NCBI GenBank assembly: GCA_016183365.1
Contig: JACPES010000003.1
Span: 345,154-409,153 of the forward strand
DNA: 64,000 nucleotides
Reading direction: 5' to 3'
Source: Candidatus Collierbacteria bacterium
GTDB taxonomy: Bacteria; Patescibacteriota; Microgenomatia; UBA1400; JACPES01
Under the pieces are notes generated by a model. That model was given only the letters and a program-made list of their open reading frames with translations. It was not told where the DNA came from and ran no database searches. The translations under genes were made by a program, and so were the position numbers. Below are positions 1 to 64,000 of the stretch, piece by piece; positions within the stretch are counted from its first letter, which is position 1; each line of letters opens with the position of its first letter.

Positions 1-1291
1 CATCTCCCCTTGGCATTTGCAATTTTCCCGCATTGCCTTTGAGGCAAACATCGGGCTGCTCTTCTTTGTCGCCGGGATGTGGTTATTGATTAGAGCGTTA
101 GATCAGAATTCGCTATGGTCAATGTTTTTTTCTGTTGTTTTCATGAGTGCGGCGATGATGTCATATCACAGCTTAAGGGTGGTGGCACCGTTGCTAGTGT
201 TTGTAACATTGTGGATTTACAGAATGGAATTTTTGTCTCTATTAAGGTGTAACCTTGCAGAAGCAAAGTTACACCTTTTTAGGAGATCAACTCTACCGCT
301 AATTTTGTCAGCCTTTTTAGCCATTCTAACCATTCTAACCATTTCATATACCATCTTTTTCCAAAAGGTAGGCCAATCCAGATTTGAGAAAACCAGTTTT
401 CTGACTATAGATAATCTGTTAACCGTTAGTCGGGATAGGTTGGAAAAATACGGCAGAAATCCGCTGGATAAAATAATCAATTTAAAATATCTTGTTTATG
501 GCAAACAATACATTAAAGGATATTTGGATCATTTTGATTTAAGATTTTGGTTTTTGAATGGTGATAGGATTGATCGCCATCGGGCCACAAGCGTTGGGCT
601 TTTATATTGGTGGGAATTGCCGTTATTGGTCATGGGTCTGATTTTTATTTTGAAGAGGTCCTTCGACTCCGCTCAGGACAGAAAATCAGCTAGAGCGCTG
701 ATTTTTTGGTTTCTTCTTGCCCCCGCCGCGTCCGCTTTGACCGGAGGGACTCCGTCGGCGGTGAGAAGTTTGCTTTTTTTGCCGACTTTCCAGATTTTTG
801 AAGGGATCGGATTAATTTGGTTAATTGGTCGAATTCGTCAAATTGGCCAAATTAAGCGAATTTGGCCGTTGCTTTTTGCTTTTTGTTTTTTGCTCTTCGC
901 TTCTTTTGAAATTGGTCATTACTTCCATCAATATTATGTTCATTCTCCATTAGAATACGCCCCCGCCTGGCAATACGGTTATAAGCAGATGGTGGAAAGA
1001 GCAATGGCGGAAAAAAATGATTATGAAAAAATTGTGGTGACAACTTCTTATGACCAGCCATATATTTATTTTTTATGGTACGGGAATTATGATCCTAAAA
1101 TTTGGGTGAACGATGGCGAATTTAACAAGTTTTTTGACAAATTCGAATTCAGAAAAATTGAGTGGGACCAATTTTCTGATCAACAGAGAATTCTGGTCAT
1201 CTCATCTTCGGATGAGACTAAAGGTAAACCGATAAAATGGCAAATTAATTATCCTGACGGAAAAACAGCATTTAATGCTACAGAATTATGA
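1..1291 (+). CDS. Polytopic membrane protein, C-terminal part (gene starts upstream of window); probable GT-C-type glycosyltransferase with soluble C-terminal domain
   Basis: ORF open from window edge; multiple hydrophobic helices followed by hydrophilic C-terminal domain (YGKQYIKGYLDHFDLRFWFLNGD...); context of GT-C cluster. Confidence 0.4.
   Translation, partial: ISPWHLQFSRIAFEANIGLLFFVAGMWLLIRALDQNSLWSMFFSVVFMSAAMMSYHSLRVVAPLLVFVTLWIYRMEFLSLLRCNLAEAKLHLFRRSTLPLILSAFLAILTILTISYTIFFQKVGQSRFEKTSFLTIDNLLTVSRDRLEKYGRNPLDKIINLKYLVYGKQYIKGYLDHFDLRFWFLNGDRIDRHRATSVGLLYWWELPLLVMGLIFILKRSFDSAQDRKSARALIFWFLLAPAASALTGGTPSAVRSLLFLPTFQIFEGIGLIWLIGRIRQIGQIKRIWPLLFAFCFLLFASFEIGHYFHQYYVHSPLEYAPAWQYGYKQMVERAMAEKNDYEKIVVTTSYDQPYIYFLWYGNYDPKIWVNDGEFNKFFDKFEFRKIEWDQFSDQQRILVISSSDETKGKPIKWQINYPDGKTAFNATEL
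321..347. repeat. 9-nt tandem repeat ccattctaa x3 (in-frame, encodes ILTILTIS)
   Basis: Direct reading. Confidence 0.8.
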
Positions 1292-1320
1292 AAATCATGA
1301 AAGCATTAAAACAAAATGCT

Positions 1321-1350
1321 CTAATGCTCCAATGTTCTAATGCTCTAATG
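1321..1350. repeat. 8-nt tandem repeat (ctaatgct / ccaatgtt) x~3.7 ending in the preferred ATG start 1348
   Basis: ctaatgct ccaatgtt ctaatgct ctaatg. Confidence 0.75.
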
Positions 1351-3123
1351 AAAAAGCCTATCTTCATATCAATTCTGATAATTTTGATCTTTAGTTTATT
1401 TGGTGCAAAAGCCTTATTTCATTCCGGCTTTTATACCAGTCATGACGGAGAACATCAGTTGGTCAGGCAATATGCGTTTGAGCAAGGGCTAAAAGACCGG
1501 CAAATTCCGGTTAGGTTTAGCCGCCAGCTGTACAACGGATACGGCTATCCATTATTTTTCTTTACTTATCGTTTGCCCTTTTACGCCGGAGAAGTATTTC
1601 GGCTGGCAGGGTTATCTTTTCAGGATAGCATCAAAACGGTATTCTTTGTGGCTTACATATTTTCCGGTCTGGCAATGTTTTGGTTTGCGCGGCGATGGGG
1701 AAATTTGGCCGGCCTGACTGCGGCAATTTTGTATATGTGGGTACCATATAGATTTTCAGTGATGTTTGTTAGGGCGGCTCTGGGAGAACATGCAGCGGCG
1801 ATATTTGTACCGTTATTGTTTGGGAGTATATCTAGCGGCAGGAAAATTAAGATTAATGTTTTAGCTGGGACAGTGGCGATTGTCGGTTTGTTTTTATCTC
1901 ACGCCATGATGGCGCAAATAGTTTTGTTAGCGTTTATTCCCTGGATAGTGACACATTTCTTTATAAATCGATGGAAAATGTCATTGCGAGCGACCAAAGG
2001 AAGCGCGGCAATCTCGTCTTTAGATTCAGATTGCCACGTCGCCAGAGCTCCTCGCAATGACGAAAGTGAGTATGCAAATAATTCGATAATTTTTATCTTA
2101 AAAACAATCTTCATGTTTATTTTAGGGGTGGGACTGGCGGCGTATTATTTGATTCCGGCGGCGGCCTATCGAGGGTTAACCCAGAAACTTAATCCTAATT
2201 ATTTTGCCGACCATTTTGTAACTTTAAAGCAGCTTATTTATTCTCCATGGGGATACGCGTTTTCCATGAAAGGAGTGGAGAGTGACGGAATGTCATTTCA
2301 GGTAGGGATGGCGCAATGGATTGTTGTCGGGCTGGTAATTATATTGGTTGCTATTTTTCTTCTAAAAAGGAGTCTCCTTTTTGCAAGGGAAAGATATATA
2401 TTGATAGAGTCAATATCGCTTTTGGTAATTTTTTTTCTTTCCATTTTCTTAATGACCGAAAAGTCGACTCAGATTTGGAACTGGTGGAAAAATTATATAA
2501 ATATTGATATGCCGTGGAGATTTTTGTTGATAACTACTTTTTCTGCCAGCGCTCTGGCCGGGATAGTTATAAAAGGCCTGGCCTTGTCCTGCAAGGCCAG
2601 GCCTTTATTGGCTATAATTTTAGTAGGTTTAGCCATCTATACCAATCGGAATCACCTACGGGTTAACGAATATCTTAATTATCCAGATAGCAAATTGGTG
2701 GAATATCGGGGGACAAGCAATAGCGACAACGAGTACCGGCCAAAGTGGGATGACGGAGGAATTGCTAATACGTTTAAGCCGGAGGCGTTGATCTCTAAAG
2801 GTAGTGGCGAATTGACGGTTATTAGGAGTAAATCTAATTTATTGGAATTGGCAGTCAGGGCGGACGAGGATATCAGGGTTGATATTAATACTCTTTATTT
2901 CCCGGGTTGGAAAGTTTTTGTAGATGGCAGAGAGATTAACTTTAAATACGCCGGAGAAAAAGGAATAATAAGAATTGATTTAGGAAATGGGTATCATATG
3001 GTGGAAGCTAAATTTAGTGAACCAACTGCTGCCATGATCGGAGATTTGGTTAGCATTGGAAGTTTGATAGCTTTGATAAGTGTTATTAAAACATTAAAAC
3101 ACGAGAGCACTAAAACAATTTGA
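1348..3123 (+). CDS. Large polytopic membrane protein, YfhO/PTPS-related-like putative GT-C glycosyltransferase (alternative in-frame start at 1288)
   Basis: N-terminal signal-anchor MKKPIFISILIILIF; HDGEHQLVRQ motif in first loop; >10 predicted TM segments; C-terminal soluble domain; carries in-frame palindromic insertions (1980-2061, 2572-2606). Confidence 0.4.
   Translation: MKKPIFISILIILIFSLFGAKALFHSGFYTSHDGEHQLVRQYAFEQGLKDRQIPVRFSRQLYNGYGYPLFFFTYRLPFYAGEVFRLAGLSFQDSIKTVFFVAYIFSGLAMFWFARRWGNLAGLTAAILYMWVPYRFSVMFVRAALGEHAAAIFVPLLFGSISSGRKIKINVLAGTVAIVGLFLSHAMMAQIVLLAFIPWIVTHFFINRWKMSLRATKGSAAISSLDSDCHVARAPRNDESEYANNSIIFILKTIFMFILGVGLAAYYLIPAAAYRGLTQKLNPNYFADHFVTLKQLIYSPWGYAFSMKGVESDGMSFQVGMAQWIVVGLVIILVAIFLLKRSLLFARERYILIESISLLVIFFLSIFLMTEKSTQIWNWWKNYINIDMPWRFLLITTFSASALAGIVIKGLALSCKARPLLAIILVGLAIYTNRNHLRVNEYLNYPDSKLVEYRGTSNSDNEYRPKWDDGGIANTFKPEALISKGSGELTVIRSKSNLLELAVRADEDIRVDINTLYFPGWKVFVDGREINFKYAGEKGIIRIDLGNGYHMVEAKFSEPTAAMIGDLVSIGSLIALISVIKTLKHESTKTI
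1980..2061. repeat. MITE-like palindromic element type 1 (gtcattgcgag ... ctcgcaatgac with inner ggcaatct/agattgcc stem), inserted in CDS
   Basis: Terminal 11-nt inverted repeats plus nested inner inverted repeat; encodes ...SLDSDCHVARAPRNDE within membrane-protein ORF. Confidence 0.7.
2572..2606. repeat. 35-nt palindrome aaaggcctggccttg-tcctg-caaggccaggccttt inside CDS (family shared with 20741 and 20855)
   Basis: 15-nt perfectly complementary arms; encodes KGLALSCKARPL. Confidence 0.85.
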
Positions 3124-3127
3124 TTTA

Positions 3128-3916
3128 ATGCTTGAATGTTTTCATGATTTTATGAATAAACCTAAAGTCATCATCGTCATGCCGGCTTATAATGCCGCCA
3201 AAACTATCGCTAAAACCATTGGCGATATACCAAAAGGATTGGTAAGCGAAATAATCGTGGTTGACGATCATTCAACGGATGATACTGTAAAAGTAGCCAG
3301 AAAACTTGGTTTAACGGTGTTTGAACATCCAAATAATCTTGGTTATGGCGGCAATCAAAAAACCTGTTATTGGGAGGCGTTAAAAAGAAATCCCGATGTG
3401 GTGGTTATGCTCCATCCGGACTATCAATATGATTCCAGCTTATTATCGGATTTAGTTACTCCGATTATAAATAACAAATACGATTTTATGTTTGGCAACA
3501 GAATTCATTCCCGTCAGGAGGCTTTTGATGGTGGTATGCCAAAAAGGAAATATTTCTTTAACAGGTTATTTACTATTTTGGCTAACACGGTTTTGGGCTT
3601 GAACCATCCGGAATACTTATCCGGTTTGCGGGCTTATTCCATAAAGTCTTTGAAACTGGTGCCGTTCCAGAGGTTTTCCAACGATTTTGCCTTTGACCAG
3701 CAATTTATGTTTTCAGCGGTCAGTTTCGGTTTGAGAATCGGCAGTATTCCGATTCCCACCCGTTATTATAATGATTCTTCTTCAATCCAATGGTGGCCCG
3801 GAGTCAAATTCGGTTTGGAGAGCCTGTGGGTGTTATTTAGATTGTTCCTGCATCAAAATGGTATATTTAAATCCGAATGGTTCCGTCATTCCGGCATCCG
3901 TCATTCCCCGACTTGA
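3128..3916 (+). CDS. Glycosyltransferase family 2 (polyprenol-phosphate sugar synthase-like)
   Basis: VIIVMPAYNAAKTI...IIVVDDHSTDDT GT2 signature; C-terminal 12 aa (WFRHSGIRHSPT) encoded by a palindromic repeat element. Confidence 0.7.
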   Translation: MLECFHDFMNKPKVIIVMPAYNAAKTIAKTIGDIPKGLVSEIIVVDDHSTDDTVKVARKLGLTVFEHPNNLGYGGNQKTCYWEALKRNPDVVVMLHPDYQYDSSLLSDLVTPIINNKYDFMFGNRIHSRQEAFDGGMPKRKYFFNRLFTILANTVLGLNHPEYLSGLRAYSIKSLKLVPFQRFSNDFAFDQQFMFSAVSFGLRIGSIPIPTRYYNDSSSIQWWPGVKFGLESLWVLFRLFLHQNGIFKSEWFRHSGIRHSPT

Positions 3917-3926
3917 ACGGGGAATC
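3872..3926. repeat. Palindromic element type 2 (cgtcattcc duplicated; hairpin attccccg-acttgaa-cggggaat) overlapping 3' end of GT2 gene
   Basis: gtcattccggcatccgtcattccccgacttgaacggggaatc. Confidence 0.65.
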
Positions 3927-4011
3927 TATAAAGATGATTTGTATGGGTTTCATCTCGAGGCAGGAATGACATTATTTATTTCTTTGGAAATTGCTACAAT
4001 ACAAACTATCT

Positions 4012-4692
4012 ATGGCTGAACCGATAGCTTTGGAAGGTAAGGTGACGGCTTCTATCCGCGAGTTGAGATTTTCTTTTGCCGGAGTGGTTGAGAGTATTTC
4101 CGTGGAAACCGGGAAAATCGTAGGCGCGGGGACGATAATGGCTCGGTTGAAAACAAGTGAATTGGGAAAGAAGCACCAGCTAAAGTTGGAAGCGTATAAT
4201 AAAATACGCGCTACCTTTGAGCAACTGAAGAAGAAGCTGGATGACAATGACGATCCCGATAAAAAATATCTGATGGATCGGGCCCAAGCCGACCTTAACT
4301 CCAGCGTTTTAGAAGTGGAACTTTCCCAATTGGAGCTTGACTCGGCGGAATTGAAGTGTCCTTTTAACGGCTTGGTGATTGATGATGGCGGAATAGCGGC
4401 GAGGATGGCAATTTCTCCGGCATCTTTTCCAATTAAAGTTATCGATTTTTCAACTTTAAAAGTGATGGCAGAGATTGATCAGGACAAAATGCCCTTGATC
4501 AAAACCGAAAATTATATAGAATTCAAGCCGATTGCGATTCCTGGTAAAGTTTATAAAGGCAGAGTTTTAGGCTTTACTCCGACTTCGGTAGAAGGTAAAT
4601 CCGACAAGTTCGGGCTGTGGTGCATCTTAGAAAAAACCGAGAGTCTTCTGTCGGGAATGAAGGGAAGCTTAAAAGTTTTCCAGGACAGATGA
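4012..4692 (+). CDS. HlyD/membrane-fusion-protein-like domain protein (orphan periplasmic-adaptor-like, no N-terminal TM)
   Basis: Pattern typical of RND/ABC adaptor lipoyl + beta-barrel domains (LKCPFNGLVID ... IDFSTLKVMAEIDQDKMPLIK...AIPGKVYKGRVLGFTP); no transporter partner nearby. Confidence 0.35.
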   Translation: MAEPIALEGKVTASIRELRFSFAGVVESISVETGKIVGAGTIMARLKTSELGKKHQLKLEAYNKIRATFEQLKKKLDDNDDPDKKYLMDRAQADLNSSVLEVELSQLELDSAELKCPFNGLVIDDGGIAARMAISPASFPIKVIDFSTLKVMAEIDQDKMPLIKTENYIEFKPIAIPGKVYKGRVLGFTPTSVEGKSDKFGLWCILEKTESLLSGMKGSLKVFQDR

Positions 4693-5729
4693 AAATAGTA
4701 ATTAATACTTCATTTTTAAATTCGGAGCATAAAACCCGCGGCATCGGCAGATATACCAAGAAATTGGTTGAAAGTCTTAGGGCTCTGGGATCAGATCATA
4801 AGATACTTTTAACCAGTAAGGTTGAGCTGGTTAAAAGTCCGGATGTGATTCATTATCCGAATTTTGATTTGTTCCGCAAGTCGTTGCCCATATTCCCTTT
4901 GGCGCCGGTTGAGATAATTACTATTCATGATTTGACACCATTAAGGATGAAAGATTTTTTCAAACCGGGGTTAAGAAGCGGCTTAGCCCTGTGGATCCAA
5001 TCAATTTTGGTCAAAAGAATGAAAGCGGTCATCACCGATTCAGAACATTCAAAATCCGACATAATTGAATTTTTGTCAATCCCTCCGGAAAAAATTAATG
5101 TTATTCCTTTGGGCGTGGATAAAGATTTTAATCCGGTAACTATTCAGAAAATAAAATCCGTCCAAAAAATATATTCCTTGCCGGAAAAATATTTATTGTA
5201 TGTCGGAGACGTCAATCCCAATAAAAATTTACCGGTTTTGTTAAGAGTGGTGGCCAAGTTAAAAATTCATTTGGTGATTGTTAGCCGGGCATTTGAGAAA
5301 AATTCGCTCCCGGAAATTATCAGTTTGCGTCAAATGATTTTAGACCTCGGAATAAGTCATTTGGTTAAAGTTCTGCCATCGGTCCAAATGGATCCAGCTG
5401 ACGACTTGGCCGCGATTTATTCCGGGGCTCTTGTTTATGTTCAACCCAGTCTTTACGAAGGGTTTGGTTTGCCGGTTTTGGAGGCTATGGCTTGCGGAGT
5501 GTCGGTGGTTTCATCCAATACCTCGTCTTTGCCGGAAGTTACGGGTGACGCCGCTTGGTTGGTTAAACCGACGGAGATTAATTTGGCGGAAGGAATTAAA
5601 AAATTATTGTCGGACAGTGATTTAAGGCGGAAGCTGATTCAAAAGGGTTTGGCCAGAGTGAAAAAGTTTGATTGGGGAAAAACTGCCGCCCTAACTTTAA
5701 AAGTTTATGAAAAAGCTGTTCAGCTCTGA
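4689..5729 (+). CDS. Glycosyltransferase family 4 (GT-B, retaining)
   Basis: EGFGLPVLEAMACGVSVVSSNTSSLPEV C-terminal GT4 motif; ATGA overlap with upstream gene. Confidence 0.75.
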   Translation: MKIVINTSFLNSEHKTRGIGRYTKKLVESLRALGSDHKILLTSKVELVKSPDVIHYPNFDLFRKSLPIFPLAPVEIITIHDLTPLRMKDFFKPGLRSGLALWIQSILVKRMKAVITDSEHSKSDIIEFLSIPPEKINVIPLGVDKDFNPVTIQKIKSVQKIYSLPEKYLLYVGDVNPNKNLPVLLRVVAKLKIHLVIVSRAFEKNSLPEIISLRQMILDLGISHLVKVLPSVQMDPADDLAAIYSGALVYVQPSLYEGFGLPVLEAMACGVSVVSSNTSSLPEVTGDAAWLVKPTEINLAEGIKKLLSDSDLRRKLIQKGLARVKKFDWGKTAALTLKVYEKAVQL

Positions 5730-6882
5730 AATATTGAAAGTTTTAAGAATCACTTTTTGGTGGAGAATCGGCCTGTTTTTATTAGGGTTGATTTCCACCA
5801 GCCTGATAGGATTTTTGTTTCCATATCCTAACTTTCAAAAATTAATCGAATTGGGAAACGGGATTCCCTCGATTTGGGCCTGGGGCGGATTTGACGGAAT
5901 CCATTATTTGACTATTGCCGAATCAGGATACGTGGCAGATTTTACCCAAGCCTTTTTTCCGCTTTTTCCGTGGATAATCGGATTAGTCGGAAAATATCTA
6001 TCATTGAATTCACTTTATAGCGCCTTGTTGGTGGGAAATTTGTCTCTATTGATCGCAGTCTGTTTGTTTTGGCGCTTATTGCGGATTGATTTTAAAAGCG
6101 ATCAGTCAAGGCAAATAATCTTAAGTTTATTGCTTTTCCCGACCGCGTTTTTTTTGGGAGCGATTTACGGAGAAGCGTTTTTCTTGTGTTTAGTGTTTGG
6201 CAGTTTCTTGGCGGCCAGAAGAAAAAAATGGTTGTTAGCCGGAGTTTTGGGAGCAATGGCCGCTGCTACCCGTTTGGTGGGAATATTCCTACTGCTGGCT
6301 TTGGCGGTTGAATATTGGTTGCAGTTAAAAGAGTCTAGGCTTTTTGTCAAACCCAGCAAGTCTTCCATGATCGTTCCGCTTCTGTCTATTTGTATGGTTT
6401 CTCTAGGGCTGATCGCCTACATGGTTTATTTAAATCAACATTTTAACGACCCGTTAAAATTTATCCATTCTCAACCAGCTTTCGGGGCCAGCCGGTCTGA
6501 TAAAATTGTCCTTCTTTATCAGGTGTTTTGGCGTTACTTGAAGATGTCCGTTACGGTTAGTTTTTTTTCCGTGCTTTATTACCGAGTGATGTTGGAATTG
6601 TTTTCCGCCGCCACATTTTTGATCTTGGGCTTGATAGGCTTGAAAAAAACCCGTTTGTCATATTCTGTTTTTGGGCTCTTATCTTTCCTGGCTCCGACTT
6701 TAACCGGAACTTTCTCCAGTATGCCCAGATATATTTTGGTGATGTTTTCGGTATTTATCATAATCGGAAGTTGGCTCAATGGTGAGAAACGCCAAGGGTT
6801 GAGGTGGATTTATTATTCTATAAGTTCAGTATTACTGATCGTCAGCACAGTGTTGTTTTTGTCGGGAAGATTTTTGGCTTGA
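5707..6882 (+). CDS. PIG-V-like mannosyltransferase family polytopic membrane protein (GT-C)
   Basis: First-loop motif GFDGIHYLTIAESGY resembling WD..HFL.IAEHGY of PIG-V/GPI-MT-II; ~10 TM helices; paralog at 22535. Confidence 0.5.
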   Translation: MKKLFSSEILKVLRITFWWRIGLFLLGLISTSLIGFLFPYPNFQKLIELGNGIPSIWAWGGFDGIHYLTIAESGYVADFTQAFFPLFPWIIGLVGKYLSLNSLYSALLVGNLSLLIAVCLFWRLLRIDFKSDQSRQIILSLLLFPTAFFLGAIYGEAFFLCLVFGSFLAARRKKWLLAGVLGAMAAATRLVGIFLLLALAVEYWLQLKESRLFVKPSKSSMIVPLLSICMVSLGLIAYMVYLNQHFNDPLKFIHSQPAFGASRSDKIVLLYQVFWRYLKMSVTVSFFSVLYYRVMLELFSAATFLILGLIGLKKTRLSYSVFGLLSFLAPTLTGTFSSMPRYILVMFSVFIIIGSWLNGEKRQGLRWIYYSISSVLLIVSTVLFLSGRFLA

Positions 6883-6898
6883 GTCTATAATATTCTTT

Positions 6899-7831
6899 AT
6901 GAAAATTTTAGTCACCGGCGGAGCCGGATTTATTGCCAGTCATGTCATCGATGCCTATATATCGAAGGGTCACGAAGTCATAATAATTGACGATTTGTCA
7001 ACCGGGGTTAAAGAAAATATTAATCCCTTAGCTCGATTTTTTGAAGGCAGTATTGCTGATGAAGAATTTGTCGAGTCGGTGATATCTTCTCAAAAACCTG
7101 AAGTCTTAAATCATCACGCGGCCCATATCAATGTCGGAAAATCGGTGGACGATCCTAAATTTGACGCCGCAATTAATATTTTGGGAACGATCAACTTAAT
7201 GCAATCGTTGGTAAAATATAAGTCGCTGAAAAAAGTTATTTTTGCCTCCACCGGCGGGGCGATGTACGGGAATAAACCGACTCCGTTTAATGAAGAAATG
7301 ATGTCGGCCCCTTTGTCGCCATATGGAGTTTCAAAAAGGTCGGCGGAACTTTATCTCGGGTTTTATCACGCCCAATACGGCATTCCGTTTGTGGCTTTAA
7401 GATACGCCAACGTCTATGGTCCCAGGCAAAATCCCAATGGAGAAGCAGGAGTGGTTTCTATATTTTCTAAAAAAATATTGGAAAGGAAGCAGCCGGTGAT
7501 AAACGGCGATGGTTCACAGACCCGAGATTATGTTTTTGTGGAAGATGTAGTTGAAGCCAATGTTTTGGCCTTAGAAACGTCGGAGGTCGGGGTTTTTAAC
7601 ATTGGAACTTCTATCGAGACCGACGTCAATTCAATTTTCGAATTGGTCGGTAACAATTTTGGGGCGGATTGGAAGCAGGTTCATGGTCCATCGAGGGCGG
7701 GCGAACAAATTACCAGCAGTTTATCTTTCAAAAAAGCCAAGCAAATCTTGAACTGGCAGCCCAAAATTAAATTGGAAGACGGAATTAAAAAAACCGTTGA
7801 ATGGTTTAAGTCGCATCAGGAGAGGATCTAA
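6899..7831 (+). CDS. NAD-dependent nucleotide-sugar epimerase/dehydratase (GalE-like SDR)
   Basis: MKILVTGGAGFIASHV Rossmann GxxGxxG; YxxxK region (PYGVSKRSAE); 310 aa. Confidence 0.75.
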   Translation: MKILVTGGAGFIASHVIDAYISKGHEVIIIDDLSTGVKENINPLARFFEGSIADEEFVESVISSQKPEVLNHHAAHINVGKSVDDPKFDAAINILGTINLMQSLVKYKSLKKVIFASTGGAMYGNKPTPFNEEMMSAPLSPYGVSKRSAELYLGFYHAQYGIPFVALRYANVYGPRQNPNGEAGVVSIFSKKILERKQPVINGDGSQTRDYVFVEDVVEANVLALETSEVGVFNIGTSIETDVNSIFELVGNNFGADWKQVHGPSRAGEQITSSLSFKKAKQILNWQPKIKLEDGIKKTVEWFKSHQERI

Positions 7832-7832
7832 T

Positions 7833-7856
7833 GTAAAATGATTTAAATCATTTTAC
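7833..7856. repeat. 24-nt perfect palindrome gtaaaatgatttaaatcattttac two nt after stop codon of epimerase gene
   Basis: Direct reading; AT-rich 12-bp stem, no U-tract. Confidence 0.8.
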
Positions 7857-7868
7857 AAAACAATAATA

Positions 7869-8555
7869 ATGATGGGTCCCAGAAAACTTCTCGTGATCAT
7901 CCCTGCTTTTAATGAAGAAAAGGTTATTGCGGACACTATCAAGGGCGTGATCGACAATGTCAAAGTGGTAAAAATTTTGGTTGTTAACGACGGCTCAAAT
8001 GATAAGACAGGATATGAAGCCAAAAAAGCCGGGGCAATCGTTGTTTCTCATCCGATTAACCGGGGTTTGGGAGGCGCTTTGGGGACCGGACTTTATTGGG
8101 CTAAAGAACGGGACGTAGACTATGCAGTAACTTTTGACGCCGACGGCCAACATGATCCCATTGATATTTTAAAAGTGCTGGAGCCGATTATAAGCAGAAA
8201 GGCAGACGCAGTTATCGGAACCAGGACAAAACTAGGTTGGAGCGAAATCCCATGGGATCGAAAAATAGTTTTGACTTTAAGCAATTGGTTGACCTGGTGG
8301 CTATTCGGAATTAAAACCACAGATTCCACCTCCGGTTTACGGGCTTTTAATCGTCGGGCGATTGAAATGATTCAGATAAAAACCGATCAAATGGAAGTCA
8401 GCAACGAGTTTTTTTATGAGATTAAGCGGTGTAAATTAAGATTGAAAGAAATTCCGATTAAAGTTATGTATACAACATATTCCAGATCAAAAGGCCAGAA
8501 AAATAGCAATGCTTTCAGCGTCGGTGTAAAATTGTTGTTGAGGTTATTCAGATGA
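7869..8555 (+). CDS. Glycosyltransferase family 2 (Dpm1/GtrB-like polyprenol-phosphate glycosyltransferase)
   Basis: LLVIIPAFNEEKVIADTI...VVNDGSNDKT; DAD motif (FDADGQHD); followed by DUF2304-like small membrane protein as is typical. Confidence 0.7.
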   Translation: MMGPRKLLVIIPAFNEEKVIADTIKGVIDNVKVVKILVVNDGSNDKTGYEAKKAGAIVVSHPINRGLGGALGTGLYWAKERDVDYAVTFDADGQHDPIDILKVLEPIISRKADAVIGTRTKLGWSEIPWDRKIVLTLSNWLTWWLFGIKTTDSTSGLRAFNRRAIEMIQIKTDQMEVSNEFFYEIKRCKLRLKEIPIKVMYTTYSRSKGQKNSNAFSVGVKLLLRLFR

Positions 8556-8609
8556 CGCTTGGCGTCATTTCGAGCGAGTCCGGTTTATCATAAGGCGAGT
8601 CGAGAAATC
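8551..8609. repeat. Intergenic palindromic element (gatgacgc-ttg-gcgtcat hairpin followed by catttcgagcgagtc ... gcgagtcgagaaatc)
   Basis: Related to gtcatt(c/t)c-type elements; between GT2 and DUF2304 genes. Confidence 0.5.
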
Positions 8610-8614
8610 TAGTT

Positions 8615-8950
8615 ATGAATTTTATTACTTTTCCGTTACAGCTTATCGCCATAGCATTTTTAATTTTTGCTTTTTCTAGGGTATGGTTAAGAACCAGAGA
8701 GGGTTCAATCGGATGGGGGATGTTCTTGTTTTGGATATTGGTTTGGATGTTGGTTTTAATAGCGGTCATCAAACCGGAGCTGATGACTCAATTGGCTAAA
8801 AGATTGGGGATAGGCCGGGGAGTTGACGTTGCCCTATATATTTCTATCGTCCTGTTGTTTTACCTGAATTTCAGAAGCAACGTTATGATTGAGAATTTGC
8901 GCCATGAGATCACCAGATTAACCCGAATTATCGCATTAGACCAGAAGTGA
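8615..8950 (+). CDS. DUF2304-like small two-TM membrane protein (GT2 partner)
   Basis: 111 aa; two hydrophobic helices then LAKRLGIGRGVDVALYISIVLLFYLNF...ENLRHEITRLTRIIAL, matching recalled DUF2304 pattern; immediately downstream of GtrB-like GT2. Confidence 0.5.
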   Translation: MNFITFPLQLIAIAFLIFAFSRVWLRTREGSIGWGMFLFWILVWMLVLIAVIKPELMTQLAKRLGIGRGVDVALYISIVLLFYLNFRSNVMIENLRHEITRLTRIIALDQK

Positions 8951-10026
8951 AAATTGTACTGTTCACCGAATTTTTTCCCCGCAACGATAAGTATTTCACC
9001 GGAGGAGTGGAAGTTAGGGTAAGGCGTTTATATGAATATTTAAAAAAAACAAAACACGATGTGGCTGTCGTCAGCCGCTCCGAAGGCTATTCATTTAATT
9101 CGCCGTTGACAGCGATACAAAGAATATTTTTCTTTTTTCGTTGGATCGCGAAAATTATTTTTACCCGGCTTCCGACGGTTGATGTGGTAGAAGGAACAAA
9201 TTTCACCACTTATATATTGGCTTTTATTTATGCCAAAAAAATCAAAGCTAAAGCGATAGCTTGGTATCCTGACGTTTTTTTGGGGAAGGCGATAGAAAGA
9301 TTAGGATTTATAAATGGTTTATTGACTGAAATTTCCGAGAGAATTTCCGTCAGGCTTCCCTGGGATAAAATTATTGCCTTATCAGAAGAAACCAAAAAAA
9401 AATTAATTGAAGCAGGGGTTGACAGGAGAAAGATCGAAGTAATCTATGGCGGCGTTGATTATAACAGTTATAACGCTTATAGCCGTTATTCTAAATTTAA
9501 AACACCAACCATCATTTGTATCTCAAGGTTGGTAAAGTATAAAAGAATACAGGATTTAATTTTGGCGGTTTATTTGTTAAAAGATACGATTCCAAATACT
9601 AGGTTGATAGTGGTGGGGGAAGGGCCTGAAAAAGACAAGTTAAAAGTTAAAAGTGAAAAGTTAAAAGTTAAGGCTGAATTTTTCGGCCGAGTTTCAGAAG
9701 AAAAGAAATGGGAATTATTATCCAAGTCTCATATCCACGTTCTGCCTTCGGCTATAGAAGGGTTTGGTTTGGTGACTATTGAGGCGTTGTCGGTCGGGAC
9801 GCCGGTAGTTAATGCCGATATACCTATCAATAAGGAAGTTTTAAACGGAAGTAAAGGAGGCTTGCTTTATGAACTTGGTGATTACGTCGATTTATCAGAG
9901 AAACTTGAAGAATTGCTAACTGATCAGAAGCTTTATGACCGAAAAGCGGAAGAAGGGCTTGAACTGGTTAAAAAATATGATTGGGACAAAGTAAATAAAA
10001 AATATGAACATTTGCTTTTTAATTGA
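8947..10026 (+). CDS. Glycosyltransferase family 4
   Basis: LIVVGEGPE...EGFGLVTIEALSVGTPVV; contains heptamer tract (agttaaa x5) in GEGP-to-FFGRV linker. Confidence 0.75.
   Translation: MKIVLFTEFFPRNDKYFTGGVEVRVRRLYEYLKKTKHDVAVVSRSEGYSFNSPLTAIQRIFFFFRWIAKIIFTRLPTVDVVEGTNFTTYILAFIYAKKIKAKAIAWYPDVFLGKAIERLGFINGLLTEISERISVRLPWDKIIALSEETKKKLIEAGVDRRKIEVIYGGVDYNSYNAYSRYSKFKTPTIICISRLVKYKRIQDLILAVYLLKDTIPNTRLIVVGEGPEKDKLKVKSEKLKVKAEFFGRVSEEKKWELLSKSHIHVLPSAIEGFGLVTIEALSVGTPVVNADIPINKEVLNGSKGGLLYELGDYVDLSEKLEELLTDQKLYDRKAEEGLELVKKYDWDKVNKKYEHLLFN
9638..9672. repeat. Heptanucleotide tandem repeat agttaaa x5 (one unit agtgaaa, last agttaag) in GT4 CDS
   Basis: Direct reading; encodes KLKVKSEKLKVK. 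Confidence 0.85.
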
Positions 10027-10966
10027 CGTTTCACCGGATAAATTTAAGGGAGGCGGGCAGGCGCATCTCGTCGCTCTAGAGCGCGAGATGCGAATTAAGA
10101 ATTCAGAATTCATAATTCAGAATTTTAGTGGTTCAAGTCCAAATGTTTTCCTGCGTTTAGCGTGGATGCTTTGCGTAATCCCCCAAGTAATTTTTCACCA
10201 TTTCTTCAAACAAAAATTTGATTTAATTCACGCTCATTCAATTCCGGTTATGGTGTCGGGGAAAATACTGTCGTTGATATTAGGAATCCCGGTAGTAGTG
10301 ACTGTGCATGGTTATAACGAAAGTCGTTGGATGGAGAAATTAGTTTTAACTAAAATAAAATATGATGCTCAAATCACGGTAGCGAGGAATTTTTTGTCAG
10401 TTCCCAATGCCAATAAAAATGTGATTTATATTCCAAATGGGGTTGACGTATCGCGTTTTCAATGCGATAAATTCAGAATTCAGAATTCAGAATTCAGAAT
10501 TGTTTTGTTCGTCGGTCGTAAAAATGATCAGGCTAAAGGGTTTGTAATTTTGGAGAAAGCTTTAGAATTAGTTAAAAAGGAGATTCCTCAAATAAAACTA
10601 CTGGTTGCCGGCGGTGATTTATCACAGGAGGACGTATTACAGATGTATCAAAAAACCGATCTTTTTGTTTTGCCTTCCCTATCAGAGGGTTTCCCTTTAA
10701 CTTTGCTCGAATCCTGGGCGGCGAAACTCCCGGTAGTGGCTACCAGAGTCGGAGAATTGCCGTATCTAATTAGGGACGGAATCAATGGTTATCTGGTTGA
10801 GCCGGGATCGACACAAAAATTGGCTTTGGCCATCGTCAGGGCTTTAAAAAACCGGAATCTTGCCAAACTGGGAGAAAATGGGTACAATGTGGCGAAGCAT
10901 TACAAATGGAGCAAAGTCGCCGGATCAACTTTGAAAGTTTATGAATCAGTTGTATTGTCAGAGTAA
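10004..10966 (+). CDS. Glycosyltransferase family 4
   Basis: IVLFVGRKND...EGFPLTLLESWAAKLPVVATRVGELP; two gaattca heptamer tracts in-frame. Confidence 0.7.
   Translation: MNICFLIDVSPDKFKGGGQAHLVALEREMRIKNSEFIIQNFSGSSPNVFLRLAWMLCVIPQVIFHHFFKQKFDLIHAHSIPVMVSGKILSLILGIPVVVTVHGYNESRWMEKLVLTKIKYDAQITVARNFLSVPNANKNVIYIPNGVDVSRFQCDKFRIQNSEFRIVLFVGRKNDQAKGFVILEKALELVKKEIPQIKLLVAGGDLSQEDVLQMYQKTDLFVLPSLSEGFPLTLLESWAAKLPVVATRVGELPYLIRDGINGYLVEPGSTQKLALAIVRALKNRNLAKLGENGYNVAKHYKWSKVAGSTLKVYESVVLSE
10092..10126. repeat. Heptanucleotide tandem repeat gaattca x~5 (imperfect) in GT4 CDS
   Basis: gaattaa gaattca gaattca taattca gaatttt. Confidence 0.8.
10469..10503. repeat. Heptanucleotide tandem repeat gaattca x3 perfect plus flanking imperfect units, same GT4 CDS
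   Basis: aaattca gaattca gaattca gaattca gaattgt. Confidence 0.85.
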
Positions 10967-11055
10967 TTGTTATATTGTTAAATTGCTGAATTGTTCATAG
11001 ATGAAAAAACAATTTAACAATCTAACAATCTAGCAATATATCAATGTCAATTCCC
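10965..11055. promoter_or_regulatory. Array of 8-bp units with core ATTG(T/C)T: 4 direct units (10965-10996) and ~6 units in inverted orientation (11008-11055) flanking an A-rich centre; candidate operator/iteron array upstream of and running into the Trm112-like gene
   Basis: aattgtta tattgtta aattgctg aattgttc | agatgaaaaa | aacaattt aacaatct aacaatct agcaatat atcaatgt caattccc. Confidence 0.5.
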
Positions 11056-11211
11056 AAAGATCTTTTAGAAATTTTGGCTTGCCCAGATGATAAATTTCCG
11101 GTCAAAGAAGTCAACTTGAAGGGAAAATATTGGCTCAAATGTTCCAAGTGCAAGCGGGTCTTCGAAGTTCGCGACGGTATCCCGATTATGTTGCCTAAAG
11201 ACGAGAAGTGA
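11044..11211 (+). CDS. Trm112/YcaR-like (UPF0434) small zinc-ribbon protein, 55 aa
   Basis: MSIPKDLLEILACPDDKFPV...CSKCKRVFEVRDGIPIMLPKDEK: LACP...C.C...DGIP.ML signature; not in ORF track (short) but clean ATG..TGA. Confidence 0.55.
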   Translation: MSIPKDLLEILACPDDKFPVKEVNLKGKYWLKCSKCKRVFEVRDGIPIMLPKDEK

Positions 11212-12509
11212 ATAAGCCGTTAGTTTTAGGAATAATTGTTTTAGCCGCAGTTTTACTTTCAATCAATCTCAATAAACCATTCATCGGCCAGCACGATTGG
11301 AATGGAGTGGTTTACGGCCAGCAGGCAAAAAATTTCTTCAGGTTTGGGTATCTCCCGTTAAAATTCGGAGCGACCATGGCAACGGCTGATATCCCGTCGG
11401 ATGACCGAAAATATTTAACCCACTACACTCCGGTGTTGCCGGTATTAATCAGTTTTTCCTACAGATTATTCGGAGTGTCTGAATGGAGTACAAGATTGAT
11501 CCCGATAGTAGCGTCATTAGTGTCGGTACTATTGGTGATGATGTTGGGAAAAGAATTGATTTCATCCGGAGCAGGAACTTTAGCCGGTATTTTAATGATA
11601 ATGACGCCGATGTTTATTTATTACGGGAAAAATCCGGTACATGAAGTGGTATTGTTGCCGTTTGCGCTTTTGGGATTTTATTCATATTTGCGTTGGCGCC
11701 GGAGTCGGGAAAAGAAATGGTGGAAAATTTTACTATTGGCGTCAACTGCGGCAATGCTGATCGGTTGGTCCGGATATTATGCAATGGGTTTGATATTTAT
11801 TCATGGCATTTTGTTTCAGCCAAAAGAGAAGATGAAATTTCTCCAATTACCGTTGATTGCCGTAGCCCTGTTAGCCCTTTTTTTGTTTCACGCCTCAATT
11901 TTAAGTTCGCAAGCTGCCGGTGAGCTTCGAAACATTTTTTTCGCCAGATTAGGAGGAGCATCAATTGGTTTGATTGATTTTTTGATTAAAGAACTGCGTT
12001 ATTCCATAAATTTGTTTACGGCATCTCTATTGTTGCTATCCATGATCTGGATATTTTCTGTCATTCCTGGCCCTTCGGCGGTGAGCTCAGGATGGTCGAA
12101 CAGCTTGACCAGGAATCTATACAAAGGGAACACGATTCTTTTATTTTTCCTTGGAATATTTGGCCTAGCCCATATTATGATTTTCCGTCAGGCGGCTTGG
12201 TATCACGAATATTTGCTGTTCCCTCTTTTACCTTTTATCGCAATTGCTTCAGCGGAAGTTATTCAGCGGGGGATTAATCAATTGCGTTCCGGAATGGCGC
12301 AGCTAATCGGGGTAACCGTAATTATATTATTTGTCGCCGGCGAGCGGTTACCCTACGCGAAAGCCTTGCTTAAGAGCGAGTATGTCAGAGATGTTTATGA
12401 AGAGGCGGTTGAGTACGGGAAAGTAGTTAAAGTTAATCCGGATGTGATTGTTCCTATAGAACGGGATGTTTACTTTATATTTTATGCCGATACAGTGAGA
12501 AAGAAATGA
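11208..12509 (+). CDS. GT-C family (ArnT/PMT/GT39-like) polytopic membrane glycosyltransferase
   Basis: ~11 TM helices, acidic first-loop, YGKNPVHEVVLLPFALLGFYSYLRW; GTG start overlapping upstream stop. Confidence 0.5.
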   Translation: MNKPLVLGIIVLAAVLLSINLNKPFIGQHDWNGVVYGQQAKNFFRFGYLPLKFGATMATADIPSDDRKYLTHYTPVLPVLISFSYRLFGVSEWSTRLIPIVASLVSVLLVMMLGKELISSGAGTLAGILMIMTPMFIYYGKNPVHEVVLLPFALLGFYSYLRWRRSREKKWWKILLLASTAAMLIGWSGYYAMGLIFIHGILFQPKEKMKFLQLPLIAVALLALFLFHASILSSQAAGELRNIFFARLGGASIGLIDFLIKELRYSINLFTASLLLLSMIWIFSVIPGPSAVSSGWSNSLTRNLYKGNTILLFFLGIFGLAHIMIFRQAAWYHEYLLFPLLPFIAIASAEVIQRGINQLRSGMAQLIGVTVIILFVAGERLPYAKALLKSEYVRDVYEEAVEYGKVVKVNPDVIVPIERDVYFIFYADTVRKK

Positions 12510-13612
12510 ATTTACCGATCTTTGCCATCATGGTTTTGGCAGTATTTTTCCGCCTTTGGAAGGTTAGCGAGTTAATGGTGTTTTCCGGAGAAACTAATAA
12601 TCTGTTTTATTATTTAACTTCTTATTTAGCAGGTGAGAAACCGTGGCTTTTGGGACTGGAGGCGGCGCAATATGTCCATCATTTGTTCCATTTGCCGTGG
12701 TATTTATGGATGATGATTCCGGTTTATTTTGCCGGAGGCGGAAATCCGCTGGTTTTTGCGGTTTTTCAGGCGAGTATCGGGGCGCTTGGGTCTTATTTAA
12801 TGTGGAGAATCGGCTTGATGATCGGATCAAGGAGAGTTGGCTTGATCGCGGCTTTCGGATATGCGGCGTCGTTTCATTTTTCAACAGTTGAGAGATTTGT
12901 GTCGCCGGTCAGCCTGGTGCCCTTCGGAGCGATAGGGGTTATTTATTTAGGACTAAGGGCGAAGCGGAAACAGAAACGGTTAAGTTATTTGCTGCTGGGA
13001 TTGTGGGCGGGAATTTCGGTATCGTTTCACTATGCTTTCCTTTTGGGAGCGGTTTTTGTTTTGGCGTGGGTATTTTGGAGGCAAAGAAAGTTTTTTTGGC
13101 CAAGTCTTATCGGAGTAACTTTGGCGTTTTTGCCGCTTTTGATATTTGATTTTAGGAACGGATTTTTTAATCTGACGGGACTGTGGTACGTCGGAAAATC
13201 ATTATTTGACAGCACTCGGCCATATGGTTCGTCCCATTTTATTTATCAATTGTATCCATTGTTGACATTGGCCGCGGCTGGATTGGTTTCATATTTTCCA
13301 AGAAAAGTAATATATGTTCTGGCGGTTGTTTTTTTTGCAACCCAGTTAGTTATGTTGAGAAATTACGAAATTCACCCAAATTTTGGCGATAGGCGAAAAA
13401 CTGTCGATCAAATACTTAACAGTTGGGATAGTAAAGCGAGTGTTTATTTCAAAAACGAATCTTCTTTTGATTATGTTTATTTGTTGCGATGGGAAGCAAA
13501 ACAGCGTGGTTTAGACCCGCGAAATATTGTGATTTACGAGCCGTGGCAACCGGAAAACAATGCTAGGATTGTGGTCGAAGGAAATGGAACGTTGGTATAC
13601 TCAAGGGAATGA
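12506..13612 (+). CDS. Polytopic membrane protein (GT-C-like, unknown specificity)
   Basis: 368 aa, ~9 hydrophobic segments, ATGA overlap with upstream GT-C gene. Confidence 0.35.
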   Translation: MNLPIFAIMVLAVFFRLWKVSELMVFSGETNNLFYYLTSYLAGEKPWLLGLEAAQYVHHLFHLPWYLWMMIPVYFAGGGNPLVFAVFQASIGALGSYLMWRIGLMIGSRRVGLIAAFGYAASFHFSTVERFVSPVSLVPFGAIGVIYLGLRAKRKQKRLSYLLLGLWAGISVSFHYAFLLGAVFVLAWVFWRQRKFFWPSLIGVTLAFLPLLIFDFRNGFFNLTGLWYVGKSLFDSTRPYGSSHFIYQLYPLLTLAAAGLVSYFPRKVIYVLAVVFFATQLVMLRNYEIHPNFGDRRKTVDQILNSWDSKASVYFKNESSFDYVYLLRWEAKQRGLDPRNIVIYEPWQPENNARIVVEGNGTLVYSRE

Positions 13613-14733
13613 AAAGAGTTGTGGTTTGTTGCTATGGGACTAGGCCGGAGTTTATCAAAATGGCGCCGGTGGTTTTGGAATTGAATAAGAGGAAAACAGT
13701 TACTCCTGTTTTAATTTGTTCCGGACAGCATGAAGAATTACTGTCAGGACTGGATAAAATATTTGATTTGACTGTCCAAATTAACCTTAATGTTAGAAAG
13801 AAAATTGGTTCTACAACGAACCTTTCACTCTTAACTGAGGGAGTCCATGCCGGCTTCGCGGAGGTTTTGGGGAGAATTAAACCGGACGCAGTTTTAGTCC
13901 AAGGTGATGCGGCGTCTACTTTCCTGGCGGCGTTGGCAGCTTTTCATCAACATATTCCTATCTTTTACATGGAAGCAGGCTTAAGAACTCATGATCTAGA
14001 TCAACCATTTCCCGAAGAAGCGTATCGCCAGATGACAACCAGGATTTCCAAGATATTATTTGCTCCAACAAAAATAAACAAACATAATTTGACAAATGAA
14101 GGAATTGCTTCCAATAGAATTTATGTCGTGGGGAATTCTATTGTTGATTCTGTCGATTACATTAAAAGCCAATTCCGGAAGATAGGAATTAAAAAATTAC
14201 GCCGGCAATATTATCCATGGCTACCTAATGACAGCAAGGAGAAACTGATTGTCGTGACAATCCATAGGAGGGAAAATCAAGGAGTGGTTTTAGATGGAAT
14301 TCTTAGAGCTTTGATAAAAATCAGACGTGATAACCCGAGCAATTTATTTGTTTTTTCTGTTCACCCTAATCCGGAGGTGAGGTTGTCGGTATACGATAAG
14401 TTGAAAAATGTTTCCGGTTTTACTCTGATTAATCCGCCGCTTTATCAAAAATTTTTGGTGCTACTTAGTTGTGCCCAGGCTGTGATAACAGATTCAGGCG
14501 GTTTACAAGAAGAAGCGCCGTCATTTGAAATACCGACTATTGTAGTCAGGAAAAAGACCGAAAGAGTGGAAGGTGTCCGATCAGGTTGGTCAATCTTAGC
14601 TGGGGTATCAGAACCAGGAATTATTCGGGCATTTAATTCATTAAACAAATGGCGAAAACCCAAAGGAGGAAATCCATACGGGGATGGAAAAGCGTCGATG
14701 AGAATCGCTAAAATGATCTATGAAAAAATTTAG
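13609..14733 (+). CDS. wecB: UDP-N-acetylglucosamine 2-epimerase family (WecB/NeuC/LegG-like)
   Basis: VVCCYGTRPEFIKMAPVV...HMEAGLRT...VGNSIVDSV...LQEEAPSF; whether hydrolysing (NeuC-type) or not cannot be told. Confidence 0.8.
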   Translation: MKRVVVCCYGTRPEFIKMAPVVLELNKRKTVTPVLICSGQHEELLSGLDKIFDLTVQINLNVRKKIGSTTNLSLLTEGVHAGFAEVLGRIKPDAVLVQGDAASTFLAALAAFHQHIPIFYMEAGLRTHDLDQPFPEEAYRQMTTRISKILFAPTKINKHNLTNEGIASNRIYVVGNSIVDSVDYIKSQFRKIGIKKLRRQYYPWLPNDSKEKLIVVTIHRRENQGVVLDGILRALIKIRRDNPSNLFVFSVHPNPEVRLSVYDKLKNVSGFTLINPPLYQKFLVLLSCAQAVITDSGGLQEEAPSFEIPTIVVRKKTERVEGVRSGWSILAGVSEPGIIRAFNSLNKWRKPKGGNPYGDGKASMRIAKMIYEKI

Positions 14734-15367
14734 TCGAGAATATTTTTTAAGGCATTATCAGTCCGCCGAAGATAAAAATCCGCCCGAGAAGATAAAGACG
14801 TATTTGTCTTTGATACGAGGTCACGTTTCGGAAAGTCATAAAAGCAAGAGGAGGCTTTTGGATATTGGCTGTGGGTACGGAAGATTTTTGAAAGCTGCCG
14901 AGGCGGATTTTGAAACTTATGGAATTGACCCGAGCGCGTTTGCGATTACCGAAGCTAAAAAATATGCCGAAATTACTAAGTTTGAGGTAGCCGCAATTTC
15001 ATCATATAAACCGAAGAAGTTTTTCGATGTAATTACTGCGTTTGATATTTTAGAACACACAAATAATTTATCCGATTCTTTACAAAAAATAAAAAGATGG
15101 CTGAAACCCGGAGGATTGTTAATGGTTGTAGTTCCGGTTTATGACGGAATTTTTGGAACAATAGGAGGGTGGTTAGATAAAGACGTGACCCATGTCCAAA
15201 AACTTAGCCGTTGGATTTGGTTAAAATTGTTTGAGAGCAATTTTAAGGTTTTAGATAAACAAGGGATAATTCGTTATTCATTAACCGAAAAGATTTATTT
15301 GCACTTCATGTTTCCCTGGCTGTTCCGATGGGGTCAGGCAATATTGGTAAAGATGAAAAAAATATGA
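14720..15367 (+). CDS. Class I SAM-dependent methyltransferase
   Basis: LLDIGCGYGRFL motif I; KPGGLLMVV post-II motif. Confidence 0.65.
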   Translation: MKKFSREYFLRHYQSAEDKNPPEKIKTYLSLIRGHVSESHKSKRRLLDIGCGYGRFLKAAEADFETYGIDPSAFAITEAKKYAEITKFEVAAISSYKPKKFFDVITAFDILEHTNNLSDSLQKIKRWLKPGGLLMVVVPVYDGIFGTIGGWLDKDVTHVQKLSRWIWLKLFESNFKVLDKQGIIRYSLTEKIYLHFMFPWLFRWGQAILVKMKKI

Positions 15368-16092
15368 TTCATATAGTTTTGCCCGCCTTTAACGAAGCCG
15401 AATCTTTAAAAGTATTATTACCGGAACTGATAAGGACTTTGAAGGCTGAACGCTTACAGTATAAAATCTATGTTATAGATGACGGAAGTCTGGACGGAAC
15501 TTCTAAAATTGTTAAAGATTTTTCCCGCCGTTTCCCACAGATTAAATTGATAGCTCATAAAATCAACAAGGGTTTGGCCGAAACTATTAATACCGGTTTT
15601 AAAGAAGCTTTAAGAAAAAGCAAAAATGGGGATATATTGATTACCATGGATGCTGATAATACCCATTTACCAGGTTTAATAGTCAGGATGGCGAGGTTGA
15701 TAAATGAGGGAAATGACATTGTGATATCTTCACGATTCGTTTCAGGTTCTCGGGTGAGAGGCGTTCCGATCAGCCGCCGTTTATTGAGCTTGGCGGCCGG
15801 AATGATTTTCAAAATTCTTTTTCCCATATCCGGAGTTAAAGATTATACCTGCGGATTCCGGGCTTACCGGGTTGATCTTATTAAAAAAGGGATGGGAATT
15901 TATAAAGATAAATTTATCAGTGAAAAAGGATTTTCCTGTATGGTGGATATATTGTTAAAATTAAGGCGCTTGGATCCGATTTGCGCCGAAGTTCCGATGA
16001 TTTTAAGATATGACCTTAAAAAAGGTAAAAGCAAAATGGATGTTGGCAAGACAATAACGGAGACATTAAAACTTATACTCAAGCGATTATGA
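15364..16092 (+). CDS. Glycosyltransferase family 2 (Dpm1-like)
   Basis: MIHIVLPAFNEAESL...YVIDDGSLDGT...TMDADNTH; ORF-track start 15328 overlaps upstream gene, ATG at 15364 preferred. Confidence 0.7.
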   Translation: MIHIVLPAFNEAESLKVLLPELIRTLKAERLQYKIYVIDDGSLDGTSKIVKDFSRRFPQIKLIAHKINKGLAETINTGFKEALRKSKNGDILITMDADNTHLPGLIVRMARLINEGNDIVISSRFVSGSRVRGVPISRRLLSLAAGMIFKILFPISGVKDYTCGFRAYRVDLIKKGMGIYKDKFISEKGFSCMVDILLKLRRLDPICAEVPMILRYDLKKGKSKMDVGKTITETLKLILKRL

Positions 16093-17471
16093 AGTCTTTT
16101 TATATTTGGTTTTTATTAATAGCAGGGTTTTTATTTTCAAGGTTTTACAACTTGGGTAATTTGCCCTTATTTTCAGACGAAGGGTACGCGGTGGCAAGGG
16201 CTTGGGAATTAAAAAATACCGGAGAGTTACTGGGAATGGTGAAATATACCACCCAGCCGGTTTTTATTTGGATAGTGGCTTTATTTCAACTGTTGCCTTT
16301 CAGCGCGGTAATTGATGGCAGATTGGTGTCGGGTATTGCCGGATTGGGAACGGCTTTAATATTGGCGAAACTGGCGGAAAAATGGATTGATTCTAACGCT
16401 GAAATACCGGCATTTATTCTAATGACAATTTTGCCGTTTTCGGTTTTTTACGACCGGACGATTTTATTTGAATCAGCCACTTTATTTTTTATGGTTTTAG
16501 GGTTGGTTTTTCCGGCGGCTACAGGATTGGCGGTTTTAATCAAGCAAACAGGATGGTTGATATTACCGGCAGTTTTAACGCTTGGCAGAGGAAGCTTAAA
16601 GGGGAGAGCAATAAAAGTTTTAATCAGTATTTTGATGGTATTAGTTGTTTGGTATTTGGCAGTTGGAAGCTATAACTTAGTTACTGAGACAATATTTGGG
16701 AAAACAGCCGCTCCGATTTCGGTCCATGCCAATTTTAAAAATAATCTATTGCGCTCAATGCTTTGGCTGATTGATTATTTAACCTGGCCGGTGATTTGGT
16801 TGTCGGCTTTGGGGGGATTTGCGGCGGTTTTTGAGGCAATTAGACAAAAAAAGATTACTCCAATTTTGATAGTAGCCGGGTGGGCTTTGGGAATATTTTT
16901 ATTTATCAATAAAACCGCGGTAATTTTTTATCCCCGCTATCTCTATTCATCATTATTGGGGATTGTCCTATTGGCGGTAAATGGTTGGGAAAAAATACAA
17001 AACCGTGGATTCAATAAGATTGCCTTATCGGGATTGTCTGTTTTAATAATGCTTCCGGGTTTTATTTCAAGCTGGAAAATTATAGTAACTCCTGAAAAGG
17101 CAGATATACCCCGGGAGGACAGATTTCAATTTTTTGAAGACTGGACTAGCGGAGTGGGGAGCAAGGATCTTAGCGACGAAATTTTAAAAAAAGCAGAAAT
17201 TAATAAAGTTAATGTTTATCTGGAGGAGGAAAATTCATATTTTATTACCTTAAAAAATGATCCAAGATTAAAGAAAGTTAACGTAAAAACAGCGCAATGG
17301 TTGGTTGATCCGTTAACAGAAATTCCGAGAGAAGTATTGGCAGATGGTAAAACAGCAATGTTTGTCCGCAACCGCCACCCGGATATTCCGGCCGATTGGC
17401 CGGTGGAATTGGTCTGGTCGTTTCCTAAAACTAACAAGAGATCGGTATATTTATATAAAATTATCAGATGA
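16089..17471 (+). CDS. GT-C family (ArnT/PMT/GT39-like) polytopic membrane glycosyltransferase
   Basis: FSDEGYAVARAWEL acidic first-loop motif; ~12 TM; C-terminal soluble domain. Confidence 0.5.
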   Translation: MKSFYIWFLLIAGFLFSRFYNLGNLPLFSDEGYAVARAWELKNTGELLGMVKYTTQPVFIWIVALFQLLPFSAVIDGRLVSGIAGLGTALILAKLAEKWIDSNAEIPAFILMTILPFSVFYDRTILFESATLFFMVLGLVFPAATGLAVLIKQTGWLILPAVLTLGRGSLKGRAIKVLISILMVLVVWYLAVGSYNLVTETIFGKTAAPISVHANFKNNLLRSMLWLIDYLTWPVIWLSALGGFAAVFEAIRQKKITPILIVAGWALGIFLFINKTAVIFYPRYLYSSLLGIVLLAVNGWEKIQNRGFNKIALSGLSVLIMLPGFISSWKIIVTPEKADIPREDRFQFFEDWTSGVGSKDLSDEILKKAEINKVNVYLEEENSYFITLKNDPRLKKVNVKTAQWLVDPLTEIPREVLADGKTAMFVRNRHPDIPADWPVELVWSFPKTNKRSVYLYKIIR

Positions 17472-19375
17472 TAAAAATTGAAAGGCTTTCTATCCCGGTG
17501 GACTTTAATTTATCTTTTCTGAAAATCCGTTGGTCTGATCATATTTTGATGTACCCTGATTTTTCTCTCGAAAAATCAGTTGGTACACCAAAACCCTGCA
17601 TCGACGCTCTTGCGACGCATGGACGCAGCCCATGGGAGCAAGTAAGTTTAATGCGGGGTTGTCCTATCGGTGAAGGAGTAGTCTATGGCGGCGACTGGGC
17701 GAAAGCGGAACGACTAGCGAGGCAGATGGCGGAAATGAAGTTTGGAGCCGACCGCGACGGGTTACAGGTATGTGAGCAGGTGTTTATTGAACCAGCCCCA
17801 GCAGTACGCTTGCCACTCCCGTGGTCTACGTCCACGCGTCGTGGTGTCGCGACTGCGGGGTTCGGATGTGACCGCGATTTTTTCCTTCAGGAAAAAATCG
17901 GTCCCATCCGAAAAAGAAAATCTAATTTGAAATTGAAAGTCGGAAGAAATGTTTTTGATGATATTAAAGTTATAGAGTTTATTCGCCGTGAACTGAAATT
18001 CCCGAATGAGATTAGGATTGATGCTAATCAAGGGTATTCTCTCAAGCAACTGCAATATATTGTTCCGACGTTAAAAGAAGCAGGAATTGAATATGTGGAA
18101 GAGCCGGTCAAGATTAAAGATCTGCCAGCCGCCGTCAAATTACTTCATCAAAACGGACTCAAAATTATTCTTGACGAAACCCTCTTGTTTAAAAAGTCAT
18201 CACGAGACTCCGCTAAGCGGGGTCGTGGCGATCTAATTGTAAAGACAGATTGCCACGTCACTACGTTCCTCGCAATGACAGAACTTAAGATCGATGTCAT
18301 AAATATCAAACTCTCCCGTATCGGCGATATAAATAAAGCGATTCAGTTAATCGCATTGGCAAAAAAACACAATATAAAAATAGTGATTGGTTGCAGCGAA
18401 GAACTTGAAAGAGGGATGAAGGCTATTTACGCGTTGGGACACGAAGCCAGAAAATCCGGAGTGTTGTTGGAGGTTGAAGGTTTTGGGCCTTTAAGGCTTA
18501 AACAAAAATATACTTCAGTGCCGCGGTGGTTCAACCGGATGGAAAATTTATCGATAATCATCGGTCACAAAATCCGGCAGCTGATATTTGAAATATATTG
18601 GCTGGTTTTAAAAGTTGGAGTTTTAATAATGAAAAAATCTAAATTAGTTTCCCCCCTCTCGCTTCATTTGGTTAAATGGACCGGCAAATCCAGACAAAAA
18701 ATTCATCCTAAACATTTGATTTTTCAAAAATATCCGCCTGAATTTTTAAAATGCTTAAATCCAAATGATTTTGTCTTGGATGTTGGCTGTGGCAACGGTC
18801 AGAATAGTCTGCTGGCAGCCGGAAAGGCAAAAAGGGTGGTTGGTTTCGACATTGATAAAACACAATTGAAAATTGCCAAAGCTGAAGCGGTCAGGCGGGG
18901 ATTAAATAATGTTGAATTCGATTATGCTTCGGCTGAAGATAAATTCCCTTATAAATCACGTTCATTCGATAAGATTATTTTTTTGGGAGTCTTGGAGCAT
19001 TTGACTAACAGGGAAAATATTTTAGAGGAAATTCGCAGGGTGATGAATTCCGGCGGACAATTATTGTTGGGGGTTCCGAATGAGGGAACAAGTTGGAAAA
19101 AACTGCAAATGAATGTCGGGGTCCAGCATTTTACCGATCCGGATCACAAACTGGAGTTTACCCTCCGGACAATCAGCGATTTATTGGTTAAAACGGGATT
19201 TAAGCCGGTTTCAATTCAGCCGACGGCCTTTGATACTCCATGGGCGGGCTTGATTGACGTTGTTGGTGGGATTTCTCTGAACATCTATCAGAAACTTTTA
19301 TTTTGGAAGTGGGCTAAGGCTAAGCAAAATCCGGAAGAATCTATTAGTTTTTTTATTGTCGCAAATAAAATCTAA
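17468..19375 (+). CDS. Enolase-superfamily (MR/MLE-type barrel: KxK, DAN, EEP, DET, K motifs) protein running in-frame into a class I SAM methyltransferase domain; possibly two genes (second start ~18628) or a fusion; N-terminal 140 codons atypical/GC-rich
   Basis: LKLKVG...IRIDANQGYS...VEEPVKI...ILDETL...INIKLSRIGDI barrel motifs; C-terminal VLDVGCGNGQ...FDKIIFLGVLEHL MTase motifs; no stop between. Confidence 0.45.
   Translation: MIKIERLSIPVDFNLSFLKIRWSDHILMYPDFSLEKSVGTPKPCIDALATHGRSPWEQVSLMRGCPIGEGVVYGGDWAKAERLARQMAEMKFGADRDGLQVCEQVFIEPAPAVRLPLPWSTSTRRGVATAGFGCDRDFFLQEKIGPIRKRKSNLKLKVGRNVFDDIKVIEFIRRELKFPNEIRIDANQGYSLKQLQYIVPTLKEAGIEYVEEPVKIKDLPAAVKLLHQNGLKIILDETLLFKKSSRDSAKRGRGDLIVKTDCHVTTFLAMTELKIDVINIKLSRIGDINKAIQLIALAKKHNIKIVIGCSEELERGMKAIYALGHEARKSGVLLEVEGFGPLRLKQKYTSVPRWFNRMENLSIIIGHKIRQLIFEIYWLVLKVGVLIMKKSKLVSPLSLHLVKWTGKSRQKIHPKHLIFQKYPPEFLKCLNPNDFVLDVGCGNGQNSLLAAGKAKRVVGFDIDKTQLKIAKAEAVRRGLNNVEFDYASAEDKFPYKSRSFDKIIFLGVLEHLTNRENILEEIRRVMNSGGQLLLGVPNEGTSWKKLQMNVGVQHFTDPDHKLEFTLRTISDLLVKTGFKPVSIQPTAFDTPWAGLIDVVGGISLNIYQKLLFWKWAKAKQNPEESISFFIVANKI
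17548..17589. repeat. Long hairpin gatgtaccctgatttttc-tctc-gaaaaatcag(tt)ggtacacc at 5' side of GC-rich segment
   Basis: ~16 bp stem with 2-nt bulge. Confidence 0.7.
18196..18279. repeat. Degenerate copy of MITE-like element type 1 inside enolase-superfamily barrel domain
   Basis: gtcatcacgag...agattgccacgtc...cctcgcaatgac; encodes SRDSAKRGRGDLIVKTDCHVTTFLAMT. Confidence 0.6.
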
Positions 19376-19388
19376 AATATAAAAACGT

Positions 19389-19436
19389 CAATTATTTTCA
19401 GGCAAAGCCTGATCCTGCTCTGCGGGAAAATAATTG
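19389..19436. repeat. Intergenic stem-loop: 11-nt inverted repeat caattattttc/gaaaataattg enclosing caggcaaagcctg hairpin
   Basis: Direct reading; downstream of 17468..19375 ORF, upstream of 19447 gene. Confidence 0.6.
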
Positions 19437-19446
19437 AAGTAAATTT

Positions 19447-21342
19447 ATGAAATCAGTAAATCCGACCGTATCAGTATTATTTCCTATAGGGAAAGATAAA
19501 CGTTTCTTAGAGGAAGCATTGGAGAGTATCAGAAATCAGTCTTTTAAGGATTATGAATTATTATCCCAAGAAGATGACGGAAGAGGAATTACTCAAGTCT
19601 TAATTGATTTAGCCAAAAAGGCAAAAGGTGAATTCTTAGTCCGGATGGATGTTGACGATATTTGTTTGCCAAACAGATTTAAGGTTCAAGTGGATTATCT
19701 CCGGGCCAATCCGGATGTTCAATTAGCCGGATCATGGGCAATCTTAATTGACGAAAAAGGAAATCAGATAGGTTTGCAGAAAATGCCAATTTATTGGGAA
19801 GAGATAAAAAGGGAAGCATTCTTCAGAAACCCTTTAATTCATCCGTCATGGATGACGCGCAGGAATTGGTTTGAAAAGATTGGCGGATACAATTCTGTTT
19901 TTGCAACTGCTCAGGATTGGGAGTTGATCTTAAGAAGAGTTTGGCGGGAAAGAATTGAAAATATTCCGGAGCCTTTACTCAAATTAAGAATACATTCAGG
20001 GTCGGTTTCGTTTTCCAAAAATAGATTACAAGTTTACTATGGCCTGAAAGCCAGATTATCGGCGATTCTTAGGGGTGATGTCCGATGGTATAAGGGGATT
20101 TATTTAATGCCATCGTTATTAGCTTTGATGATTCCTACAAAATTAAAATTGTTAGCAAGGCTCAATTTAAATAGATTCCTGGTCAAGCTGTTCGACCATC
20201 CTGAGCTCACCGCCGAAGGGCCAGGAATGACAATAAAGCCGGTCTTGGGAATAGTAATGCCGATCGGGCAAAACAAAGAACAATTATTGAAATCAGGACA
20301 ATGGGGTCTTTGGCAATCTGAAATTGAAGAATACCGGAAATATTTTGGCGGAGTGGAAATATTTGAATTTAAGCATAGGAATTGGTTCAGGTTTCCGGAA
20401 GCAATTCTGCTGCCATTGGTTCAGTCGGACAGATTCAAGCGATGTTCGGTTTTTAAAGCCGTCCACCTGTCGGCAGTAGTTCCTTGTTTGATGGTAAAAG
20501 CGTTATATAGGATTCCGTACGTTTTGAGTTTTGGTTATCGATATGACGAATTTGCCAAGATTGAGAAGAAATGGGTACAGTGGATTTTTATAAAACTATT
20601 AGAACCCTTAGCAATTAGGTATGCAGATTTAGTTTTGGTTCCGACAGAGGGGCTTAGAGCATATGTTAATGATATCGGTGCGAAAAATATTGAAGTGATT
20701 CCAAATGGAGTTGACGTTAATCTGTTCAAACAGGCCTCAAAAGGTCTCACCTTGCGTCCGCAAGGTGAGACCTTATTAAATATTCTTTTCGTCGGGAGAT
20801 TGGAAAGACAAAAAAACTTAGAGAGTTTGATCAAGGCAGTTTATAAACTATTAAAAGGTCCGACCTTGCCTCGGCAAGGTCGGACCTTAATAAATAAGCT
20901 GGTGTTTGTTGGAGCCGGAAGTTTGAGGGGTGAGTTGACTAAGTTGGCAAATACACTCGGGATTAATTTAGAGATTATCGGACCGGTTCCCAATGAAAAA
21001 TTACCGGGAATTTATCGCCAGGCTGATATTTTTGTTTTGCCGTCTTTAGCCGAAGGCCACCCTAAAGCCTTATTGGAGGCGATGAGCTGCGGTTTGGCGT
21101 GTATAGCAAGTGATATTACCGGCGTGAATGAGATAATTGTTGACGGCAAAAACGGGTTGTTGGTTCAGGCTACAGTTAATGGTTTGGTCAAGGGGCTGAA
21201 GCGACTAGTCGGCGATTCTAAACTCCGGAAACTTTTGGGAACCAACGCCAGAAAGACGGTGCTAGATAGATTTGATAAGAGAAAGCTAATGGAAAAAGAG
21301 TGTAAGTTACTGACGCGATCCCAATATCCGAATTCATCCTAA
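19447..21342 (+). CDS. Bifunctional glycosyltransferase: N-terminal GT2 domain + C-terminal GT4 domain
   Basis: SVLFPIGKDKRFLEEALESIRNQSF...RMDVDDICLPNRF (GT2) then ILFVGRLERQKN...EGHPKALLEAMSCGLACIASDITG (GT4); two in-frame 34-nt palindromes. Confidence 0.65.
   Translation: MKSVNPTVSVLFPIGKDKRFLEEALESIRNQSFKDYELLSQEDDGRGITQVLIDLAKKAKGEFLVRMDVDDICLPNRFKVQVDYLRANPDVQLAGSWAILIDEKGNQIGLQKMPIYWEEIKREAFFRNPLIHPSWMTRRNWFEKIGGYNSVFATAQDWELILRRVWRERIENIPEPLLKLRIHSGSVSFSKNRLQVYYGLKARLSAILRGDVRWYKGIYLMPSLLALMIPTKLKLLARLNLNRFLVKLFDHPELTAEGPGMTIKPVLGIVMPIGQNKEQLLKSGQWGLWQSEIEEYRKYFGGVEIFEFKHRNWFRFPEAILLPLVQSDRFKRCSVFKAVHLSAVVPCLMVKALYRIPYVLSFGYRYDEFAKIEKKWVQWIFIKLLEPLAIRYADLVLVPTEGLRAYVNDIGAKNIEVIPNGVDVNLFKQASKGLTLRPQGETLLNILFVGRLERQKNLESLIKAVYKLLKGPTLPRQGRTLINKLVFVGAGSLRGELTKLANTLGINLEIIGPVPNEKLPGIYRQADIFVLPSLAEGHPKALLEAMSCGLACIASDITGVNEIIVDGKNGLLVQATVNGLVKGLKRLVGDSKLRKLLGTNARKTVLDRFDKRKLMEKECKLLTRSQYPNSS
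20741..20774. repeat. 34-nt perfect palindrome aaggtctcaccttgcg-tc-cgcaaggtgagacctt inside GT2-GT4 CDS
   Basis: Encodes KGLTLRPQGETL in-frame. Confidence 0.9.
20855..20888. repeat. 34-nt perfect palindrome aaggtccgaccttgcc-tc-ggcaaggtcggacctt inside same CDS, 114 nt downstream
   Basis: Encodes KGPTLPRQGRTL in-frame; differs from 20741 copy only by paired compensatory changes. Confidence 0.9.
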
Positions 21343-21397
21343 TGATCCGAATATACGGATTCGTAGATTCGGATAATTAGTAGATTAGGATCGGATT
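21326..21397. repeat. Nested inverted repeats (atccgaat / attcggat; tcctaat / attagga) spanning stop of 19447 gene and intergenic region
   Basis: Direct reading. Confidence 0.55.
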
Positions 21398-21401
21398 TGA
21401 C

Positions 21402-22532
21402 ATGAAAGTATTATTTGTTTTGGAAAACACTATCAAAAGTCTGGAAGGCGGAACAGAAGTCAGCAGTTTTCATCTGGCCGGGTTGCTCCGCGGACAAAAA
21501 ATTGATGTTGAAGAATGGGCCCCCTATTCAAAAAGAATGCCAATATACTTTTATACCGGTATATTTTTTCAAATAGTTATATTTTTGTTACTTCTGTGGA
21601 CATGCGTGAAAAATAGACCACAAATTTTACACATTCAGGGAAAATATCTTTTACCACAGGTAGTTTTAGTTGGTAAGCTACTAAGAATCCCTACTGTGGC
21701 AACGATTAGAGATTATATTGTCGTTTGCCCGATTGGGCTATGCCTATTTGATTTTCACACCAATCATGGTTTTTTGTTTTTCTTTTTTCATGAGATTCCA
21801 AAGTTTCTATCGATTTATCACCGGAATGATAATCTAATCATTCGAATCATTAGATACATATTTCTCACGAGAGGTTGGTTGGTAACGCAGTGGTTGAGAT
21901 TTTGGTTGAAGCGGGCTGATGCGGTAGTTTCGGTTTCCGAAGCAGTCAAAAAAATCCTGTCTTACAATGGAATTTCATCTAAAGTTATTCACAATGCCTT
22001 CGATCCGGAAGTTTTGAAAAATCTTTCGGCAGAGCGATTATCCATCATCCATCATCCATCATCCATCTTGTTCGCCGGCAAACCGTCTTATGGAAAGGGT
22101 TATGATCTGTTTCAATCACTTTCTCGTAATAAACTATTTCGAGATTTTAGGTTTGTGACAATCGGCGGGAGTAATAAGTTGCCTTATTTGGAAACTCTGC
22201 AAAAAATTAGGGAAGCGGTGGCCGTAGTCGTCCCCAGCCGTTGGCCGGAACCGTTTGGACGGGTGGCGCTGGAGGCTTTAATGATGGGAACTCCGGTCGT
22301 TGCATCAAAATGCGGGGGCTTGCCGGAGATTGTTGAAAATGGTAAAACCGGAATTATAACTGAGCTTACAATTGGTGATATGGCTGACGCCTTGAGATTG
22401 ATAATCAAGCAAAATAATAAATTTAGAGAAGAAATTATGACCAGAAAAAAACTATTGATAAAGAAATTTGAATCGATTCCTCTCAGATCACATATCAATC
22501 TTTACTCGATCCTTCTTGCTAAAATAGGCTAA
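21402..22532 (+). CDS. Glycosyltransferase family 4
   Basis: ILFAGKPSYGKG...EPFGRVALEALMMGTPVVASKCGGLPEIV; tcatcca x4 tract in-frame. Confidence 0.7.
   Translation: MKVLFVLENTIKSLEGGTEVSSFHLAGLLRGQKIDVEEWAPYSKRMPIYFYTGIFFQIVIFLLLLWTCVKNRPQILHIQGKYLLPQVVLVGKLLRIPTVATIRDYIVVCPIGLCLFDFHTNHGFLFFFFHEIPKFLSIYHRNDNLIIRIIRYIFLTRGWLVTQWLRFWLKRADAVVSVSEAVKKILSYNGISSKVIHNAFDPEVLKNLSAERLSIIHHPSSILFAGKPSYGKGYDLFQSLSRNKLFRDFRFVTIGGSNKLPYLETLQKIREAVAVVVPSRWPEPFGRVALEALMMGTPVVASKCGGLPEIVENGKTGIITELTIGDMADALRLIIKQNNKFREEIMTRKKLLIKKFESIPLRSHINLYSILLAKIG
22038..22065. repeat. Heptanucleotide tandem repeat tcatcca x4 in GT4 CDS
   Basis: ttatcca tcatcca tcatcca tcatcca; encodes IIHHPSSI immediately before ILFAGK. 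Confidence 0.85.
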
Positions 22533-22534
22533 GG

Positions 22535-23653
22535 ATGAAAAAAGTTTTCGGTGCGATTCTAATACTTTGGGTAGTTTCTCTTTTGACCAGCGCTTATATC
22601 GCCCCAAGATTTATTCCAGACACCCTGTTTATTGGCAGCAGAAACTCGTTTGACGAAAGACTACCGCAGTGGCTGTACGACAATCGTATGCCTCGTTGGA
22701 TTTGGATGTGGGCTAACCTTGACGGCAACCATTATCTATCGATTGCCAGAAACGGATATTATGAATTTGAGAATGGTTTTTTCCCTTTATATCCATTGGC
22801 CATAAGAGTCGTGGCCAATTTGTCGGGACTACCTTTTCTATTATCCGGACTATTAGTGACATATACTTCTTTTATTCTGTTTCTTAAACTACTGCTTCGC
22901 CTTTTAAGGCTTGATTTTACCGATCAAGCCAGTAATCAGGTTATACGGTGGATAATCGGATTCCCGGTGGCGTTTTATTTGATTGCGATTTATAACGATG
23001 CTTTATTTTTATTTTTAACGGTCGGATGTTTTTATGCTGTCAGAAAAAGCAAATGGTGGCCGGGCGGGATTTTGGGCGGACTGGCGGCATTAACCAGGTT
23101 TCCCGGGATAGCCATTTTTCCGGCCTTGTTGATTGAATGGTGGAGCGGCAAGCGCCGGATAAGGGATTTGATCCCCGTTTTTTTTATTCCCTTATCAACA
23201 TTGTCATATTTTCTATATCTGCATATTTGGGAAAGAGACTGGAATCTATTTGTGACTTCGATGAGCGTTTGGAGACAGGACCGGTTTGTATTGCCCATCC
23301 AGACGGCTTACCGGTATTTTAAAATTTTTGCCTCGGTTTCACCTAACAGCTTAATGTATTTTTTGGCGTTGGCAGAGTTCTCGGCGGTGGTTTTTGCTAT
23401 AGTGGTTTTAATCAAAGGATTTAAACTTATCAGACGGTCTTATTGGGTTTACGCTGTATCTTATCTTTTAATTCCGATGTCAGGCGGGACTTTTCAGGGG
23501 ATGCCGAGGTATATTATTCACGCTTTTCCGGTGATATTGATTTTTTCTTTGTTAACAGTTAAAAGCCGGTGGCGGTATTTAGTCATGGGGGGATTTTTTG
23601 TTTTGCAACTGATATTTATGGCTTTCTTTTCCCAAGGATATTTTATTTCTTAA
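22535..23653 (+). CDS. PIG-V-like mannosyltransferase family polytopic membrane protein (GT-C), paralog of 5707..6882
   Basis: ANLDGNHYLSIARNGY first-loop motif; same TM architecture and C-terminal GMPRYI motif as 5707 gene. Confidence 0.5.
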   Translation: MKKVFGAILILWVVSLLTSAYIAPRFIPDTLFIGSRNSFDERLPQWLYDNRMPRWIWMWANLDGNHYLSIARNGYYEFENGFFPLYPLAIRVVANLSGLPFLLSGLLVTYTSFILFLKLLLRLLRLDFTDQASNQVIRWIIGFPVAFYLIAIYNDALFLFLTVGCFYAVRKSKWWPGGILGGLAALTRFPGIAIFPALLIEWWSGKRRIRDLIPVFFIPLSTLSYFLYLHIWERDWNLFVTSMSVWRQDRFVLPIQTAYRYFKIFASVSPNSLMYFLALAEFSAVVFAIVVLIKGFKLIRRSYWVYAVSYLLIPMSGGTFQGMPRYIIHAFPVILIFSLLTVKSRWRYLVMGGFFVLQLIFMAFFSQGYFIS

Positions 23654-23657
23654 GGCT

Positions 23658-24770
23658 ATGATTATTTTAAGCCCGCAACTTGGAATATCACCTACGGCTA
23701 CTACCGGCGGCGAGACCTATGATCGGGAATTGTTAAAACAGTTTGTCAAAATGGGGCAGGAGGTACGAATTTTATTGCCCAAAAACAAGTCAGTCCCAGA
23801 AGGAATAACGGGATGGAAAATTGACAGAACGCAGTTTAGCCGTTTTGTCCCGCCGTATACATTTAATTTGTTCTCAATTCCCTGGGCCATAAAACAGATT
23901 CAACGTTCAACGTTCAACGTTCAACGCTCATTAGTCCTTCGTATCCATTCCCCCGAGTATTTATTTCCAACTGGGTACTTGATTAAAAAGCTGTATCCAA
24001 AGATTCCTCAAGTAGTCCACTATCATTTAGATCAGACTGGAATGATATGGACGAAGATGAATCGAATATTGTTGAACATGGCAGACGCGGTGATTGCCGA
24101 TTCTGAATTCTTAAAAAAGCAGTTAGTGGAAAGAGTCGGAATCGATCGGGAGAAGATTTATGTGATTTATTGCGGAGTTGACACAGAATCAATAATTCCG
24201 CTTCAGCACTCAACGTTCAACGTTCAACGTTCAAAAACTATTCTATTTCTCGGTCGGTTTATCGAACGCAAACGTCCTGATTTGGCAATCGAAATTTTTG
24301 CCAAACTTCACGCTAAACATCCCGACACCAGATTAATTATGGTGGGGGAAGGGCCGATGGAAGATGAGCTAAGGTTACAGGTTACAGGTTACAAGATACA
24401 GGATGCAGTAGAGTTTCCGGGACCATTATTCGGGAAAGAAAAACTAAAAAGATATCACGAAGCGGATTTGTTTTTGTTTCCGTCGCAGAAAGAGGGATTC
24501 GTGTTGGTAGTTTTGGAGGCGATGGCGGCAGGATTACCCTTGCTTGTTCCTGATGCTTTAGGTTTTCCCGAGGCGGTTGAAAACGGAAAAAACGGTTACT
24601 TGGCCGATCCGGATAATATCGAAGACTGGGTTAAAAAATCGGAAAAAATTCTATTTTCTCCCGTTTTGCAAAACTCAATGAGAGAATATTCGAGATATCT
24701 TTCTGAAACCAAATTCAGTTGGAAAACGTGCGCCCAAAAAAATCTGAAGATTTATCAGTCTTTAGTATAA
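23658..24770 (+). CDS. Glycosyltransferase family 4
   Basis: ILFLGRFIERKRPD...LIMVGEGP...EGFVLVVLEAMAAGLPLLVPD; three heptamer tracts in-frame. Confidence 0.75.
   Translation: MIILSPQLGISPTATTGGETYDRELLKQFVKMGQEVRILLPKNKSVPEGITGWKIDRTQFSRFVPPYTFNLFSIPWAIKQIQRSTFNVQRSLVLRIHSPEYLFPTGYLIKKLYPKIPQVVHYHLDQTGMIWTKMNRILLNMADAVIADSEFLKKQLVERVGIDREKIYVIYCGVDTESIIPLQHSTFNVQRSKTILFLGRFIERKRPDLAIEIFAKLHAKHPDTRLIMVGEGPMEDELRLQVTGYKIQDAVEFPGPLFGKEKLKRYHEADLFLFPSQKEGFVLVVLEAMAAGLPLLVPDALGFPEAVENGKNGYLADPDNIEDWVKKSEKILFSPVLQNSMREYSRYLSETKFSWKTCAQKNLKIYQSLV
23899..23926. repeat. Heptanucleotide tandem repeat ttcaacg x4 perfect in GT4 CDS
   Basis: Encodes STFNVQRS. Confidence 0.9.
24209..24236. repeat. Heptanucleotide tandem repeat ttcaacg x~3.5, second tract of same unit in same CDS
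   Basis: ctcaacg ttcaacg ttcaacg ttcaaaa; encodes STFNVQRS again, just before ILFLGRF. Confidence 0.85.
24372..24399. repeat. Heptanucleotide tandem repeat aggttac x3 + degenerate aagatac, same CDS
   Basis: Encodes LQVTGYKIQ in GEGP-to-FPGP linker. Confidence 0.85.
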
Positions 24771-24779
24771 AATAACCTT

Positions 24780-25481
24780 GTGATAAAACCTTCGGTTTCA
24801 GTGTTTTTCCCATGTTTTAACGACGAAAAGACAATCAGTCAATTAGTTAGGGGCGCCAAAAAAGCGCTGGAGAAGGCGGCGGCAAAATACGAAATCATTG
24901 TCATTGATGATGGCTCAACCGATGACAGCAGAGGAGAGCTTTCAAAGTTAAGGCGGGAAATCCGTAATCTGCGCCTGATTTTCCATCGCCAAAATAGGGG
25001 GTATGGAGGAGTGTTGCGGTCCGGATTTAAAGCCGCCAAGTATGACTTGGTGTTTTATACCGATGGAGATGGCCAATACGACGTTAGGGACTTGGAGCTG
25101 TTATTTCCATTGTTAACTCCTGACATTGATGTCGTCAACGGGATCAAGATGGAGAGAAACGACGCTTGGTATCGGAAATTAGCAGGCTACGGATACAATT
25201 TTTTGGTCAGGAACTTGTTTAATATCCGGATTTTTGATGTTGATTGCGACTTTCGTTTGATTAGAAAAACCAAACTTCAGGGAATCGATCTGGGTTGTTC
25301 GTCCGGGGCGATTTGCGTGGAATTGGTGAAAAAACTGCAGGACAACGGGGCTGGATTTAGGGAGGTGACAGTTCACCATTACGAAAGAAAATTCGGTTCC
25401 TCCCAATTTTTTAAACCGAAACGGCTGTGGCAGACAGCAATCGAATTGATAAAATTATGGACCGAGATTTATTTAAAATGA
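24780..25481 (+). CDS. Glycosyltransferase family 2
   Basis: SVFFPCFNDEKTI...IIVIDDGSTDDS...YTDGDGQYD; GTG start. Confidence 0.65.
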   Translation: MIKPSVSVFFPCFNDEKTISQLVRGAKKALEKAAAKYEIIVIDDGSTDDSRGELSKLRREIRNLRLIFHRQNRGYGGVLRSGFKAAKYDLVFYTDGDGQYDVRDLELLFPLLTPDIDVVNGIKMERNDAWYRKLAGYGYNFLVRNLFNIRIFDVDCDFRLIRKTKLQGIDLGCSSGAICVELVKKLQDNGAGFREVTVHHYERKFGSSQFFKPKRLWQTAIELIKLWTEIYLK

Positions 25482-25516
25482 CAAAGAGAATGCAGTTTTA
25501 AAACTAGTTCAGTAAA

Positions 25517-26491
25517 ATGAAAAATAAGCGAATTTTAATTACAGGCGGGTTGGGATTTATCGGCAGCACTTTGGCAATCGCGGAAATTCGCCGGGGAAAT
25601 AAGGCGACAGTCGTGGACGCGCTTTTGCCTGATTATGGCGGCAATAGATTTAATATTAAAGAGATTGACAAAGAAATAGAAATAGAGATTGGAGACGTCA
25701 GAAATAAAAAACTGATTGATAAATTGGTAAAAAGGAAGGATGTTATTTACAGTTTGGCCGGGACTCTGTCGCACGTTGATTCAATGGCTGATCCGTTTAC
25801 CGATTTGGAGATAAATTGTGTTAGCCAATTAACTTTGCTTGAGGCCTGCAGAAAGTTTAACCCTCAAGCGAAGTTATTATTTGCCGGAACGCGTAACCAA
25901 TATGGCCGGGCCAAGTATTTACCAGTGGATGAGAATCATCCGATGGAACCGGTGGATGTCAATGGGATAAATAATATCGCCGCGGAGTGGTATTACCGGT
26001 TGTATCACAATATTCATGGTTTAAGGACTTGTTCATTGCGGTTAACCAATACTTATGGTCCCAGGCATCAAATGAAACATCCCCGTCAGGGAGTTTTAAA
26101 TTGGTTTATCAGGCAATTGCTGGATGGAAAAACCGTCGAGCTTTTCGGCGATGGTAGTCAGATTCGGGATATAAATTTTGTTGACGACGTAGTGGCGGCT
26201 TTTATATTAGCTGCAGATAGCCCTAAATCAGATGGAGAAGTTTTTAATTTGGGTGGGGATGCGATTTCATTGAAAACTTTTGTCAAAGCGGCGATTAAGG
26301 TTTTTGAGCAGGGAAATTTTAAAACAGTTCTGTTTCCTTTGGAAAGAAAATCAATTGAAGTCGGAGATTATATCGCCGATCGATCGAAAATTAAGGACGC
26401 ATTGGGTTGGGCGCCGACAGTAAGTTTTGAATCCGGGCTTAAAAAAACCTTTGATTATTACCTTAAATACAAAAAATATTATTGGCAATAA
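25517..26491 (+). CDS. NAD-dependent epimerase/dehydratase (SDR; UDP-glucuronate decarboxylase/dTDP-glucose 4,6-dehydratase-like)
   Basis: ILITGGLGFIGSTL; extended SDR length 324 aa. Confidence 0.7.
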   Translation: MKNKRILITGGLGFIGSTLAIAEIRRGNKATVVDALLPDYGGNRFNIKEIDKEIEIEIGDVRNKKLIDKLVKRKDVIYSLAGTLSHVDSMADPFTDLEINCVSQLTLLEACRKFNPQAKLLFAGTRNQYGRAKYLPVDENHPMEPVDVNGINNIAAEWYYRLYHNIHGLRTCSLRLTNTYGPRHQMKHPRQGVLNWFIRQLLDGKTVELFGDGSQIRDINFVDDVVAAFILAADSPKSDGEVFNLGGDAISLKTFVKAAIKVFEQGNFKTVLFPLERKSIEVGDYIADRSKIKDALGWAPTVSFESGLKKTFDYYLKYKKYYWQ

Positions 26492-26492
26492 A

Positions 26493-27593
26493 ATGATTTT
26501 CACCCTAAATCCAAAAACGCTATTTTTAAATTACAGGCCGGAAATCATCGAAGCTATCGAAAAAGTAATTGATAGCGGAGTTTATTTGATGGGGGAAGAA
26601 CTGGCAGGGTTCGAGAAAGAGTTTGCCGGCTTTTTGGGTGTCAAAAGTGTTATCGGAGTGGGGTCGGGCACAGACGCCATAACTTTGTCCCTTAAGGCTT
26701 TGGGGATTCAAAGCCACGAGGATGTGATTGTTCCGGCCAATGCTTACCCGACTGTTTTCGGGGTAGCCGCCAGCAGGGCTCACGCCAGGCTGTGCGATGT
26801 GGAGGAAGACACTTTGTCCGTATCCGTCAGAACCATTGAACCGGTTCTAACTACCAAAACCAGAGCTATTGTGGTGGTTCATCTTTATGGAATGCCGGTC
26901 GTGATGGATGAAATCATCAGTTTGGCAAAAAGGCTTAATATTTGCGTTATCGAGGATTGCGCCCAAGCGGTCGGAGCTAAAATCGGCAACCGTTATGTCG
27001 GAACTTTCGGCGACATCGCTTGTTTTAGTTTTTACCCGACTAAGAATTTATCCACTATGGGCGATGGCGGAGCGGTGGCTACCAATAACGTCCAAATCGC
27101 CGATAGGATTAGAAGATTAAGGATGTATGGAGAAGACGTCAGATACCACTCGCTGGAACCCTCTACTCATAGCAGGTTGGAAGAAATTCAAGCCGCTATC
27201 TTGAGGATTAAACTTTTAAATTTGAAAGACGATTTAAAAGAAAGACAAGCAATGGGAGGAAAATATCGCATGGTCCTAAACTCTGTTAATTTAATTCCGG
27301 ATATATTACCTAAAAATATAACTCATGGTTATCATTTATTTGTAGTCAAGTCGCAAAACCGGGATCGTTTAAAAGAAAAATTAGAGGCTGCCGGTTTTAT
27401 GTCTTTAATTCATTATCCCCAGCCGATTCATTTTCAGCCGGCATTTCAAAGAATAGGAAATGTAACGTATACGACAAGGCATTTTCCGGTATCGGAAAAT
27501 GCATCCCGACAGATTTTATCTTTGCCATTTTATCCCGGATTGCCGATTGAATCACAGGAGAAGATTTTAGAAACGGTAAATCTATGGATATAA
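26493..27593 (+). CDS. DegT/DnrJ/EryC1/StrS-family PLP-dependent sugar aminotransferase
   Basis: Fold-type I sugar aminotransferase pattern (GVGSGTDAITLSLKALGI...FSFYPTKNLSTMGDGGAV); ATG at 26493 directly after upstream stop. Confidence 0.75.
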   Translation: MIFTLNPKTLFLNYRPEIIEAIEKVIDSGVYLMGEELAGFEKEFAGFLGVKSVIGVGSGTDAITLSLKALGIQSHEDVIVPANAYPTVFGVAASRAHARLCDVEEDTLSVSVRTIEPVLTTKTRAIVVVHLYGMPVVMDEIISLAKRLNICVIEDCAQAVGAKIGNRYVGTFGDIACFSFYPTKNLSTMGDGGAVATNNVQIADRIRRLRMYGEDVRYHSLEPSTHSRLEEIQAAILRIKLLNLKDDLKERQAMGGKYRMVLNSVNLIPDILPKNITHGYHLFVVKSQNRDRLKEKLEAAGFMSLIHYPQPIHFQPAFQRIGNVTYTTRHFPVSENASRQILSLPFYPGLPIESQEKILETVNLWI

Positions 27594-28333
27594 ATGAATA
27601 TTATCGTTTGGCCAAAGTTGAAGATAACCACTGGTGGTATCGGTCGGTTCATAGGTTAGTGATTGATGAAATAAAAAAAGGCCCAGTCCCGACTAGGTCA
27701 AGGCCAGGCCTTAAAATGCCCATGATACTCGACGTCGGCTGCGGCACCGGCGGTTTAACCGAAAAACTGGCCAGCTTCGGACTTACAGTGGGAGTTGATA
27801 TATCAAATTTGGCGTTGGGATTGAAGCAGCACTCAAAAGCTGAATACATCAACGGGTCGGTAAATAATCTACCGTTTTCCGATAATAGTTTTGATCTTGT
27901 AACCTGTATCAGCGTCTTTTACCATCGTAGGGTTATAGATTCAAAAGCCGCGTCCGAAATATTTAGAGTCCTTGAGAATGATAGTCGAGCCATATTGATA
28001 ATGCCGGCATTCAAATGGGCATTTGGGAGCCATGATGAATCTGTTCACGCGGCCAGAAGATACAGTATGTCCGAAGCTACAGCGTTATGGAAAAATATTG
28101 GTTTCACTGTAATCGCAACCCGTTACATTTTCGGTACGTTGTTTCCGGAATTCGTGATCAAACGGTTGTTGGATAAAATAGGATTGACTGGGAGAAGAGT
28201 CTCAGATTTGACAGAGCTTCCCGGTTGGCTAAACGGAGTTTTTGGACTAGTCTGCCGATTTGAAAATTGGCTTTCAAAATGGGTCCGGTCTCCATTTGGA
28301 AGTTCTTTATATATAGTTGTCGAAAAACCATGA
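27584..28333 (+). CDS. Class I SAM-dependent methyltransferase
   Basis: ILDVGCGTGGLTEKLA motif I; FDLVTCISVFYH. Confidence 0.65.
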   Translation: MDINEYYRLAKVEDNHWWYRSVHRLVIDEIKKGPVPTRSRPGLKMPMILDVGCGTGGLTEKLASFGLTVGVDISNLALGLKQHSKAEYINGSVNNLPFSDNSFDLVTCISVFYHRRVIDSKAASEIFRVLENDSRAILIMPAFKWAFGSHDESVHAARRYSMSEATALWKNIGFTVIATRYIFGTLFPEFVIKRLLDKIGLTGRRVSDLTELPGWLNGVFGLVCRFENWLSKWVRSPFGSSLYIVVEKP

Positions 28334-28337
28334 ATTT

Positions 28338-28407
28338 CATTGTCATTTCGGCCGTAGAGCCGGAATCTATATCTGTATAGATTTCCGCTTTCGCGGGAAT
28401 GACAATG
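28338..28407. repeat. Intergenic MITE-like palindromic element type 2 (cattgtcattt ... ggaatgacaatg; internal ttccgctttcgcgggaa hairpin)
   Basis: 12-nt terminal inverted repeats, internal sub-hairpins. Confidence 0.7.
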
Positions 28408-28425
28408 GGTATTATCAGAAAGAAA

Positions 28426-29097
28426 ATGAATTTAAAAAATATTTTATTTACTACCCTGAGAAGAAGATTGATAGATGACGATTTGCTTGCCTGGCAACAT
28501 TTATTAAGTGGAAAAGTTTTGGATTTAGGTGGAGGTCGGACGCGGGGGAAATTTCCTCACGGCCGGGAATTAGATTGGACGGTTTTGGATATTGATTTTG
28601 AATTTAAACCGGCGGTAGTTGGCGACGCCCAAATCTTGCCGTTTGCTAACAATTCTTTTGATTCGGTGAAATGCAGCGAGTTGACCGGCTATTTATTTGA
28701 ACCGTTGAAAATGTTGCATGAAGTTAAGAGAGTTTTAAAGCCAAAAGGTGCGGCCGTGTTTACTTCACCATTTTTGACCCCGTTTGATTTTGATCAGCAT
28801 GACAGCACTAGGTTGACTAGCGCGTGGTGGATTTGGGCAGCCGGACGGGCGGGATTTAAAGTCGAAAAAATTAAACCGCAAGGATACATGATGACGGTTT
28901 TGGCCGACGCTGAAAAATATTGGATTAGCCACTGGTGGGGGCCATTTAGGGTATTCGGGTACTTAATAATGATTCCGGTTTATGAATTGTTATTTTGGTG
29001 GGAGCAGCATCTTCCGGTTCCCGATTACTTTAAACGCTTCACTACCGGATTTTTGATTATCTTGAAAAAGAATCAGGCTAAAATTCCAATTAATTAA
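28426..29097 (+). CDS. SAM-dependent methyltransferase (type 11-like)
   Basis: VLDLGGG...FDSVKCSEL...LKPKGAAVF; ORF-track start 28399 lies inside the palindromic element, ATG 28426 preferred. Confidence 0.55.
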   Translation: MNLKNILFTTLRRRLIDDDLLAWQHLLSGKVLDLGGGRTRGKFPHGRELDWTVLDIDFEFKPAVVGDAQILPFANNSFDSVKCSELTGYLFEPLKMLHEVKRVLKPKGAAVFTSPFLTPFDFDQHDSTRLTSAWWIWAAGRAGFKVEKIKPQGYMMTVLADAEKYWISHWWGPFRVFGYLIMIPVYELLFWWEQHLPVPDYFKRFTTGFLIILKKNQAKIPIN

Positions 29098-29122
29098 TTG
29101 ATTAATTAATTGAAAAACTTCG

Positions 29123-30286
29123 ATGAAAAAAGTAGTTTATTTATTTCCGACTAACAGGCAGAAACTGCTGGAAGAAGTCGAGTATGGTATTGCTCCCGAT
29201 AATAATTTATATGGGCTTAATCATTTACAAAAGTTTTTTCAGGTTGACACGTTCGACGGCGCCCAAGTCTCTCTCAATGTCAACCCTAAGCAAACACCGG
29301 TTGTCAGGCAAGAGAGTCGATGGGTTGGTCAAGAGAAGATTAACGTCAAACTTGAAAGAGTTTTAAATCTTCTGTTTTTGCCGTTGGTTTGGTTCTTCAA
29401 TTCACGCTACACCAAACTCAATTTAGGCAGGGTGATATTGGTTTTGCCGCGTTTGTGGCGGGCTGACGCGGTAATTACCTGTGTTGATTCGATTAACAAA
29501 GCGGTGGCCATACTAAAGAAGCTTAATCTTTTTTTTGCCCCACTTATTTGTATGGAAGGGAATGTGATGGATGAAACCGAAAAATTTCCCCGACTGCATC
29601 AATGGTTGTGGTCTGGGGTGGATCAGATTATTACTCATGCGCCGGTGGATCAGGAAAAATTGGTACGTTTGGGATTAGGAGATAGGGGGGTAACAATTCC
29701 GGTAGGATCGGACGGTGATTTTTGGCATACATCTGGATTGCCGCGTCGCTACGCTCCTCGCAATGACGGTCAAACCTTAGTGGTGTCGGTGGGGGCGGAT
29801 AGGGATAGGGATTATCAGACTTTGTTTTTGGCGGCATCACAGCTTAAACAATTAAAATTTTTAGTGTGTTGCGGACAAAAGAGCGTTGAGAGTTTGGAAA
29901 TTCCCGAAAATGTTGAAGTCAGAATTAATGTTTCAGCCTTAGAAACAAGAGAAATATTGTCTAAAGCGGGAATGGTAGTCTTGCCATTACAGGAAACATT
30001 TCGGGCCAGCGGGCAGTTGGCGTTGTTGGACGCGATGCTGATGGAGAAACCGATGATTGTCAGCAAAACCAGAGGCGTGGTTGAGGCGTATGGCTTGGTG
30101 AATATGAATCAAGTAGTGTTGGTGCCGCCGGGAGATGTTAAAAGTCTGGCACAAGCTATTGAACAATTGAAAAGTAACAAAAATTTGAGATGTAGATTGG
30201 GAGTTGCCGGGAAGAAGTTGGCAGTTGGGTATACTACAAAGAAATATGCCGAGAAACTCAAAAAGGTCATTCTCGCCTCAAGTTGA
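29123..30286 (+). CDS. GT-B fold glycosyltransferase (GT4-like)
   Basis: C-terminal QLALLDAMLMEKPMIVSKTRG resembling GT4 E-x7-E region; carries half copy of type-1 palindromic element. Confidence 0.55.
   Translation: MKKVVYLFPTNRQKLLEEVEYGIAPDNNLYGLNHLQKFFQVDTFDGAQVSLNVNPKQTPVVRQESRWVGQEKINVKLERVLNLLFLPLVWFFNSRYTKLNLGRVILVLPRLWRADAVITCVDSINKAVAILKKLNLFFAPLICMEGNVMDETEKFPRLHQWLWSGVDQIITHAPVDQEKLVRLGLGDRGVTIPVGSDGDFWHTSGLPRRYAPRNDGQTLVVSVGADRDRDYQTLFLAASQLKQLKFLVCCGQKSVESLEIPENVEVRINVSALETREILSKAGMVVLPLQETFRASGQLALLDAMLMEKPMIVSKTRGVVEAYGLVNMNQVVLVPPGDVKSLAQAIEQLKSNKNLRCRLGVAGKKLAVGYTTKKYAEKLKKVILASS
29736..29767. repeat. Solo right half of type-1 element (gattgccgcgtcgctacgctcctcgcaatgac) inside GT-B CDS
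   Basis: ~29/33 identity to right half of 1980-2061 copy; no left arm. Confidence 0.55.
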
Positions 30287-30305
30287 TGATCCCAATTATT
30301 TGACA

Positions 30306-30902
30306 ATGTCGTATCTGTCGCGAGAGCGATGGATAAGTTTTTGGTATCAACTGATGGAGGTAACGGAAACAAAACCGGAGTCGGTATTGGAAATCGGACC
30401 TGGGCCGGGAATTGTGATTAGGGCGATTAGGGATTTTGGAGTATTTGGGGTAACGGCAGATGTTGATTTTAGGTTGCGGCCGACGGTGGGAACGGATATT
30501 ACCAAATTGCCGTTTGTGGACAAAGCTTTTGATTGTGTTTTGGCCGCCGAGGTATTGGAACATATTCCGTTTGCTGAAGTTCCTAAAGCCTTGACCGAAA
30601 TATCCAGAGTCTGCCGGAAATCGATGGTTATCACCCTGCCGCATTTTTCGCAATTTTCGCCATCTTTTGCTCTAAAATTTTTTCCATATGTTCCACGCTT
30701 ACAAAAAGCGTTTCCGATTTCTATTTTTCCGCCTAAACATCGATTTGACGGCCAACATTATTGGGAGATTGGAAAAAGAGGGTATCCGATTAGCCGGATA
30801 CGAAATTTGCTGGCAGAAAATACAGGTTTTAGATTGATTAAAGATTATCTGATTGAAGAAAACCCATTTCATCATATGTTTGTATTAAAAAAGAATCAAT
30901 GA
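30306..30902 (+). CDS. Class I SAM-dependent methyltransferase
   Basis: VLEIGPGPGIV motif I; FDCVLAAEVLEHI; ATG 30306 chosen over overlapping TTG 30204. Confidence 0.55.
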   Translation: MSYLSRERWISFWYQLMEVTETKPESVLEIGPGPGIVIRAIRDFGVFGVTADVDFRLRPTVGTDITKLPFVDKAFDCVLAAEVLEHIPFAEVPKALTEISRVCRKSMVITLPHFSQFSPSFALKFFPYVPRLQKAFPISIFPPKHRFDGQHYWEIGKRGYPISRIRNLLAENTGFRLIKDYLIEENPFHHMFVLKKNQ

Positions 30903-32134
30903 AACGAATATTAATGTTGACCGATCTTTCAAGTGAAGATTTTACAGCCGGGGATTTTGCCGGGTTAAGCCTGAGGATTTGGTCAATCGCCCGGATTTTA
31001 TGTCAAGCGGTTGAGGTTACCATCGCGACCAAGTCGGGTCAAAATGGAATTGACAAAAATGGAATTAAGTTGATAAAGCTCCCGCGGAGAATTAACTGGA
31101 AGAAACTATGCGACAACTATGATTATGTATATATTCTCCAGAGCAGTCTGTTTCAATCAATTGGTTTTCGATACGCAATTAGCAAAATTAGTAAAAGTAA
31201 ACAGACCATTGTTGATTGCTATACGCCGCTTCTATTTGAAAAATTGACATATATCGATAAATCTCCGGATCAGGACGGAAGAATTTCTGAAGCAACAGAA
31301 ACCATCAGGACCATTTTGTCTACCGGCAGCATTTTTTTGTGCGCCACCGAGCCCCAGATTGATTATTTAAGAGGATATTTGACCCATTGCGGAAATTTTA
31401 ACCCGCCGGTATTTCCGATCAGGACCATGGAAAAATTTGTCCGGGTCAAAAAGAGCAATTGGAATAAAGAATTACTTTGGTTCGGAGGTGTTTATCCATG
31501 GATGGATATTAACCCGGTAATCAGGGCTATATTGAAGTTAAAAACAACAATGCCGGAACTGAATTTTACTGTTTTAGGGCCGAAATTCAGGCAGACGTTG
31601 GGATTCGAGACCGACTGGGAAAATATTTGGTTGAGCTTAAAACAGACCGAGCGAAATAGCTTAAGAGTAATTGATTGGGTTCCGTTTAATCGTTTAAATC
31701 AAGTATTAATTAATTTCAGTTTGGCTGTCAATTGGGCCAAAAGAACTCCCGAAGACCGCTTAGCATACCGGAGCCGTCTTGTTTCTTTGCTATGGCGGGG
31801 AATTCCGCTAGTGACTAACGGGGAAGATGAGATATCAGCACTAGCCGTCAGATTCGGCGCGGCGGTAAAACTTGACATCGAAGCGCAGTTAGCGCCAGCG
31901 ATTAATAAATTGATTAAAAATCAGACCCTGCTTAAAAAAATGTCCGAGAATGCCGGTAAATTGATGGATTTCTTAAAAGCCGAAAACATCAGAACGGAAA
32001 AAGAATTGTTGTCGGTTATTAATTCAATAGATGCTGTTCCTCAAACTTCCTTTTATCCACGTTTACGGGATAAGTTAAAAAGCCGACTTTATAAATCTAA
32101 ATTTTTTTGGGAGGAGGCAGGTGGTAAATTCTGA
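30899..32134 (+). CDS. Probable GT-B fold glycosyltransferase (divergent)
   Basis: Two-Rossmann-like organisation, LLWFGGVYPWMD start of C-domain; weak motif support. Confidence 0.4.
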   Translation: MKRILMLTDLSSEDFTAGDFAGLSLRIWSIARILCQAVEVTIATKSGQNGIDKNGIKLIKLPRRINWKKLCDNYDYVYILQSSLFQSIGFRYAISKISKSKQTIVDCYTPLLFEKLTYIDKSPDQDGRISEATETIRTILSTGSIFLCATEPQIDYLRGYLTHCGNFNPPVFPIRTMEKFVRVKKSNWNKELLWFGGVYPWMDINPVIRAILKLKTTMPELNFTVLGPKFRQTLGFETDWENIWLSLKQTERNSLRVIDWVPFNRLNQVLINFSLAVNWAKRTPEDRLAYRSRLVSLLWRGIPLVTNGEDEISALAVRFGAAVKLDIEAQLAPAINKLIKNQTLLKKMSENAGKLMDFLKAENIRTEKELLSVINSIDAVPQTSFYPRLRDKLKSRLYKSKFFWEEAGGKF

Positions 32135-32819
32135 ATATACCGGGGAGAGGTGGATTCCGGAATTGGCGCCGGAAAATGTCAGCCGGGATCACTTAACCAG
32201 ATATCGTTACGCCAAAAAACGAATTGTGGGAGATTGTGTCTTAGACGTGGCGTGCGGGGTGGGTTTCGGGATGAAAATTTTGTCTCTACCTGGTAAAAAA
32301 ATAGTGGGAATTGACAGTTCTTGGGAAGCGGTTAAACTTGGCCGCGACCGGTATTTATCTGAACGCCAATCAATGATTCAGGCCGACGCCCATTCTTTGC
32401 CGTTTCAATCTGATACATTTAGCACCGTGATTTCATTTGAGACCATTGAGCATTTGCGTCAGCCCGATTACTTGTTGAAGGAAATAAGGCGAACTTTAAT
32501 TCGCGGCGGCCGACTGATTATTTCAACACCGGTCAGGAAACAACGCCAACTTGATCAGTTTCATTTGCGTGAGTTTACGGTTCCCGAATTCATCCGGTTA
32601 GTTTCAAAGTATTTCGCCGTAGAAGAAGTTAAAGGACAGCGATTGATGTTGGCTCCGTGGTTCTGGTTTTTTTCTCTGCCGTGGGTTGATCGACTGAAAA
32701 GGGCGAGTATGATCAAGAATCTCTTTCGACGCCTCTATGGGCGGGATGCAATTTCGCCGCTGCCAAGGTTTCCATTCTGTATTCCAAACTTTATTGTTGT
32801 CATCGCCAGAAAAGAATGA
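32121..32819 (+). CDS. Class I SAM-dependent methyltransferase
   Basis: VLDVACGVGFGMKIL motif I; FSTVISFETIEHL. Confidence 0.6.
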   Translation: MVNSEYTGERWIPELAPENVSRDHLTRYRYAKKRIVGDCVLDVACGVGFGMKILSLPGKKIVGIDSSWEAVKLGRDRYLSERQSMIQADAHSLPFQSDTFSTVISFETIEHLRQPDYLLKEIRRTLIRGGRLIISTPVRKQRQLDQFHLREFTVPEFIRLVSKYFAVEEVKGQRLMLAPWFWFFSLPWVDRLKRASMIKNLFRRLYGRDAISPLPRFPFCIPNFIVVIARKE

Positions 32820-34579
32820 AAAACAAATTTATAGTGGCTATTATTGCAGTCGGTATTAGCTTGTTGTTTGGCTTGCCTCACCTATTGATTCCCATGGATT
32901 TGAAGGCGAAAAATGAAAGTTACTTTCCCTTAGATGGTGGAATGGGCTCTCAATCAGCGATTACGATGGAAGAGGTGTATACGTATGTTCCAGAGGTTCA
33001 AGAAATTCTGGAAGGACGATGGATTGTCCATGACACGCAACTTGTGGAATATAAATCCGCGCCATCACCATTTATTGGCGAAACAGCACCAGCGTATCTG
33101 ATGGCCGCTCTCTCGATAGTTAGCGGTTCAGTTGCCAATGCATTTCTCTTGGCCGATTTTTTGTTTCCGCCTCTCACATTTTTACTCGTTTATTTTTTGG
33201 GGAAACAACTAAGTCTTTCGCACCATTTGGCCCTTGTAACATCGTTAACAATGCTGGTGGCTACAGATCTCATTTCGCTTGTTCCTTATCCGAAGCCAGT
33301 ATGGGATATGCTCATAGACCTTTTGAGAAAAGACGATTTTCTATTTTTCTCGAGGAATTTTCATCCGCAAATATCGTTTCCTTTGCTTGTTTTGACTGTA
33401 CTGTTTATCATAAGGGCGCTAAAGAATTTAAAGCCGAAAGAAGCAATTATCGCCGGTGTTGCCGTAGGATTTCAATTTTATACGTACTTATTTAATTGGA
33501 CTGCGCTTGCCCTGTCTTTGATGCTGATCAGTACTTGGACGCTTCTGACGAATAGGCTGTCCTTGTTGAGACAGCTGATTATTGTGGGAGTCTCGGCGCT
33601 AATTATTGGGTTTCCGTATTTTATGACAATGTCTCAATTTCGCGCCCTTCCGAGCGCCGCTAATTTTTTTGAGAAATCATCGCTTCCTCCACGAACCTTT
33701 CTGCCCATAACTGCGAGATTCATCTTATTAATTGTGGCATCGCTTATTATTATTCGAAAAAAGTCTTTGGCGTTAATCATAATAAGCGCTCTCGTTGTGT
33801 CGCCTATTTTGTTAACAGAAATAGCAGTTCTTATACTCGGACAGGATTTGGAAGGGAAACATTGGATCCGGCGCGTTATTATGCCATTCTCAATTTTAAT
33901 CGCAGCGAGTGTATTACAAGCAATCCGTGAGGAATTCGCCGGGCGATATAAAAGGAAAACGCTCGATAAATTTTTTCAATTGGGATACGGCATTGTTATC
34001 ATCCTTGTTCTTCAGTATGGATTACGAGTTCAAATTGCCGCTAGTAAACGATATGCCCCTTCTTATACGGTGGTGCCGGAAAAACAACAAGTAATTAATT
34101 GGATTACTGATCATGTTGGTCGCGACGAAACGATTGCCTCATTAGACACAGGTTTTATAGCGGAAATACCAGCGTTTTCTCAAGCAAACAATGCCATCCC
34201 TATCACGATTCGAAGTGTGGCGTCAACAGATGAATCCCTGGATAGATTTTTGCGAATTGCTGCCATTTACAGAGTCTCTTCCGAAGCGGTAGCAGATTTA
34301 CTTACGCAGGAAGGTTTCATTTCTCGCGTTTTTTACTTCACCGCGATTGATGAGGGTAGAGTGTTTCATTTGCCTCCTCGACACTTGGAGTTAATCTTGT
34401 TACAATACCGAAATATTTTGGAAAATGAAAATGTTTCCACGTTTCCCTATCAATTGGATTATTTAATAGTCGGTCCACTGGAAAGAAAAGTAATGAATAC
34501 TGATTTCAGCGATAGTTTTCATTTCCGAACTGTATTTCGTAACGGTCGTTATCAACTTCTTCGGGTTAATGATGAATAA
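32816..34579 (+). CDS. Large polytopic membrane protein with C-terminal soluble domain (GT-C-like; paralog of 37722..39647)
   Basis: 587 aa; clear paralogy with 37722 gene (…SVANAFLLADFLFPPLTFLLVYFL vs …SLENAFMFGNAIFPPITFLLVFIL). Confidence 0.4.
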   Translation: MKNKFIVAIIAVGISLLFGLPHLLIPMDLKAKNESYFPLDGGMGSQSAITMEEVYTYVPEVQEILEGRWIVHDTQLVEYKSAPSPFIGETAPAYLMAALSIVSGSVANAFLLADFLFPPLTFLLVYFLGKQLSLSHHLALVTSLTMLVATDLISLVPYPKPVWDMLIDLLRKDDFLFFSRNFHPQISFPLLVLTVLFIIRALKNLKPKEAIIAGVAVGFQFYTYLFNWTALALSLMLISTWTLLTNRLSLLRQLIIVGVSALIIGFPYFMTMSQFRALPSAANFFEKSSLPPRTFLPITARFILLIVASLIIIRKKSLALIIISALVVSPILLTEIAVLILGQDLEGKHWIRRVIMPFSILIAASVLQAIREEFAGRYKRKTLDKFFQLGYGIVIILVLQYGLRVQIAASKRYAPSYTVVPEKQQVINWITDHVGRDETIASLDTGFIAEIPAFSQANNAIPITIRSVASTDESLDRFLRIAAIYRVSSEAVADLLTQEGFISRVFYFTAIDEGRVFHLPPRHLELILLQYRNILENENVSTFPYQLDYLIVGPLERKVMNTDFSDSFHFRTVFRNGRYQLLRVNDE

Positions 34580-36281
34580 AAAGTGGCTTCAATTTCTTCG
34601 GTGTCCGATGTGTGAAGGAAATCGGCTTTATTACAACGCGTTCGGAAGGAAGAGCGCAGAAAATGGCGTTGTTTCCTGTTTTGCCTGCGGCAACTGGTTT
34701 TTGGTTGAAGATGATATTTTAGAATTGCTTCCCGAAGTATTAAATTTTAAGAGGAAAAGAGAGTTCTTCTTTGAGCACAAGGCAAAATTTCTGCCGCTAA
34801 ATATTACTAAACCTCCGAGAAAAATTGAAAGTAATAAAGAGATAAGGTACAAAACAGAACAAGGAAAATTCTTTGACACTTTCTTCGAAAAAGAAAGAAA
34901 AAATTATCAGGAAAGTGTTTTTTGGAAAGCAGAATATTCGTTGTCGCTTATGCCGGTTCGCAAAATGATTCGAGACGGTGACATGCTTATTGATGCGGGA
35001 TGCGGAGAAGGGTACTGTAGTTTTTTATTGCATCGGAACGGTGTACAAATTATTGGGTTTGATGTTTCTCGCCACTCTATTGAACGCGCAATTGCAAAGG
35101 CAAAACATAAGGGCATCGAGCGCGAGGTATTTTTTTTCGTCGGTGACGCAGAAAATGTCCCATTGCGATCAAACCTTGCGGATCATTATATTTTATTCGC
35201 ACTGCTTCATCACCTCACGAATCCAAACTTGGCGCTTTCCCATATAAGTCGACTGCTAAAACCAAAAGGTCATTATTTTATTCATGACAACAACGACTCA
35301 AAATTCAGATTTTTATTCGACTGGCTAATGCGGCTATTCCCACTGTGGAAAGAAAAAGCGGCAAAAGAAGCAAAGTTTTCAGCGCACAGAATGCGCGATA
35401 TGCTAAGGCAATCAGGATTGAGCGGATCTGTTGGAACACAAGTTTTCCTCCCGCCACATGTTTTCAATCTATTTCAAGCGGAAATTACTATACACATACT
35501 ATCGATCACTAACAAAATAGGAAGCAAAATTCCATGGTTTAGAAATCAAGGGGGAATTGTCCTTGCTCATGGGAATTTTAAGAACCGATTGTATGATGCA
35601 GAGAAGGATACTCTAGAGAGCATGAGTCAGGCAGCTTGGTATAACCGGTGGACACTGCATAAATTCAGAAAGTTTGTAGTTGGAAATATTCTTGAAGTCG
35701 GCTGTGGAATTGGTACTTTTACAAGAGAACTTATGCAATTTGGCCCTGTGTATGCAATTGATAATAACCAGAATTGTGTAAACATCACTAAGAAGAATAT
35801 TACTGGTAGGATTAAAGTCGAACTTGGGGATATTGAAAAGGGCGGTTCATTATTTGGTGACAAGAAATTTGACACGGTTGTTTGTATTAATGTTCTAGAA
35901 CACATTCGAAATGATAATCAAGCTCTCACGAATATTTTCAGAAAACTGAAGCCAAGAGGATATTTGATCGCTCTTGTTCCGATTCACCAATTCCTTTACG
36001 GAACTATTGACGAAGCCATTGGCCATTATCGTCGATATACTGTGCCTCATTTCAGGACAATGTTGGAAAAGAATCATTTTGAAATCATCTTTTCTCGAAA
36101 GTTAAATTTTTTGGGCGCTATTGGATGGTGGGTTGCCGGCCGTCTTTTACAGAATAGCATTGTTGACAAAAAGTACCTAAGAGTTTTTGACGCCATAGCC
36201 CCTTTTGTATTATCAGTCGAAGATCTTATTGAACCACCAATTGGAACATCACTGTTGGTAGTTGCAAAGAGGAAAGATTAG
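34569..36281 (+). CDS. Trm112-like zinc-ribbon domain fused to two tandem class I SAM methyltransferase domains
   Basis: N-term LQFLRCPMCEGNRL...VSCFACGNWFLVEDDILELLPE; MTase motif I twice (LIDAGCGEGYCSF and ILEVGCGIGTFTREL). Confidence 0.6.
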   Translation: MMNKKWLQFLRCPMCEGNRLYYNAFGRKSAENGVVSCFACGNWFLVEDDILELLPEVLNFKRKREFFFEHKAKFLPLNITKPPRKIESNKEIRYKTEQGKFFDTFFEKERKNYQESVFWKAEYSLSLMPVRKMIRDGDMLIDAGCGEGYCSFLLHRNGVQIIGFDVSRHSIERAIAKAKHKGIEREVFFFVGDAENVPLRSNLADHYILFALLHHLTNPNLALSHISRLLKPKGHYFIHDNNDSKFRFLFDWLMRLFPLWKEKAAKEAKFSAHRMRDMLRQSGLSGSVGTQVFLPPHVFNLFQAEITIHILSITNKIGSKIPWFRNQGGIVLAHGNFKNRLYDAEKDTLESMSQAAWYNRWTLHKFRKFVVGNILEVGCGIGTFTRELMQFGPVYAIDNNQNCVNITKKNITGRIKVELGDIEKGGSLFGDKKFDTVVCINVLEHIRNDNQALTNIFRKLKPRGYLIALVPIHQFLYGTIDEAIGHYRRYTVPHFRTMLEKNHFEIIFSRKLNFLGAIGWWVAGRLLQNSIVDKKYLRVFDAIAPFVLSVEDLIEPPIGTSLLVVAKRKD

Positions 36282-37465
36282 CGAAACAGCAGATTTACCT
36301 GTAGGTGCATGACAATTTGATGCCCAACAGAAAGGACTATAGTTCCACCAGCGATTAGGGTCTGTATTAAATGCCTACGGCGCGGCCATAAATTCTTCAC
36401 TAAAGAAAAAACATACACCATGGCAAGAGAAAAGAAGAAAAATGGAAAATAGACATATCGTTCAGCTAATGCGCCTAGCGCACCTTCATGAGTTCTGGCT
36501 AGCGACGCAACAATATATGGAGATACAAAAAATCCACTCAACAGGATTATATTGCCTATTGCTTTCCGTCCTTTTTGTCCTTGTTTAATTACAGATAATC
36601 TTGCTATCCATAGGAAAAAAGCGATGACAACCAAAGGAACCAAGATCATAACAAAAATATTTCCCGAATTGAATCTGTCCGGGATGAAACCAGGCAGAAA
36701 GAATTTTGTGATCACGCCTTGAGTCGGTCCCACCGCGATAAAGTATGCCATGTTGAAGAGTTTATATGGAGAAATATTGACGATTTGATCACCATGCAAC
36801 GCTTCAGATGCCGCTAAGAGAGTTAAACCAGTTACAGCAACTCCCGTGAGTATCGAAAATACGGCCACCGTTCTACGCATTTGACTTTGCTTCCAAAAGA
36901 AAAAAGTCATAATGGCAAAAATAAAACCATTAAAGTTGGCAAACCCAAAAGAAGTTGCCGCGGCAATATTAGAAAGGACGAAGAACAGCAAGCGTTTTTT
37001 ATCGTATTTCGCCATCAGCTGAAACCAAAGTATGACGCTTACGAGTGAGAATGTGGTCGAAAAAACGCTTGACTGAAAGCTTGGCCAGAAGATAATCGTG
37101 AAATAGGATTTGTTAAAGCTGACTAAAACGGATCCAATAAAGGCTAACAATTGATTGCGAGTTAGGCGGGTGATGATTTTATAGACCAAGACTATATTCG
37201 TCAGGTGCAGCAGAACAGTCACACCGACGAACAGCGAAGAATTTATCCCAAATAACTGAATCTCTAGCCAATACAGAAATTGAAAGGTCGGAAAGAATTG
37301 ATATTGCAATGGGGTAAAGATGGCCTCGATGCTAAATCGATGCAATCTAACGAGAAGTTCGATATCGTCCCATAAAAAATACAGGCGATTCCACCAAGGA
37401 GTCAAATATGACAGAGCTACGAAGCCTATCCAAGCAATCATAATGAACTGATAATTTGTTTTCAT
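36278..37465 (-). CDS. Polytopic membrane protein (GT-C-like, DD motif in first loop)
   Basis: 395 aa, LWDDIELLVRL after first TM, ~11 TM helices. Confidence 0.4.
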   Translation of the reverse strand: MKTNYQFIMIAWIGFVALSYLTPWWNRLYFLWDDIELLVRLHRFSIEAIFTPLQYQFFPTFQFLYWLEIQLFGINSSLFVGVTVLLHLTNIVLVYKIITRLTRNQLLAFIGSVLVSFNKSYFTIIFWPSFQSSVFSTTFSLVSVILWFQLMAKYDKKRLLFFVLSNIAAATSFGFANFNGFIFAIMTFFFWKQSQMRRTVAVFSILTGVAVTGLTLLAASEALHGDQIVNISPYKLFNMAYFIAVGPTQGVITKFFLPGFIPDRFNSGNIFVMILVPLVVIAFFLWIARLSVIKQGQKGRKAIGNIILLSGFFVSPYIVASLARTHEGALGALAERYVYFPFFFFSLAMVYVFSLVKNLWPRRRHLIQTLIAGGTIVLSVGHQIVMHLQVNLLFR

Positions 37466-37779
37466 TTAGAATCAGAATCTTCAAGGATGTTGAATCCTGA
37501 TAAGTAGATCCTGGGCCAATCCCGGCGCATGCGTTCCAGGCCGTTTTTACGGTTGCAAATGCCGCTTGTCGGACAATAATAGCGAATATATTGGTCTAAT
37601 ACTTGGCTTGCCCATTCTTTATCCGAAATGCCCTGGGTGGAACTGACTGCTCGATGTATCATCGGGATAAGATAGAACAGAATTATCACCAGAACGATTA
37701 ATTTTAAGTCCTTCGTGTAAGTCATTGTGGTCGGCGTTGATAAACGATGTACGAAGAATTTTGGAAAACTGTCTCCCAA
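37462..37779 (-). CDS. Small hypothetical protein with one predicted TM helix
   Basis: ORF only; overlaps 3' end of upstream gene; no recognisable motif. Confidence 0.25.
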   Translation of the reverse strand: MGDSFPKFFVHRLSTPTTMTYTKDLKLIVLVIILFYLIPMIHRAVSSTQGISDKEWASQVLDQYIRYYCPTSGICNRKNGLERMRRDWPRIYLSGFNILEDSDSK

Positions 37780-39647
37780 CAGGGTTTAATAGAGGGAGAA
37801 AGATTGCGTTTAGTATAGGCACCAAGGAGGAGATAATCAAGACGGTGCGGCAATGAGCAGCCATCGGTCAGCTGCTGAGTTTGATAGCGGTTTTGGATCC
37901 GGTCAATTTCTGCGGAAGGGATGATAAAACGGCGTTCTTGGTCGCGGTGATAACGAAAGCCATAACTGTACCAAGCTAACCACTTTGGGATATTTAGGCC
38001 TGAAGAAACCACGGTTTCGGCCAACTCGTCTGCTTGAGGAAGGATAATTTGTTCCCCGGGAATACCGAAAACGGCATTTAGAATCAGAAACCTGTCTTCC
38101 AGGTTCTCGATAGTGGCAGTGGTTAGCCAGAGTCGGGGGTAGAATAGATACCTGCCTGTTTGGGCTTGAAGCCATAATGTCTCTTCCAATTCTAAAGTGC
38201 CAAAGACTGATTGGGAGGGAGTTTTTTTTATGATCCAATTTACTAAGTTTTGTTGATCAGGCTGGAGTTGGAATTTTGGACCTAGTTGGTAACTGGCTTG
38301 GTAGTGGATCCAAAACGGATGAAGGACACTAATGACTAAGGTGATCCCCAGGAAAAGAGAGCTAAAGATGACAGGTAACTTTTTAGGAATGTAAAGGAAG
38401 AAGCAGACGATTCCCAGAAATACAATAATTGAGGCAATTATCATGTTTGTTCGCCAGGGGAGCAGGATTAGCGTTAAGGCTAAGATGAGATGTCGATGGC
38501 GATAGAAACGGCCATCTTTCTGCCGATAAATCAGATCAGCCAAGGAGATGAAGAAAAGGCTACTGGCTAAGAAAGGGAAAACTCGGAGGATAAAACGGTC
38601 GTTGGCCATTGATAGTGCCGATGAAGCAATGGGCGCGAGAAAAAGAAGAAGTGAGGCCCAAAGAAGGCTGGTCAGAAATGCCGTCGAGATTGATCGTTTT
38701 CGGGGATAAAAACTAAAAAGGAGAAGGAAAATAAAATAGCGGCCAGATTGAGCTAGTTGAAACGATGGGGTGACTGTTTCGGCATACTTATTAGCTAAGT
38801 CGAGAGCGATGCCATTTTTCCAGGTGAGGTAAGTGACGACAATATACGGAGTCCAGCAAAGTACAATCGCTGGCCAGGGTTTTAATACCTGGAGTAGCAG
38901 GGGTACATTTTTTTTTATTAAGAGGAAAGCAATAAAGATACCCATGCCAGAAATAGTAGTAAGGAAAGTGACTGGGTAGGTATAGGGTAGGATGGCGCCT
39001 GAAAAGATTGACAGGACAAGGAAACGGCGGCGATTGCCTTTTAGATAAAGGGAGAAACTAACTAGAAATAAAAGCCAGATTGGGAGGGATGTTCCCGGGT
39101 GAAACTGTCTGGTTAAGACGAGAAATGATTGCCAGTTTTCGAAAAACAAGAGTTTCTCAATAATTTTTTGGGGAAAGAATAACCATTTCGTCAGGGGATC
39201 GGCAAAGAGAGTAATGCCGGCGCCGGCGAGAGAGAGAAGAAACCGGTTGGTTTCGCTGAAGAGAAGGATAAAGACGAGGAGAAAAGTGATCGGCGGGAAG
39301 ATAGCGTTGCCAAACATAAAGGCATTCTCTAAACTACCGCTTAATCGAGTAAGGCCGGCAAGCAATGATGCCGGAACAGCCTCGGAAATATAAGGTGATA
39401 ATTGTTGATATTCTTGAATGCCAAGATCGCCAAGTATTCGTCCATTAAGAATGGCTAAAGTTTTGGGAGCGTAGATGTTAGTTTGATCAACAGCTTGCAT
39501 AGTCCCGTCTGTCGCTGGCAGCAGGGGATGGTATATTTGGCCTTTTGGCAGTAATCGAGGGATTAGTAAATGAGGTAGAAAAAAGCCGAGAGAAAAAAGC
39601 CCGGCGATAGATACCAGAATTATTATTCGAAATTTAGAAAGCTCCAT
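37722..39647 (-). CDS. Large polytopic membrane protein with C-terminal soluble domain (GT-C-like; paralog of 32816..34579)
   Basis: 641 aa; paralogy as above. Confidence 0.4.
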   Translation of the reverse strand: MELSKFRIIILVSIAGLFSLGFFLPHLLIPRLLPKGQIYHPLLPATDGTMQAVDQTNIYAPKTLAILNGRILGDLGIQEYQQLSPYISEAVPASLLAGLTRLSGSLENAFMFGNAIFPPITFLLVFILLFSETNRFLLSLAGAGITLFADPLTKWLFFPQKIIEKLLFFENWQSFLVLTRQFHPGTSLPIWLLFLVSFSLYLKGNRRRFLVLSIFSGAILPYTYPVTFLTTISGMGIFIAFLLIKKNVPLLLQVLKPWPAIVLCWTPYIVVTYLTWKNGIALDLANKYAETVTPSFQLAQSGRYFIFLLLFSFYPRKRSISTAFLTSLLWASLLLFLAPIASSALSMANDRFILRVFPFLASSLFFISLADLIYRQKDGRFYRHRHLILALTLILLPWRTNMIIASIIVFLGIVCFFLYIPKKLPVIFSSLFLGITLVISVLHPFWIHYQASYQLGPKFQLQPDQQNLVNWIIKKTPSQSVFGTLELEETLWLQAQTGRYLFYPRLWLTTATIENLEDRFLILNAVFGIPGEQIILPQADELAETVVSSGLNIPKWLAWYSYGFRYHRDQERRFIIPSAEIDRIQNRYQTQQLTDGCSLPHRLDYLLLGAYTKRNLSPSIKPCWETVFQNSSYIVYQRRPQ

Positions 39648-39680
39648 TATGCTGACATTATAAGCTATGATATTAACACC

Positions 39681-41291
39681 ATGAAAAAGTCGGTGGTGTT
39701 TTTGGCAATTCTTTTGGGAGGTATTTTTTTAACGATATTGCCGCTGCGAGAACAGGCTTTTCGCGACGATTTTGCTTATGTTTGGAGTGTCAAAAATTTG
39801 ACGGAGACCGGACGGCTAAAAATATCAGAATGGAGTTCGGCAGCTGACATCACCCAAACTTATTGGGGAACAGGATGGAGCAGAGTGTTCGGTTTTTCGT
39901 TTCGGACTTTGCATGCGGCTAACTTTTTCATGTTGGCGGTGGGTATCTTAGCGTATTTCGGACTGCTGAAAGAAGTTGGTTTGACTAATCGGCGGGCAGT
40001 GATATTCGTCTTGCTTCTTTTGGCAAATCCTTGGATATTGAACTTCACAATGAGCTATATGACTGATATTCAGGCGATGAGCTGGGCAATTGTGGCGTTG
40101 CTTTTTTTCGTTCAAGGTTTTAAGAAGGCAAGCATTAAGAGCATGGTGGCTGGCGGATTTGCCGCCGGCCTGTCTTTTCTGACGCGGCAGATTGCCATTT
40201 CGATACTCATTGGTTTAATCGTCGCGCTCATAGTTAGTCACTTGAAGAAGCAGAAAAAGTTAATTTTTCCTCTAATATTTGGAGCTTCCGTGTTTGGGGG
40301 CATAGTGATTCTGTACTTGCTTTGGCTTCAGACCGGAGACCATAAAACAGTAGGCCAGTATTTTTTTGTTGACAAGATGAGTTTCGGAGGAATCTATGCA
40401 AAATTGTTTCCCGGATCACAGACGAGCATTTCCGAATCATTCCAAATTTGGCAGCTATTGTTCCATCGATTTATGTTTTACTTGAGTCAAATAATCGTGT
40501 TTACGCTTCCCGTTTGGACATTTTTCAATGTGAGAAAAGTTGATGTACTAGCCATTCTGGAAAGATGGAGGGTGACTATCGTTTCTGCCTTGATTCTCGG
40601 CGGAAGTTATGTCATCGATGTCCAGCTGAATCGTAAGGGTTATTCCGGGGGTTATCCGCTGGCGGCGTTTGAAATTGTCCCAATATGGCCATGGTTTTGG
40701 CCGCATCTCTGGAAATTTTTCCTATTTGGAGGTATCATCCTTTGGATTTTTCTGCCTGCAATTGTATCTGTTTTCAAACGAAGCATGCCAAAATTTCCGC
40801 TGGCGCTGTTCTTGGTACCAACAACACTTGCATATATCTGGTTTACGATCACGAATGTTTGGCACTGGCCGCAATTTTCCATCCAACTTTATCCATTTGT
40901 TCTTTTATTCTTTGCTTGGTGGATGAAGAATAAAATGGTCAGTTTTCGCCGATCTTTCATTATTATGACAATTCTTCTTGCTTATAGCGTCTGGTTGACT
41001 AAATTCCGATATTATGTGACAGGTGAATTGTGGGCAGCTTGCGAGCAATTAGTCCGCGAAGGATATCGTCCGTCAGAGATAGAGTGTAATGGGCAATACT
41101 CACACAAAGCCTGGCATGAATTTGAAAAAGGTATTGCGAAAAGAATAGAGCGAGCCGGAACGAAAAATTTTGCGAATGACAAAGGAGATGTTTGGTTTGA
41201 TGAAGCACAGAGACGAAAGATTAGGGTGAAAGTGACTTATAGCGATTCATTTTGGCGGAGGGTCCCCAAGATTGTGATTGAGAAGCTATGA
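39681..41291 (+). CDS. GT-C family (ArnT/PMT/GT39-like) polytopic membrane glycosyltransferase
   Basis: FRDDFAYVWSV acidic first-loop motif; ~13 TM. Confidence 0.5.
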   Translation: MKKSVVFLAILLGGIFLTILPLREQAFRDDFAYVWSVKNLTETGRLKISEWSSAADITQTYWGTGWSRVFGFSFRTLHAANFFMLAVGILAYFGLLKEVGLTNRRAVIFVLLLLANPWILNFTMSYMTDIQAMSWAIVALLFFVQGFKKASIKSMVAGGFAAGLSFLTRQIAISILIGLIVALIVSHLKKQKKLIFPLIFGASVFGGIVILYLLWLQTGDHKTVGQYFFVDKMSFGGIYAKLFPGSQTSISESFQIWQLLFHRFMFYLSQIIVFTLPVWTFFNVRKVDVLAILERWRVTIVSALILGGSYVIDVQLNRKGYSGGYPLAAFEIVPIWPWFWPHLWKFFLFGGIILWIFLPAIVSVFKRSMPKFPLALFLVPTTLAYIWFTITNVWHWPQFSIQLYPFVLLFFAWWMKNKMVSFRRSFIIMTILLAYSVWLTKFRYYVTGELWAACEQLVREGYRPSEIECNGQYSHKAWHEFEKGIAKRIERAGTKNFANDKGDVWFDEAQRRKIRVKVTYSDSFWRRVPKIVIEKL

Positions 41292-42832
41292 GATTTGACG
41301 ATATGACGAAGATCGCCATTACTTTGTTGTTACTTCTTCTTGGATGGAGTCTTTTGATCCCGATTTTTGAAGGGCCGGACGAATCCGGGCATTATTGCCA
41401 TGCCGAATACATCGCCAGAAACAGGCGGTTGCCTAATTTTAATGTCCGCGACGGATGTTTTTTGGCCTATCCTCCGGCATATTACGCATTGGTTGCGCCG
41501 ATCATTGCGTTTCGGCCGGCGGCAAAGTTTGATGATGACCAGATTCAGACGAATCCGGCATATATTTCCAATCGGAAGGGGAAGGATGTCTTTTCCAAAT
41601 ATATTCATCCGCGGCCGGAGTTGGTTTTTAAATGGAATCCTTTACTGCAAACGGCGCATCTGGTCAGATTGCTGTCGGTGGCGATGGGACTGGGAATAAT
41701 ACTTTTGACAATTAAATCGGCAAAACTATTACCTAAATTTAGTTGGCTGCCTTATGCCAGCGTTCTATTGTTTTTCAATCCGATGTTTTTGCATACGTTT
41801 TCGCTGGTAACCAACGTGACCTTGGCGTCGTTTTTGGCGGCGGTGTTTATTTATCTACACCTTAAACAAGAAAAAGATGGATTCTCAAGCAGGTTAGCCT
41901 TAGCGCAGGGCATATTTTTAGGACTAGGAGTACTCACCAAGATAAATATGCTTAGCTTGGTGTTGGGATATTTGACGGTGCTGGCAACAGCCGGATGGGA
42001 AAGATCTAAAAAAATTCGCAATTTAATATTTGCGGGAACGGGGTTTTTGTTGAGCGCGGGTTGGTATATCTGGCGGACCTTTCGATTATATGGCGAGCCA
42101 TTCGAAATAAACATCGCCTCATCATTGCGGGGAGCGTCGATGACAAGAATGCAGGATATGGGTTTAATAAATTACTGGAGCAGTTTCCCGGATACTTTGT
42201 TTCGGACTTTTTGGTCCGGGTACGGATTAAATAAAGTTTGGTTGCCGGATATAATAGTCGTCGGATTATTGATATTGACACTTTTAACGCTATTGGGATT
42301 TTTCTCTTTTTATCGGAGACTTCCGCGTTTACTGAAAGTTTCATGGTACTACGTTGTCGCGGTGTTGTTGGGTCATGCGGTTATTAACATAAAAACCGAA
42401 GCTTTCAATGCCAAAGATATTTTTACCGCCTATTTGCCCCTGACACTGATTTTAAGTTTTGGAGCAAGAAATTTCATCGCCGAGGCCAGGAAGAACGGAT
42501 TCTTAACCAGAAAAAGATTACTTATTATTTTTGGATTATCTGTAATATTCTATGCCAAGTTTGAAATTGTCCGGTTGATTAAAACAACTTTCCAATTAAC
42601 TGAATTGCTTTCTAACTCTTTTACATCAGAACAGGTGGATGCAGTATCAGTTTTATTGAGACTTCTGTTGAAAGCAATAGCGATATTGATAATTATTTTT
42701 TCACTGAAATTCATAATCAAGACAATAAATCTTAATCTAAAAACTTACAAGATCACCATCGCTTTATTGGCATTATTCAATCTTCTGATACTTTTTTATT
42801 CATCGTTCAAGCTTTACTTTGCTTTCCTTTGA
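41288..42832 (+). CDS. DUF2142-like polytopic membrane protein (putative GT-C glycosyltransferase)
   Basis: FEGPDESGHYCHAEYIA motif after first TM as recalled for DUF2142. Confidence 0.45.
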   Translation: MRFDDMTKIAITLLLLLLGWSLLIPIFEGPDESGHYCHAEYIARNRRLPNFNVRDGCFLAYPPAYYALVAPIIAFRPAAKFDDDQIQTNPAYISNRKGKDVFSKYIHPRPELVFKWNPLLQTAHLVRLLSVAMGLGIILLTIKSAKLLPKFSWLPYASVLLFFNPMFLHTFSLVTNVTLASFLAAVFIYLHLKQEKDGFSSRLALAQGIFLGLGVLTKINMLSLVLGYLTVLATAGWERSKKIRNLIFAGTGFLLSAGWYIWRTFRLYGEPFEINIASSLRGASMTRMQDMGLINYWSSFPDTLFRTFWSGYGLNKVWLPDIIVVGLLILTLLTLLGFFSFYRRLPRLLKVSWYYVVAVLLGHAVINIKTEAFNAKDIFTAYLPLTLILSFGARNFIAEARKNGFLTRKRLLIIFGLSVIFYAKFEIVRLIKTTFQLTELLSNSFTSEQVDAVSVLLRLLLKAIAILIIIFSLKFIIKTINLNLKTYKITIALLALFNLLILFYSSFKLYFAFL

Positions 42833-42883
42833 GTGATGAAACGGGAATATCAAATAAGATCTAGTGTTTAGTATAATTCAAGC

Positions 42884-44494
42884 GTGAAGGCGATATCCTA
42901 CGGACGCCAGAGTATTGACAGAAAAGACATTGAATCAATTGTCGAAGTTCTCCGCAGTGATTTTTTGACTCAAGGGCCGATGGTGGAAAAATTTGAGCAA
43001 AGCGTGGCTCGTTTTTGTGGAGCCAAATACGCGGTGGCGGTCAATTCCGGCACCGCGGCGTTGCACGCGGCTATGTTTGCTATCGGTTTGAAACCCGGGG
43101 ATGAAGTAATTACCACGCCGCTGTCGTTTGCGGCTACTGCCAATTGCATTTTATATTTTGGAGCTACTCCGGTATTAGCTGATGTAGAGTATGAAACTGG
43201 ATTGCTTGATCCGGTTGAAGTGGAAAAGAAAATTACTAAGAAAACAAAAGCGATTATTACGGTTGATTATTCCGGTCATCCTTCATATTATCAAGAGTTA
43301 AAAGCTATTGCCAAAAGACATCATCTTATATTGGTATCCGACGCCGCTCATTCATTTGGCGCGCAATATCAGGGTGAATCGATTGGCGCTCAAGCGGATA
43401 TCACCACATTTTCATTTCATCCGGTCAAGATTATCACGACGGGAGAAGGCGGGATGGTAGTCACCAACAATAGAACATTCTACGAGCGGGCATTTTTGTT
43501 TCGGACTCATGGAATTACAAAAGATCCTAACAAATTTATATTTAAAGAACATCAGCAAAAACCTTGGTACTATGAAATGCAGGAACTCGGATTTAATTAT
43601 CGGCTTACTGACTTCCAGTGCGCGCTGGGAATATCTCAACTGGCACGGGTACATAAATTTATTGACAAGAGACGTTCGATCGCGGCGTTTTATACTAAAG
43701 CTTTTAATGGTGATCGTCGATTTAAAGTTTTTAGAGAGCAGCCAGACTGTCAAAGCAGTTGGCATTTTTACCCGTTGCGGATCGTTGGTTCTAAATTGAA
43801 TAAAATAGATTTATTTCATTTCTTACGGAAAAATGGAATTTACCCCCAAGTCCATTACATTCCGATTCACCTCCAGCCGTACTACCGGAAAAGATTTGGA
43901 TATAAACATGAGAGTTTTCCCAAAGCAGAACAGTTTTATCAAGAAGAGATCAGTCTTCCCATCTTCTATGATTTAACAAAGATTCAAATGGAAAAAGTGG
44001 TTCGGACACTATCGCGATTCTTTTTAAATAAACCTTCAAAGAATGAAATTCAAGTTCGCCGTGTTCGAGCCCCAGACCGAGAGGCAATTCTTGGATTAAG
44101 AAATGACGATAGCGTCCGGGTGAATTTTCGCAATATCGAGAAGGTGAGTTTGTCGAAGCATATCAGTTGGTTCAAACAGCAAATGAGTTCTGGTGAAATG
44201 AGAAAACGTTTCTTAGTCGCGGTTGAGAGTGGTCAGGTGATCGGATACATCAGGTATGATCTTATAGTTAAAGATCAATCCTTCCATGTTTCTATCGCTG
44301 TTCAAAGGAAATATCGCCATCAAGGGGTTGGTAGCAAACTTCTCAAGGCGTCGTTACCGCTCATTGTCCGTAAAGGAAAACCAATCATCGCAGAAGTGAA
44401 AAAAAGCAACATTCCATCAGCGCAATTTTTCACCGAACACGGTTTTGTCCCATATAAACAGATAGCCGATTATCTATCATTAATTTATCAATGA
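42884..44494 (+). CDS. PseC-like (UDP-4-amino-4,6-dideoxy-hexose) aminotransferase fused to C-terminal GNAT N-acetyltransferase (PseH-like) domain
   Basis: N-term ISYGRQSIDRKDIESIVEVLRSDFLTQGPMVEKFEQSVARFCGAKYAVAVNSGTAALH (PseC-type signature); C-term ~150 aa with GNAT motif QRKYRHQGVGSKLL; GTG start. Confidence 0.65.
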   Translation: MKAISYGRQSIDRKDIESIVEVLRSDFLTQGPMVEKFEQSVARFCGAKYAVAVNSGTAALHAAMFAIGLKPGDEVITTPLSFAATANCILYFGATPVLADVEYETGLLDPVEVEKKITKKTKAIITVDYSGHPSYYQELKAIAKRHHLILVSDAAHSFGAQYQGESIGAQADITTFSFHPVKIITTGEGGMVVTNNRTFYERAFLFRTHGITKDPNKFIFKEHQQKPWYYEMQELGFNYRLTDFQCALGISQLARVHKFIDKRRSIAAFYTKAFNGDRRFKVFREQPDCQSSWHFYPLRIVGSKLNKIDLFHFLRKNGIYPQVHYIPIHLQPYYRKRFGYKHESFPKAEQFYQEEISLPIFYDLTKIQMEKVVRTLSRFFLNKPSKNEIQVRRVRAPDREAILGLRNDDSVRVNFRNIEKVSLSKHISWFKQQMSSGEMRKRFLVAVESGQVIGYIRYDLIVKDQSFHVSIAVQRKYRHQGVGSKLLKASLPLIVRKGKPIIAEVKKSNIPSAQFFTEHGFVPYKQIADYLSLIYQ

Positions 44495-45438
44495 AAAAAA
44501 TCGTGCTCATTTCGGGGGTCGGCGGCTCTCTCTTTCCATACTTTATTGAAAAGTTAGAAAAGAAATATCGTCTGGTGTTAATTGACTCAAATGACGTTGT
44601 CAAACACACATATCCAAACTCCAACATTATTGTCGTTCCTTCAGTCAAGGACCCGCAATATAGAACGGTCATAGATAAACTGATCAGAAATCTTCACGTT
44701 GACTACTATATTCCTTTAATTGATGAAGAGATTCTTCAGGCAATCGAAATTGCCAAAACCCAGCGAAATCTTAAACTTATTGCTCCCAACCAATCATTCG
44801 TTCAATTGTGTCTTGATAAATTTCGTCTCATGAAGAAATTAACACAGCTTCAAATCTCCCAAGTTTTGACATGGAGAGCAGACAGGGGGCCAGCAAGGCT
44901 TTCTTTTCCAGTCTTCCTCAAGCCGATCACTTCGCGCGGCAGTCGAGGGGCGCGACGCATCGATAATATGGAGCAACTCCAAGCTTACTTCTTATTTGAG
45001 TCATATTCCAAGTATGACGTTATGATTCAAGAGTATCTCGAGGGAGAGGAATACACGGTGAGCGTCGCCGTCAATAATCTCAATCATTTAATCGCCATTG
45101 TCCCTAAACAAGTGATTCTCAAGAAGGGGATTACGTTGCATGCCGTTACCAGGAAAAATGAAATTATATCAGCGATATGCCGTGTCATCGTTGACAAACT
45201 GAAACCTTACGGTCCATTCAATGTTCAACTGAAAGTTTGTAAAGACCAAGTGAAAATCTTTGAAGTGAATCCCAGGTTTTCTACAACCTCGGTGCTAACC
45301 TGCGAAGCTGGCGTCAACGAATTTGACTTATGTATGAAACTATATGGGAAAACAAGTATCAAAGAGATAGACTCTTATCAGGAAGGATTATTCCTTTACC
45401 GCCGTTGGGAAAATTGTTTCTATGAGCTTAAACCGTAA
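44491..45438 (+). CDS. ATP-grasp domain ligase
   Basis: FPVFLKP...SRG...IQEYLEGEEYTV...FEVNPRFSTTS ATP-grasp motifs. Confidence 0.6.
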   Translation: MKKIVLISGVGGSLFPYFIEKLEKKYRLVLIDSNDVVKHTYPNSNIIVVPSVKDPQYRTVIDKLIRNLHVDYYIPLIDEEILQAIEIAKTQRNLKLIAPNQSFVQLCLDKFRLMKKLTQLQISQVLTWRADRGPARLSFPVFLKPITSRGSRGARRIDNMEQLQAYFLFESYSKYDVMIQEYLEGEEYTVSVAVNNLNHLIAIVPKQVILKKGITLHAVTRKNEIISAICRVIVDKLKPYGPFNVQLKVCKDQVKIFEVNPRFSTTSVLTCEAGVNEFDLCMKLYGKTSIKEIDSYQEGLFLYRRWENCFYELKP

Positions 45439-46327
45439 AAAAATTCTTCTGGTTGGCGGTACCGGTTACATAGGTACTGCGCTTGCGAAAGAATTGCATG
45501 ATGACTATGCAGTTGTTGTTACCGGAAGAACTATTGGTAACCGGAAGACCGGATTAATGCTCCGCCTTGATTTTTCTAACGAAAAAAGCGTGGAAGAAGT
45601 TCTTTCAAGTGAACGCTTCGATATCATTATTGTTTTAGCCGCGCGCATAGAGATTTCTCACCCCCGCGAATTGGATTTTCAAGATCCTATTTTTCAAGAC
45701 AATGTATGGGGACTCAATCGGTTTTTGCGCCGGGCTTGTTTTTTGCAAAAGCAAGCAAAGCAGATTTTTATTAGTTCGATGACTGTTTATGCTTCCGATC
45801 TCAAAAGTCCGGTTTCGGAAAATGCTCCACTTTATCCGCTTCATCCCTATGGACTATCGAAGTTGATGGGGGAACAAATTTTTAGTTACTACGTTGTTAA
45901 CCACGATCACAGCGGTGTGATTTTTAGACTTCCGGGAATTTTTGGCGGTAACAGAAAAACCGGGTATTTATACCATCTTGTGAACAAGCTTCACACGTCT
46001 CAAGATATCATTCTTGACTCCGCCGGACTTGGATTTTGGGAAAGTTTGCATCTATATGATTTCGTAAACATGTTTGGGGAATTTCTCCGTAATTATTCAT
46101 TTTCTTCAAAACTTGAAGTGTTCAACATGGGTTACGGGGAAGAGACAGATTTCATTAAAACCGCTCATACGCTCAAAATGCTCACCGGATCATCAAGCCG
46201 AATCATTGTCAAACCAAAAGATTATCGAAAATTTTTTATGAGCAACCGGAAGATCGCGCGTTATGTAAATGTAGAGAAATACTCTTATCATCAGGCGTTG
46301 AAACAATTACTTAAGGAACAAAAATGA
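45422..46327 (+). CDS. NAD-dependent epimerase/dehydratase-like SDR
   Basis: KILLVGGTGYIGTALAKEL; YGLSKLMGE (YxxxK). Confidence 0.55.
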   Translation: MSLNRKKILLVGGTGYIGTALAKELHDDYAVVVTGRTIGNRKTGLMLRLDFSNEKSVEEVLSSERFDIIIVLAARIEISHPRELDFQDPIFQDNVWGLNRFLRRACFLQKQAKQIFISSMTVYASDLKSPVSENAPLYPLHPYGLSKLMGEQIFSYYVVNHDHSGVIFRLPGIFGGNRKTGYLYHLVNKLHTSQDIILDSAGLGFWESLHLYDFVNMFGEFLRNYSFSSKLEVFNMGYGEETDFIKTAHTLKMLTGSSSRIIVKPKDYRKFFMSNRKIARYVNVEKYSYHQALKQLLKEQK

Positions 46328-47058
46328 AATTTGTGATTGGAGATATCCATGGAGAGATAACAAAATTGAAACAGCTTGTCAGCCAAATGTCGCGGTATCC
46401 CATTGAAGAGCTTTTCTTCGTTGGTGACTATTTGGATAAGGGGGAAAATTCCAAAGCAACTCTTTTATTTCTGCAAGAAATAGCGACACATTTCCGATGC
46501 ACGTTTCTTCAAGGAGATCACGAGTATGCCTGGCTTCGATTCCTTAAGTGCGGCGAATATGAACAATTCTTATTGCGTTACGGTGGAAAGACAACAATGA
46601 GAGACTTTGGCATTACCGACCTCGAACCAAAGATTGTTGAAAAAAAGCTTTATTTGCCATTTCAACATTTCTTTCAGCGGCTCCGACCCTATGTGGTGCT
46701 AAATGAATTTATTGTCTCCCACTCCGGCATCAATCCGACCTTTGCTACTCGGCCGCGGTGGGAAAGTCTGGGGGAAAAAGAGTTTGTGTTTCGGCGATTT
46801 GACTTCATTGGGTATGATAAGCTGGTGAAAGCGAGAAAGTTTATCTTTGGACATACCGCGTTCGTTTCTCCTTACTACGACGGGTGGAAAATCGGCATTG
46901 ATACTGGTGCTGTTTATCCACGCAGTGGAATCCTGACGGCGTTTGAGATAAACAAAGAGTATTTTCTGGACCATCAAGGATATACTATGAATCTATCCGA
47001 CATTAACTCTTCCGCTTGTCCGATCCTTGTCAATGTGGGAGAACAGAATGATGAATAA
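46324..47058 (+). CDS. PPP-family metallophosphoesterase (Ser/Thr-phosphatase / ApaH-like)
   Basis: GDIHG ... GDYLDKG ... GDHE signature triad of PPP phosphoesterases. Confidence 0.6.
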   Translation: MKFVIGDIHGEITKLKQLVSQMSRYPIEELFFVGDYLDKGENSKATLLFLQEIATHFRCTFLQGDHEYAWLRFLKCGEYEQFLLRYGGKTTMRDFGITDLEPKIVEKKLYLPFQHFFQRLRPYVVLNEFIVSHSGINPTFATRPRWESLGEKEFVFRRFDFIGYDKLVKARKFIFGHTAFVSPYYDGWKIGIDTGAVYPRSGILTAFEINKEYFLDHQGYTMNLSDINSSACPILVNVGEQNDE

Positions 47059-47740
47059 GATAGCTAGAGAAACTACTTTGATTGTTGCTGCCCATCCTGA
47101 TGATGAAATACTTGGAATGGGTGGAACGCTATTGAAATTAGCCCAATCCGGCCAGAATAATCTTCATCTTCTCTTTCTGTCTTTTGGAGAAGCCTCGCGA
47201 GGTAAAAAAGAAACAAATGAAGATTTAAGAAAACAGCAAGCTATAGCGGTTAGTAAAAAAATCGGCGCCCGTCTTCATCTAGAAGAAAACTTTCCCGACA
47301 ATGCCTTTGATTCCGTTCCGCTTCTTAAAATCATTCAGAAAGTGGAATATTACCTTAACATCATTAAACCCACGATTATTTATACCCACCATGGACAGGA
47401 TTTGAATGTGGATCATCGCCTGACTTTCCAGGCGGTATTTACTGCGGTCAGACCTTCGCGATATCCCTATCTCAAGAAACTTTATACGTTTGAGATTCTT
47501 TCATCTACTGAATGGCAAGTTAAAACATCCTCGACAGTTTTTCTTCCCAACACCTATGTTGATATTGAGCGATACCTTGAACCCAAAATCGAGTTGTTAA
47601 AAGAATACCAAAGAGAACTTTCGCCTTACCCTTTCCCCAGATCTGTGCAAGGGGTTAAAGCGTTGGCACAGTACCGAGGAATGGAAAGCGGATTAAAATA
47701 CGCCGAAGCATTTCAGTTGATTCGAGAGGTGCGGCCATGA
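47027..47740 (+). CDS. PIG-L/LmbE-family N-acetyl-sugar deacetylase
   Basis: LIVAAHPDDEILGMGGTL (AHPDDE motif); H..D.. downstream. Confidence 0.65.
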   Translation: MSMWENRMMNKIARETTLIVAAHPDDEILGMGGTLLKLAQSGQNNLHLLFLSFGEASRGKKETNEDLRKQQAIAVSKKIGARLHLEENFPDNAFDSVPLLKIIQKVEYYLNIIKPTIIYTHHGQDLNVDHRLTFQAVFTAVRPSRYPYLKKLYTFEILSSTEWQVKTSSTVFLPNTYVDIERYLEPKIELLKEYQRELSPYPFPRSVQGVKALAQYRGMESGLKYAEAFQLIREVRP

Positions 47741-48261
47741 AAGTTATTTTCTATGGGGGGCAAACCGCTGGCCTTGTAGTTTTCCTGGGTCTTGCGGCTC
47801 AACCGGATGTTCATATTGTCAGGGTAATTCCCCAAGATGACATTCTTGCCGGAGCGGCGAAAATTTTGCATTATAAAACAGATGATCTGGATAAATTGGA
47901 CGATATCTTGTATATCAAGAAACTCTCGAAAACCGCAGACGCAATGATTTGCTGTCATGGTCGCAAAATTCTAAAGAAAGAATTGACAGACTCCATACGC
48001 TGTATTAATTTTCATCCTTGTCTTTACAAATATAAAGGGGCTTTTCCTATTAAGAAACTTTTGGAAAATAAGGATACTAAAGCCTCTGTTGGTGCTCACT
48101 TCATGACCGAACGTGTTGATAAAGGGCCCCTTATTAAAGAAATTTTCATTAATCTTGATCAAAAAAAGATGAACAGCGAATGTGAAGTATACAACCAACT
48201 CTACCCAGTTTATTTAGAAGTATTGCAGGAGGCATTATTAGTATTACGGAAAGTTTTATGA
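47737..48261 (+). CDS. Formyltransferase N-terminal-domain protein (sugar N-formyltransferase-like)
   Basis: CINFHPCLYKYKG matching N-x-H...SLLP.YRG formyltransferase active-site region; 174 aa. Confidence 0.55.
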   Translation: MKVIFYGGQTAGLVVFLGLAAQPDVHIVRVIPQDDILAGAAKILHYKTDDLDKLDDILYIKKLSKTADAMICCHGRKILKKELTDSIRCINFHPCLYKYKGAFPIKKLLENKDTKASVGAHFMTERVDKGPLIKEIFINLDQKKMNSECEVYNQLYPVYLEVLQEALLVLRKVL

Positions 48262-49415
48262 AGTATTGTCGTCGCTGTGTTTTCCCAGATACAAAACCCG
48301 ACCTTTTTTTTGATAAAGAGGGAATTTGCGACGCTTGCCGCTCGAGCGAAAAAAAAGATCAGGGTATTGATTGGGAGGCCAGAAAACAAGAACTTGGAGC
48401 ATTGTTGGAGAAATACCGTTCCAAGGACGGATCAAATTACGACTGTATTATTCCCGTTAGCGGCGGTAAGGATAGCCATTATCAAACATATGTGGTCACT
48501 AAACTATTTCATCTTCGGCCGCTATGCGTTTGTTTTGAGCCGACGCTACCAACTGCGCTGGGAAGAAAAAATTTGCGTAATCTAAACCGCCTCGGCGTTG
48601 ATCTTTTACATATTAAGAGAGATCCTGTTGTTTATAAAAAATTGGTTATCGAGGGTCTTCGGCGCGTTGGGGATAATGAATGGCCTAACCATGTGGGAAT
48701 TTTTACTACGCCGGTTCAAATTGCGGTAAAATTTAATATTCCGCTTTTAATCTGGGGGGAAAATCCTCAAATAGAATATGGAGGTCCTGCTCGCGGACGG
48801 GTCGCCAAGATTCTAGACCGGAGATGGTTGGAGGAATTTGGGGGGTTGTTGGGGAACCGAGTGGAAGACATGAGAGAGAGTCTGGGGCTTAGCCGGCAAG
48901 AGATGCTGCCATATTTTTATCCCTCCGATCAGGCGCTGAAAAATGTTGGCGTTACCGGAGTATTTTTGGGATATTTTTTAAAATGGAATACCAGAGCTCA
49001 AATAGAATTGATGAAGAAATCAGGCTTTCAAACTCACCCCACTCATGTTGAAGGCACATACACCGATTTTGAGAATCTGGATTGTGACTCGATGACGGTC
49101 CACGATTATCTAAAGTTTGTCAAATACGGCTTTGGCCGGGGAACGGACCACGCCTGTCTGGACATTCGTTTAGGGCTTATCGCCAGAAAAAAAGGTGTTC
49201 GTTTAGTGGAGGAGTATGACGGGAAGTTGCCGCAAAAATCCATGAATCGGTTGCTTGATTATTTGGGATGGTCAAGGGAAGAATTTTTTAAAACGATTGA
49301 CCCTTTTGTAAATAAGATTGTTTTTGCTTTTAACTCAAATGGCCGCCCGAAACGCGCTTCTGATGGAAATCTCATTATGAAGAAAGAAATTATTGAAGCC
49401 AGAAGACGCCCATGA
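48258..49415 (+). CDS. N-acetyl sugar amidotransferase (WbuX/PseA-type PP-loop enzyme)
   Basis: CRRCVFPDTKPDLFFDKEGICDACRS zinc-ribbon then PP-loop YDCIIPVSGGKDSHY; followed by HisH/HisF-like pair as in wbuXYZ. Confidence 0.65.
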   Translation: MKYCRRCVFPDTKPDLFFDKEGICDACRSSEKKDQGIDWEARKQELGALLEKYRSKDGSNYDCIIPVSGGKDSHYQTYVVTKLFHLRPLCVCFEPTLPTALGRKNLRNLNRLGVDLLHIKRDPVVYKKLVIEGLRRVGDNEWPNHVGIFTTPVQIAVKFNIPLLIWGENPQIEYGGPARGRVAKILDRRWLEEFGGLLGNRVEDMRESLGLSRQEMLPYFYPSDQALKNVGVTGVFLGYFLKWNTRAQIELMKKSGFQTHPTHVEGTYTDFENLDCDSMTVHDYLKFVKYGFGRGTDHACLDIRLGLIARKKGVRLVEEYDGKLPQKSMNRLLDYLGWSREEFFKTIDPFVNKIVFAFNSNGRPKRASDGNLIMKKEIIEARRRP

Positions 49416-50026
49416 AACCTCGCGTCGCGATCGTGGATTACGAAATGGGAAATGTTTTTTCCCTTAAGAACGCCCTGGAATACTGCGGGGCGTTAGCGTT
49501 AGTAACTCGAAAACCCGATGAACTTCGTAGGGCCACCCACCTGGTTCTTCCCGGTGATGGGGCCTTCAGGACCGGAATGGAAAATCTTAAAAGATTTGGC
49601 CTGATTCCGATATTGGAAGAAGAGGTCCTTAAAAAGAAAAGACCGTTTTTAGGAATTTGCATCGGAATGCAGCTTTTGGCTCAAGAAGGAACCGAAGACG
49701 GCATCTGGGAAGGATTGGGGTGGGTAAAAGGGAAAATCGTAAAGCTGAAAGGACATTCGCTGCGTTTGCCCCACGTCGGTTGGGACGATATTACTTACAA
49801 AGAGAACTGCTATTTATTTTCGGGAATTCCACAACAGGCAGATTTTTACTTCATTCACAGCTTTTGTTTCGTCTGCAAAGAACGGCAAGACGTTATTGCT
49901 TCCTGCCGTTATGGGCAAAACTTCGCGGCGGCTATAGAAAAACAAAATATTTTTGGAACCCAGTTTCATCCAGAAAAGAGTCAGACTTACGGACTTAAAT
50001 TACTGAAAAATTTTATCTCATGTTAA
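49412..50026 (+). CDS. HisH-like glutamine amidotransferase subunit (WbuY-like)
   Basis: VAIVDYEMGNVFSLKNAL...LVLPGDGAF...GICIGMQLL...FHPEKS class I GATase triad. Confidence 0.75.
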   Translation: MKPRVAIVDYEMGNVFSLKNALEYCGALALVTRKPDELRRATHLVLPGDGAFRTGMENLKRFGLIPILEEEVLKKKRPFLGICIGMQLLAQEGTEDGIWEGLGWVKGKIVKLKGHSLRLPHVGWDDITYKENCYLFSGIPQQADFYFIHSFCFVCKERQDVIASCRYGQNFAAAIEKQNIFGTQFHPEKSQTYGLKLLKNFISC

Positions 50027-50781
50027 AAACTCGTGTCATTCCCGTTTTGTTGTATCAACAAGGGCGATTGGTGAAAAGCATCCGTTTCAAAGAGCATCGG
50101 AATTTAGGAAATCCTATTCAAACCGTAAGAATTTATAACGCCAGAAACGTCGATGAATTAGTTATTCTTGATATAACCAAAACGCCGGCAGGAAAGGAAC
50201 CCGAGTATAAAATGATAAAGGAAATGGCCAGGGAATGCTTTATGCCGCTGGCCGTCGGGGGAGGAGTGCGATCCCTATCGATTGCCAGGAAACTTTTTTT
50301 ATCCGGCGCGGATAAGATATGTCTAAATTCAGCTGCGATTGAAAATTCCGGACTGATAGGAAAAATTTCCAGAATGTTCGGAAGCCAAAGCGTCATTGTC
50401 TCCATTGATGCGAAAAAAAGAAACAATCACCGGTATGAGGTTATTACTCGATGTGGAACCCTACCGACAGGACTGGATTCGGTGGAATGGGCGAAAGAAG
50501 CAGAGCGTCGAGGGGCCGGGGAAATTTTCTTAACCTCGATTGACTGCGAAGGGGCGATGCAGGGATTCGATCTTGAATTGATCCGAAATATCTCTACAGC
50601 CGTAACCATTCCGGTGATTGCCCATGGGGGAGCCGGAACCCCGTTGGATTGTGTCGAAGCAATTGGGGCGGGCGCGTCTGCGATAGCCGCGGCCAGCATT
50701 TTTCACTACACTCACGCGACTCCTCAAGTGGTTAAACAGGAGCTTAAAGCTGCCGGATATCCGACAAGAAATAAATTATGA
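50020..50781 (+). CDS. HisF-like cyclase/synthase subunit (WbuZ-like)
   Basis: [18 protein letters not shown]...DELVILDIT...(beta/alpha)8 HisF pattern, IAHGGAGT. Confidence 0.75.
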
Positions 50782-52664
50782 ACCACCTTTTTTTTGTAAC
50801 TACTGAAAAAGAAGCAGAAGAAACTTTTCGCCGCATTACCCTATTGGCAAAAAGTGATCAATGGGTTGTCGTCAGCAATAGTCCCATTGCCAACCGCCTG
50901 CTGGAAAATTACCGTATTCCATTCTATGACAGCGGGGTATTCTTTCCCCGAGGAAAAATATTGCGCAGACATCAGATTCGTCTAGCCCGGTATACTAAAA
51001 TCTGGGCTAAAGAAGCCGGAATTAATAAATCTCTTCGGTATGGCTCATATCAGCTCGACGAAATCGTCAGCTATAGTTTAAATCTGCATCTTTCTGAAAT
51101 TGAGCACTCGCTTCTTACCGCCAAAAATATTATTGATCGATTCAAACCAAACACTATTCATGTCAGCGCCCGTTGGACGGAGTTACCATACCGGCTATAT
51201 CAATCGGAGATGCTCAATCTTGAAAATCCGGCGCTTTATTCTCTTTGCCGTTTACAAAGAATTCCAGTTCAAAAATTTATCGATACTAAACTTTCGCTTA
51301 GATACTGGTGGGATACGTTTTTAGTTGCCACTCGACCTATTTTTGGTTTTGGCCGCGATTGTTTTAAACGATTAAACCTGATAGAAAGAAAATTGCCCAG
51401 ATTGGCCCCACTGGTGATATTCGCTCATTATTACCATTTAACCAGTCTCATCCCATTTTTGCAATCTTGTCAAAAAAACAAGATCAATTTTTCGTTGGTC
51501 GGCAAAACGTCTCCAGAGCAAAAAGCTGATGCCAAAAAACATCAAATTCTATTCCTTCCCTTGGAACAACTTCTCGAGCAAACGGCAAAATCCCCTGTTG
51601 TTTTTCTGACACATATCATGAAGTTCTGGTGGCTTTGGACTCGCTCCGAGTCCCGACTCCGCAAGGTGTTCTCCTCTTTCCATCCGTTATATTGGCTATT
51701 AGTCCGAGAAAAATTAAAACATTTGTTTCTGGTAGAATTTCCTCGAATTATTAGTCATCTTGATTTGGGATATGCCTTGTTTTCCCAACCGGGAGTGAAA
51801 GTGATGTTGACTATGGCCAGCGCCGATGTTCTAAGCCGTAGCTATACCGGCGCCGCGGCTGCGAATGGTAAAACTGTCATAGAACTGCAGCATGGCTTCT
51901 TGGTGTTCGATGAAGAATATCCATTTCGGTTTCACCATATCCATGCGGTTTGGGGGCCTGCCCTGAGAAAGCTGATGAAGAAAGCGCCGTTTCCGCCATC
52001 GAAATTAAAAGTGACCGGATTTCCCCTGTTCGATAAGTATCAAAAACCATTTGCTCAATTAAAAATGAGACAAAAAGGCCGGTTATTAATTGGGATTAAG
52101 CCATCGGACAGAGTAATACTTATTCTGGCCGTTTTTCCGATTGCGGCTGATCGCTTGCTTGCCAGAACCTCACCTTATCAATTTTTGACTTTGATTAACA
52201 AAGCGCTTCGGCAGACTAAAAAACATTGGACAATTATTTTTCGTCCTCATCCTTCCGTAGACGCCCAATGGGTAAGGAATTTCCCTTTTTCTCCTTTGGT
52301 TAAATTAATCTATGATTCTCGGCAATTTCCTCAAGATCAAATTATTGCCGCCAGCGATATTGTCGTCGGGAATTTCACTACAGCCCTTATTAATGCCATT
52401 GCAATGAGAAAGCCGATATTACTTTATCCATTTAGCGACCCCGCGGCGGTGAAACTAATGTCTCATCCGATTGTAACCACCAAAGCCGTTAGCCCTTTTC
52501 ATTCTCAAGCCCAACTTGTTTCGCTTCTGACTAGCGTTTTCTCCGATCAGAAATATCGCTCCGCCATGAGGCGGGGCCAACAGCAATTTCTCAAAAAATA
52601 CTGCGGGTTTTCCCGAACCAGCGCTGCTGACAATTTGATTACTCTTTTAAAACAATATTACTAG
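50778..52664 (+). CDS. Two-domain GT-B-type protein of KpsC/KpsS-TagF-like class with HP motif (candidate nonulosonic-acid transferase)
   Basis: 628 aa; C-terminal half has LKVTGFPLFDKY ... IIFRPHPSVD ... AASDIVVGNFTTALINAIAMRKPILLY; paralogous to 52670 and 56255 genes. Confidence 0.45.
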   Translation: MNHLFFVTTEKEAEETFRRITLLAKSDQWVVVSNSPIANRLLENYRIPFYDSGVFFPRGKILRRHQIRLARYTKIWAKEAGINKSLRYGSYQLDEIVSYSLNLHLSEIEHSLLTAKNIIDRFKPNTIHVSARWTELPYRLYQSEMLNLENPALYSLCRLQRIPVQKFIDTKLSLRYWWDTFLVATRPIFGFGRDCFKRLNLIERKLPRLAPLVIFAHYYHLTSLIPFLQSCQKNKINFSLVGKTSPEQKADAKKHQILFLPLEQLLEQTAKSPVVFLTHIMKFWWLWTRSESRLRKVFSSFHPLYWLLVREKLKHLFLVEFPRIISHLDLGYALFSQPGVKVMLTMASADVLSRSYTGAAAANGKTVIELQHGFLVFDEEYPFRFHHIHAVWGPALRKLMKKAPFPPSKLKVTGFPLFDKYQKPFAQLKMRQKGRLLIGIKPSDRVILILAVFPIAADRLLARTSPYQFLTLINKALRQTKKHWTIIFRPHPSVDAQWVRNFPFSPLVKLIYDSRQFPQDQIIAASDIVVGNFTTALINAIAMRKPILLYPFSDPAAVKLMSHPIVTTKAVSPFHSQAQLVSLLTSVFSDQKYRSAMRRGQQQFLKKYCGFSRTSAADNLITLLKQYY

Positions 52665-52669
52665 CAAGA

Positions 52670-54508
52670 TCAACAACAAGATATTTTGGCAGAGATATAC
52701 TCCATGATTCGTTGGCTGGACTTACCATCAAGTTTGTAACAAAAATCTTGAATGAATGAATCTTGATATTTGGTAAGCATATTTGGGTTGGAGATGAAGC
52801 TATTAATTGCCGGAATCAGCTCGTCAAGCGAATAGACTCCGAGAGCCGCTTTACTGGTTGCATAGGGTTCGTAATCGCGGAAATCATGGATGTTTAGGTA
52901 AATCAAGGGTTTGTGAACGAGGATGGTTCGGATTCCGGCCGAGGTAGATTGAGCGATGATAATATCGTGTTGATTGATGAGTTGGTTGGTATCTTTTTGG
53001 CTCCAGCGCAGAGGATAATTAACCATTGGTTGTGTCAATGTAACTAATTGGGAATGATTTTCAGAGGGGTGAGATTTGAGCGTCACGCGGATATTTCGCG
53101 TTTTTAATTGATTCAGTTCCCGAAAGACGTCGAATAGGATTTCTTGATTTGGAAACTGGATGAATGGATTATACGCGGAGAGAATAAGAATGCTGATTTC
53201 CTTTTTATCCATCAACGATTTGCGAGTAGAATTTCCTTTTTTGGCTTTGTAAATATAAGAGTCAAAATCCGGATGTCCGGTAACAACGCAATTAAGCCGC
53301 GGGAAATCCTTTTCCATAATCCGTTTCTGAAAATTTCCCCAAACAAAAAGTGTATCAGTTTCCTCAAAGAAAAAGTCGCAAAACGTGTTTCCCTGGGCAT
53401 CATGAATCATCAGAGTATAAGGAATGTTTTTTCTCTTGGCGAAAAACATGAGGGCGGTGTTGAAAGGATCCATATTATTAGAGGCAAGAATGAAGTTGAA
53501 TGGTTGTTGCCGATAGTGCCGGCTGATGAAACGATAGTTTTTGGTTAACTCATTGATAAATACTGATGTGCAATATGCAAGGTATGGCCCGATCATCTGC
53601 CAGAGAGAAATGTTCAGTTTTCGTTCAAAAAATTTTTCTTTTATTTTCTTAGGAAGAAAAAGAAATCTCAAAAAAACGTGAGTCGTCAGAAAAATACTTG
53701 AGGAAAAATCAGAGAGAGACAGCGATCGGTTGATAGTATTTAGATTGATAAATGACATATTGGCTTTCTTGAAAGTTTGTTGTTGTGAGACGCTTAATTT
53801 TCCCACCGGAACGAAGGCCCACTTTTTTTTAAACCGGTGAATCAACGGAATCATATTTATGAGCATATGGAGAGAAGCGGAAATAAGCACTGTCGGGGTG
53901 GTCTTTTTGCTATCCCTTATCGATGATCTTGTGTAAGTTACCGATCGGATTCCATTAATGATTGCTTCCACTATATTTTTTACAAACAGTGTTTTTAATT
54001 CGAGATAGTGATGATAACGCTGAAATATTAATAGTGTTATAGAAATATTTCGTTGTTTAGCACGACCAATCAATACTTGCCGCAGCAAACTAAATTCTTG
54101 ATTATGCGTTTTCTGCAGCAGCGGCTCATAGAGTGTATCTGACGCATAAATCACCGTGGGATGATAAATATTCAAGATGCGTTCGACAATATTTTTGCTC
54201 CTCACAATGTCAAGAAGAAAATATTTAAGCGCTTGATGAATAGGAAAGCGATAGTCAATTTTTTGTTTTAAGATTTTCGAGACCGCGGGTTGGTTGACGA
54301 ACTGTTCAGAGATCGAGAACGCTTTGGCCAATTCGGCTTTTGTCCTCTTAAGGTCCATGAATCGGCTCAACCGTTGGTAGGGGATATGCTGCCGTTCAAG
54401 GTACGTGAACGTATCGACCCCGTCGGCGATTATTCGAATCCCTTTCATCGGATGCCTAGACATGAATTGCTCGGCATCTTGCTGGTTTAACAACAATGCA
54501 ATGTTCAT
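52670..54508 (-). CDS. Two-domain GT-B-type KpsC/KpsS-TagF-like protein with HP motif (paralog)
   Basis: 612 aa; VVTGHPDFDSY ... VTLKSHPSEN ... shared pattern with 50778 gene. Confidence 0.45.
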   Translation of the reverse strand: MNIALLLNQQDAEQFMSRHPMKGIRIIADGVDTFTYLERQHIPYQRLSRFMDLKRTKAELAKAFSISEQFVNQPAVSKILKQKIDYRFPIHQALKYFLLDIVRSKNIVERILNIYHPTVIYASDTLYEPLLQKTHNQEFSLLRQVLIGRAKQRNISITLLIFQRYHHYLELKTLFVKNIVEAIINGIRSVTYTRSSIRDSKKTTPTVLISASLHMLINMIPLIHRFKKKWAFVPVGKLSVSQQQTFKKANMSFINLNTINRSLSLSDFSSSIFLTTHVFLRFLFLPKKIKEKFFERKLNISLWQMIGPYLAYCTSVFINELTKNYRFISRHYRQQPFNFILASNNMDPFNTALMFFAKRKNIPYTLMIHDAQGNTFCDFFFEETDTLFVWGNFQKRIMEKDFPRLNCVVTGHPDFDSYIYKAKKGNSTRKSLMDKKEISILILSAYNPFIQFPNQEILFDVFRELNQLKTRNIRVTLKSHPSENHSQLVTLTQPMVNYPLRWSQKDTNQLINQHDIIIAQSTSAGIRTILVHKPLIYLNIHDFRDYEPYATSKAALGVYSLDELIPAINSFISNPNMLTKYQDSFIQDFCYKLDGKSSQRIMEYISAKISCC

Positions 54509-54538
54509 TGGTATCTGTCCAATGCTATAGTATAAACC

Positions 54539-55312
54539 GTGGTCAAGGGAAAAAAGATCGTTGCAACTATTGAAGCGCGGATGGCGTCCACCCGTCTTCC
54601 CGGCAAAATTATGTTTCCGTTTGCGGGAAAGCCGGATTTAGAGATGATGATTGAGCGCGTCAAACGCGCTTCGCTACTAGATGAAGTTGTGGTGGCTACG
54701 ACCACAAATCCAAAAGACGATACGATCGCGACGTTATGCCGTCGGCTTCAAGTTTCGCATTACCGCGGAAGCGAAGAAGATGTTTTAAAGCGGTTAGTCG
54801 AAACAGGTAAATCGGTTAATGCTGACATCATTGTGGAAACAACTTCCGACTGTCCGGTGATTGATTGGCGCCATATCGACTATCTTGTCAATCTATTTTT
54901 CTCGGGGAAATATGATTATGTTTCAAACATTATTGAGCGATCATTTCCGCGCGGATTCGACACCCAAGTTCTCTCGCTGAAAGTTTTAGAAAAAGTTGAA
55001 CGCGTCGCCAAAGACCATGCGTATCGGGAACATCCGACGTTTTACATTTATACCCACCCAAAGGAATTTCGGCTCAAAAACTGGAAAGCGGAAGGAAAAA
55101 TGTTTTGGCCGGATCTGCGGGTGACGCTTGACACGAAAGAAGATTATCGGGTGTTGAGCGAGATTTTCGATCACCTCTATCCGGTTAATCCTGATTTTTC
55201 GGCGGAAGACGTTGTTGACTTTTTGCGGCAACATCCGGAAATTGTCAGAATCAATTCGGAAGTGACACAGAAAAATCCTCATAAGGAGTTAAGACGTGAT
55301 AAGAAAATATAG
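54539..55312 (+). CDS. CMP-nonulosonic acid synthetase (acylneuraminate cytidylyltransferase family; PseF/NeuA/LegF-like)
   Basis: KKIVATIEARMASTRLPGKIM N-terminal signature of CTP_transf_3 family; 257 aa; GTG start. Confidence 0.7.
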   Translation: MVKGKKIVATIEARMASTRLPGKIMFPFAGKPDLEMMIERVKRASLLDEVVVATTTNPKDDTIATLCRRLQVSHYRGSEEDVLKRLVETGKSVNADIIVETTSDCPVIDWRHIDYLVNLFFSGKYDYVSNIIERSFPRGFDTQVLSLKVLEKVERVAKDHAYREHPTFYIYTHPKEFRLKNWKAEGKMFWPDLRVTLDTKEDYRVLSEIFDHLYPVNPDFSAEDVVDFLRQHPEIVRINSEVTQKNPHKELRRDKKI

Positions 55313-56258
55313 AGTAGCTATCATCGGAGCTGGTAATATTGCTGCTCGATTTGACGAGTCGGAGAGTAAGGCTATTTTGACTCATGCGCACGCCTATTCG
55401 CTTCATCCCGGGTTTAAGATCTGCGGATTTGTTGATCTTGACGAGGAGAAAGCGAGATTTGCAGCGTTGCGATGGGAAGGGAGAGCTTATTCGTCTATCC
55501 CCAAATTGGTCGATAAAGAACGGCCGGAAATCATTTCTGTTTGTACTCCTGACGAAACTCATGAGAATGTAGTGAAACAACTCGAGGGAAAAAATATCCT
55601 CGGCGGAATTCTTGAGAAACCTCTTGCAGTTGATCTGGTTGGCGCGCGCGCAATTGCGACGTCTCCTCTCGTGAAGAAAGGAAAATTCCTGATGAATTAT
55701 TCCCGACTTTTTGTTCCTGAATTTCAAAAGTTGAGGCGAGATTATCGCAAGGGGGTATACGGTCGGTTGGTTTCGGCAACCGGATACTACGGAAAAGGAT
55801 TGATTCATAATGGATCTCACATGATCAGTTTACTTTTTTGGTTGTTTGAGGGCATTAAGGTTATTAAAAAAATTTCTTTAATCAATGATTTTACGAATGA
55901 TGATCCGAGTGTTTCTGCGGTCCTGCAGTTTTCGGCCGGGGCAAAGGGTGTTCTTCATGCGATTGATAGTCGCTTGCACACGATATTTGAACTGGATTTA
56001 CTCTTTGAAAAAGGGCGTGTGAGAATGGTAGATAGTGGTCATAAACTTGAGGTTTATGAACTTGAAAAAAGCAAGAGATATTTGGGGTATACAGCGATGA
56101 ATCCGAAAGAAGTCATCACCACGTCGCTTGGTCGGTCGTTGTCATTCGCGGTTGAAAATTTATATCACTGGTTGGAAGGAAGCCAACCTCCGCTTTCTAC
56201 AGTTCAAGAAGCGTTTAATGTACAGAAAATTTGTCAGGATATAATTCTTTCTAAATGA
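55296..56258 (+). CDS. Gfo/Idh/MocA-family NAD(P) oxidoreductase
   Basis: YRVAIIGAGNIAARF Rossmann; EKP motif (LEKPLAVD). Confidence 0.65.
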   Translation: MIRKYRVAIIGAGNIAARFDESESKAILTHAHAYSLHPGFKICGFVDLDEEKARFAALRWEGRAYSSIPKLVDKERPEIISVCTPDETHENVVKQLEGKNILGGILEKPLAVDLVGARAIATSPLVKKGKFLMNYSRLFVPEFQKLRRDYRKGVYGRLVSATGYYGKGLIHNGSHMISLLFWLFEGIKVIKKISLINDFTNDDPSVSAVLQFSAGAKGVLHAIDSRLHTIFELDLLFEKGRVRMVDSGHKLEVYELEKSKRYLGYTAMNPKEVITTSLGRSLSFAVENLYHWLEGSQPPLSTVQEAFNVQKICQDIILSK

Positions 56259-57466
56259 GTACGGTGAGACTACCTCGCAGCAAGCTGCGGGGCATCTTTC
56301 AATCTATGAGGCGAAACCCCGCACCGAAAGCCCCCATGATAAAACCCATGTATCCTTTGCAGCAAGCCCTCCGAGTCGGAAGGCAAGCCGCGGGGTTTTC
56401 TGGTGCTGGGGCAAAAAAAGTGTTGTTCTTTTCCCGCGATCCGGGCGGCGCGAACTGCATTATCCCCGTTTTCAAACGATTGGCGGCGCAAAAAACTATT
56501 ACGCCGATTCTCTGGGGTAAAGATTACTCAATTATCAGATACGGAGAAGAGAAGTTAAAATATAAAGATATTTCTTATCTTAACACTTTCCAGGTTATCT
56601 CTTTTCTTCAATCCAAACAAGTAAAGTTTATATTGACCGGCACGAGCTATGGAGATTATTCAGAACAGAAACTTTGGAAGCTTGCACGAAAACTTCATAT
56701 CCCAACAGCAGCGATCGTAGATCAATGGCTCAACTATCGGCTACGATTTACTTCTCTCGCTGGGAGAATAATCACTCCTGACAAAATTCTTGTCTTGGAC
56801 AATTTCGCAAGAAAGGAAATGATAGGGGAAGGATTTCAAAAAGCACAGTTATTAGTGGTCGGTCATCCTTCTTTCGATCTTCTGGGAGAAATGGTCGGTT
56901 GGGATAAGAAAAATGTTATTCGTCATAGACTTTCAATACTCTTTATTTGCGACGCCATTGAGCAAGCAGTGCACGTAAATTTTGGATATACTGAAAAAAC
57001 AATTATTACTGAATTACTCACGGCTTTCGAGAGCGTAAACTATTCAGACAAAATAGATCTGGTGATTAAATTACACCCAAAAAACGATCTCGATGCCATG
57101 AGAATGTTCATCAAGCGTGTTTCTCTTCCAAAATTGGTCAGCATTTCTCTCACTAAAACTACTCCCCTTCACAAACTCATACTGATATCAGATCTCGTCA
57201 TTGGGATGTATTCGATGGGACTTGTCGAGGCGTATCTCCTTGGCAAGCCAGTGATGAGCGTTCAGATCGGATTACGCAAAGAGGACGAATTCATTTTAAG
57301 CAGGAGAGGAGTAACTCGGACAATTCGATCTTCTCAGATACTTATAGAAGAATTTAATCGGTTTTTTTTGAAGAAAAGAGTAAGATACAAGAAGCGATTT
57401 CCAATCGTGCCTCATGCCGGAGAGAATGTTATAAAATTCATCATTGATACTATCAATCGCAAATGA
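56255..57466 (+). CDS. Single-domain KpsS/TagF-like GT-B protein with HP motif (true start probably GTG ~56420; upstream 160 nt GC-rich and probably non-coding)
   Basis: LLVVGHPSFDLL ... VIKLHPKNDL ... ISDLVIGMYSMGLVEAYLLGKPVMSV matching C-terminal domains of 50778/52670. Confidence 0.45.
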   Translation: MSTVRLPRSKLRGIFQSMRRNPAPKAPMIKPMYPLQQALRVGRQAAGFSGAGAKKVLFFSRDPGGANCIIPVFKRLAAQKTITPILWGKDYSIIRYGEEKLKYKDISYLNTFQVISFLQSKQVKFILTGTSYGDYSEQKLWKLARKLHIPTAAIVDQWLNYRLRFTSLAGRIITPDKILVLDNFARKEMIGEGFQKAQLLVVGHPSFDLLGEMVGWDKKNVIRHRLSILFICDAIEQAVHVNFGYTEKTIITELLTAFESVNYSDKIDLVIKLHPKNDLDAMRMFIKRVSLPKLVSISLTKTTPLHKLILISDLVIGMYSMGLVEAYLLGKPVMSVQIGLRKEDEFILSRRGVTRTIRSSQILIEEFNRFFLKKRVRYKKRFPIVPHAGENVIKFIIDTINRK

Positions 57467-58770
57467 AGAAAATATTGGCAATTAATGGGGGAAAGAAAGT
57501 CCGGCGGAAGAAATTTCCTTCATACAATACCATCGGCAAAGAGGAAAAACGGGCAGTCCTGAAAGTTCTCAATAGCGGCGTGCTTTCACAGTACCTTGGG
57601 GTCTGGGGGAAAGATTTTTACGGAGGAGAAGAAGTACGAACGCTGGAAAAAGAATGGGCGGCCCATTTCCATGTCAAACACGCGATTGCCGTCAACTCTG
57701 CGACCTCCGGCCTCTTCGCCGCGACCGGCGCGATCGGAATCGGTCCCGGAGACGAAGTCATTGTTTCGCCATACACCATGTCCGCATCGGTGATGCCGCC
57801 CTTGATCTACGGAGCGGTTCCCGTGTTTGCGGATATCGAGCAAGAGTATTTCTGTTTAGATCCGGCATCAGTTGAACAACGAATCACAGAACGGACAAAA
57901 GCCATTATCGTGGTGGATTTATTCGGCCAACCGTATGACGTTGAACGAATCAATAAAATTGCTAAGAAGCACAATCTTATTCTTATAGAAGACGCTTCTC
58001 AAGCGCCCGGAGCGGCATATCAAGGAAAATTCGCCGGTACATTGGGAGACATCGGGATATTTTCTCTGAATTATCACAAACATATCCATACCGGCGAAGG
58101 CGGAATGGTCGTAACGGATAACGATGAGCTGGCGGATAGGGTCCGATTAATTCGAAATCACGCGGAAAGTATTGTCGAGGCAAAAGGAGTAAAGAATTTG
58201 ACGAACATGGTTGGATTTAACTTTCGGATGACGGAAATTGAGGCGGCGATTGCCCGATGCCAGCTGAAAAAATTGAAATCTCTTCTGAAATCTCGTATTA
58301 ACGATATTGAGTACCTGACGAAAAGACTAGAAACAATTGAAGGATTGCGTCCGCCCCGCGTCCGCCCCGGATGCACCCATTCATTTTATGTCCATCCCAT
58401 TTTGTACGACCAACGTGTCACCGGTGTCCCCCGCGACAGATTCATTGATGCCGTCAAAGCCGAGCTGACGCCAACGCGAGGGCGAGAATCATGGGGGCCG
58501 TTAATAAGCTGTGGCTATGTAAAACCCCTATATCTTCTTCCGTTATTCCAAAAACGAATCGCGATTGGAGCCAACGGGTATCCATTTACAGCACCTCTTT
58601 ATTATGGCAACGTGACATATAAGAAAGGAATTTGCCCTGTGGTAGAGCAATTGTATGAGTATTCACTCTTTTATCATGATCTGGCCAAACCGCCGGTCAC
58701 AAAGAAAGATCTGGATGACATTGCCAAAGCATTTGTGAAAGTCAGCCGTCACGTTAAGGAACTACGATGA
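57463..58770 (+). CDS. DegT/DnrJ/EryC1/StrS-family PLP-dependent sugar aminotransferase
   Basis: AIAVNSATSGLFAATGAIGIGPGDEVIVSPYT...FSLNYHKHIHTGEGGMVVT. Confidence 0.75.
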   Translation: MKKILAINGGKKVRRKKFPSYNTIGKEEKRAVLKVLNSGVLSQYLGVWGKDFYGGEEVRTLEKEWAAHFHVKHAIAVNSATSGLFAATGAIGIGPGDEVIVSPYTMSASVMPPLIYGAVPVFADIEQEYFCLDPASVEQRITERTKAIIVVDLFGQPYDVERINKIAKKHNLILIEDASQAPGAAYQGKFAGTLGDIGIFSLNYHKHIHTGEGGMVVTDNDELADRVRLIRNHAESIVEAKGVKNLTNMVGFNFRMTEIEAAIARCQLKKLKSLLKSRINDIEYLTKRLETIEGLRPPRVRPGCTHSFYVHPILYDQRVTGVPRDRFIDAVKAELTPTRGRESWGPLISCGYVKPLYLLPLFQKRIAIGANGYPFTAPLYYGNVTYKKGICPVVEQLYEYSLFYHDLAKPPVTKKDLDDIAKAFVKVSRHVKELR

Positions 58771-58841
58771 ATAATCAAATCATGATCGGAAAACGCGTGT
58801 GTCTCCGCGTTCTTAAAGAACGCGACGTGGATGGTCCGTAA
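58767..58841 (+). pseudogene. Possible remnant of a GNAT acetyltransferase N-terminus (24-codon ORF MNNQIMIGKRVCLRVLKERDVDGP), overlapping the upstream stop
   Basis: Peptide resembles N-terminal beta1 of RimL-like GNATs (compare ISLRPLAINDV of 61019 gene); ends in stop; contains 9-bp-stem hairpin cgcgttctt/aagaacgcg. Confidence 0.25.
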
Positions 58842-58937
58842 AATGCCTAGTTAATACCCTCTGGGCGCAGTCGAAATTAACAGAAAGGGATTTAAAAGAT
58901 ATCGTGGTGGCGGTGGAGAAAGTTGCCAAAAATCTGA

Positions 58938-60041
58938 CTAAGTTGAAAACAAGTGTTTCCAAGCAAAAGCTTCTCCTCTGGAGATTGATTGAGTCAATTT
59001 TTTCCCGATAATCATTTCAGTAAATTGAGGGGTAATTGATCCTTTTGGCGTCGGGCGCAAGGCTTCGACCATTGATTTGGTTAAGGCGGTGCCTTTCTTT
59101 AAATCTCGGGCAGCGCGCAAGCAGCGGCGCTGAATGATTGACGAGTCGGTTTCGGCGGCGACAACCTGTTTTTGTCCTGATCCAAGGATGGTTTTTACTA
59201 AATTGCCGTATTTTGTCATTAAAGCGAACGCTTGAGGTGTCATCGAAAATGGGGCGTCCGGAGTTTCGTCGTCGTTTCTTAGACACAAATGTTTTTCGAT
59301 GACACAGGCGCCGCGGGTGACGGCGATCAATGGGACTACTACGCCGTGGAAGGGATTATCTGCGTCGTAAGTATGGTCGGAATAACCATAAGCCACGTCG
59401 AAAGCTTTGCCCATGGTGACCATGGCTTCGACTCCGGCTTGTTCAATCGGAGAGAGAGCGTAATTTGTGATGCATTGAAGAAGAATAATTTGGTCGTTGC
59501 CGGCTTTTCTTAAAGTGTTAATTGCTAATTCTACGGTTGCCAAGTCGGAGGCGCCGGAAGAGATAATAATCGGTTTTCTTTTTTTGGCGATATATGTTAA
59601 AAGTTCAATGTAATCAATATCACCGGAGCCGATTTTGTATGCATTAACGTCGACTTTTTCGAGCAGATCAACAGATTCTTTATCGTACGGCGTACTCATG
59701 AATTCAATACCGACTTTTTTACAGTAATTGGCTAGCTTTTGATGCCAGTCAAATTTTAGTGACGCATCCTCATAAACTTCATAGACGCTTTTTTTCCATT
59801 TGGCCTGATGGGTGATCTTCATTGATTTAAATCCGACGTCGGAAACGATTTTGGGTGCTTGGAAAGTTTGGAATTTGGCAACATCGGCGCCGGCTTGTTT
59901 GGCGGCATCAATCAGTTTGAAAGCTTTACGAATATCTGGTTTTTGTTCTGGAGTCGGCATCCAGTTGGCGGATATATCCGCAATCCAATAAGGTTTTTTG
60001 CCATCCCCCACCCACTGCTTTCCGATTTTGAGACGTTTCAT
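58938..60041 (-). CDS. Nonulosonic acid synthase (NeuB/PseI/LegI family) with C-terminal SAF domain
   Basis: YWIADISANW...AGADVAKFQTFQ N-terminal NeuB signature; C-terminal SAF-like KKGTALTKSMVEALRP. Confidence 0.8.
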   Translation of the reverse strand: MKRLKIGKQWVGDGKKPYWIADISANWMPTPEQKPDIRKAFKLIDAAKQAGADVAKFQTFQAPKIVSDVGFKSMKITHQAKWKKSVYEVYEDASLKFDWHQKLANYCKKVGIEFMSTPYDKESVDLLEKVDVNAYKIGSGDIDYIELLTYIAKKRKPIIISSGASDLATVELAINTLRKAGNDQIILLQCITNYALSPIEQAGVEAMVTMGKAFDVAYGYSDHTYDADNPFHGVVVPLIAVTRGACVIEKHLCLRNDDETPDAPFSMTPQAFALMTKYGNLVKTILGSGQKQVVAAETDSSIIQRRCLRAARDLKKGTALTKSMVEALRPTPKGSITPQFTEMIIGKKLTQSISRGEAFAWKHLFST

Positions 60042-60961
60042 TACAGACGAAATTTATCACTTTTGATTGATTGATGCAAGTGCGTAACGCCTTGATTTAC
60101 CATTGGAAGAGAAATTTTGATTTTTCTTGCGAAAACTAAAGAATTAAGATAAGTTTTTTGCGGGCGAGGGATAGATAAAACTAGACCGCTTTTTACCGGT
60201 AGCACCAGATTTGAATCATAGCCAAATTCTTTCGCTAGCAATTTGGCGAAGCGGTATTTGCTGATTCGGTTTTTGGCGTTCAGGTTATACAAACCGTAAA
60301 GATTTTCGCGTAAAGCTTCAATCGTTAATTTAACTATGTCTTCGATGAATAGAGGAGCAAAAACCACGTCGGTAAAACTGGTGACTTTCCGGCCGGCGGC
60401 CAAAGTCCTTAAAATCCATTCCACCAGAGGATATGGTTTTCTACCGCGGATGCCGATGATGTTTGTCCGCAAAACCAGAGCGTTTGGATCGATTTTTAGA
60501 ACTAACTGTTCGCCTTTTAGTTTCGATTTGGCATAAAGGTTTAACGGATGAACTTTGTCAATTTCTGTATATCCGTCAACCGGCGGATTTTTGCCGTCAA
60601 ACACCGCGTCGGTGGAATAATGAATCAGTTTCTTACCGTGTTTTGCCGTCCATTCAGCTAGAATCCCTGGAAATTCCGCATTTATTTTATAGGCCAAATC
60701 AGGATTTTCTTCGCAGTCTTCGACGATTGTCATGGCGGCGCAGTTGACGATGATTTCGGGATTGATTTCTGAAAGTAGAATTTGAAGGCTTAGAGGATCG
60801 GTAGCATCAAACATGACAGAGCAGATATTTTTTTCTCTGGATTTTTTCGGTTTGGAATGATAAGCGAAGAATATCGGTGAAAAAAATTTCTCCAACAAAC
60901 TTCTTTTAGCGACGAAAGCACTACCGAGCATTCCGTTGGCGCCGAGAATTAAAATTGACAT
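60041..60961 (-). CDS. RmlD-like NAD(P)-dependent sugar reductase/epimerase (SDR)
   Basis: MSILILGANGMLGSAF; YAKSKLKGE (YxxxK); 306 aa. Confidence 0.55.
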   Translation of the reverse strand: MSILILGANGMLGSAFVAKRSLLEKFFSPIFFAYHSKPKKSREKNICSVMFDATDPLSLQILLSEINPEIIVNCAAMTIVEDCEENPDLAYKINAEFPGILAEWTAKHGKKLIHYSTDAVFDGKNPPVDGYTEIDKVHPLNLYAKSKLKGEQLVLKIDPNALVLRTNIIGIRGRKPYPLVEWILRTLAAGRKVTSFTDVVFAPLFIEDIVKLTIEALRENLYGLYNLNAKNRISKYRFAKLLAKEFGYDSNLVLPVKSGLVLSIPRPQKTYLNSLVFARKIKISLPMVNQGVTHLHQSIKSDKFRL

Positions 60962-61018
60962 TCTTCTCCATAAGGTATCATATCTCGAGTATATCAGTTA
61001 ACTGGTAAAATCAGATAG

Positions 61019-61582
61019 ATGAAAATAAAAGACTCTAAGGTTTTTTTACCAGGCCAGCGCATTTCACTGCGGCCGCTGGCGATCAATGACGTTTCTCTTC
61101 GGTATCATCGATGGCTCAATGATCCGGAGGTCAATCAATATAACGCTCACGCGATTTTTCCCTATTCAATTGAAGAGTTAAAAGAATATGTAAAACAAGC
61201 CAGTAGTGATCGATCGAAAATCGTTCTGGCGATTGTCGACAACAAATCCGGGAAACACATTGGTAATCTTTCCCTTCAGAATATTGACTGGGTGGCGCGC
61301 AGCGCCGAATTTGCCATTATCATTGGAGATAGAAATTTCTGGGAAAAGGGTGTAGGTTTGGAGGCGGGAAAGTTGATCGTTGATTACGCATTTACCCGAT
61401 TAAATCTTAACAGGATTTATTGCGGAACTTCCAGCCAAAATATGGGGATGCAGAAATTAGCCGGTAAACTGGGAATGAAGCCCGAAGGTTGTCGTCGGCA
61501 GGCGATGTTTAAAGACGGGAAATTCGTTGACATTATTGAGTATGGTATCTTAAACATCGAATATGAAAAGCAAAAAGCTTAG
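61019..61582 (+). CDS. GNAT family N-acetyltransferase (RimL-like; PseH candidate)
   Basis: ISLRPLAINDVSLRYHRWLNDPEV N-term; motif A region WEKGVGLEAGKLIVDYAF. Confidence 0.7.
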   Translation: MKIKDSKVFLPGQRISLRPLAINDVSLRYHRWLNDPEVNQYNAHAIFPYSIEELKEYVKQASSDRSKIVLAIVDNKSGKHIGNLSLQNIDWVARSAEFAIIIGDRNFWEKGVGLEAGKLIVDYAFTRLNLNRIYCGTSSQNMGMQKLAGKLGMKPEGCRRQAMFKDGKFVDIIEYGILNIEYEKQKA

Positions 61583-62678
61583 GTCATCAGGCCAGCCATT
61601 TCCTCAACTAAAATACTGCACCCGTTGCTGCATGCCGGAAACTACCGAAGGAATTGAATTTGACGACATGGGCATCTGCAAATCCTGTCAGTCCTCGGAG
61701 CAAAAAATTCATATTGATTGGGTAAAGAGGGAAAAAGAATTGCGAAAAATTTTGATGTATTACAAAAAGCGGAGCGGGAGTAACTACGACTGCATCGTGC
61801 CAATTAGCGGCGGAAAAGACAGCACGTTCCAGCTCCACGTTATCTGCAAAATCTATGGGATGAAACCTCTGGCAGTGACGTTTTCTCATAATTGGTATTC
61901 TCCGGTAGGGAAGCAGAACTTAGATAATGCTCTTGAGAAATTCAATGTTGACCACATCATGTTTACTCCCAACCGGGCTTTAGTGAATAAATTAGCGCGG
62001 AAATCATTGATGATGATCGGCGACTCCTGTTGGCATTGCCACGCGGGGGTGGGCGCTTTTCCTCTTCAGGTGGCGATGAAATTCAAGATACCGCTGATGG
62101 TCTGGGGGGAATCCATCGCCGAGTCGTCAGGCCGGGCGACGCACTATGAACCCGGACACCGTTATGACCGCGAGTACTTTATCAAAGTCTCCGCCAAGGT
62201 GTATCCGGAGCAAATGGTGGGGAATGGCATAACCAAGAAAGATGTCTTCCCTTTCAAATTCCCGACTTCATCGGAAATCAAAAACGTCGGAGTAACTGGC
62301 ATTCATCTAGGAGATTACATTTTTTGGGATGACGAACGACAAACGGAGTTTGTCAGACGAGAGTACGGTTGGAAAGAGGATACGATCGAAGGGACATATA
62401 AACGCTACAAGAGCGCCGAGTGCATCATGCCGGGCGTCCACGACTACACCAAATATTTGAAACGCGGATACGGCCGGGCGACGGATCATGCCAGCCAAGA
62501 CGTTCGAGCCGGCCTTCTGACCCGTGAAGAAGCTTTTAAACTTGTGAAGAAAATCGATCCAAAAAAGCCAAAAATTTTAAAGTACTACCTTAAGATTACC
62601 GGCCTGTCGGAAAAAGAATTCTACGATGTGATGCGGAAACACCGAGTAGGAAAAGCAAAACATCTATCGTTACCATGA
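61563..62678 (+). CDS. Second N-acetyl sugar amidotransferase (WbuX/PseA-type PP-loop enzyme)
   Basis: CTRCCMPETTEGIEFDDMGICKSCQS then YDCIVPISGGKDSTFQ; paralog of 48258 gene. Confidence 0.65.
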   Translation: MKSKKLRSSGQPFPQLKYCTRCCMPETTEGIEFDDMGICKSCQSSEQKIHIDWVKREKELRKILMYYKKRSGSNYDCIVPISGGKDSTFQLHVICKIYGMKPLAVTFSHNWYSPVGKQNLDNALEKFNVDHIMFTPNRALVNKLARKSLMMIGDSCWHCHAGVGAFPLQVAMKFKIPLMVWGESIAESSGRATHYEPGHRYDREYFIKVSAKVYPEQMVGNGITKKDVFPFKFPTSSEIKNVGVTGIHLGDYIFWDDERQTEFVRREYGWKEDTIEGTYKRYKSAECIMPGVHDYTKYLKRGYGRATDHASQDVRAGLLTREEAFKLVKKIDPKKPKILKYYLKITGLSEKEFYDVMRKHRVGKAKHLSLP

Positions 62679-64000
62679 ACGATCTTTTTCTGTTGGGAGC
62701 CTGGGATGCTGTCCGCAAGATTCAGGCGAACAATATCAGCGCGATTGAATTCGTGACGTCCTGCCTTGACCAGATTGGGAGGACGGAGCCAAACATACAT
62801 GCCTGGGTCCATCTCGATCGAAAATATGCATTGGCGCAAGCCGCCGAGATTGATAAAAAAATCGCCGCTGGCCAGAAAGTCGGAATCCTTGCCGGAGTTC
62901 CGGTGGGAGTAAAAGATATTTTCAATACGGTTGATTTCCCAACGGAGATGGGAAGCCCGATCTGGAAAAACTTCACCCCGGGGAATGACGCCCGGGTTGT
63001 TTCATATTTACGATGGGAAGATGCGGTGATACCGGGGAAAACCGTGACGGCTGAATTCGCGGTTCATACTCCGGGTCCGACCCATAACCCTCATCGGCAT
63101 GGATACATGACCGGAACATCGTCAAGCGGCTCCGCAGCCGCAGTGGCTTCGTTTATGGTCCCGTTTGCCTTGGGAACCCAGACGGCCGGATCAACCATCC
63201 GGCCGGCCAGTTACTGCGGCGTCTACGGGATGAAACCGTCGTTCGGGCTCCTGCCCCGGACCGGAATGCTTAAAACAACCGATTCGCTTGATACCGTCGG
63301 TTTTTTCTCCAGATCCATCGACGATCTTCGATTGCTTCTTGACGTTCTCCGCGTCAAAGGCCGTAATTTTCCTTATATCCATCGCGCAGTCGATCGGCAA
63401 CAACCGGGGAGAAAAAATAAACACAAGTGGAAAGTGGGAGTAGTAACGTCAAGCCTGTGGGTGTGGGATAAGGCGGAAGTCTACGCGCGAGATTCACTGA
63501 AGCGGTTCGCGTCAGCACTCTCAAAGCTCAAAAGCGTGGAGATACAGGAAGTAAAACTTCCAGCCGAATTTAATCGCGCCCACCAAATTCATGGAGTAAT
63601 CTATGATAAGACGCTCTCCTATTATTTCAAAAATGAATTCAAAAAAAAGACACTCATCAGTCCGGTGATGTATGAAATCATTGAAAGGGGACAACGGATC
63701 ACGCTGGACGACTATAAAAAAGCGCTCGACCGGCAAAGTCTTTTATCCCGGAAGTTCGCTCGACTGATGGATAATTTCGACGTCCTTTTGACGCTTTCGA
63801 CCGGGGGAGAAGCGCTCAAGGGACTCCAATCGGTCGATCGTCTGGACTCGTGTCTTATCTGGACGCTTTGCGGCGCTCCAACCATTAATCTTCCGGTGTT
63901 TATCGGACCAAATAAATTGCCGTTTGGAGCGCAATTGGTGGGAAGACGGTACGGTGATTACGGAGTCTTGTTATTCGCCTCTTTTCTCATTACGAATGGA
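62675..64000 (+). CDS. Amidase-signature family enzyme (GatA-like), C-terminus beyond window
   Basis: GVPVGVKD ... GTSSSGSAAAVASF (amidase signature GGSS.GS-like) ; ATG 62675 overlapping upstream stop; open to window end so absent from ORF track. Confidence 0.65.
   Translation, partial: MNDLFLLGAWDAVRKIQANNISAIEFVTSCLDQIGRTEPNIHAWVHLDRKYALAQAAEIDKKIAAGQKVGILAGVPVGVKDIFNTVDFPTEMGSPIWKNFTPGNDARVVSYLRWEDAVIPGKTVTAEFAVHTPGPTHNPHRHGYMTGTSSSGSAAAVASFMVPFALGTQTAGSTIRPASYCGVYGMKPSFGLLPRTGMLKTTDSLDTVGFFSRSIDDLRLLLDVLRVKGRNFPYIHRAVDRQQPGRKNKHKWKVGVVTSSLWVWDKAEVYARDSLKRFASALSKLKSVEIQEVKLPAEFNRAHQIHGVIYDKTLSYYFKNEFKKKTLISPVMYEIIERGQRITLDDYKKALDRQSLLSRKFARLMDNFDVLLTLSTGGEALKGLQSVDRLDSCLIWTLCGAPTINLPVFIGPNKLPFGAQLVGRRYGDYGVLLFASFLITNG

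What the first reader, a model, noticed from the sequence alone, without database searches (positions are those of the whole stretch)
2572..20888. In-frame 34-35 nt perfect palindromes with compensatory covariation inside coding sequences
Three copies of a palindromic mini-element (2572-2606, 20741-20774, 20855-20888) share the frame aaGG-N-ccttg-N-caagg-N-CCtt and encode related peptides (KGLALSCKARPL, KGLTLRPQGETL, KGPTLPRQGRTL). The copies differ by paired, complementary substitutions on both arms (tc..ga versus cg..cg, and gcg..cgc versus gcc..ggc). Each copy therefore stays a perfect hairpin. This means the nucleic-acid secondary structure is being maintained, not the peptide. Two copies sit 114 nt apart in the GT2-GT4 fusion gene and one sits in the YfhO-like membrane protein gene. 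This looks like a small mobile or gene-converting palindrome family, in the style of HIP1 or REP elements. It could alternatively be an RNA structural element such as an RNase or translation-pause site. It tolerates, and may prefer, insertion into ORFs in-frame.
Basis: seen in the sequence. Interest (0 to 1): 0.7.

Follow-up and report, generated by a model that had tools for sequence, protein, structure and literature searches.

The report
REP-like palindromes translated inside CPR genes
The in-frame 34-nt palindromes are real. They are inverted pairs of a 13-nt hairpin unit (AAGG-N5-CCTT) that, in other candidate-phyla-radiation (CPR) bacteria, flanks a REP-type tyrosine transposase gene, so they look like tiny REP/REPIN mobile elements living inside protein loops rather than a new kind of RNA signal.

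Summary
Positions 2572-2606, 20741-20774 and 20855-20888 are perfect palindromes, in frame, and their arms differ by paired complementary changes.

The window (Candidatus Collierbacteria) also holds a degenerate copy (244-277), a solo unit (2367-2379) and a decayed copy (27678-27712). Seven syntenic loci from related MAGs bring the count to 47 copies in about 132 kb. These use all three reading phases, sit at gene ends and short spacers as well as inside genes, and often occupy the same loop positions in orthologous genes.

Each palindrome is an inverted doublet of the unit AAGG-N5-CCTT. This unit is tied to a CPR family of roughly 205-255 aa Y1/HUH (IS200/RAYT-like) transposase genes:
- It flanks the gene in loci fetched by the palindrome pattern alone.
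- It lies within 200 nt of 38 of 80 loci fetched by the protein alone, a 40-fold local enrichment.
- It lies on both sides of two further protein-chosen genes.

Best explanation: REPIN-like elements tolerated as 10-13 aa insertions in surface loops.

Evidence for DNA-level rather than mRNA-level maintenance:
- many copies are palindromic through the centre;
- G-U intermediates are almost absent;
- spacers are found inverted.

No transposase gene was found in this window or the related loci, and the rest of the genome could not be scanned.

Verdict: a new variant of a known kind, of moderate interest.

The parts
2572..2606 (+). Perfect palindromic doublet with units AAGGCCTGGCCTT (2573-2585) and AAGGCCAGGCCTT (2593-2605). 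It is in frame in ORF 1288..3123 and encodes KGLALSCKARPL.
   Evidence: Folds as ssDNA at -19.5 kcal/mol, z -7.4. Present only in the closer Collierbacteria orthologues and absent in distant ones.
20741..20774 (+). Perfect palindromic doublet (core TCTCA/TGAGA, centre CGTCCG). It is in frame in the GT2-GT4 gene and encodes (K)GLTLRPQGETL, after NGVDVNLFK.
   Evidence: The orthologous site in L001 carries the same stem with the centre inverted (CGGACG); L003, L004 and L006 carry other cores; L005 and L007 carry tandem repeats instead. The AF2 model shows a coil with pLDDT below 50 at residues 433-440.
20855..20888 (+). Perfect palindromic doublet (core TCCGA/TCGGA, centre CCTCGG). It is in frame in the GT2-GT4 gene and encodes (K)GPTLPRQGRTL, before the VFVGAG strand.
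   Evidence: It is 91-97% identical to the copies at the same site in L002 and L003, while 4-fold sites of the gene are 34-43% identical. The AF2 model shows a coil with pLDDT below 50 at residues 475-479.
244..277 (+). Degenerate doublet AAGGTGTAACCTTGCAGAAGCAAAGTTACACCTT with one C.A mismatch. It is read in a different phase (LRCNLAEAKLHL) in the partial ORF 17..1291.
   Evidence: Folds as ssDNA at -12.8 kcal/mol, z -6.9.
2367..2379 (+). Solo unit AAGGAGTCTCCTT followed by a decayed partner (to about 2392), in ORF 1288..3123. It reads as a REP-singlet-like remnant.
   Evidence: (I8). Orthologues P0112 and P0115 have a full doublet-type peptide (KRPGLAKQGQAL / KRPGLVKQGRAL) at this position.
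27678..27712 (+). Decayed doublet AAGGCCCAGTCCCGACTAGGTCAAGGCCAGGCCTT in a methyltransferase ORF. Only the right unit (27700-27712) is intact.
   Evidence: The orthologous site in L001 (18188) and L004 (18174) holds full doublets, and L002 holds a single unit.
19447..21342 (+). Host gene: a GT2-GT4 fusion glycosyltransferase that carries two doublets in loops of the GT4 domain.
   Evidence: Pfam; orthologue alignment A1; AF2 model m750b69690c6a.
1288..3123 (+). Host gene: a polytopic membrane protein, YfhO-like only by distant homologues. It carries one doublet, one solo unit and a member of a second palindrome family.

Best explanation
The palindromes are REPIN-like elements.

Structure. Each is an inverted doublet of a 13-nt REP-like hairpin unit, AAGG-N5-CCTT. 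The AAGG/CCTT stem is invariant. The 5-nt loop is lineage-specific and its ends usually pair. The two units are separated by a 5-11 nt spacer that starts with G and ends with C.

Link to a transposase. In many CPR (Patescibacteria) genomes the same unit flanks, on both sides, a single roughly 205-255 aa Y1/HUH transposase gene of the IS200/RAYT superfamily.

Proposed mechanism.
- That enzyme, or a relative encoded elsewhere in this genome, recognises the unit as a single-stranded DNA hairpin. It copies doublets to new sites without a target duplication, as proposed for REPIN-RAYT systems.
- These genomes have almost no intergenic space, so surviving copies are those that keep the reading frame and land in permissive places: surface loops, inter-domain linkers, protein termini and short gene spacers. 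There they are translated as 10-13 aa insertions.
- The arms match because they are inverted copies of one unit. They stay matched through DNA-level processes: replacement by new copies, and arm-to-arm template switching or conversion.
- One-armed remnants are decayed elements.

Shown here:
- the anatomy of the element;
- its abundance;
- occupancy of orthologous sites, and presence/absence among orthologues;
- its location in loops;
- covariation between the arms;
- the statistical and physical association of the unit with the Y1 gene in other CPR genomes.

Inferred:
- that this enzyme moves the elements;
- that such a gene exists in this Collierbacteria genome;
- that the elements are neutral or selfish passengers rather than functional.
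For: Real and non-random:
- 0 pattern matches in shuffles, and 10 units against 1.2 expected.
- 47 copies in about 132 kb of window plus seven syntenic loci.

Nucleotide-level conservation, not peptide-level:
- Three reading phases are used.
- In alignment A2, 12 of 17 pairs change on both sides (53 cells), with only 2 one-sided cells; 0 of 500 shuffles reach the observed covariation score, cells paired or cells changed on both sides, and 1-2 reach the two counts of pairs and pair types.
- 35 of 47 copies are stop-free in all three frames, against 14.5% of genomic 34-mers and 32% of shuffled elements.

Permissive sites:
- Both GT4 inserts coincide with the only two low-confidence coils inside a GT4 domain (residues ~263-628) otherwise modelled at pLDDT mostly above 80-90.
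- Orthologues at the same loops lack the insert, or hold other palindrome families or tandem repeats.

Doublet of a unit:
- Single units appear as hairpin tips next to the Y1 genes.
- Solo arms occupy orthologous sites of full doublets.

Transposase link:
- Among CPR loci fetched by the palindrome pattern alone, 7 have a Y1 gene with the AAGG palindrome beside it (within about 60 nt of a gene end in six; about 130 nt upstream in L116, whose immediate flanks are another hairpin); L056 also carries a Y1 gene, but flanked by its own, different hairpin. In L053 identical doublets lie on both sides.
- Among 80 metagenome loci fetched by the protein alone, 38 have the exact unit within 200 nt and 28 have it on both sides. 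Density is 2.33 per kb near the gene against 0.057 per kb elsewhere; 110 units were observed against 2.8 expected.
- Two further protein-chosen loci (L207, L208) both have the unit on both sides. There the gene sits in the same RecA-FtsK...L10/L12 neighbourhood in two genomes.
- The proteins hit Pfam Y1_Tnp (6 of 6) and keep the HUH motif and the YI(H)xNP tyrosine.

No target duplication is seen, which fits Y1 transposition.

Published REPIN descriptions list the same features: inverted doublets forming hairpins, frequent compensatory changes, singlets as remnants, an alternative clover fold, and RAYT genes flanked by the repeats (PMC3116915). Intragenic REP dimers are reported in PMC3733652.
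Against: - No Y1/RAYT gene was found in the 64-kb window or in the seven related Collierbacteria-type loci, about 165 kb in all, by tblastn or HMM. The rest of the 588-kb contig could not be read.
- All transposase-linked examples come from other CPR lineages, mostly Parcubacteria/Paceibacterota.
- The units lack the unpaired GTAG/CGTC tag that defines the classical REP superfamilies.
- The protein scores only 37 bits on NCBIfam REP_Tyr_transpos, below the cut-off of 80. Its best solved relative is an IS200/IS605 TnpA, and only weakly.
- 42 of the 80 protein-selected loci show no exact unit nearby.
- The unit has only 8 fixed bases, so the Collierbacteria elements and the transposase-flanking units could share the motif without a shared mechanism.
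- Many copies persist at orthologous sites across lineages whose 4-fold sites are near saturation. A purely mobile element does not predict that.
Confidence: 0.65

Rival explanations
1. Resident, non-mobile palindromes. Each arose and persists at its own site, and its arms are kept identical only by intra-palindrome template switching or gene conversion during replication. No transposase is involved, and the AAGG/CCTT motif is a by-product of that process.
For: - Spacer inversions occur at orthologous sites: window 20741 has CGTCCG where L001 11259 has CGGACG, and L004 3618 has GCGGAGC where L007 2081 has TCTCCGA.
- 12 of 47 copies are perfect through the centre.
- Almost all changes are double Watson-Crick swaps.
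- Copies are held at the same loop in lineages with near-saturated 4-fold sites.
- Template switching is documented to create perfect stems, make multi-base compensated changes and invert loops (PMC8794818, PMC8604942).
- No transposase was found in this window.
Against: - It does not explain why unrelated genes and spacers, in many CPR lineages, share the same AAGG-N5-CCTT / CCTTG...CAAGG frame.
- It does not explain why three identical 34-mers sit in three genes of L001 where L004 has three different variants.
- It does not explain why the unit is enriched 40-fold next to a Y1 transposase gene.
- It most likely acts as a maintenance mechanism on top of dispersal, not as the origin.
Confidence: 0.15
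2. Functional mRNA hairpins selected at the RNA level, for example translation pause sites that aid co-translational folding of the Rossmann domain, RNase targets or attenuators.
For: - They form very stable RNA hairpins, -28 to -31.5 kcal/mol with z from -6 to -11.
- They recur just before the ILFVGR strand in three paralogous GT4 genes.
- They are conserved at orthologous positions.
Against: - Many copies pair through the centre, which an RNA hairpin cannot use.
- Only 2 of 323 cells in A2 are one-sided (G-U type) changes.
- In imperfect copies, C.A mismatches (12) are no rarer than G.T mismatches (8) on the mRNA strand.
- Other orthologues have no hairpin, or quite different repeats, at the same place.
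- Copies also lie outside ORFs.
- There is no Rfam family match and no terminator-type T-run.
Confidence: 0.08
3. Binding sites for a dimeric host DNA-binding protein (nucleoid protein, regulator or restriction/modification enzyme) that recognises AAGG-N5-CCTT. Two sites lie two helical turns apart, and there is no connection with transposition.
For: - Each arm is itself a 13-bp near-palindrome with fixed 4-bp half-sites.
- The unit centres are about 21 bp apart in the 34-nt copies.
- N1 and N5 are complementary in 80 of 109 units.
Against: - Protein recognition of AAGG/CCTT would not require the two variable N5 cores to be exact reverse complements, yet they are (85 of 125 pattern-only matches).
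- The spacing varies from 28 to 37 nt.
- The specific neighbourhood of the unit is a transposase gene.
Confidence: 0.05
4. A conserved peptide motif (KGxxLxxQGxxL) needed by the proteins, with the palindromy a by-product of codon choice.
For: Similar peptides occur at the same positions in many orthologues.
Against: - The same DNA is read in three phases and gives unrelated peptides such as KGPTL..., KRPGL... and NKARP....
- It occurs in unrelated proteins and in spacers.
- It is absent in many orthologues.
- It lies in low-confidence coils.
- The DNA is a perfect palindrome in each case.
Confidence: 0.02

Closest known systems
REPIN-RAYT systems (REP doublets forming hairpins plus REP-associated tyrosine transposases; Pseudomonas, E. 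coli; PMC3116915, PMC5581495)
   Same: - Short hairpin units organised as inverted doublets with a variable spacer.
- Compensatory changes between the arms.
- Singlets as decayed remnants.
- An alternative clover fold, because each arm is itself a hairpin.
- A single Y1/HUH transposase gene flanked on both sides by the repeat and sitting in a conserved chromosomal neighbourhood.
- Long vertical persistence.
- No target duplication.
   Different: - The unit is only 13-15 nt and the doublet 28-37 nt; for comparison, the two ends of a Pseudomonas GI REPIN lie 71 bp apart (PMC3116915).
- There is no unpaired GTAG/CGTC guide tag.
- Many doublets are perfect palindromes through the centre.
- Most copies are inside genes and translated.
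- The enzyme is a roughly 205-255 aa CPR-specific clade below the NCBIfam RAYT threshold.
- An extra unit lies in frame inside the transposase gene itself.
- No such gene has yet been seen in this genome.
Intragenic REPs and REP dimers of Opitutus terrae and Rickettsia conorii (RPE-4/-6) (PMC3733652)
   Same: REP units and dimers are inserted in frame in known proteins. They encode short extra peptides, are sometimes inserted twice in one gene, and are judged neutral loop or terminus insertions.
   Different: Those belong to the GTAG- or CGTC-tagged superfamilies. In those genomes the intragenic copies are a minority, whereas here they are the majority and recur at orthologous sites.
Rickettsia palindromic elements, RPE (Ogata et al. 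2000, 2002, as summarised in PMC10969869)
   Same: Selfish palindromic DNA is inserted in frame in many unrelated genes of a small-genome bacterium, at positions compatible with protein folding.
   Different: RPEs are about 100-150 bp, imperfect and defined by sequence families restricted to Rickettsia, with no linked transposase known. The elements here are 34 nt, mostly perfect, and linked to a Y1 gene in related phyla.
Template-switch maintenance of inverted repeats (PMC8794818, PMC8604942)
   Same: It explains perfect stems, multi-base compensated changes and spacer inversion without G-U intermediates, including inside coding sequence.
   Different: It is a mutational process, not an element family. 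It does not account for a shared motif at many loci or for the transposase association.
Coding palindromes in Nematomorpha mitochondrial genes (PMC6649704)
   Same: Perfect inverted repeats are embedded in translated genes.
   Different: There both arms encode conserved protein regions, reach up to 284 bp, and are not dispersed copies of one motif. Here the inserts are extra, variable loop residues.

Membership tests
REP / REPIN-RAYT | A short hairpin-forming repeat present in many copies per genome | tested here: met
   There are 10 units in the window against 1.2 expected, and 47 doublets or near-doublets in about 132 kb of related loci.
REP / REPIN-RAYT | Two units in inverted orientation with a spacer, folding into one long hairpin (a REPIN) | tested here: met
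   The ssDNA folds are -12.8 to -19.5 kcal/mol with z from -7 to -10. Single units exist separately.
REP / REPIN-RAYT | A Y1 transposase gene flanked by the same repeat | tested here: met
   This is met in other CPR genomes: L053, L095, L093, L108, L015 and L021; 38 of 80 protein-selected loci, 28 of them on both sides; and L207 and L208.
REP / REPIN-RAYT | A cognate RAYT gene present in the same genome as the repeats | not testable with these tools
   None was found in the window or in L001-L007 by tblastn or HMM.
REP / REPIN-RAYT | A conserved unpaired tetranucleotide guide (GTAG or CGTC) at the foot of the hairpin (PMC3733652, PMC6006769) | tested here: not met
   The flanks of 109 transposase-linked units and 47 Collierbacteria copies show no fixed tag. 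The bases next to AAGG/CCTT vary and usually extend the stem. GTAG-bearing hairpins flank other, different Y1 genes in L053 and L116.
REP / REPIN-RAYT | Extragenic location | tested here: not met
   Most Collierbacteria copies are inside ORFs. Of the CPR-wide perfect copies, 31 of 66 lie inside ORFs of at least 150 codons.
REP / REPIN-RAYT | The enzyme carries the HUH motif and catalytic tyrosine and belongs to Y1_Tnp | tested here: met
   Pfam PF01797 is hit by 6 of 6 proteins. MPNH(F/I/Y)H and the invariant YI (mostly YIHLNP) are conserved in alignment A4.
REP / REPIN-RAYT | The enzyme passes the curated RAYT model (NCBIfam NF047646) | tested here: not met
   The score is 37.4 bits against a cut-off of 80, although it is the only NCBIfam hit. 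The best PDB relative is ISDra2 TnpA with E 0.003.
REP / REPIN-RAYT | The RAYT is a resident, vertically inherited gene rather than a jumping IS | tested here: inconclusive
   Two genomes (L207, L208) show the same RecA-FtsK...L10/L12 neighbourhood. Copy number per genome was not measured.
Rickettsia palindromic elements (RPE) | Imperfect palindromes of 100-150 bp belonging to the Rickettsia RPE sequence families | tested here: not met
   The elements here are 28-37 nt and the host is a CPR bacterium. Only the in-frame habit is shared.
HIP1 (cyanobacterial GCGATCGC) | The octamer GCGATCGC as the repeated motif | tested here: not met
   None of the 47 copies contains it.
Intrinsic terminator | A GC-rich hairpin followed by a T-run at a gene end | tested here: not met
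   The scan of 19000-22000 does not call the two palindromes in that region (20741, 20855). The tails of all three are TTA/TTT followed by mixed A/T, and most copies are internal to ORFs.
Known RNA families (Rfam 15) | A match at the gathering score | tested here: not met
   There are 0 matches in the whole window.

The most novel reading that the evidence does not exclude
CPR bacteria carry a phylum-wide, vertically persistent REPIN-RAYT partnership whose elements have moved their niche from intergenic DNA into proteins. The unit has evolved to be stop-free in every frame. It accumulates at fixed permissive loops of cell-envelope glycosylation enzymes and is kept perfect by DNA-level copying. 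On this reading it is a standing generator of loop length and sequence variation, and possibly of recombination breakpoints, in surface-related proteins of ultra-small genomes. The in-frame unit inside the transposase gene would serve as a feedback sensor of its own activity.
Probability: 0.2. Interest if true: 0.75.

Novelty: new variant of a known kind. Interest (0 to 1): 0.55.

Why it matters
REP/REPIN-RAYT systems have been described mainly in Proteobacteria and are taken to depend on intergenic space. The papers I could search do not mention them in CPR/Patescibacteria.

Here a miniature version, with a 13-nt unit and a 34-nt doublet, appears to thrive in genomes with almost no intergenic DNA by living inside proteins as translated loop insertions.

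If confirmed, this would:
- extend the range and the minimal size of REPIN-like replicators;
- explain a class of odd recurrent peptides (KGPTLPRQGRTL-like, RPGLAAARPGL-like) and spurious low-complexity segments in CPR proteomes;
- give annotators a way to mask them;
- provide natural markers of insertion-tolerant loops in glycosyltransferases;
- offer a tractable case for how perfect DNA palindromes are maintained within coding sequence.

Tried and rejected
- Target-site duplication: flanking 2-, 3- and 4-nt direct repeats occur in 12, 5 and 1 of 47 copies, with no consistent sequence. Rejected.
- Terminator or known RNA: there is no T-run call and no Rfam hit.
- RNA-level selection: tested through G-U usage and centre pairing. 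Disfavoured.
- Peptide-level conservation: rejected because three reading phases are used.
- Search for a Y1/RAYT gene in the window and in L001-L007, by tblastn and by an HMM built from 120 relatives: nothing at E up to 10.
- Reaching the rest of this genome: P0001 and P0104 are not on record in the contig index, so I could not walk outside the window.
- Finding Collierbacteria-like neighbours among the 80 transposase loci by blastp against window proteins: no hits.
- CRISPR-like array: only two copies 114 nt apart, inside an ORF and without regular spacing. Dropped.
- Collinsella hits in the genome scan: these are one conserved locus (AAGGGGGCTCCTTG...) repeated across species, not the family.
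- Literature searches for in-frame palindromes in CPR: nothing found.

Full report
**1. Observation**

- 2572-2606: 15-bp stem, 5-nt loop.
- 20741-20774: 16-bp arms around a 2-nt centre.
- 20855-20888: 16-bp arms around a 2-nt centre.

A search for all perfect stems of at least 11 bp with short loops shows that these are the only ones of 14 bp or more in the 64 kb. The shared pattern AAGG-N5-CCTTG-N6-CAAGG-N5-CCTT has no match in 100 dinucleotide-preserving shuffles.

The frames and peptides are as reported. As single strands the copies fold at -17 to -19.5 kcal/mol as DNA and -28 to -31.5 kcal/mol as RNA, with z-scores from about -6 to -11.

- a one-mismatch copy at 244-277, read in another phase;
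- a solo half at 2367-2379;
- a decayed copy at 27678-27712.

The 13-nt half AAGG-N5-CCTT occurs 10 times against 1.2 expected.

**2. Host and relatives**

The GT2-GT4 protein is identical to a Candidatus Collierbacteria protein on a 588-kb contig. Collierbacteria belong to the Microgenomates within the CPR.

I fetched the syntenic glycosylation cluster from seven related MAGs, L001-L007. A scan for AAGG...CCTT palindromes finds 47 copies in about 132 kb, up to 11 per 20 kb. Of these, 28 have flawless stems.

**3. What happens at orthologous sites**

They do carry similar residues at the same two positions of the GT4 domain. However, in every such case the DNA is again a palindrome with a different core:
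- Site 1: TCTCA, TCCGA, CCCGG, TTACA.
- Site 2: TCCGA, TCCAA, CCAGG, CTCTG.

Other orthologues lack the element. At these positions they carry a one-armed remnant (KGCIST / KGRIPT at site 2 in L004 and L005) or simple tandem repeats; at other permissive loops of the cluster some orthologues carry a palindrome of another family.

The same holds in the membrane-protein gene. The insert is present in the closer Collierbacteria orthologues and absent in distant ones.

Copies are read in all three phases and give unrelated peptides. They also lie just after stop codons and at protein termini.

In an AlphaFold model of the GT2-GT4 protein, the two inserts coincide with the only two low-confidence coils (residues 433-440 and 475-479) inside an otherwise confident GT4 domain. 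The elements are therefore extra residues in permissive loops, not conserved protein sequence.

**4. Nature of the symmetry**

On 19 copies of 34 nt (alignment A2):
- 12 of 17 stem pairs show changes on both sides, in 53 cells.
- Only 2 cells show a one-sided (G-U type) change.
- None of 500 shuffles reaches the observed covariation score, cells paired or cells changed on both sides; 1-2 reach the two counts of pairs and pair types.

Twelve of 47 copies are palindromic right through the centre (CCGCGG, AGTACT, CGTACG, TCGCGA, CAGCTG). An RNA hairpin cannot use that pairing. In imperfect copies, C.A mismatches (12) are no rarer than G.T mismatches (8) on the mRNA strand.

Spacers are found inverted between orthologous copies:
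- window 20741 has CGTCCG where L001 has CGGACG;
- L004 3618 has GCGGAGC where L007 2081 has TCTCCGA.

These features point to DNA-level copying rather than selection on an mRNA structure.

Four-fold degenerate sites of the host genes are 26-67% identical between loci. Elements at the same sites are 38-97% identical, with a mean of 72%. So some copies are held far better than neutral sequence.

Others have been replaced. L001 carries the identical variant AAGGCCCGGTCCGCCAGCTGGCGGACCGGGCCTT in three genes, plus a decayed fourth copy, where L004 has three different variants.

**5. The decisive lead**

Apart from one conserved Collinsella locus, more than half are CPR MAGs from many lineages.
- In 85 of 125 matches the two unconstrained N5 cores are exact reverse complements.
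- About half of the CPR copies lie inside long ORFs.

While checking loci with two copies, I found that in L053 the two identical palindromes bracket a 241-aa ORF. That ORF hits Pfam Y1_Tnp (IS200-like) and, below threshold, NCBIfam REP-associated tyrosine transposase.

A tblastn search of everything fetched by the palindrome pattern then found homologues of this protein in eight further loci, one of them only a partial match at a locus end (L052). In L095, L093, L108, L015 and L021 an AAGG palindrome or single unit lies within about 60 nt of a gene end; in L116 the palindrome is about 130 nt upstream, and in L056 it is about 1.9 kb away.

Around these genes the half-element also appears alone, as the tip of a hairpin: [variable 3-7 bp stem]-AAGG-N5-CCTT-[complementary stem]. 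The 34-nt palindrome of the window is therefore an inverted doublet of a 13-nt unit.

**6. Test of the association without selection on the palindrome**

The protein family is large, with 5,714 relatives at E of 1e-5 or better, named from Parcubacteria, Nomurabacteria, Yonathbacteria and Paceibacterota. I fetched 80 metagenome loci by protein similarity alone. The results:
- 38 loci have an exact AAGG-N5-CCTT within 200 nt of the gene, 28 of them on both sides.
- Density is 2.33 per kb near the gene against 0.057 per kb elsewhere in the same loci.
- 110 units were observed against 2.8 expected from shuffles.

The N5 loop is locus-specific and its end bases pair in 80 of 109 units. In 12 loci a further unit lies in frame inside the transposase gene, mostly about 150-170 nt from the start.

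Two more protein-chosen loci with long contigs (L207, L208) both have the unit on both sides. They place the gene in the same RecA-FtsK...L10/L12 neighbourhood in two genomes. That looks like a resident RAYT-type gene rather than a jumping IS.

All six aligned proteins hit Y1_Tnp and keep the HUH motif and the tyrosine.

**7. Model**

Shown here:
- The palindromes are a family.
- They are doublets of a unit.
- They sit in permissive, translated positions.
- Their arms covary by full Watson-Crick swaps.
- Solo arms occur where relatives have doublets.
- The unit is the specific neighbour of a Y1/HUH transposase gene in many CPR genomes.

Inferred:
- The Y1 enzyme recognises the unit as a single-stranded hairpin and spreads doublets without target duplication (none is seen), as proposed for REPINs and RAYTs (PMC3116915).
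- In genomes with almost no spacer DNA, selection leaves only copies that keep the frame in tolerant loops.
- Perfection of the arms is kept by replacement with fresh copies and by arm-to-arm template switching. That process is documented to make multi-base compensated changes and invert loops (PMC8794818, PMC8604942).

One further observation fits life inside ORFs: 35 of 47 copies are stop-free in all three frames, against 14.5% of genomic 34-mers and 32% of shuffled elements.

**8. Rivals**

- Purely resident palindromes maintained by template switching would explain the perfection, the spacer inversions and the long residence. They would not explain the shared motif across unrelated sites and lineages, the identical copies in L001, or the transposase neighbourhood. 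I treat this as a contributing maintenance process.
- An mRNA function is disfavoured by the centre pairing, the lack of G-U pairs, the absence from many orthologues, the copies outside ORFs, and no Rfam or terminator signal.
- A host DNA-binding site would not need the two cores to be exact complements.
- A peptide motif is excluded by the three reading phases.

**9. Comparison with known systems**

It works like a REPIN-RAYT system and resembles the intragenic REP dimers reported in Opitutus terrae and Rickettsia (PMC3733652) and, by habit, the RPEs (PMC10969869).

Membership is incomplete:
- The GTAG/CGTC tag is absent.
- The location is mainly intragenic.
- The enzyme is below the curated RAYT threshold and only weakly similar to a solved IS200/IS605 TnpA.
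- No Y1 gene was found in the window or the seven related loci, and the rest of this genome could not be read.

HIP1 does not apply. I therefore file it as a new variant of a known kind and not as a confirmed REPIN-RAYT member.

**10. Limits**

- The transposase-linked examples are from other CPR lineages.
- The unit has only eight fixed bases.
- The genome scan was truncated, so no per-taxon counts exist.
- Taxon labels of several MAGs ('uncultured Gammaproteobacteria', 'Saccharibacteria' from bulk binning) may be unreliable.
- No paper on such elements in CPR was found in the searchable library, which is not proof that none exists.

Noticed in passing
window 1980-2061, about 18190-18279, and 29757-29767: There is a second in-frame palindrome family of about 85 nt, GTCATTGCGAG...AGATTGCCACGTC...CTCGCAATGAC. 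It encodes SLRA...DCHVA..PRNDE-type peptides in the membrane-protein gene and in ORF 17468..19375. The motifs are far above chance.
   Followed up: partly
L004 10719-10758, L001 about 10700; L002 3560-3640; L001 about 9000: The same permissive loops hold other palindrome families in other orthologues. Examples are TTCATTCCAGACTGCCGATCGGCAGTCTGGAATGAA in the GT2-GT4 linker, an approximately 80-nt AAAATCACGATTAACG... element at site 1 of L002, and VIPxxxxI-type elements. These loops are insertion hot spots for several element families.
   Followed up: partly
window 10092-10126, 10468-10503, 23899-23928; about 22150: There are in-frame tandem heptamer repeats (GAATTCA, TCAACGT, ATCCATC) at loop positions where relatives carry palindromes. 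L005 and L007 likewise have AAGTACAAGAA x3 and AAACAAA xN at GT4 site 1.
   Followed up: no
L135 3167, L136 3167, L148 3161, L169 3167, L207 10161 and others: The RAYT-like genes themselves carry one AAGG-N5-CCTT unit in frame, mostly about 150-170 nt from the start (the QGxTL segment of the protein). L095 and L015 carry a whole doublet inside the gene.
   Followed up: partly
L053 4663-4727 and 5483-5503; L116 about 330-420 and 1060-1130; L056 4272-4294 and 5013-5035: Other, more distant Y1 genes in the same CPR genomes are flanked by different hairpins, some with a GTAG next to the stem (CTGTAGGAGTCTGACTCCTACAG; AGCAGGGAGACTCCCTGCAGTAG). This suggests several RAYT/REP pairs per genome.
   Followed up: no
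L207 and L208, 1-20 kb: The RAYT-like gene lies in the same neighbourhood (RecA, Glucodextran_B-domain protein, FtsK ... ribosomal L10/L12) in two different Parcubacteria-type genomes.
   Followed up: partly
L001 5029, 12235, 12543 (and 11373): Three identical copies of an unusual variant, AAGGCCCGGTCCGCCAGCTGGCGGACCGGGCCTT, plus one decayed copy, occupy sites where L004 has three different ordinary variants. This looks like a within-genome sweep or conversion.
   Followed up: partly
window 1315-1350 and 3121-3150: Short AT-rich repeats (aatgctctaatg / aatgcttgaatg) overlap the 5' ends of consecutive ORFs and give MLQCSNALM-type N-termini. The true starts are probably downstream; NCBI calls the second ORF 20 residues shorter.
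   Followed up: no
window 1-64000: GC skew is positive in every 4-kb window (0.02-0.19; 0.13-0.19 across the first 32 kb), and every ORF of at least 120 aa in the first 24 kb is on the + strand.
   Followed up: no
L008, L010, L012 and about 27 more loci: A conserved palindrome, AAGGGGGCTCCTTG(CCAA/TTGG)CAAGGAGCCCCCTT, occurs at what appears to be a single locus in many Collinsella genomes. It matched the search pattern but is unrelated to the CPR family.
   Followed up: no
window 59083-59095: There is an isolated unit, AAGGCGGTGCCTT, with no partner. It may be chance or an old remnant.
   Followed up: no

Follow-up and report, generated by a model that had tools for sequence, protein, structure and literature searches.

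Heptanucleotide arrays and GC-rich hairpins at shared sites of GT4 glycosyltransferase genes in a Candidatus Collierbacteria glycan cluster

Genes, arrays and hairpins of the cluster

The window, meaning the whole 64,000-nt stretch that was analysed (Candidatus Collierbacteria bacterium, GCA_016183365.1, contig JACPES010000003.1, 345,154-409,153, forward strand), is a glycan cluster of this uncultured CPR lineage. Tandem Repeats Finder and our own scans located seven period-7 arrays of 3-5 units each in four of its genes (Table 1), all at the places given by a first-pass annotation of this DNA. Each host is a GT4 gene with the Pfam domains Glycos_transf_1 and Glyco_transf_4. The arrays had also been described as translated in frame, and every one lies in an intact ORF and is read through. 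The sites are labelled pos1 (before the N-domain strand), pos2 (interdomain linker) and pos3 (GEGP-to-F.G).

Table 1. Genes, period-7 arrays and hairpins in the window
Feature	Coordinates	Strand	Details
g8947, GT4 glycosyltransferase gene	8947..10026	+	Pfam Glycos_transf_1 5.8e-35 + Glyco_transf_4; intact ORF; one array
g10004, GT4 gene	10004..10966	+	Pfam; ORF; two GAATTCA arrays
g21402, GT4 gene	21402..22532	+	Pfam; ORF; one array
g23658, GT4 gene	23658..24770	+	Pfam; three arrays
GT2+GT4 fusion gene	19447..21342	+	Pfam; two hairpin elements at GT4 linker positions (paralogue alignment)
AAGTTAA x5 array	9637..9671	+	92% matches; pos3 of g8947; encodes KLKVKSEKLKVK
GAATTCA x4.7 array, imperfect	10092..10124	+	88% matches; N-terminal domain (site A) of g10004
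GAATTCA x4.6 array, perfect	10470..10501	+	pos2 of g10004, directly before strand IVLFVGR
ATCCATC x4 array, perfect	22040..22067	+	pos2 of g21402, before strand ILFAGK; encodes SIIHHPSS
TTCAACG x4.6 array	23899..23930	+	pos1 of g23658
TTCAACG x3.6 array, perfect	24210..24234	+	pos2 of g23658
AGGTTAC x4.4 array	24372..24402	+	pos3 of g23658; 3 perfect + 2 degenerate units
TTGCTTT array, weaker, eighth period-7	869..902	+	T-rich transmembrane stretch of ORF 17..1291
Hairpin AAGGTCTCACCTTGCG..CGCAAGGTGAGACCTT	20739..20776	.	pos2-equivalent; DNA hairpin -17.3 kcal/mol, z -9.6
Hairpin AAGGTCCGACCTTGCC..GGCAAGGTCGGACCTT	20855..20888	.	loop before second C-terminal-domain strand; -18.5 kcal/mol, z -9.6
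Hairpin AAAGGCCTGGCCTTG..CAAGGCCAGGCCTTT	2572..2606	.	inside ORF 1288..3123; -19.5 kcal/mol
Hairpin variant AAGGTGTAACCTTGC..GCAAAGTTACACCTT	244..277	.	inside ORF 17..1291

The excess was specific to one period. Perfect arrays of at least three units numbered five for period 7 and zero for periods 5, 6 and 8-12 in the window, and the chance expectation for the former was 0.0 (200 third-order Markov simulations). Across 206 kb of Collierbacteria DNA, a comparison set of glycan-cluster loci only, we counted 28 arrays of period 7, as against 2, 6 and 1 of periods 6, 8 and 10; unrelated GT4 loci held 5.8 perfect period-7 arrays per Mb. GT4-type genes contained 23 of the 28 arrays but only 25% of the bases. 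Within the window, four of seven GT4-type genes carried arrays versus one of 51 other genes. This enrichment could stem from function instead of tolerance.

GC-rich hairpins of 33-39 nt formed a second lineage-specific repeat family that shares the array sites. Two-arm copies were found 36 times in the 206 kb versus 0 times in 1.38 Mb of unrelated loci. They fall into several subfamilies, with core changes occurring in both arms in step. One hairpin is identical in four genes of a single genome (L082), and presence or absence differs at orthologous sites. Methyltransferase, epimerase and aminotransferase genes contain hairpins too, as does intergenic DNA. In one relative (L102), two GT4 genes share at pos2, with 95% identity, a composite in which a 39-nt hairpin interrupts a heptamer array; the hairpin lies exactly within the ACGATTN array, and its removal restores a perfect unit. 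Most heptamer arrays had no predicted DNA structure, and there was no Rfam family match.

Structural positions and their occupants in relatives

In the paralogue alignment, three arrays immediately precede the first strand of the C-terminal Rossmann domain, (I/V)LF(V/L/A)G, and two lie between GEGP and F.G, which bears out the proposal of homologous positions. In the AF2 model of g23658 (pLDDT 91), pos1 covers the last part of helix 66-85 and the loop that leads into strand 92-96. Pos2 is a disordered interdomain linker before strand 193-198 (residues 185-189, pLDDT < 50), and pos3 comprises helix 235-244 (pLDDT 97-98) and a short loop. Pos1 and pos2 are low-confidence loop or linker; pos3, which the annotation had counted among the tolerant loops, is a confidently predicted helix. 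The pos3 peptide is a predicted amphipathic helix whose hydrophobic pattern returns every seven residues, in array-bearing and distant homologues.

The g23658 homologues in Candidatus Collierbacteria are 57-82% identical, and the g23658 orthologues served as the reference set for all orthologue comparisons. At the DNA level, about 13 relatives were compared. The same three positions were hot spots in these orthologues, and, as a check proposed by the annotation had asked, relatives carried arrays or other occupants at the matching sites: another heptamer unit, a 10-mer array, a perfect GC-rich hairpin of 33-39 nt, or nothing. Pos1 held TTCAACG, ATCCATC, AAGAGTC, AAAATTC, the 10-mer array, a hairpin element or nothing. 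Pos2 held a GC-rich hairpin element in eight orthologues, TTCAACG in L103 and AAGGGCC in L085. The pos3 units were AGGTTAC, AAGTTAA, AAGCTAC, AAGCTCA, TTCAAA-type and TCAACGT. Site A of g10004 was hypervariable: the orthologues have different peptides there, 7-aa-periodic or hairpin-type.

Fourfold-site identity between orthologues was 0.36-0.46, near saturation, whereas identity was 0.74-0.90 in the pos3 arrays that orthologues share and about 0.89 in the shared hairpins. Fourfold sites within shared arrays were conserved, versus about 0.37 gene-wide. Such conservation of the unit, far above synonymous divergence, could mean that the DNA or RNA sequence itself is directly under selection.

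Frame was preserved, and length mostly so. For at least four sites, the array-bearing segment is as long as in distant orthologues or in those that lack an array. The array at site A did not differ in length from the L100 orthologue, and pos3 of g23658 showed no length variation among 34 orthologues. By these alignments, the arrays mostly overwrite existing sequence and are not insertions. At pos3, AAGCTAC is present as five perfect units in L102, and the degenerate AGGTTAC array of L088 includes the intermediate AGGCTAC; this contrast shows units homogenised without a change in length. Out-of-frame alleles numbered 0 among the 14 orthologues with DNA and 0 among the neighbouring array-bearing GT4 genes. 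That every orthologue is in frame argues for selection for an open frame, as does the AAGTTAA array of g8947, whose lone variant unit, AAGTGAA, eliminates an otherwise in-frame TAA. Strain-level variants had neither indels nor array length polymorphism.

Copying of cassettes and a proposed origin of the arrays

Identical cassettes of 24-35 nt were found at non-orthologous sites and in non-orthologous genes. In L105, the closest relative of the window, the 35-nt AAGTTAA cassette of g8947 stands unchanged at pos3 of another, different GT4 gene. The perfect GAATTCA array of g10004 belongs to a 33-nt cassette that L082 and L099 also carry, unaltered, at pos2 of their g29123 orthologues. A 24-mer of the ATCCATC array recurs in L088, where it occupies pos1 of the orthologue of g23658; P0161, an orthologue of g10004, has the array's peptide SIIHHPSS at pos2. 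The 25-nt TTCAACG cassette is likewise identical at non-orthologous sites, and the 10-mer array is present in two genes of L085. Moreover, at pos3 of g23658 the whole cassette was swapped between the window and L105, with 17/39 positions identical between flanks identical at 59/60 and 330/363 positions. The identity between these two genomes also breaks sharply at pos1 of g23658; other recombination breakpoints fall away from cassettes. The first-pass view that one unit at separate sites implies copying beyond local slippage is upheld by the identical cassettes and the swap; we infer the donor and the direction of such transfers. Several distant orthologues of g23658 have AAGTTAA-type peptides as well, so that some of the cassette sharing may reflect old polymorphism that homologous recombination has redistributed.

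With a confidence slightly better than even, we propose to read the arrays as coding repeat cassettes specific to the lineage, made by slippage, copy-pasted and filtered by selection, and not as designed switches. A heptamer-duplicating process peculiar to this lineage had been the annotation's second option, and it fits best, given 28 arrays in 206 kb, whereas unrelated GT4 loci hold 5.8 perfect ones per Mb. In this Collierbacteria clade, short tandem arrays of ~25-35 nt would be created and kept homogeneous by a process that acts on the DNA and has a strong 7-nt register; replication slippage or misaligned repair is the simplest candidate. Copying, with short-patch template switching or gene conversion as the likeliest agent, would carry whole cassettes from one permissive site to another, be it in the same gene, in a GT4 paralogue or, by recombination, in another strain. 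Selection would retain in-frame, length-preserving versions whose unit is stop-free in all three frames. In consequence, arrays would persist only where the GT-B enzyme tolerates arbitrary sequence, presumably the loop before the N-domain strand, the disordered interdomain linker and the surface helix after GEGP. At this helix, the 21-nt super-period would naturally give a heptad-like amphipathic peptide. The GC-rich hairpin cassettes occupy the same sites and can insert within arrays.

The annotation's leading proposal was slipped-strand phase variation, in which a surface-glycan glycosyltransferase is reversibly turned off by the frameshift that follows when one unit is added or removed. The unit is not a multiple of three, the tracts are perfect or nearly so inside ORFs of glycan genes, and coding heptamers have precedents on glycan-modifying enzymes in neuO (PMC13001214) and the H. 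influenzae SSRs (PMC2651432). Homogenisation without net length change moreover implies turnover of units, possibly via frameshifted intermediates. Nevertheless, the constant length of pos3, the strain-level variants and the lack of out-of-frame alleles speak against it. Zero of 14 OFF would have a probability of 0.007 at 30% OFF and 3e-7 at the neuO rate of 65.6%, for orthologues that are not phylogenetically independent. The tracts also have only 3-5 units, number up to three per gene and lie mid-gene, not at the 5' end, and all truncated homologues were traced to noisy long-read assembly or a contig end. The arrays are improbable as switches. The annotation's proposal finds no support in these comparisons, although a low-rate switch is conceivable, and the arrays probably have no switching function. 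Protein-level selection alone, which would favour heptad-like peptides for their structure and leave the DNA periodicity as a by-product, could account for the amphipathic pos3 helix. It is scarcely credible and largely ruled out by repeats that are perfect in DNA, synonymous positions included, by the conserved fourfold sites and by the same cassettes in a linker with pLDDT < 50.

It is also conceivable, if rather unlikely, that the hairpins, and possibly the arrays, are dedicated very small mobile elements, non-autonomous and moved by an enzyme, with arrays as landing pads or footprints. They would then be akin to the small dispersed repeats of Nostoc that lie within tandem heptamers. The lineage-restricted hairpin subfamilies with co-varying arms, the identical copies in four genes of L082, the variable presence at orthologous sites, the L102 composite, and the similar size and common sites of arrays and hairpins all suit such elements. 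However, Pfam searches and gene tables revealed no transposase, RAYT-like or other mobilising gene in the window or the relatives' loci, the examined hairpins had no target-site duplications, and copying by host recombination or repair accounts for the same facts. Nucleic-acid signals are a very doubtful reading: hairpins or arrays at domain boundaries would pause translation or mark mRNA processing sites, or cassettes common to the interdomain linker would serve as portable homology for recombination of the N- and C-terminal domains of GT-B paralogues. Conservation far above synonymous sites even in the disordered linker, and strong hairpins (-17 to -19.5 kcal/mol) at the interdomain linker of several paralogues, would agree with this reading, as would the pos1 breakpoint and one contig linking two genes via a common 10-mer array. 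Against this, hairpins are not confined to glycosyltransferase genes, most arrays lack structure, Rfam gave no match, other breakpoints lie elsewhere than at cassettes, and the chimeric contig, of 771 nt, is most likely an assembly artefact.

Comparison with known repeat systems

The neuO gene of E. coli K1 phage CUS-3, the one coding heptamer switch that has been studied well, contains a heptanucleotide repeat, AAGACTC, of 3-53 units; it is read in all three frames, three units give seven residues, and 65.6% of genomes are OFF (PMC13001214). The likeness is a 7-nt tandem repeat within the coding sequence of a surface-glycan-modifying enzyme. The neuO tract is, however, single, at the 5' end and strain-variable, whereas here up to three tracts of 3-5 units per gene lie mid-gene with constant length, and no OFF allele was seen.

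As summarised in two papers, Mrazek et al. 2007 found heptameric SSRs over-represented in many bacteria and credited them to polymerase slippage with a ~7-nt footprint; the same summaries place them mainly in intergenic DNA (Xanthomonas, Nostoc, Beggiatoaceae) and expect units that are multiples of three in genes (PMC4692102, PMC4679880). The period-7-specific excess of short tandem repeats is common to both, but those SSRs are, by these summaries, mainly intergenic, and the Collierbacteria arrays are overwhelmingly intragenic, at conserved positions of one enzyme family. The TAACTGA direct repeats of marine Beggiatoaceae, for which possible mobility has been discussed, are sometimes translated in reverse orientation into a 7-residue repeat at protein peripheries (PMC4679880). 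They are also a lineage-specific heptamer array family, but have one unit sequence, lie mostly upstream of start codons and are absent from internal conserved positions of one enzyme family.

REP/REPIN elements are short hairpin doublets mobilised by RAYT transposases (PMC3116915). The hairpins reported here resemble them as multi-copy short doublets with subfamilies and compensated arm changes; REPINs are extragenic and RAYT-linked, whereas the Collierbacteria elements are intragenic and no RAYT gene was seen. Rickettsia palindromic elements (RPE) are selfish DNA, about 100-150 bp long, located in frame in protein-coding genes; a review is available (PMC10969869). They share with our hairpins the in-frame palindromic repeats in functional genes, the surface-exposed tolerant positions and the reduced genomes, but are longer (33-39 nt here) and are not known to associate with tandem heptamers. 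In cyanobacteria, STRR heptamers reportedly coexist with small hairpin-associated SDR that insert in arrays and sometimes in genes (Elhai and co-workers, 2008, Genome Res 18:1484). Compared by description, a hairpin inside a heptamer array is exactly the arrangement of the L102 composite. The phylum (Cyanobacteria versus CPR) and the sequences differ, and both Collierbacteria classes lie in frame at defined positions of the protein structure.

Heptamer arrays and their genomic setting

All seven 7-nt arrays that the first-pass annotation had described inside four ORFs were recovered by Tandem Repeats Finder and ORF calling. The host genes (g8947, 8947..10026; g10004, 10004..10966; g21402, 21402..22532; g23658, 23658..24770) were GT4 in all four cases, with Pfam matches to a Glyco_transf_4 N-domain and a Glycos_transf_1 C-domain. 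The AlphaFold2 model of g23658 (pLDDT 91) showed two β/α domains, which fits the GT-B two-Rossmann-domain fold. Five of the seven arrays were perfect over at least three units, and no perfect array of at least three units was found in the window at any other period from 5 to 12. The period-7 excess held against neighbouring periods and against the composition-matched expectation (0.0 perfect arrays in 200 third-order Markov simulations of the window). Many units lie one or two substitutions from AAGTTCA in some rotation (AAGTTAA, AAGCTCA, AAGCTAC, AGGTTAC, ACGTTCA, equivalent to TTCAACG, and GAATTCA). Judging from the units themselves, this suggests either common descent of the cassettes, i.e. 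the short array or hairpin stretches occupying one site, or a preferred unit sequence. Structure-driven slippage was considered and rejected, as no arrays other than GAATTCA and TTCAACG form hairpins, and theirs are weak.

Repeats and gene blocks in the window and, where a locus is named, in other DNA (L082-L105, Collierbacteria relatives; L026-L043, unrelated control-scan loci)
Feature	Position	Location	Remark
AAGTTAA array	9637-9671	g8947	Tandem Repeats Finder; AAGTTCA-like unit
GAATTCA array	10092-10124	g10004	Tandem Repeats Finder
GAATTCA array	10470-10501	g10004	Tandem Repeats Finder; AAGTTCA-like unit
ATCCATC array	22040-22067	g21402	Tandem Repeats Finder
TTCAACG array	23899-23930	g23658	Tandem Repeats Finder; AAGTTCA-like unit
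TTCAACG array	24210-24234	g23658	Tandem Repeats Finder
AGGTTAC array	24372-24402	g23658	Tandem Repeats Finder; AAGTTCA-like unit
TTGCTTT array	869-902	T-rich membrane segment	Weaker period-7 array; tolerant scan
GC-rich hairpin	244-277
GC-rich hairpin	2572-2606
GC-rich hairpin	20739-20776
GC-rich hairpin	20855-20888
AATTGTTA x4, period 8	10965-10995	Intergenic, g10004 to Trm112-like ORF	Inverted pair with next
AACAATCT x4.8, period 8	11008-11045	Intergenic, g10004 to Trm112-like ORF	Inverted pair with previous
Inverted array pair	L091 1580-1670		Similar to the window pair
AATGCTCT x4.5, 8 nt	1315-1350	Upstream of ATG at 1348	ATG in each unit
ATGCTCTC x7	L088 2426-2484	Intergenic	Related to AATGCTCT array
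AATTGGTCA 9-mer near-palindrome, 44 nt	812-855	ORF 17..1291	Adjoins TTGCTTT array
GTACAAGAAA array, 10 nt	L085 8274-8296	GT4 gene
GTACAAGAAA array, 10 nt	L085 10238-10281	Second GT4 gene
Seven arrays in 6 kb, incl. CCAATCAC x6	L043 3704-9079	Anaerolineae MAG
Nonulosonic or acetamidino sugar-like block	42884-56258		Without arrays

The closest homologues came from Candidatus Collierbacteria (CPR/Patescibacteria lineage). GC skew was steadily positive, with cumulative skew climbing over 1-64000 and almost all genes on the + strand, in agreement with the unusual monotonic skew published for Collierbacteria and relatives (PMC7143001). Almost all Pfam-matched ORFs were sugar-modifying or glycan-assembly genes (GT2, GT4, methyltransferases, epimerases, aminotransferases, PMT-like membrane proteins and a nonulosonic-acid-like block), which gives the window the look of a single extended glycan cluster. 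The array-free block resembling nonulosonic acid or acetamidino sugar biosynthesis comprises a DegT-GNAT fusion, ATP-grasp, epimerase, metallophosphoesterase, PIG-L deacetylase, a formyltransferase-like gene, a GATase and HisF-like pair, cytidylyltransferase and oxidoreductase.

Arrays were carried by four of the seven GT4-type genes in the window vs one of the 51 other ORFs (Fisher p = 4e-4). In 206 kb of Collierbacteria DNA we counted 28 period-7 arrays, compared with 2, 6 and 1 at periods 6, 8 and 10; GT4-type genes, which account for 25% of the bases, held 23 of the 28, although these counts are not phylogenetically independent. The negative control consisted of 80 unrelated GT4 loci (1.38 Mb) taken from a genome-contig profile scan with the orthologue alignment, in which generic GT4 motifs dominated and no Collierbacteria were returned. 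In these loci, perfect heptamer arrays occurred at 5.8 per Mb, for the most part outside ORFs or at their edges. The unrelated lineages L043, L026, L029, L030 and L036 also had perfect 7- and 8-nt arrays close to GT4 genes, again mostly intergenic or at ORF edges.

Repeats of other kinds were also noted. The intergenic period-8 pair downstream of g10004 would form a hairpin with tandem-repeat arms. The array of ATG-containing units immediately precedes the probable true start of the gene annotated at 1288..3123, where a change in unit number could alter translation start or spacing.

Array sites, hairpins and the exchange of cassettes

Three recurrent sites were defined on g23658 from the paralogue alignment and the AlphaFold2 model. 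Site pos1 covers the last part of helix 66-85 together with the loop that leads to strand 92-96 (pLDDT about 72), and pos2 is a disordered interdomain linker (pLDDT below 50) immediately ahead of the C-terminal Rossmann domain's first strand. Site pos3, between GEGP and F.G, is a confidently predicted helix and short loop (pLDDT 97-98). In the paralogue alignment, pos2 carries arrays in g10004, g21402 and g23658 and a hairpin element in a GT2+GT4 fusion; pos3 carries arrays in g8947 and g23658. The earlier proposal of homologous, insertion-tolerant loops thus stands as regards homology, whereas tolerance fits pos1 and pos2 only and not the predicted helix at pos3. The length of pos3 was identical in 34 of 34 aligned orthologues, distant ones included, and both g10004 arrays aligned gap-free to an array-free orthologue. 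By these alignments, most of the arrays are not insertions.

DNA of 13 g23658 orthologues besides the window was threaded onto the protein alignment. At pos1 we found TTCAACG (window, L099, degenerate in L105), ATCCATC (L088, L102), AAGAGTC (L103), AAAATTC (L104), a 10-mer array (L085), a GC-rich hairpin (L087, L101) or nothing (L082). At pos2, a GC-rich perfect hairpin was present in eight orthologues, TTCAACG in the window and L103, AAGGGCC in L085 and an A-rich array in L105. Site pos3 always held a heptamer array of constant total length, with units AGGTTAC, AAGTTAA, AAGCTAC, AAGCTCA, TTCAAA-type or TCAACGT. Both sites of the g10004 orthologues had similarly varied occupants, and the more distant L100 had only a degenerate array trace. 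Concerted evolution between the two g10004 sites was rejected, as GAATTCA occupies both only in the window.

Fourfold-degenerate sites between orthologues were near saturation (identity 0.36-0.46), and unit-sharing arrays were 74-90% identical and shared hairpins about 89% identical. Synonymous positions within arrays are therefore conserved, and constraint or maintenance acts on the DNA. When a variant unit spreads along an array, it is translated in three frames; this alone would slow unit change. Homogenisation at constant length was seen in L102: its five perfect AAGCTAC units correspond to a degenerate AGGTTAC array in L088, in which the intermediate AGGCTAC occurs.

Identical cassettes also occurred at non-orthologous sites. 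A 35-nt AAGTTAA cassette is identical in window g8947 and the L105 orthologue of g23658, down to a stop-avoiding G. A 33-nt GAATTCA cassette is common to window g10004 and the g29123 orthologues of L082 and L099, and a 24-nt ATCCATC cassette to pos2 of window g21402 and pos1 of L088. Between the window and L105, the pos3 cassette matched at 17/39 positions (39 nt) and its flanks at 59/60 and 330/363, i.e. the whole cassette was swapped; a sharp identity breakpoint was present at pos1 as well. The idea of a unit-copying process, raised from the window alone, is borne out by these identical cassettes and the swap. Orthologues were mosaics of ~97% identity blocks beside ~70% blocks (homologue proteins P0011 vs P0121; window vs L105 and L082; first 1.6 kb of L085 vs L089), which points to frequent homologous recombination among Collierbacteria populations in this gene cluster.

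The hairpins form a family of perfect, 33-39 nt elements with the consensus AAGG(N5)CCTTG, a loop of 0-7 nt and CAAGG(N5)CCTT. They are GC-rich, stop-free and in frame inside many glycan-cluster genes, including intact GT4, methyltransferase, epimerase and DegT ORFs. Two-arm copies numbered 36 in the 206 kb of Collierbacteria DNA vs 0 in the 1.38 Mb of controls, and were present in L082, L085, L087, L088, L091, L092, L099, L101, L102 and L104. Several core subfamilies exist, with core changes occurring in step in both arms. One identical hairpin occurs in four genes of L082. In L102, in a single clear case, an ACGATTN heptamer array is interrupted precisely by a 39-nt hairpin, the removal of which restores a perfect ACGATTN unit; two different GT4 genes carry this whole composite (~80 nt) at pos2, with 95% identity. 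Arrays as transposition footprints were rejected, as no 7-nt target-site duplication flanked the hairpin copies inspected. Our literature search found no published description of the hairpin family, CPR included, and nothing on heptamer or hairpin repeats of these kinds in CPR bacteria.

Cassettes lead to contig breaks and chimeras in metagenome assemblies. The GTACAAGAAA array is present in two GT4 genes of L085; in a 771-nt public contig it links the 5′ part of one of them with the other's 3′ flank, and Logan contigs break inside the same array.

Reading frame and phase variation

The seven arrays lie within ORFs and have a unit length not divisible by three, as contingency loci do, and translation ran uninterrupted through each of them. 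The sole deviant unit of the g8947 array, AAGTGAA, falls exactly where a perfect unit would create an in-frame TAA, which shows that selection keeps the frame open. The first-pass annotation had proposed phase-variation switches and suggested a comparison of copy number among orthologues. The comparisons that could be made gave the switch proposal no support: all 14 orthologues with DNA were in frame, as were neighbouring array-bearing GT4 genes in their loci; unit-number differences between close strains were not seen; and the invariant pos3 length extends to all 34 orthologues. Strain-level variants in six 90%-identity clusters showed no internal indels and differed by 1-14 substitutions, in a limited strain sample in which single-unit changes are detectable only as truncated proteins. 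Some contigs were identical (L082=L083=L084=L086=L090; L085=L089 within cluster) and allow no copy-number comparison with one another; the same loci were recovered, identical, from several samples.

Candidate OFF (out-of-frame) alleles were each rejected: P0056, P0066 and P0075 share a single source, an error-laden long-read assembly in which no gene is whole, P0030 stems from a contig that begins inside the 10-mer array, and P0138 is a chimera via the shared 10-mer array. Short cluster members were contig-end fragments. In neuO, the coding heptamer-repeat switch gene of E. coli K1 phage CUS-3, the number of repeats varies between 3 and 53, and the gene is OFF in 65.6% of 64 genomes (PMC13001214). 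If 30% of alleles were OFF here, the probability of 0/14 would be 0.007. Heptamer switches known from coding or promoter sequence usually comprise 13-38 units (PMC13001214, PMC2651432); the present arrays have 3-5 units (21-35 nt), and are multiple and mid-gene. We must also note that homogenisation implies unit turnover, which might proceed via frameshifted intermediates.

Non-triplet intragenic repeats are usually read as switches. Here, they have long been maintained in evolution as part of the protein: frame and tract length stay the same, and what changes is their content, through homogenisation and cassette exchange. Genes of this sort would be wrongly labelled phase-variable by automated "phasome" prediction. 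The case offers a concrete, testable example of a reduced-genome CPR lineage generating and tolerating hypervariable protein segments, and it exposed companion hairpin elements of very small size.

Origin of the cassettes and known parallels

The best-supported explanation is a lineage-specific process at the DNA level that would create and homogenise short arrays in a 7-nt register. Cassettes would then be copied between permissive sites, and selection would retain only frame-preserving, stop-free, length-neutral versions. For heptamer excess, slippage is the established candidate cause (Mrazek 2007, summarised by PMC4692102 and PMC4679880). It is insufficient alone because of the identical non-orthologous cassettes and the whole-cassette swap, and the units did not behave as if of purely local, locus-independent origin. 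A true contingency switch, as a rival, gained no support from the allele comparisons, though low-rate switching may occur.

There are two further rivals. A dedicated mobile mini-element system would account for the repeated hairpins of L082 and the L102 composite; no candidate mobilising enzyme was found in the loci examined. Functional nucleic-acid signals or recombination junctions are compatible with the conserved synonymous positions and with hairpin DNA folding at -17 to -19.5 kcal/mol (z-scores -7.6 to -9.6); Rfam and tRNA scans of the window gave no match. A broader model, which we consider unlikely as a whole, combines several elements. In it, heptamers and 33-39 nt GC-rich hairpins would be tiny, undescribed, in-frame mobile cassettes, actively copied among permissive sites of GT-B glycosyltransferases and some other glycan enzymes, with arrays as hairpin landing pads. 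Identical interdomain-linker cassettes in paralogues would serve as portable homology through which acceptor- and donor-binding domains recombine, so that this episymbiotic CPR bacterium would vary its surface glycans. If the cassettes were mobile or recombination-promoting, they would provide a new route to glycan diversification.

In Nostoc, tandem heptamers reportedly coexist with small dispersed repeats (SDR; Elhai 2008), and among described systems this one comes nearest to the combination of arrays and hairpins here. Shared traits are a family of hairpins shorter than 50 nt, found as identical copies in unrelated places of one genome, and, in L102, a small element inside a heptamer array. 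Rickettsia RPE are about 100-150 bp long. Like them, the present palindromes lie in frame in intact genes at tolerant positions (pos2 being a predicted disordered linker), but at 33-39 nt they fall short of RPE length, and the resemblance is behavioural only. Period-7 specificity is shared with the Mrazek-type excess of heptamer simple sequence repeats (SSRs), whereas, in contrast to slippage SSRs of that type, the units here are not independent per locus. Of the known kinds drawn on, coding SSRs and in-frame selfish repeats, the arrays and hairpins represent a variant of both.

Follow-up and report, generated by a model that had tools for sequence, protein, structure and literature searches.

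Does the closely packed region at positions 42884-64000 of the analysed Candidatus Collierbacteria DNA (the window, 64,000 nucleotides in all) direct the synthesis of one heavily decorated nonulosonic acid (NulO) by an unusually rich set of enzymes, as an earlier note had proposed? The region makes up one half, that for NulO, of a locus for cell-surface glycans that spans at least 72 kb, and it is put together as a mosaic from modules that recur elsewhere. Its 20 genes form operon-like runs in which neighbours share overlaps of a few bases, and the NCBI protein numbering (MBI2309894 to MBI2309912) agrees with the same 19 gene calls. The locus continues on an extension contig past the window end, which shares 12,438 bases with the window, all identical. 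Every domain named in the note was recovered in its place by Pfam and NCBIfam searches, and its guess of a candidate-phylum genome was right: the host belongs to the Patescibacteria/Microgenomates group of the CPR.

The core of the pathway depends on the following genes.

42884..44494, + strand, PseC aminotransferase with a C-terminal GNAT, candidate for the PseH function (Pfam DegT, GNAT; TIGR03588)
54539..55312, + strand, CTP_transf_3 cytidylyltransferase, head of cassette B (Pfam CTP_transf_3, 90 bits)
58938..60041, - strand, second nonulosonate synthase, NeuB+SAF (Pfam NeuB, 255 bits)

As the note had foreseen (Pse/Leg type), the core is 5,7-diamino, and it is of the pseudaminic acid (Pse) type: PseC (484.2 bits against the NCBI equivalog cut-off of 423.5), PseI (408 against 340), PseB (438 against 408) and a Pse-associated methylase (147 against 112) are all above their cut-offs, and the sole Epimerase_2 protein is WecB. 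The last three of these genes lie outside the window on the same contig, PseI 1.7 kb and PseB about 4.8 kb beyond its end; 3′ of the amidase gene the order is Wzm, Wzt, PseI, a 445-aa GT-B protein, the methylase and PseB, and the Wzm/Wzt exporter thus lies downstream of the locus. Two genes had been noted as missing. The 4,6-dehydratase is this PseB, but no NeuC/LegG-type hydrolysing 2-epimerase was found, this WecB being of the non-hydrolysing kind and without a second Epimerase_2 protein beside it in the window, and none is needed, since a Pse-type pathway requires no such enzyme. A PseG homolog, which would serve for hydrolysis of the UDP-sugar, is absent from the 72 kb, although it is present in 55 of the 71 related loci. 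The GNAT part of the PseC fusion (residues ~390-525) scores 36 bits with the PseH model, far under the cut-off of 93, and shows 41-42% identity with the GNAT at the N-terminus of the GNAT-ATP-grasp fusions that relatives carry.

The cytidylyltransferase is the only one in the 72 kb. It falls under both the PseF and the KdsB cut-offs, its best solved relative is an unnamed cytidylyltransferase (6oew, 147 bits), and in many loci it stands beside Gfo/DegT genes.

The note had taken the NeuB protein in the window for the Pse synthase. This assignment was rejected: the protein scores 273 bits to TIGR03569 and to TIGR03586 (the PseI and NeuB models), under both cut-offs, and it belongs to a clade separate from PseI whose other members are also under both. 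Since the true PseI stands outside the window, the locus has two synthases, and the product is probably two sugars and not a single heavily decorated one. For the two synthases there is a single cytidylyltransferase, itself below the PseF cut-off.

How did the second synthase come to be here? Three further features bear on this question.

58767..58841, + strand, remnant of 24 codons, 5′ end of the ancestral cassette-B GNAT gene (MNNQIMIGKRVCLRVLKERDVDGP*)
60041..60961, - strand, RmlD-type (4-keto) reductase (Pfam RmlD_sub_bind, 179 bits)
61019..61582, + strand, GNAT (Pfam Acetyltransf_3, 92 bits)

The reductase and synthase pair is an insertion of about 2.4 kb, and the remnant is its scar. At 21 of its 24 residues the remnant is identical to the beginning of the GNAT gene lying directly 3′ of the DegT gene in the close relative L092, and nucleotide synteny with L092 ends at 58840 and restarts at 61255. 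The intact GNAT is probably a chimera with a new 5′ part and an old 3′ part, judging by its identity to the L092 GNAT (41% over residues 1-79, 59% over residues 80-187). The reductase reaches 177 bits with TIGR01214, under the cut-off of 224. A homolog of 299-306 aa precedes a synthase of the same type in L085, L086, L087, L088, L091, L119, L124 and L153, and in these eight independent loci the members of the synthase clade always have a reductase of the RmlD type and a dehydratase of the PseB type as neighbours, some of the loci having no aminotransferase nearby. Both 6-deoxy-L-AltNAc and a 5-acetimidoylamino-3,5,9-trideoxy NulO are described for Fusobacterium nucleatum 25586 (Vinogradov 2017, as cited in PMC7371886).

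Behind PseC lies a group of genes which, together with a GNAT, we call cassette A, followed by a formyltransferase-like gene.

44491..45438, + strand, ATP-grasp ligase (Pfam ATPgrasp_Ter, ATP-grasp_3)
45422..46327, + strand, SDR of the NAD-dependent epimerase/reductase type (Pfam Epimerase, 103 bits)
46324..47058, + strand, PPP/ApaH-type metallophosphoesterase (Pfam Metallophos)
47027..47740, + strand, PIG-L/LmbE-type N-deacetylase (Pfam PIG-L, 83.6 bits)
47737..48261, + strand, minimal formyltransferase-like protein, 174 aa (Pfam Formyl_trans_N, 42 bits)

Cassette A accompanies Pse-type genes in many phyla. The ligase has 575 homologs at E<=1e-20, with 45-58% identity across phyla. Among the 71 genome loci collected with the ATP-grasp profile, PIG-L occurs in 61, a NulO synthase in 56, and PseB and PseC in 40 each; the SDR gene is immediately 3′ of the ligase gene in 44, the phosphoesterase immediately 3′ of the SDR in 38, and formyltransferase-like domains, often fused to PseG, are present in 19. 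The same set was found in a Desulfospira flagellin locus and in other contexts. The best solved relatives of the phosphoesterase are PP2A/PP1, lambda phosphatase and ApaH. PIG-L has the AHPDDE metal motif, and the formyltransferase-like protein keeps the Asn-His-Asp triad (Asn91, His93, Asp138), its profile match being partial (positions 78-158). As foreseen in the note, an exchange of N-acyl groups by the products of the deacetylase, ATP-grasp and formyltransferase-like genes is plausible. In most other loci cassette A adjoins a third synthase clade; we infer solely from operon position that it acts with the PseC branch here.

Two amidotransferases of the WbuX type had been reported, one with its own HisH/HisF pair, and both are confirmed above the TIGR03573 cut-off.

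48258..49415, + strand, N-acetyl sugar amidotransferase 1, WbuX/NASAT (TIGR03573, 375.8 bits, cut-off 203)
49412..50026, + strand, HisH-type glutaminase, WbuY-like (TIGR01855, 230.8 bits; Pfam GATase)
50020..50781, + strand, HisF-like WbuZ/AglZ-type protein (Pfam His_biosynth; TIGR03572; NF038364)
61563..62678, + strand, N-acetyl sugar amidotransferase 2, WbuX2 type (TIGR03573, 368.9 bits, cut-off 203)
62675..64000, + strand, amidase-signature enzyme, 454 aa in full, gene cut by the window end (Pfam Amidase, 263 bits)

Both have a PP-loop (SGGKDS in amidotransferase 1) and a tetracysteine motif (in amidotransferase 1 the zinc motif CxxC...GxCxxC, as defined in PMC10607449), and they are only 36% identical to each other. 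The HisH protein is the predicted ammonia donor of amidotransferase 1. The HisF-like protein scores 294.5 bits with TIGR03572 (WbuZ, cut-off 299.7) and 278 bits with NF038364 (AglZ/HisF2).

Where does amidotransferase 2 obtain its ammonia? The note had counted the amidase as an independent N-modifying enzyme, but it proved to be a conserved partner of this amidotransferase. Its start codon overlaps the WbuX2 stop codon (ATGA), and an amidase homolog is found right behind a WbuX2-type gene in L089 and L090 (Melainabacteria) and in L091 (Ca. Methylobacter oryzae). The same order occurs in 56 of the 63 metagenomic loci with sufficient upstream sequence, where the preceding gene is 55-89% identical to amidotransferase 2; no match to HisH/HisF was found in these loci. 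The catalytic triad is intact (Lys80, Ser150, Ser173). The amidase is probably the ammonia donor of amidotransferase 2. Alternatively, it could be a hydrolase with the glycan as its target. Its closest solved relative is malonamidase E2, with GatA coming after.

The other genes of this part are members of a second conserved cassette; two of them, the Gfo/Idh/MocA oxidoreductase and the second DegT, which the note had listed with the core, are not spare core enzymes.

55296..56258, + strand, Gfo/Idh/MocA oxidoreductase (Pfam GFO_IDH_MocA)
56255..57466, + strand, GT-B protein, 403 aa, same family as the two larger ones below (family profile match)
57463..58770, + strand, long DegT-family aminotransferase, 435 aa (Pfam DegT, 290 bits)

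Cassette B consists of the cytidylyltransferase, these three genes, the GNAT, amidotransferase 2 and the amidase, and it is conserved across phyla. The Gfo and long DegT genes adjoin in cassette-B loci, a GNAT homolog stands directly 5′ of the WbuX2-type gene in most of them, and in the metagenomic loci the long DegT, Gfo and GNAT genes usually adjoin the amidase pair. The enzyme set, which the note called unusually rich, is not unique but resolves into cassettes A and B. Both occur in Bacteroidota, Campylobacterales, Desulfobacterota and Bacillaceae, and also in Melainabacteria, Methylobacter, Peribacteria and methanogens. The cassettes recur in many phyla and are not known from biochemical work, so the locus offers candidate enzymes for sugar decorations that have no assigned genes.

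On which sugar does cassette B act? The combination of Gfo, DegT, GNAT and amidotransferase is also the classic recipe for acetamidino-bearing 2,3-diamino hexoses, so the cassette may act on a UDP-hexose and not on a NulO. In favour of a late amination of the NulO, the solved structures nearest to the long DegT are those of inosose/inositol aminotransferases, of perosamine synthase and of KdnA, the Kdo8N transaminase, with WbpE and PseC farther away. The long DegT is 41-89% identical to its cassette-B homologs and under the PseC and LegC cut-offs, and the Gfo protein has weak likeness only, to inositol dehydrogenases. Late amination is also in line with C8 redox chemistry on Pse, which is established for EpaA/EpaB, a CTP_transf_3-fused enzyme pair (PMC12053666), and with the 8-amino Pse-like NulO of Flexibacter maritimus (PMC3210612).

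We regard as reasonably probable an explanation in which a Pse core, cassettes A and B and an inserted synthase module together make two related sugars; we infer that these have acetamidino and re-acylated groups and, possibly, additional amino groups. Substrates were assigned on the basis of protein family, neighbouring genes and glycan structures already described. UDP-GlcNAc would pass through PseB, PseC and the GNAT, after which PseI and the cytidylyltransferase would yield CMP-Pse5Ac7Ac. The PIG-L of cassette A would take off one N-acetyl group, and the freed amine would be re-acylated, either by ATP-grasp ligation of a phosphorylated acid with subsequent dephosphorylation or by formylation. 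The cassette B oxidoreductase would oxidise the (CMP-)sugar at a free hydroxyl, C8 being the likeliest site; the long DegT would transaminate this position and the GNAT would acetylate the new amine, giving the substrate of amidotransferase 2. Both PP-loop amidotransferases would turn N-acetyl into acetamidino groups, with ammonia from HisH/HisF for one and from the amidase for the other. The inserted reductase may divert the 4-keto product of PseB to a 6-deoxy-L-AltNAc-type sugar, which the second synthase would condense with PEP to a 5-amino-3,5,9-trideoxy ("fusaminic-like") NulO. The CMP-sugars would then be used by the GT-B proteins for transfer or polymerisation, and the product would leave through the ABC transporter.

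Two larger GT-B proteins of the window lie between the HisF-like gene and cassette B.

50778..52664, + strand, GT-B protein, 628 aa, TagF/BFO_1060/LIC12162-like (weak Glyphos_transf, BFO_1060_trans and surf_polysacc matches)
52670..54508, - strand, GT-B protein, 612 aa, paralog of the 628-aa protein (BFO_1060_trans, 61 bits)

With the 403-aa protein and the 445-aa protein outside, they make up four predicted GT-B paralogs, three of them in the window, with a sialyltransferase-like HP motif, which is conserved in the 628-aa and 612-aa proteins. The profile of the 403-aa family (U403), which has homologs in cassette-B loci L057, L066, L067, L089, L090 and L091, matches the three other proteins at 94-96% probability in hhalign (95.8% for the 628-aa and 94.3% for the 612-aa protein), against 12.9% for WecB. 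The 628-aa protein is a candidate CMP-nonulosonate transferase or polymerase; a knock-out implicates the BFO_1060 family in the transfer of a Pse/Leg derivative in T. forsythia (PMC5420450). The earlier note was silent on the three large GT-B proteins, as it was on the PPP-type metallophosphoesterase.

The stretch 42884-64000 carries 20 tightly spaced genes according to the ORF listing and the Pfam and NCBIfam scans (NCBI protein accessions MBI2309894 to MBI2309912; Candidatus Collierbacteria bacterium, Patescibacteria/Microgenomates). The first run of genes is an operon on the plus strand, in which neighbouring genes share overlaps of a few bases. Every domain named in the earlier note was found here, and the phosphoesterase and the GT-B proteins were the sole omissions from its gene list.

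Genes of the nonulosonic acid (NulO) locus (window coordinates, strand, product)
42884-44494, plus: PseC aminotransferase fused to a GNAT (TIGR03588, 484.2 bits, cut-off 423.5)
44491-45438, plus: ATP-grasp ligase
45422-46327, plus: SDR
46324-47058, plus: PPP-type metallophosphoesterase
47027-47740, plus: PIG-L deacetylase
47737-48261, plus: formyltransferase-like protein, 174 aa
48258-49415, plus: WbuX-type amidotransferase 1 (TIGR03573)
49412-50026, plus: HisH
50020-50781, plus: HisF/WbuZ
50778-52664, plus: GT-B protein, 628 aa
52670-54508, minus: GT-B paralog, 612 aa
54539-55312, plus: CTP_transf_3 cytidylyltransferase (Pfam, 90 bits), start of the second plus-strand run
55296-56258, plus: Gfo/Idh/MocA oxidoreductase
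56255-57466, plus: GT-B protein, 403 aa
57463-58770, plus: DegT aminotransferase, 435 aa (long DegT)
58767-58841, directly after the long DegT: 24-codon remnant of a GNAT 5' end
58938-60041, minus: NeuB+SAF synthase
60041-60961, minus: RmlD-type SDR
61019-61582, plus: GNAT, opening the last plus-strand run
61563-62678, plus: WbuX-type amidotransferase 2 (TIGR03573)
62675 to the window end, which truncates it, plus: amidase (PF01425; positions 11113-12477 of contig L007)

Logan contig L007 matches the window sequence without a difference over 12,438 nt and continues past its end. There it carries the remainder of the amidase, Wzm, Wzt, a true PseI and a 445-aa protein, followed by a Pse-associated methylase (TIGR03587), PseB, a PMT_2 protein, DUF5989 and a carbamoyltransferase. 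An assembly chimera was ruled out, since several independent Logan assemblies, like the NCBI MAG, show the same gene order.

The earlier note had proposed a locus for a 5,7-diamino sugar of pseudaminic (Pse) or legionaminic type, possibly with acetamidino and exchanged N-acyl groups. The kind of locus was recognised correctly, while the architecture was not, as more than one pathway is present. Three enzymes exceed their curated equivalog cut-offs: PseC, as listed; PseB (TIGR03589, 438.4 bits, cut-off 407.75), about 4.8 kb past the window end, which is the 4,6-dehydratase that had been missing; and PseI (408.1 bits, cut-off 340.25), 1.7 kb past the end. No Kdo or Neu grouping combined with an absent PseC signature was observed. 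The hydrolysing 2-epimerase, which the note also expected elsewhere in the genome, did not turn up: the sole Epimerase_2 protein is a non-hydrolysing WecB (325 bits, versus 86 bits to the NeuC model). The legionaminic (Leg) and neuraminic (Neu) pathways were rejected, with no NeuC/LegG, LegB and LegC models far under cut-off, and 273 and 282 bits for the two synthases in the NeuB model TIGR03569 (cut-off 400).

The Pse pathway of Campylobacter jejuni and Helicobacter pylori consists of PseB, PseC, PseH, PseG, PseI and PseF, with PseA added for the acetamidino form. The present locus resembles it in the PseB, PseC and PseI orthologs above cut-off and in having a CTP_transf_3 protein, GNATs and PseA/WbuX-type amidotransferases. 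In contrast to it, PseG has no homolog here: no ORF across 72 kb had a Glyco_tran_28_C match in Pfam, and tblastn with two PseG queries gave no match in either the window or L007, although 55 of the 71 related loci contain PseG. Candidates for PseH and PseF remain under cut-off as well, with 36 bits for the PseC-fused GNAT and 49 bits for the free GNAT at 61019 (TIGR03585, cut-off 93), and 26.8 bits for the cytidylyltransferase (TIGR03584, cut-off 205.7). Just one copy of the latter was found across 72 kb for two nonulosonate synthases. Other differences are the PseC-GNAT fusion, a second synthase from another clade, two accessory cassettes and the amidase.

The in-window synthase, which had been taken for the core Pse synthase, reaches 272.7 bits with the PseI model (cut-off 340.25), about equal to its score with the NeuB model. 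It lies on a branch of its own apart from PseI, and the members of this clade stay below both the PseI and the NeuB cut-offs. It has only six close relatives, followed by hundreds of homologs at 45-49% identity. An RmlD-type SDR (299-306 aa) just upstream of the clade synthase and a PseB-type dehydratase nearby were present in every context examined (L085, L086, L087, L088, L091, L119, L124 and L153), and no aminotransferase was detected in the examined region of L085 and L088. In L091, from Ca. Methylobacter oryzae, the whole set forms a single operon in the order PseB, cytidylyltransferase, reductase, synthase, GT2, Gfo, DegT, GNAT, 299-aa protein, amidotransferase and amidase.

Comparison with the closest relative, L092, is informative about the origin of this arrangement. 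The two loci have 84-89% identity for the DegT, amidotransferase 2 and amidase, and in L092 a GNAT gene lies directly 3′ of DegT and the reductase-synthase pair is absent. The 24-codon remnant at 58767-58841 is identical to the start of the L092 GNAT at 21 of 24 positions, and nucleotide synteny ends at 58840 and picks up again at 61255, inside the present GNAT gene. Together, the remnant and the synteny break point to an insertion of some 2.4 kb (58841-61254) that brought in the reductase-synthase pair and a new 5′ portion of the GNAT. No convincing flanking repeats or mobile-element signatures were found around it. Judged by sequence, the in-window synthase is not PseI and is part of the inserted module.

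In this module, the RmlD-type reductase would convert the 4-keto product of PseB to a 6-deoxy-L-AltNAc-type sugar, from which the synthase would make a 5-amino-3,5,9-trideoxy nonulosonate. Fusobacterium nucleatum 25586 has both 6-deoxy-L-AltNAc and a 5-acetimidoylamino-3,5,9-trideoxy-NulO (PMC7371886, its reference 4). These sugars are the expected output of the inserted module plus an amidotransferase, a match by structure alone.

The RmlD-type gene (60041-60961, minus) has 257 aa in the automatic calls on Logan contigs versus a 306-aa ORF here. The longer start is likely, since the Pfam match begins at residue 1 and includes the N-terminal Rossmann segment. In L087, L088 and L091 a small GT2 (213-225 aa) lies between the reductase and the NeuB1-type synthase. 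It is PpgS/AglJ/ArnC-like, resembling polyprenyl-phosphate sugar synthases. This could mean that a lipid carrier, too, receives the reduced 6-deoxy-hexosamine, to serve the many GT-C enzymes of the window.

Could a single pathway explain the same genes? The in-window PseC, NeuB and cytidylyltransferase might together make one 5,7-diamino Pse-type NulO, with the other enzymes decorating its two amino groups and the out-of-window synthase being redundant. The genuine PseC, the lone cytidylyltransferase and the even scores of the in-window synthase with the PseI and NeuB models agree with such a scheme. However, it is very unlikely in view of a PseI above cut-off that lies beside PseB and the Pse-associated methylase, and of an in-window synthase that belongs to a different, RmlD-paired clade with some loci free of a detected aminotransferase, and that came by an insertion missing in L092. 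The inserted pair may instead be a recent acquisition, silent or redundant, in an organism that makes Pse derivatives only. Both of its ORFs are intact and full-length with complete domains, the disrupted GNAT has been restored as a full-length chimeric gene, and the same arrangement recurs in at least five independent assemblies; all this speaks against such a view. We consider a silent or redundant pair decidedly unlikely, even though L092 is without it, it breaks up the operon on the opposite strand, and it has no dedicated second cytidylyltransferase. We keep to the reading in which an RmlD-coupled synthase route stands beside the Pse pathway.

Both WbuX-type amidotransferases exceed the TIGR03573 cut-off of 203, with 375.8 bits for copy 1 and 368.9 bits for copy 2. 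The N-acetyl sugar amidotransferases (NASAT) are defined by a PP-loop SGGxDS and a tetracysteine CxxCxn[GN]xCxxC zinc motif (structure 8WEX; PMC10607449). In the two copies the PP-loop SGGKDS lies at residues 68 and 82, with cysteine motifs from residues 4 and 19 onwards, so that both share the TIGR03573 membership, PP-loop and tetracysteine motif of the WbuXYZ, WbpG and Legionella NASAT enzymes. The canonical HisH/HisF (WbuY/WbuZ) pair accompanies copy 1, at 49412-50781. Copy 2, unlike WbuXYZ, has no HisH/HisF and is followed instead by the amidase-signature gene. No description of an amidotransferase-amidase partnership was found in the searched literature.

The amidase (PF01425, 263 bits) has an intact triad of K80 (GVKD), S150 (TSSSGS) and S173 (AGSTIR), and unrelated phyla hold many homologs of it, 57-64% identical. 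In three loci (L089; L090, a Melainabacteria MAG; and L091) it lies directly 3′ of a gene 65-67% identical to amidotransferase 2, flanked by homologs of the GNAT, the 403-aa protein, the Gfo/Idh/MocA oxidoreductase and the long DegT (50% identical). When metagenomes were scanned with an amidase profile, 80 loci were obtained, 63 of them with at least 1.2 kb of upstream sequence. A WbuX2-type gene, that is, one like copy 2, ends within 300 nt upstream of the amidase on the same strand in 56 of these 63; their identity is 55-89% with copy 2 and 31-40% with copy 1. HisH/HisF did not occur in any of the amidase metagenomic loci. The simplest reading of this linkage is that the amidase is a candidate ammonia supplier of WbuX2-type amidotransferases, replacing HisH/HisF. 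The earlier note had counted it as an independent modifying enzyme, and its adjacency rather makes it a probable partner of amidotransferase 2. The G+C content of the amidase gene is 50% versus 41.7% for the window as a whole. This, like the 57-64% identity to homologs in distant phyla, would fit a horizontally acquired amidotransferase-amidase pair.

Cassette B comprises the cytidylyltransferase, the Gfo/Idh/MocA oxidoreductase, the 403-aa GT-B protein, the long DegT, a GNAT, amidotransferase 2 and the amidase. It nearly always adjoins NulO synthase genes, and the CTP_transf_3 gene is a member of it in many loci. The nearest solved relatives of the long DegT are an unannotated 439-aa DegT (8gyh, the top match, on which no paper was found), inosose/inositol aminotransferases, perosamine synthases and the Kdo8N transaminase KdnA. 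The KdnA and inosose aminotransferase matches reach 175-210 bits (KdnA 175) versus 118 bits for WbpE, and PseC is also more distant. The Gfo/Idh/MocA protein has a weak likeness to inositol dehydrogenases. We favour a four-step route on a finished (CMP-)nonulosonate, probably at C8. A free hydroxyl, probably that at C8, would be oxidised and then transaminated; the GNAT would acetylate the new amine and amidotransferase 2 would amidinate it.

Several known systems resemble parts of this route. In the Kdo8N pathway of Shewanella, KdnB oxidises and KdnA (PDB 5k8b) transaminates the C8 hydroxyl of a finished ulosonic acid, and KdnA is among the nearest solved relatives of the long DegT. The differences are that Kdo8N is an eight-carbon sugar without later acetylation or amidination and that an iron-type alcohol dehydrogenase takes the place of Gfo/Idh/MocA as the oxidase. 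In Acinetobacter, Pse undergoes late-stage C8 redox by a CTP_transf_3-fused enzyme pair (PMC12053666). Here EpaA/EpaB and AciE of A. baumannii couple a CTP_transf_3 function to an oxidoreductase on the finished nonulosonate (Pse or Aci), the same logic as that inferred for the first steps of cassette B (PMC12053666). However, these oxidoreductases are an aldo-keto reductase and a classical SDR, and the outcome is epimerisation, not amination, with no aminotransferase, GNAT or amidotransferase. The expected product of cassette B acting on Pse has been described from Flexibacter maritimus, as the 8-amino Pse-like sugar 5,7,8-triamino-pentadeoxy-manno-NulO (PMC3210612), again a match by structure alone.

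Two other assignments had to be weighed. Instead of donating ammonia, the amidase may be a hydrolase of the sugar itself that removes an N-acyl group or converts a carboxamide, its linkage to amidotransferase 2 then reflecting consecutive steps and not a two-subunit enzyme. Its closest solved relative is malonamidase E2 and not GatA, and AtzE-type and generic amidase models score about as well as the GatA model. A near-obligate adjacency to WbuX2-type genes, often overlapping or close, with HisH/HisF nowhere in these loci and retained by the other amidotransferase type of the window, points the other way, and PP-loop amidotransferases generally recruit diverse ammonia-releasing partner proteins. 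The hydrolase role is possible but doubtful. Cassette B, for its part, may leave the NulO alone and make a separate nucleotide hexose, its neighbour in the glycan, by oxidising UDP-GlcNAc at C3 and then transaminating and acetylating it on the way to a 3-acetamidino sugar of the GlcNAc3NAm/ManNAc3NAm type. Such C3 routes, which lead to 2,3-diamino hexoses, operate in Pseudomonas aeruginosa O5, Bordetella and the N-glycan pathways of Methanococcus, and the WbpB/WbpE/WbpD/WbpG and AglXYZ systems use the same families (Gfo/Idh/MocA, DegT, acetyltransferase and WbuX-type amidotransferase). The oxidoreductase also has a weak NCBIfam match to archaeal UDP-GlcNAc 3-dehydrogenase, and the 403-aa protein a weak one to Epimerase_2. 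We ranked this route lower because of the affinities of the long DegT, nearer to KdnA and inosose aminotransferases than to WbpE, and because the 403-aa protein is probably not an epimerase. The CTP_transf_3 membership and the nearly constant proximity to NulO synthase genes also make a separate hexose unlikely. Late modification of a finished nonulosonate thus remains our preferred role for cassette B.

Cassette A consists of a GNAT, the ATP-grasp protein, an SDR, the PPP-type phosphoesterase and PIG-L. Homologs of the ATP-grasp protein number in the hundreds, at 45-58% identity, and some of them have an N-terminally fused GNAT with 41-42% identity to the GNAT domain of the present PseC fusion. 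A scan of GTDB species genomes with an ATP-grasp profile gave 71 loci, whose sources include Francisella, Campylobacterales, Desulfospira, Deferribacteres, many Bacteroidota, Bacillaceae, Methanoregula and Peribacteria. By tblastn, the window proteins had matches in these 71 loci as follows: PIG-L in 61, synthase in 56, SDR in 44, PseB and PseC in 40 each, phosphoesterase in 38 and cytidylyltransferase in 37. The commonest order is synthase, ATP-grasp, SDR, phosphoesterase and PIG-L. The synthase directly 5′ of ATP-grasp in most loci (L011/L018, L014-L084) forms a third NeuB-family clade, neither PseI-type nor of the in-window type, and falls under both curated cut-offs. Some loci hold two or three different synthases, for example the Desulfospira flagellin locus.

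The chemistry inferred for cassette A is an exchange of acyl groups. PIG-L would deacetylate, the ATP-grasp ligase would then re-acylate, and the PPP-type phosphatase would take a phosphate off the acid once ligated. The same succession of ligase and phosphatase is used in amidation of the Campylobacter capsule. Formylation by the 174-aa protein would be an alternative to the ligation; this protein keeps Asn91, His93 and Asp138, and its Formyl_trans_N match is limited to profile positions 78-158 of 181. Among solved structures, the ATP-grasp protein, phosphoesterase, cytidylyltransferase and oxidoreductase matched nothing beyond generic relatives or structural-genomics entries that carry no annotation. 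In the literature no published study of the ATP-grasp/PIG-L/formyltransferase cassette in Pse loci was found, and the only matches for ATP-grasp with Pse concerned the unrelated Shewanella sfm cluster.

What the earlier note described as unusual richness is a stack of cassettes widely conserved among phyla. Taken together, we tentatively propose, as a possibility that falls short of probable, that three undescribed pieces of NulO biochemistry, conserved across phyla, are encoded here. There may be a NASAT subclass with an amidase-signature, ammonia-delivering subunit in place of HisH/HisF. The cytidylyltransferase/Gfo/long DegT/GNAT cassette may add an amino group to the finished sugar, likely at C8, giving 5,7,8-triamino or 5,8-diamino sugars, whose amine may then be acetylated and amidinated. 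The RmlD-coupled synthase clade may supply a so far missing route to 5-amino-3,5,9-trideoxy ("fusaminic-type") NulOs. If this is true, one locus of at least 72 kb in a member of the Candidate Phyla Radiation (CPR), on a contig of about 0.6 Mb, has all three in addition to the deacetylation/re-acylation cassette.

Bacterial sialic-acid-like sugars carry acetamidino, formyl, glyceroyl, hydroxybutyryl and aminoacyl N-substituents and extra amino groups, and these N-substituents affect immune recognition, phage adsorption and biofilm behaviour. None of the present cassettes appears to have been characterised biochemically, and reviews consider the scarce knowledge of NulO-modifying enzymes a gap (PMC5378307, PMC6388019). 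The window is therefore useful as a compact index of candidate modifying modules, with boundaries set by comparison with other loci: the deacetylase/ATP-grasp/phosphoesterase cassette, the oxidoreductase/aminotransferase/acetyltransferase cassette, the amidotransferase-amidase pair and the reductase-synthase pair. Since each is conserved in distant phyla, they can be tested in vitro with existing Pse-pathway intermediates. A literature search combining Patescibacteria or CPR with pseudaminic acid found no relevant paper. The CPR member studied here spends a large part of a very small genome on an elaborate surface glycan, and this investment bears on the dealings of epibiotic cells with hosts and phages.

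The 403-, 445-, 612- and 628-aa GT-B proteins are related to one another (profile probabilities 94-96%). The HP motif is kept in all four; the D/E-D/E-G motif is missing from the three in-window paralogs, and the 445-aa paralog has one DEG, N-terminal and outside the aligned C-terminal domain. They have weak matches to BFO_1060, LIC12162, TagF and polysialyltransferase models, with 37-61 bits for BFO_1060 (cut-off 200). A role of the 403-aa protein as hydrolysing 2-epimerase or PseG was rejected on profile comparison: its Epimerase_2 match is sub-threshold, and it is likened to the GT-B paralogs at 95% versus 13% for WecB. Its single-sequence AlphaFold2 model had a pLDDT of 34.8, too low for use.

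The BFO_1060 family is that of GtfS (Tanf_01245), the Tannerella forsythia transferase of Pse and Leg derivatives identified by knock-outs (PMC5420450). The T. forsythia locus for Pse5Am7Gra or the Leg derivative is likewise Pse-type, with N-acetimidoyl and non-acetyl N-acyl derivatives; a PseA homolog is reportedly absent there and the modifying enzymes are not known (PMC5378307, PMC6388019). It differs from the present locus, where the GT-B matches do not exceed 61 bits against 200 and there are four paralogs, two of them of about 620 aa. The Wzm/Wzt exporter past the window end is TagGH-like. Together with the GT-B proteins it suggests a NulO-containing polymer or glycan that would be assembled in the cytoplasm and then exported.

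Glycan genes fill positions 1-42.8 kb too, so that with the NulO part they occupy at least 72 kb of the 588-kb contig (588,265 bp). The upstream part encodes at least nine GT1/GT2/GT4 transferases and about eight methyltransferase domains, besides the following.

Further sugar-related genes of the upstream part (window coordinates)
5707-6882, 11208-12509 and 39681-41291: GT-C/PMT_2-like proteins
6899-7831 and 25517-26491: 4,6-dehydratase/epimerase-like SDRs
13609-14733: WecB
26427-27593: third DegT

Several proteins of this part are peculiar. The 635-aa product of 17468-19375 fuses an enolase-superfamily MR_MLE_C domain of the racemase/cycloisomerase type to a SAM methyltransferase, which is unusual in a glycan locus, and the 570-aa product of 34569-36281 has two SAM-methyltransferase domains in tandem. 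The proteins of 587, 641 and 514 aa (32816-34579; 37722-39647, minus; and 41288-42832) had no family matches. The first two are distant paralogs with 24% identity across about 640 residues. The 514-aa protein, directly 5′ of PseC, has a multi-pass membrane look and is possibly a polymerase, a ligase or a GT-C enzyme. Past the window end, a partial carbamoyltransferase and DUF5989 (L007 19485-20398) lie beside the PMT_2 protein, and this gene content suggests O-carbamoylation as an additional decoration of the glycan.
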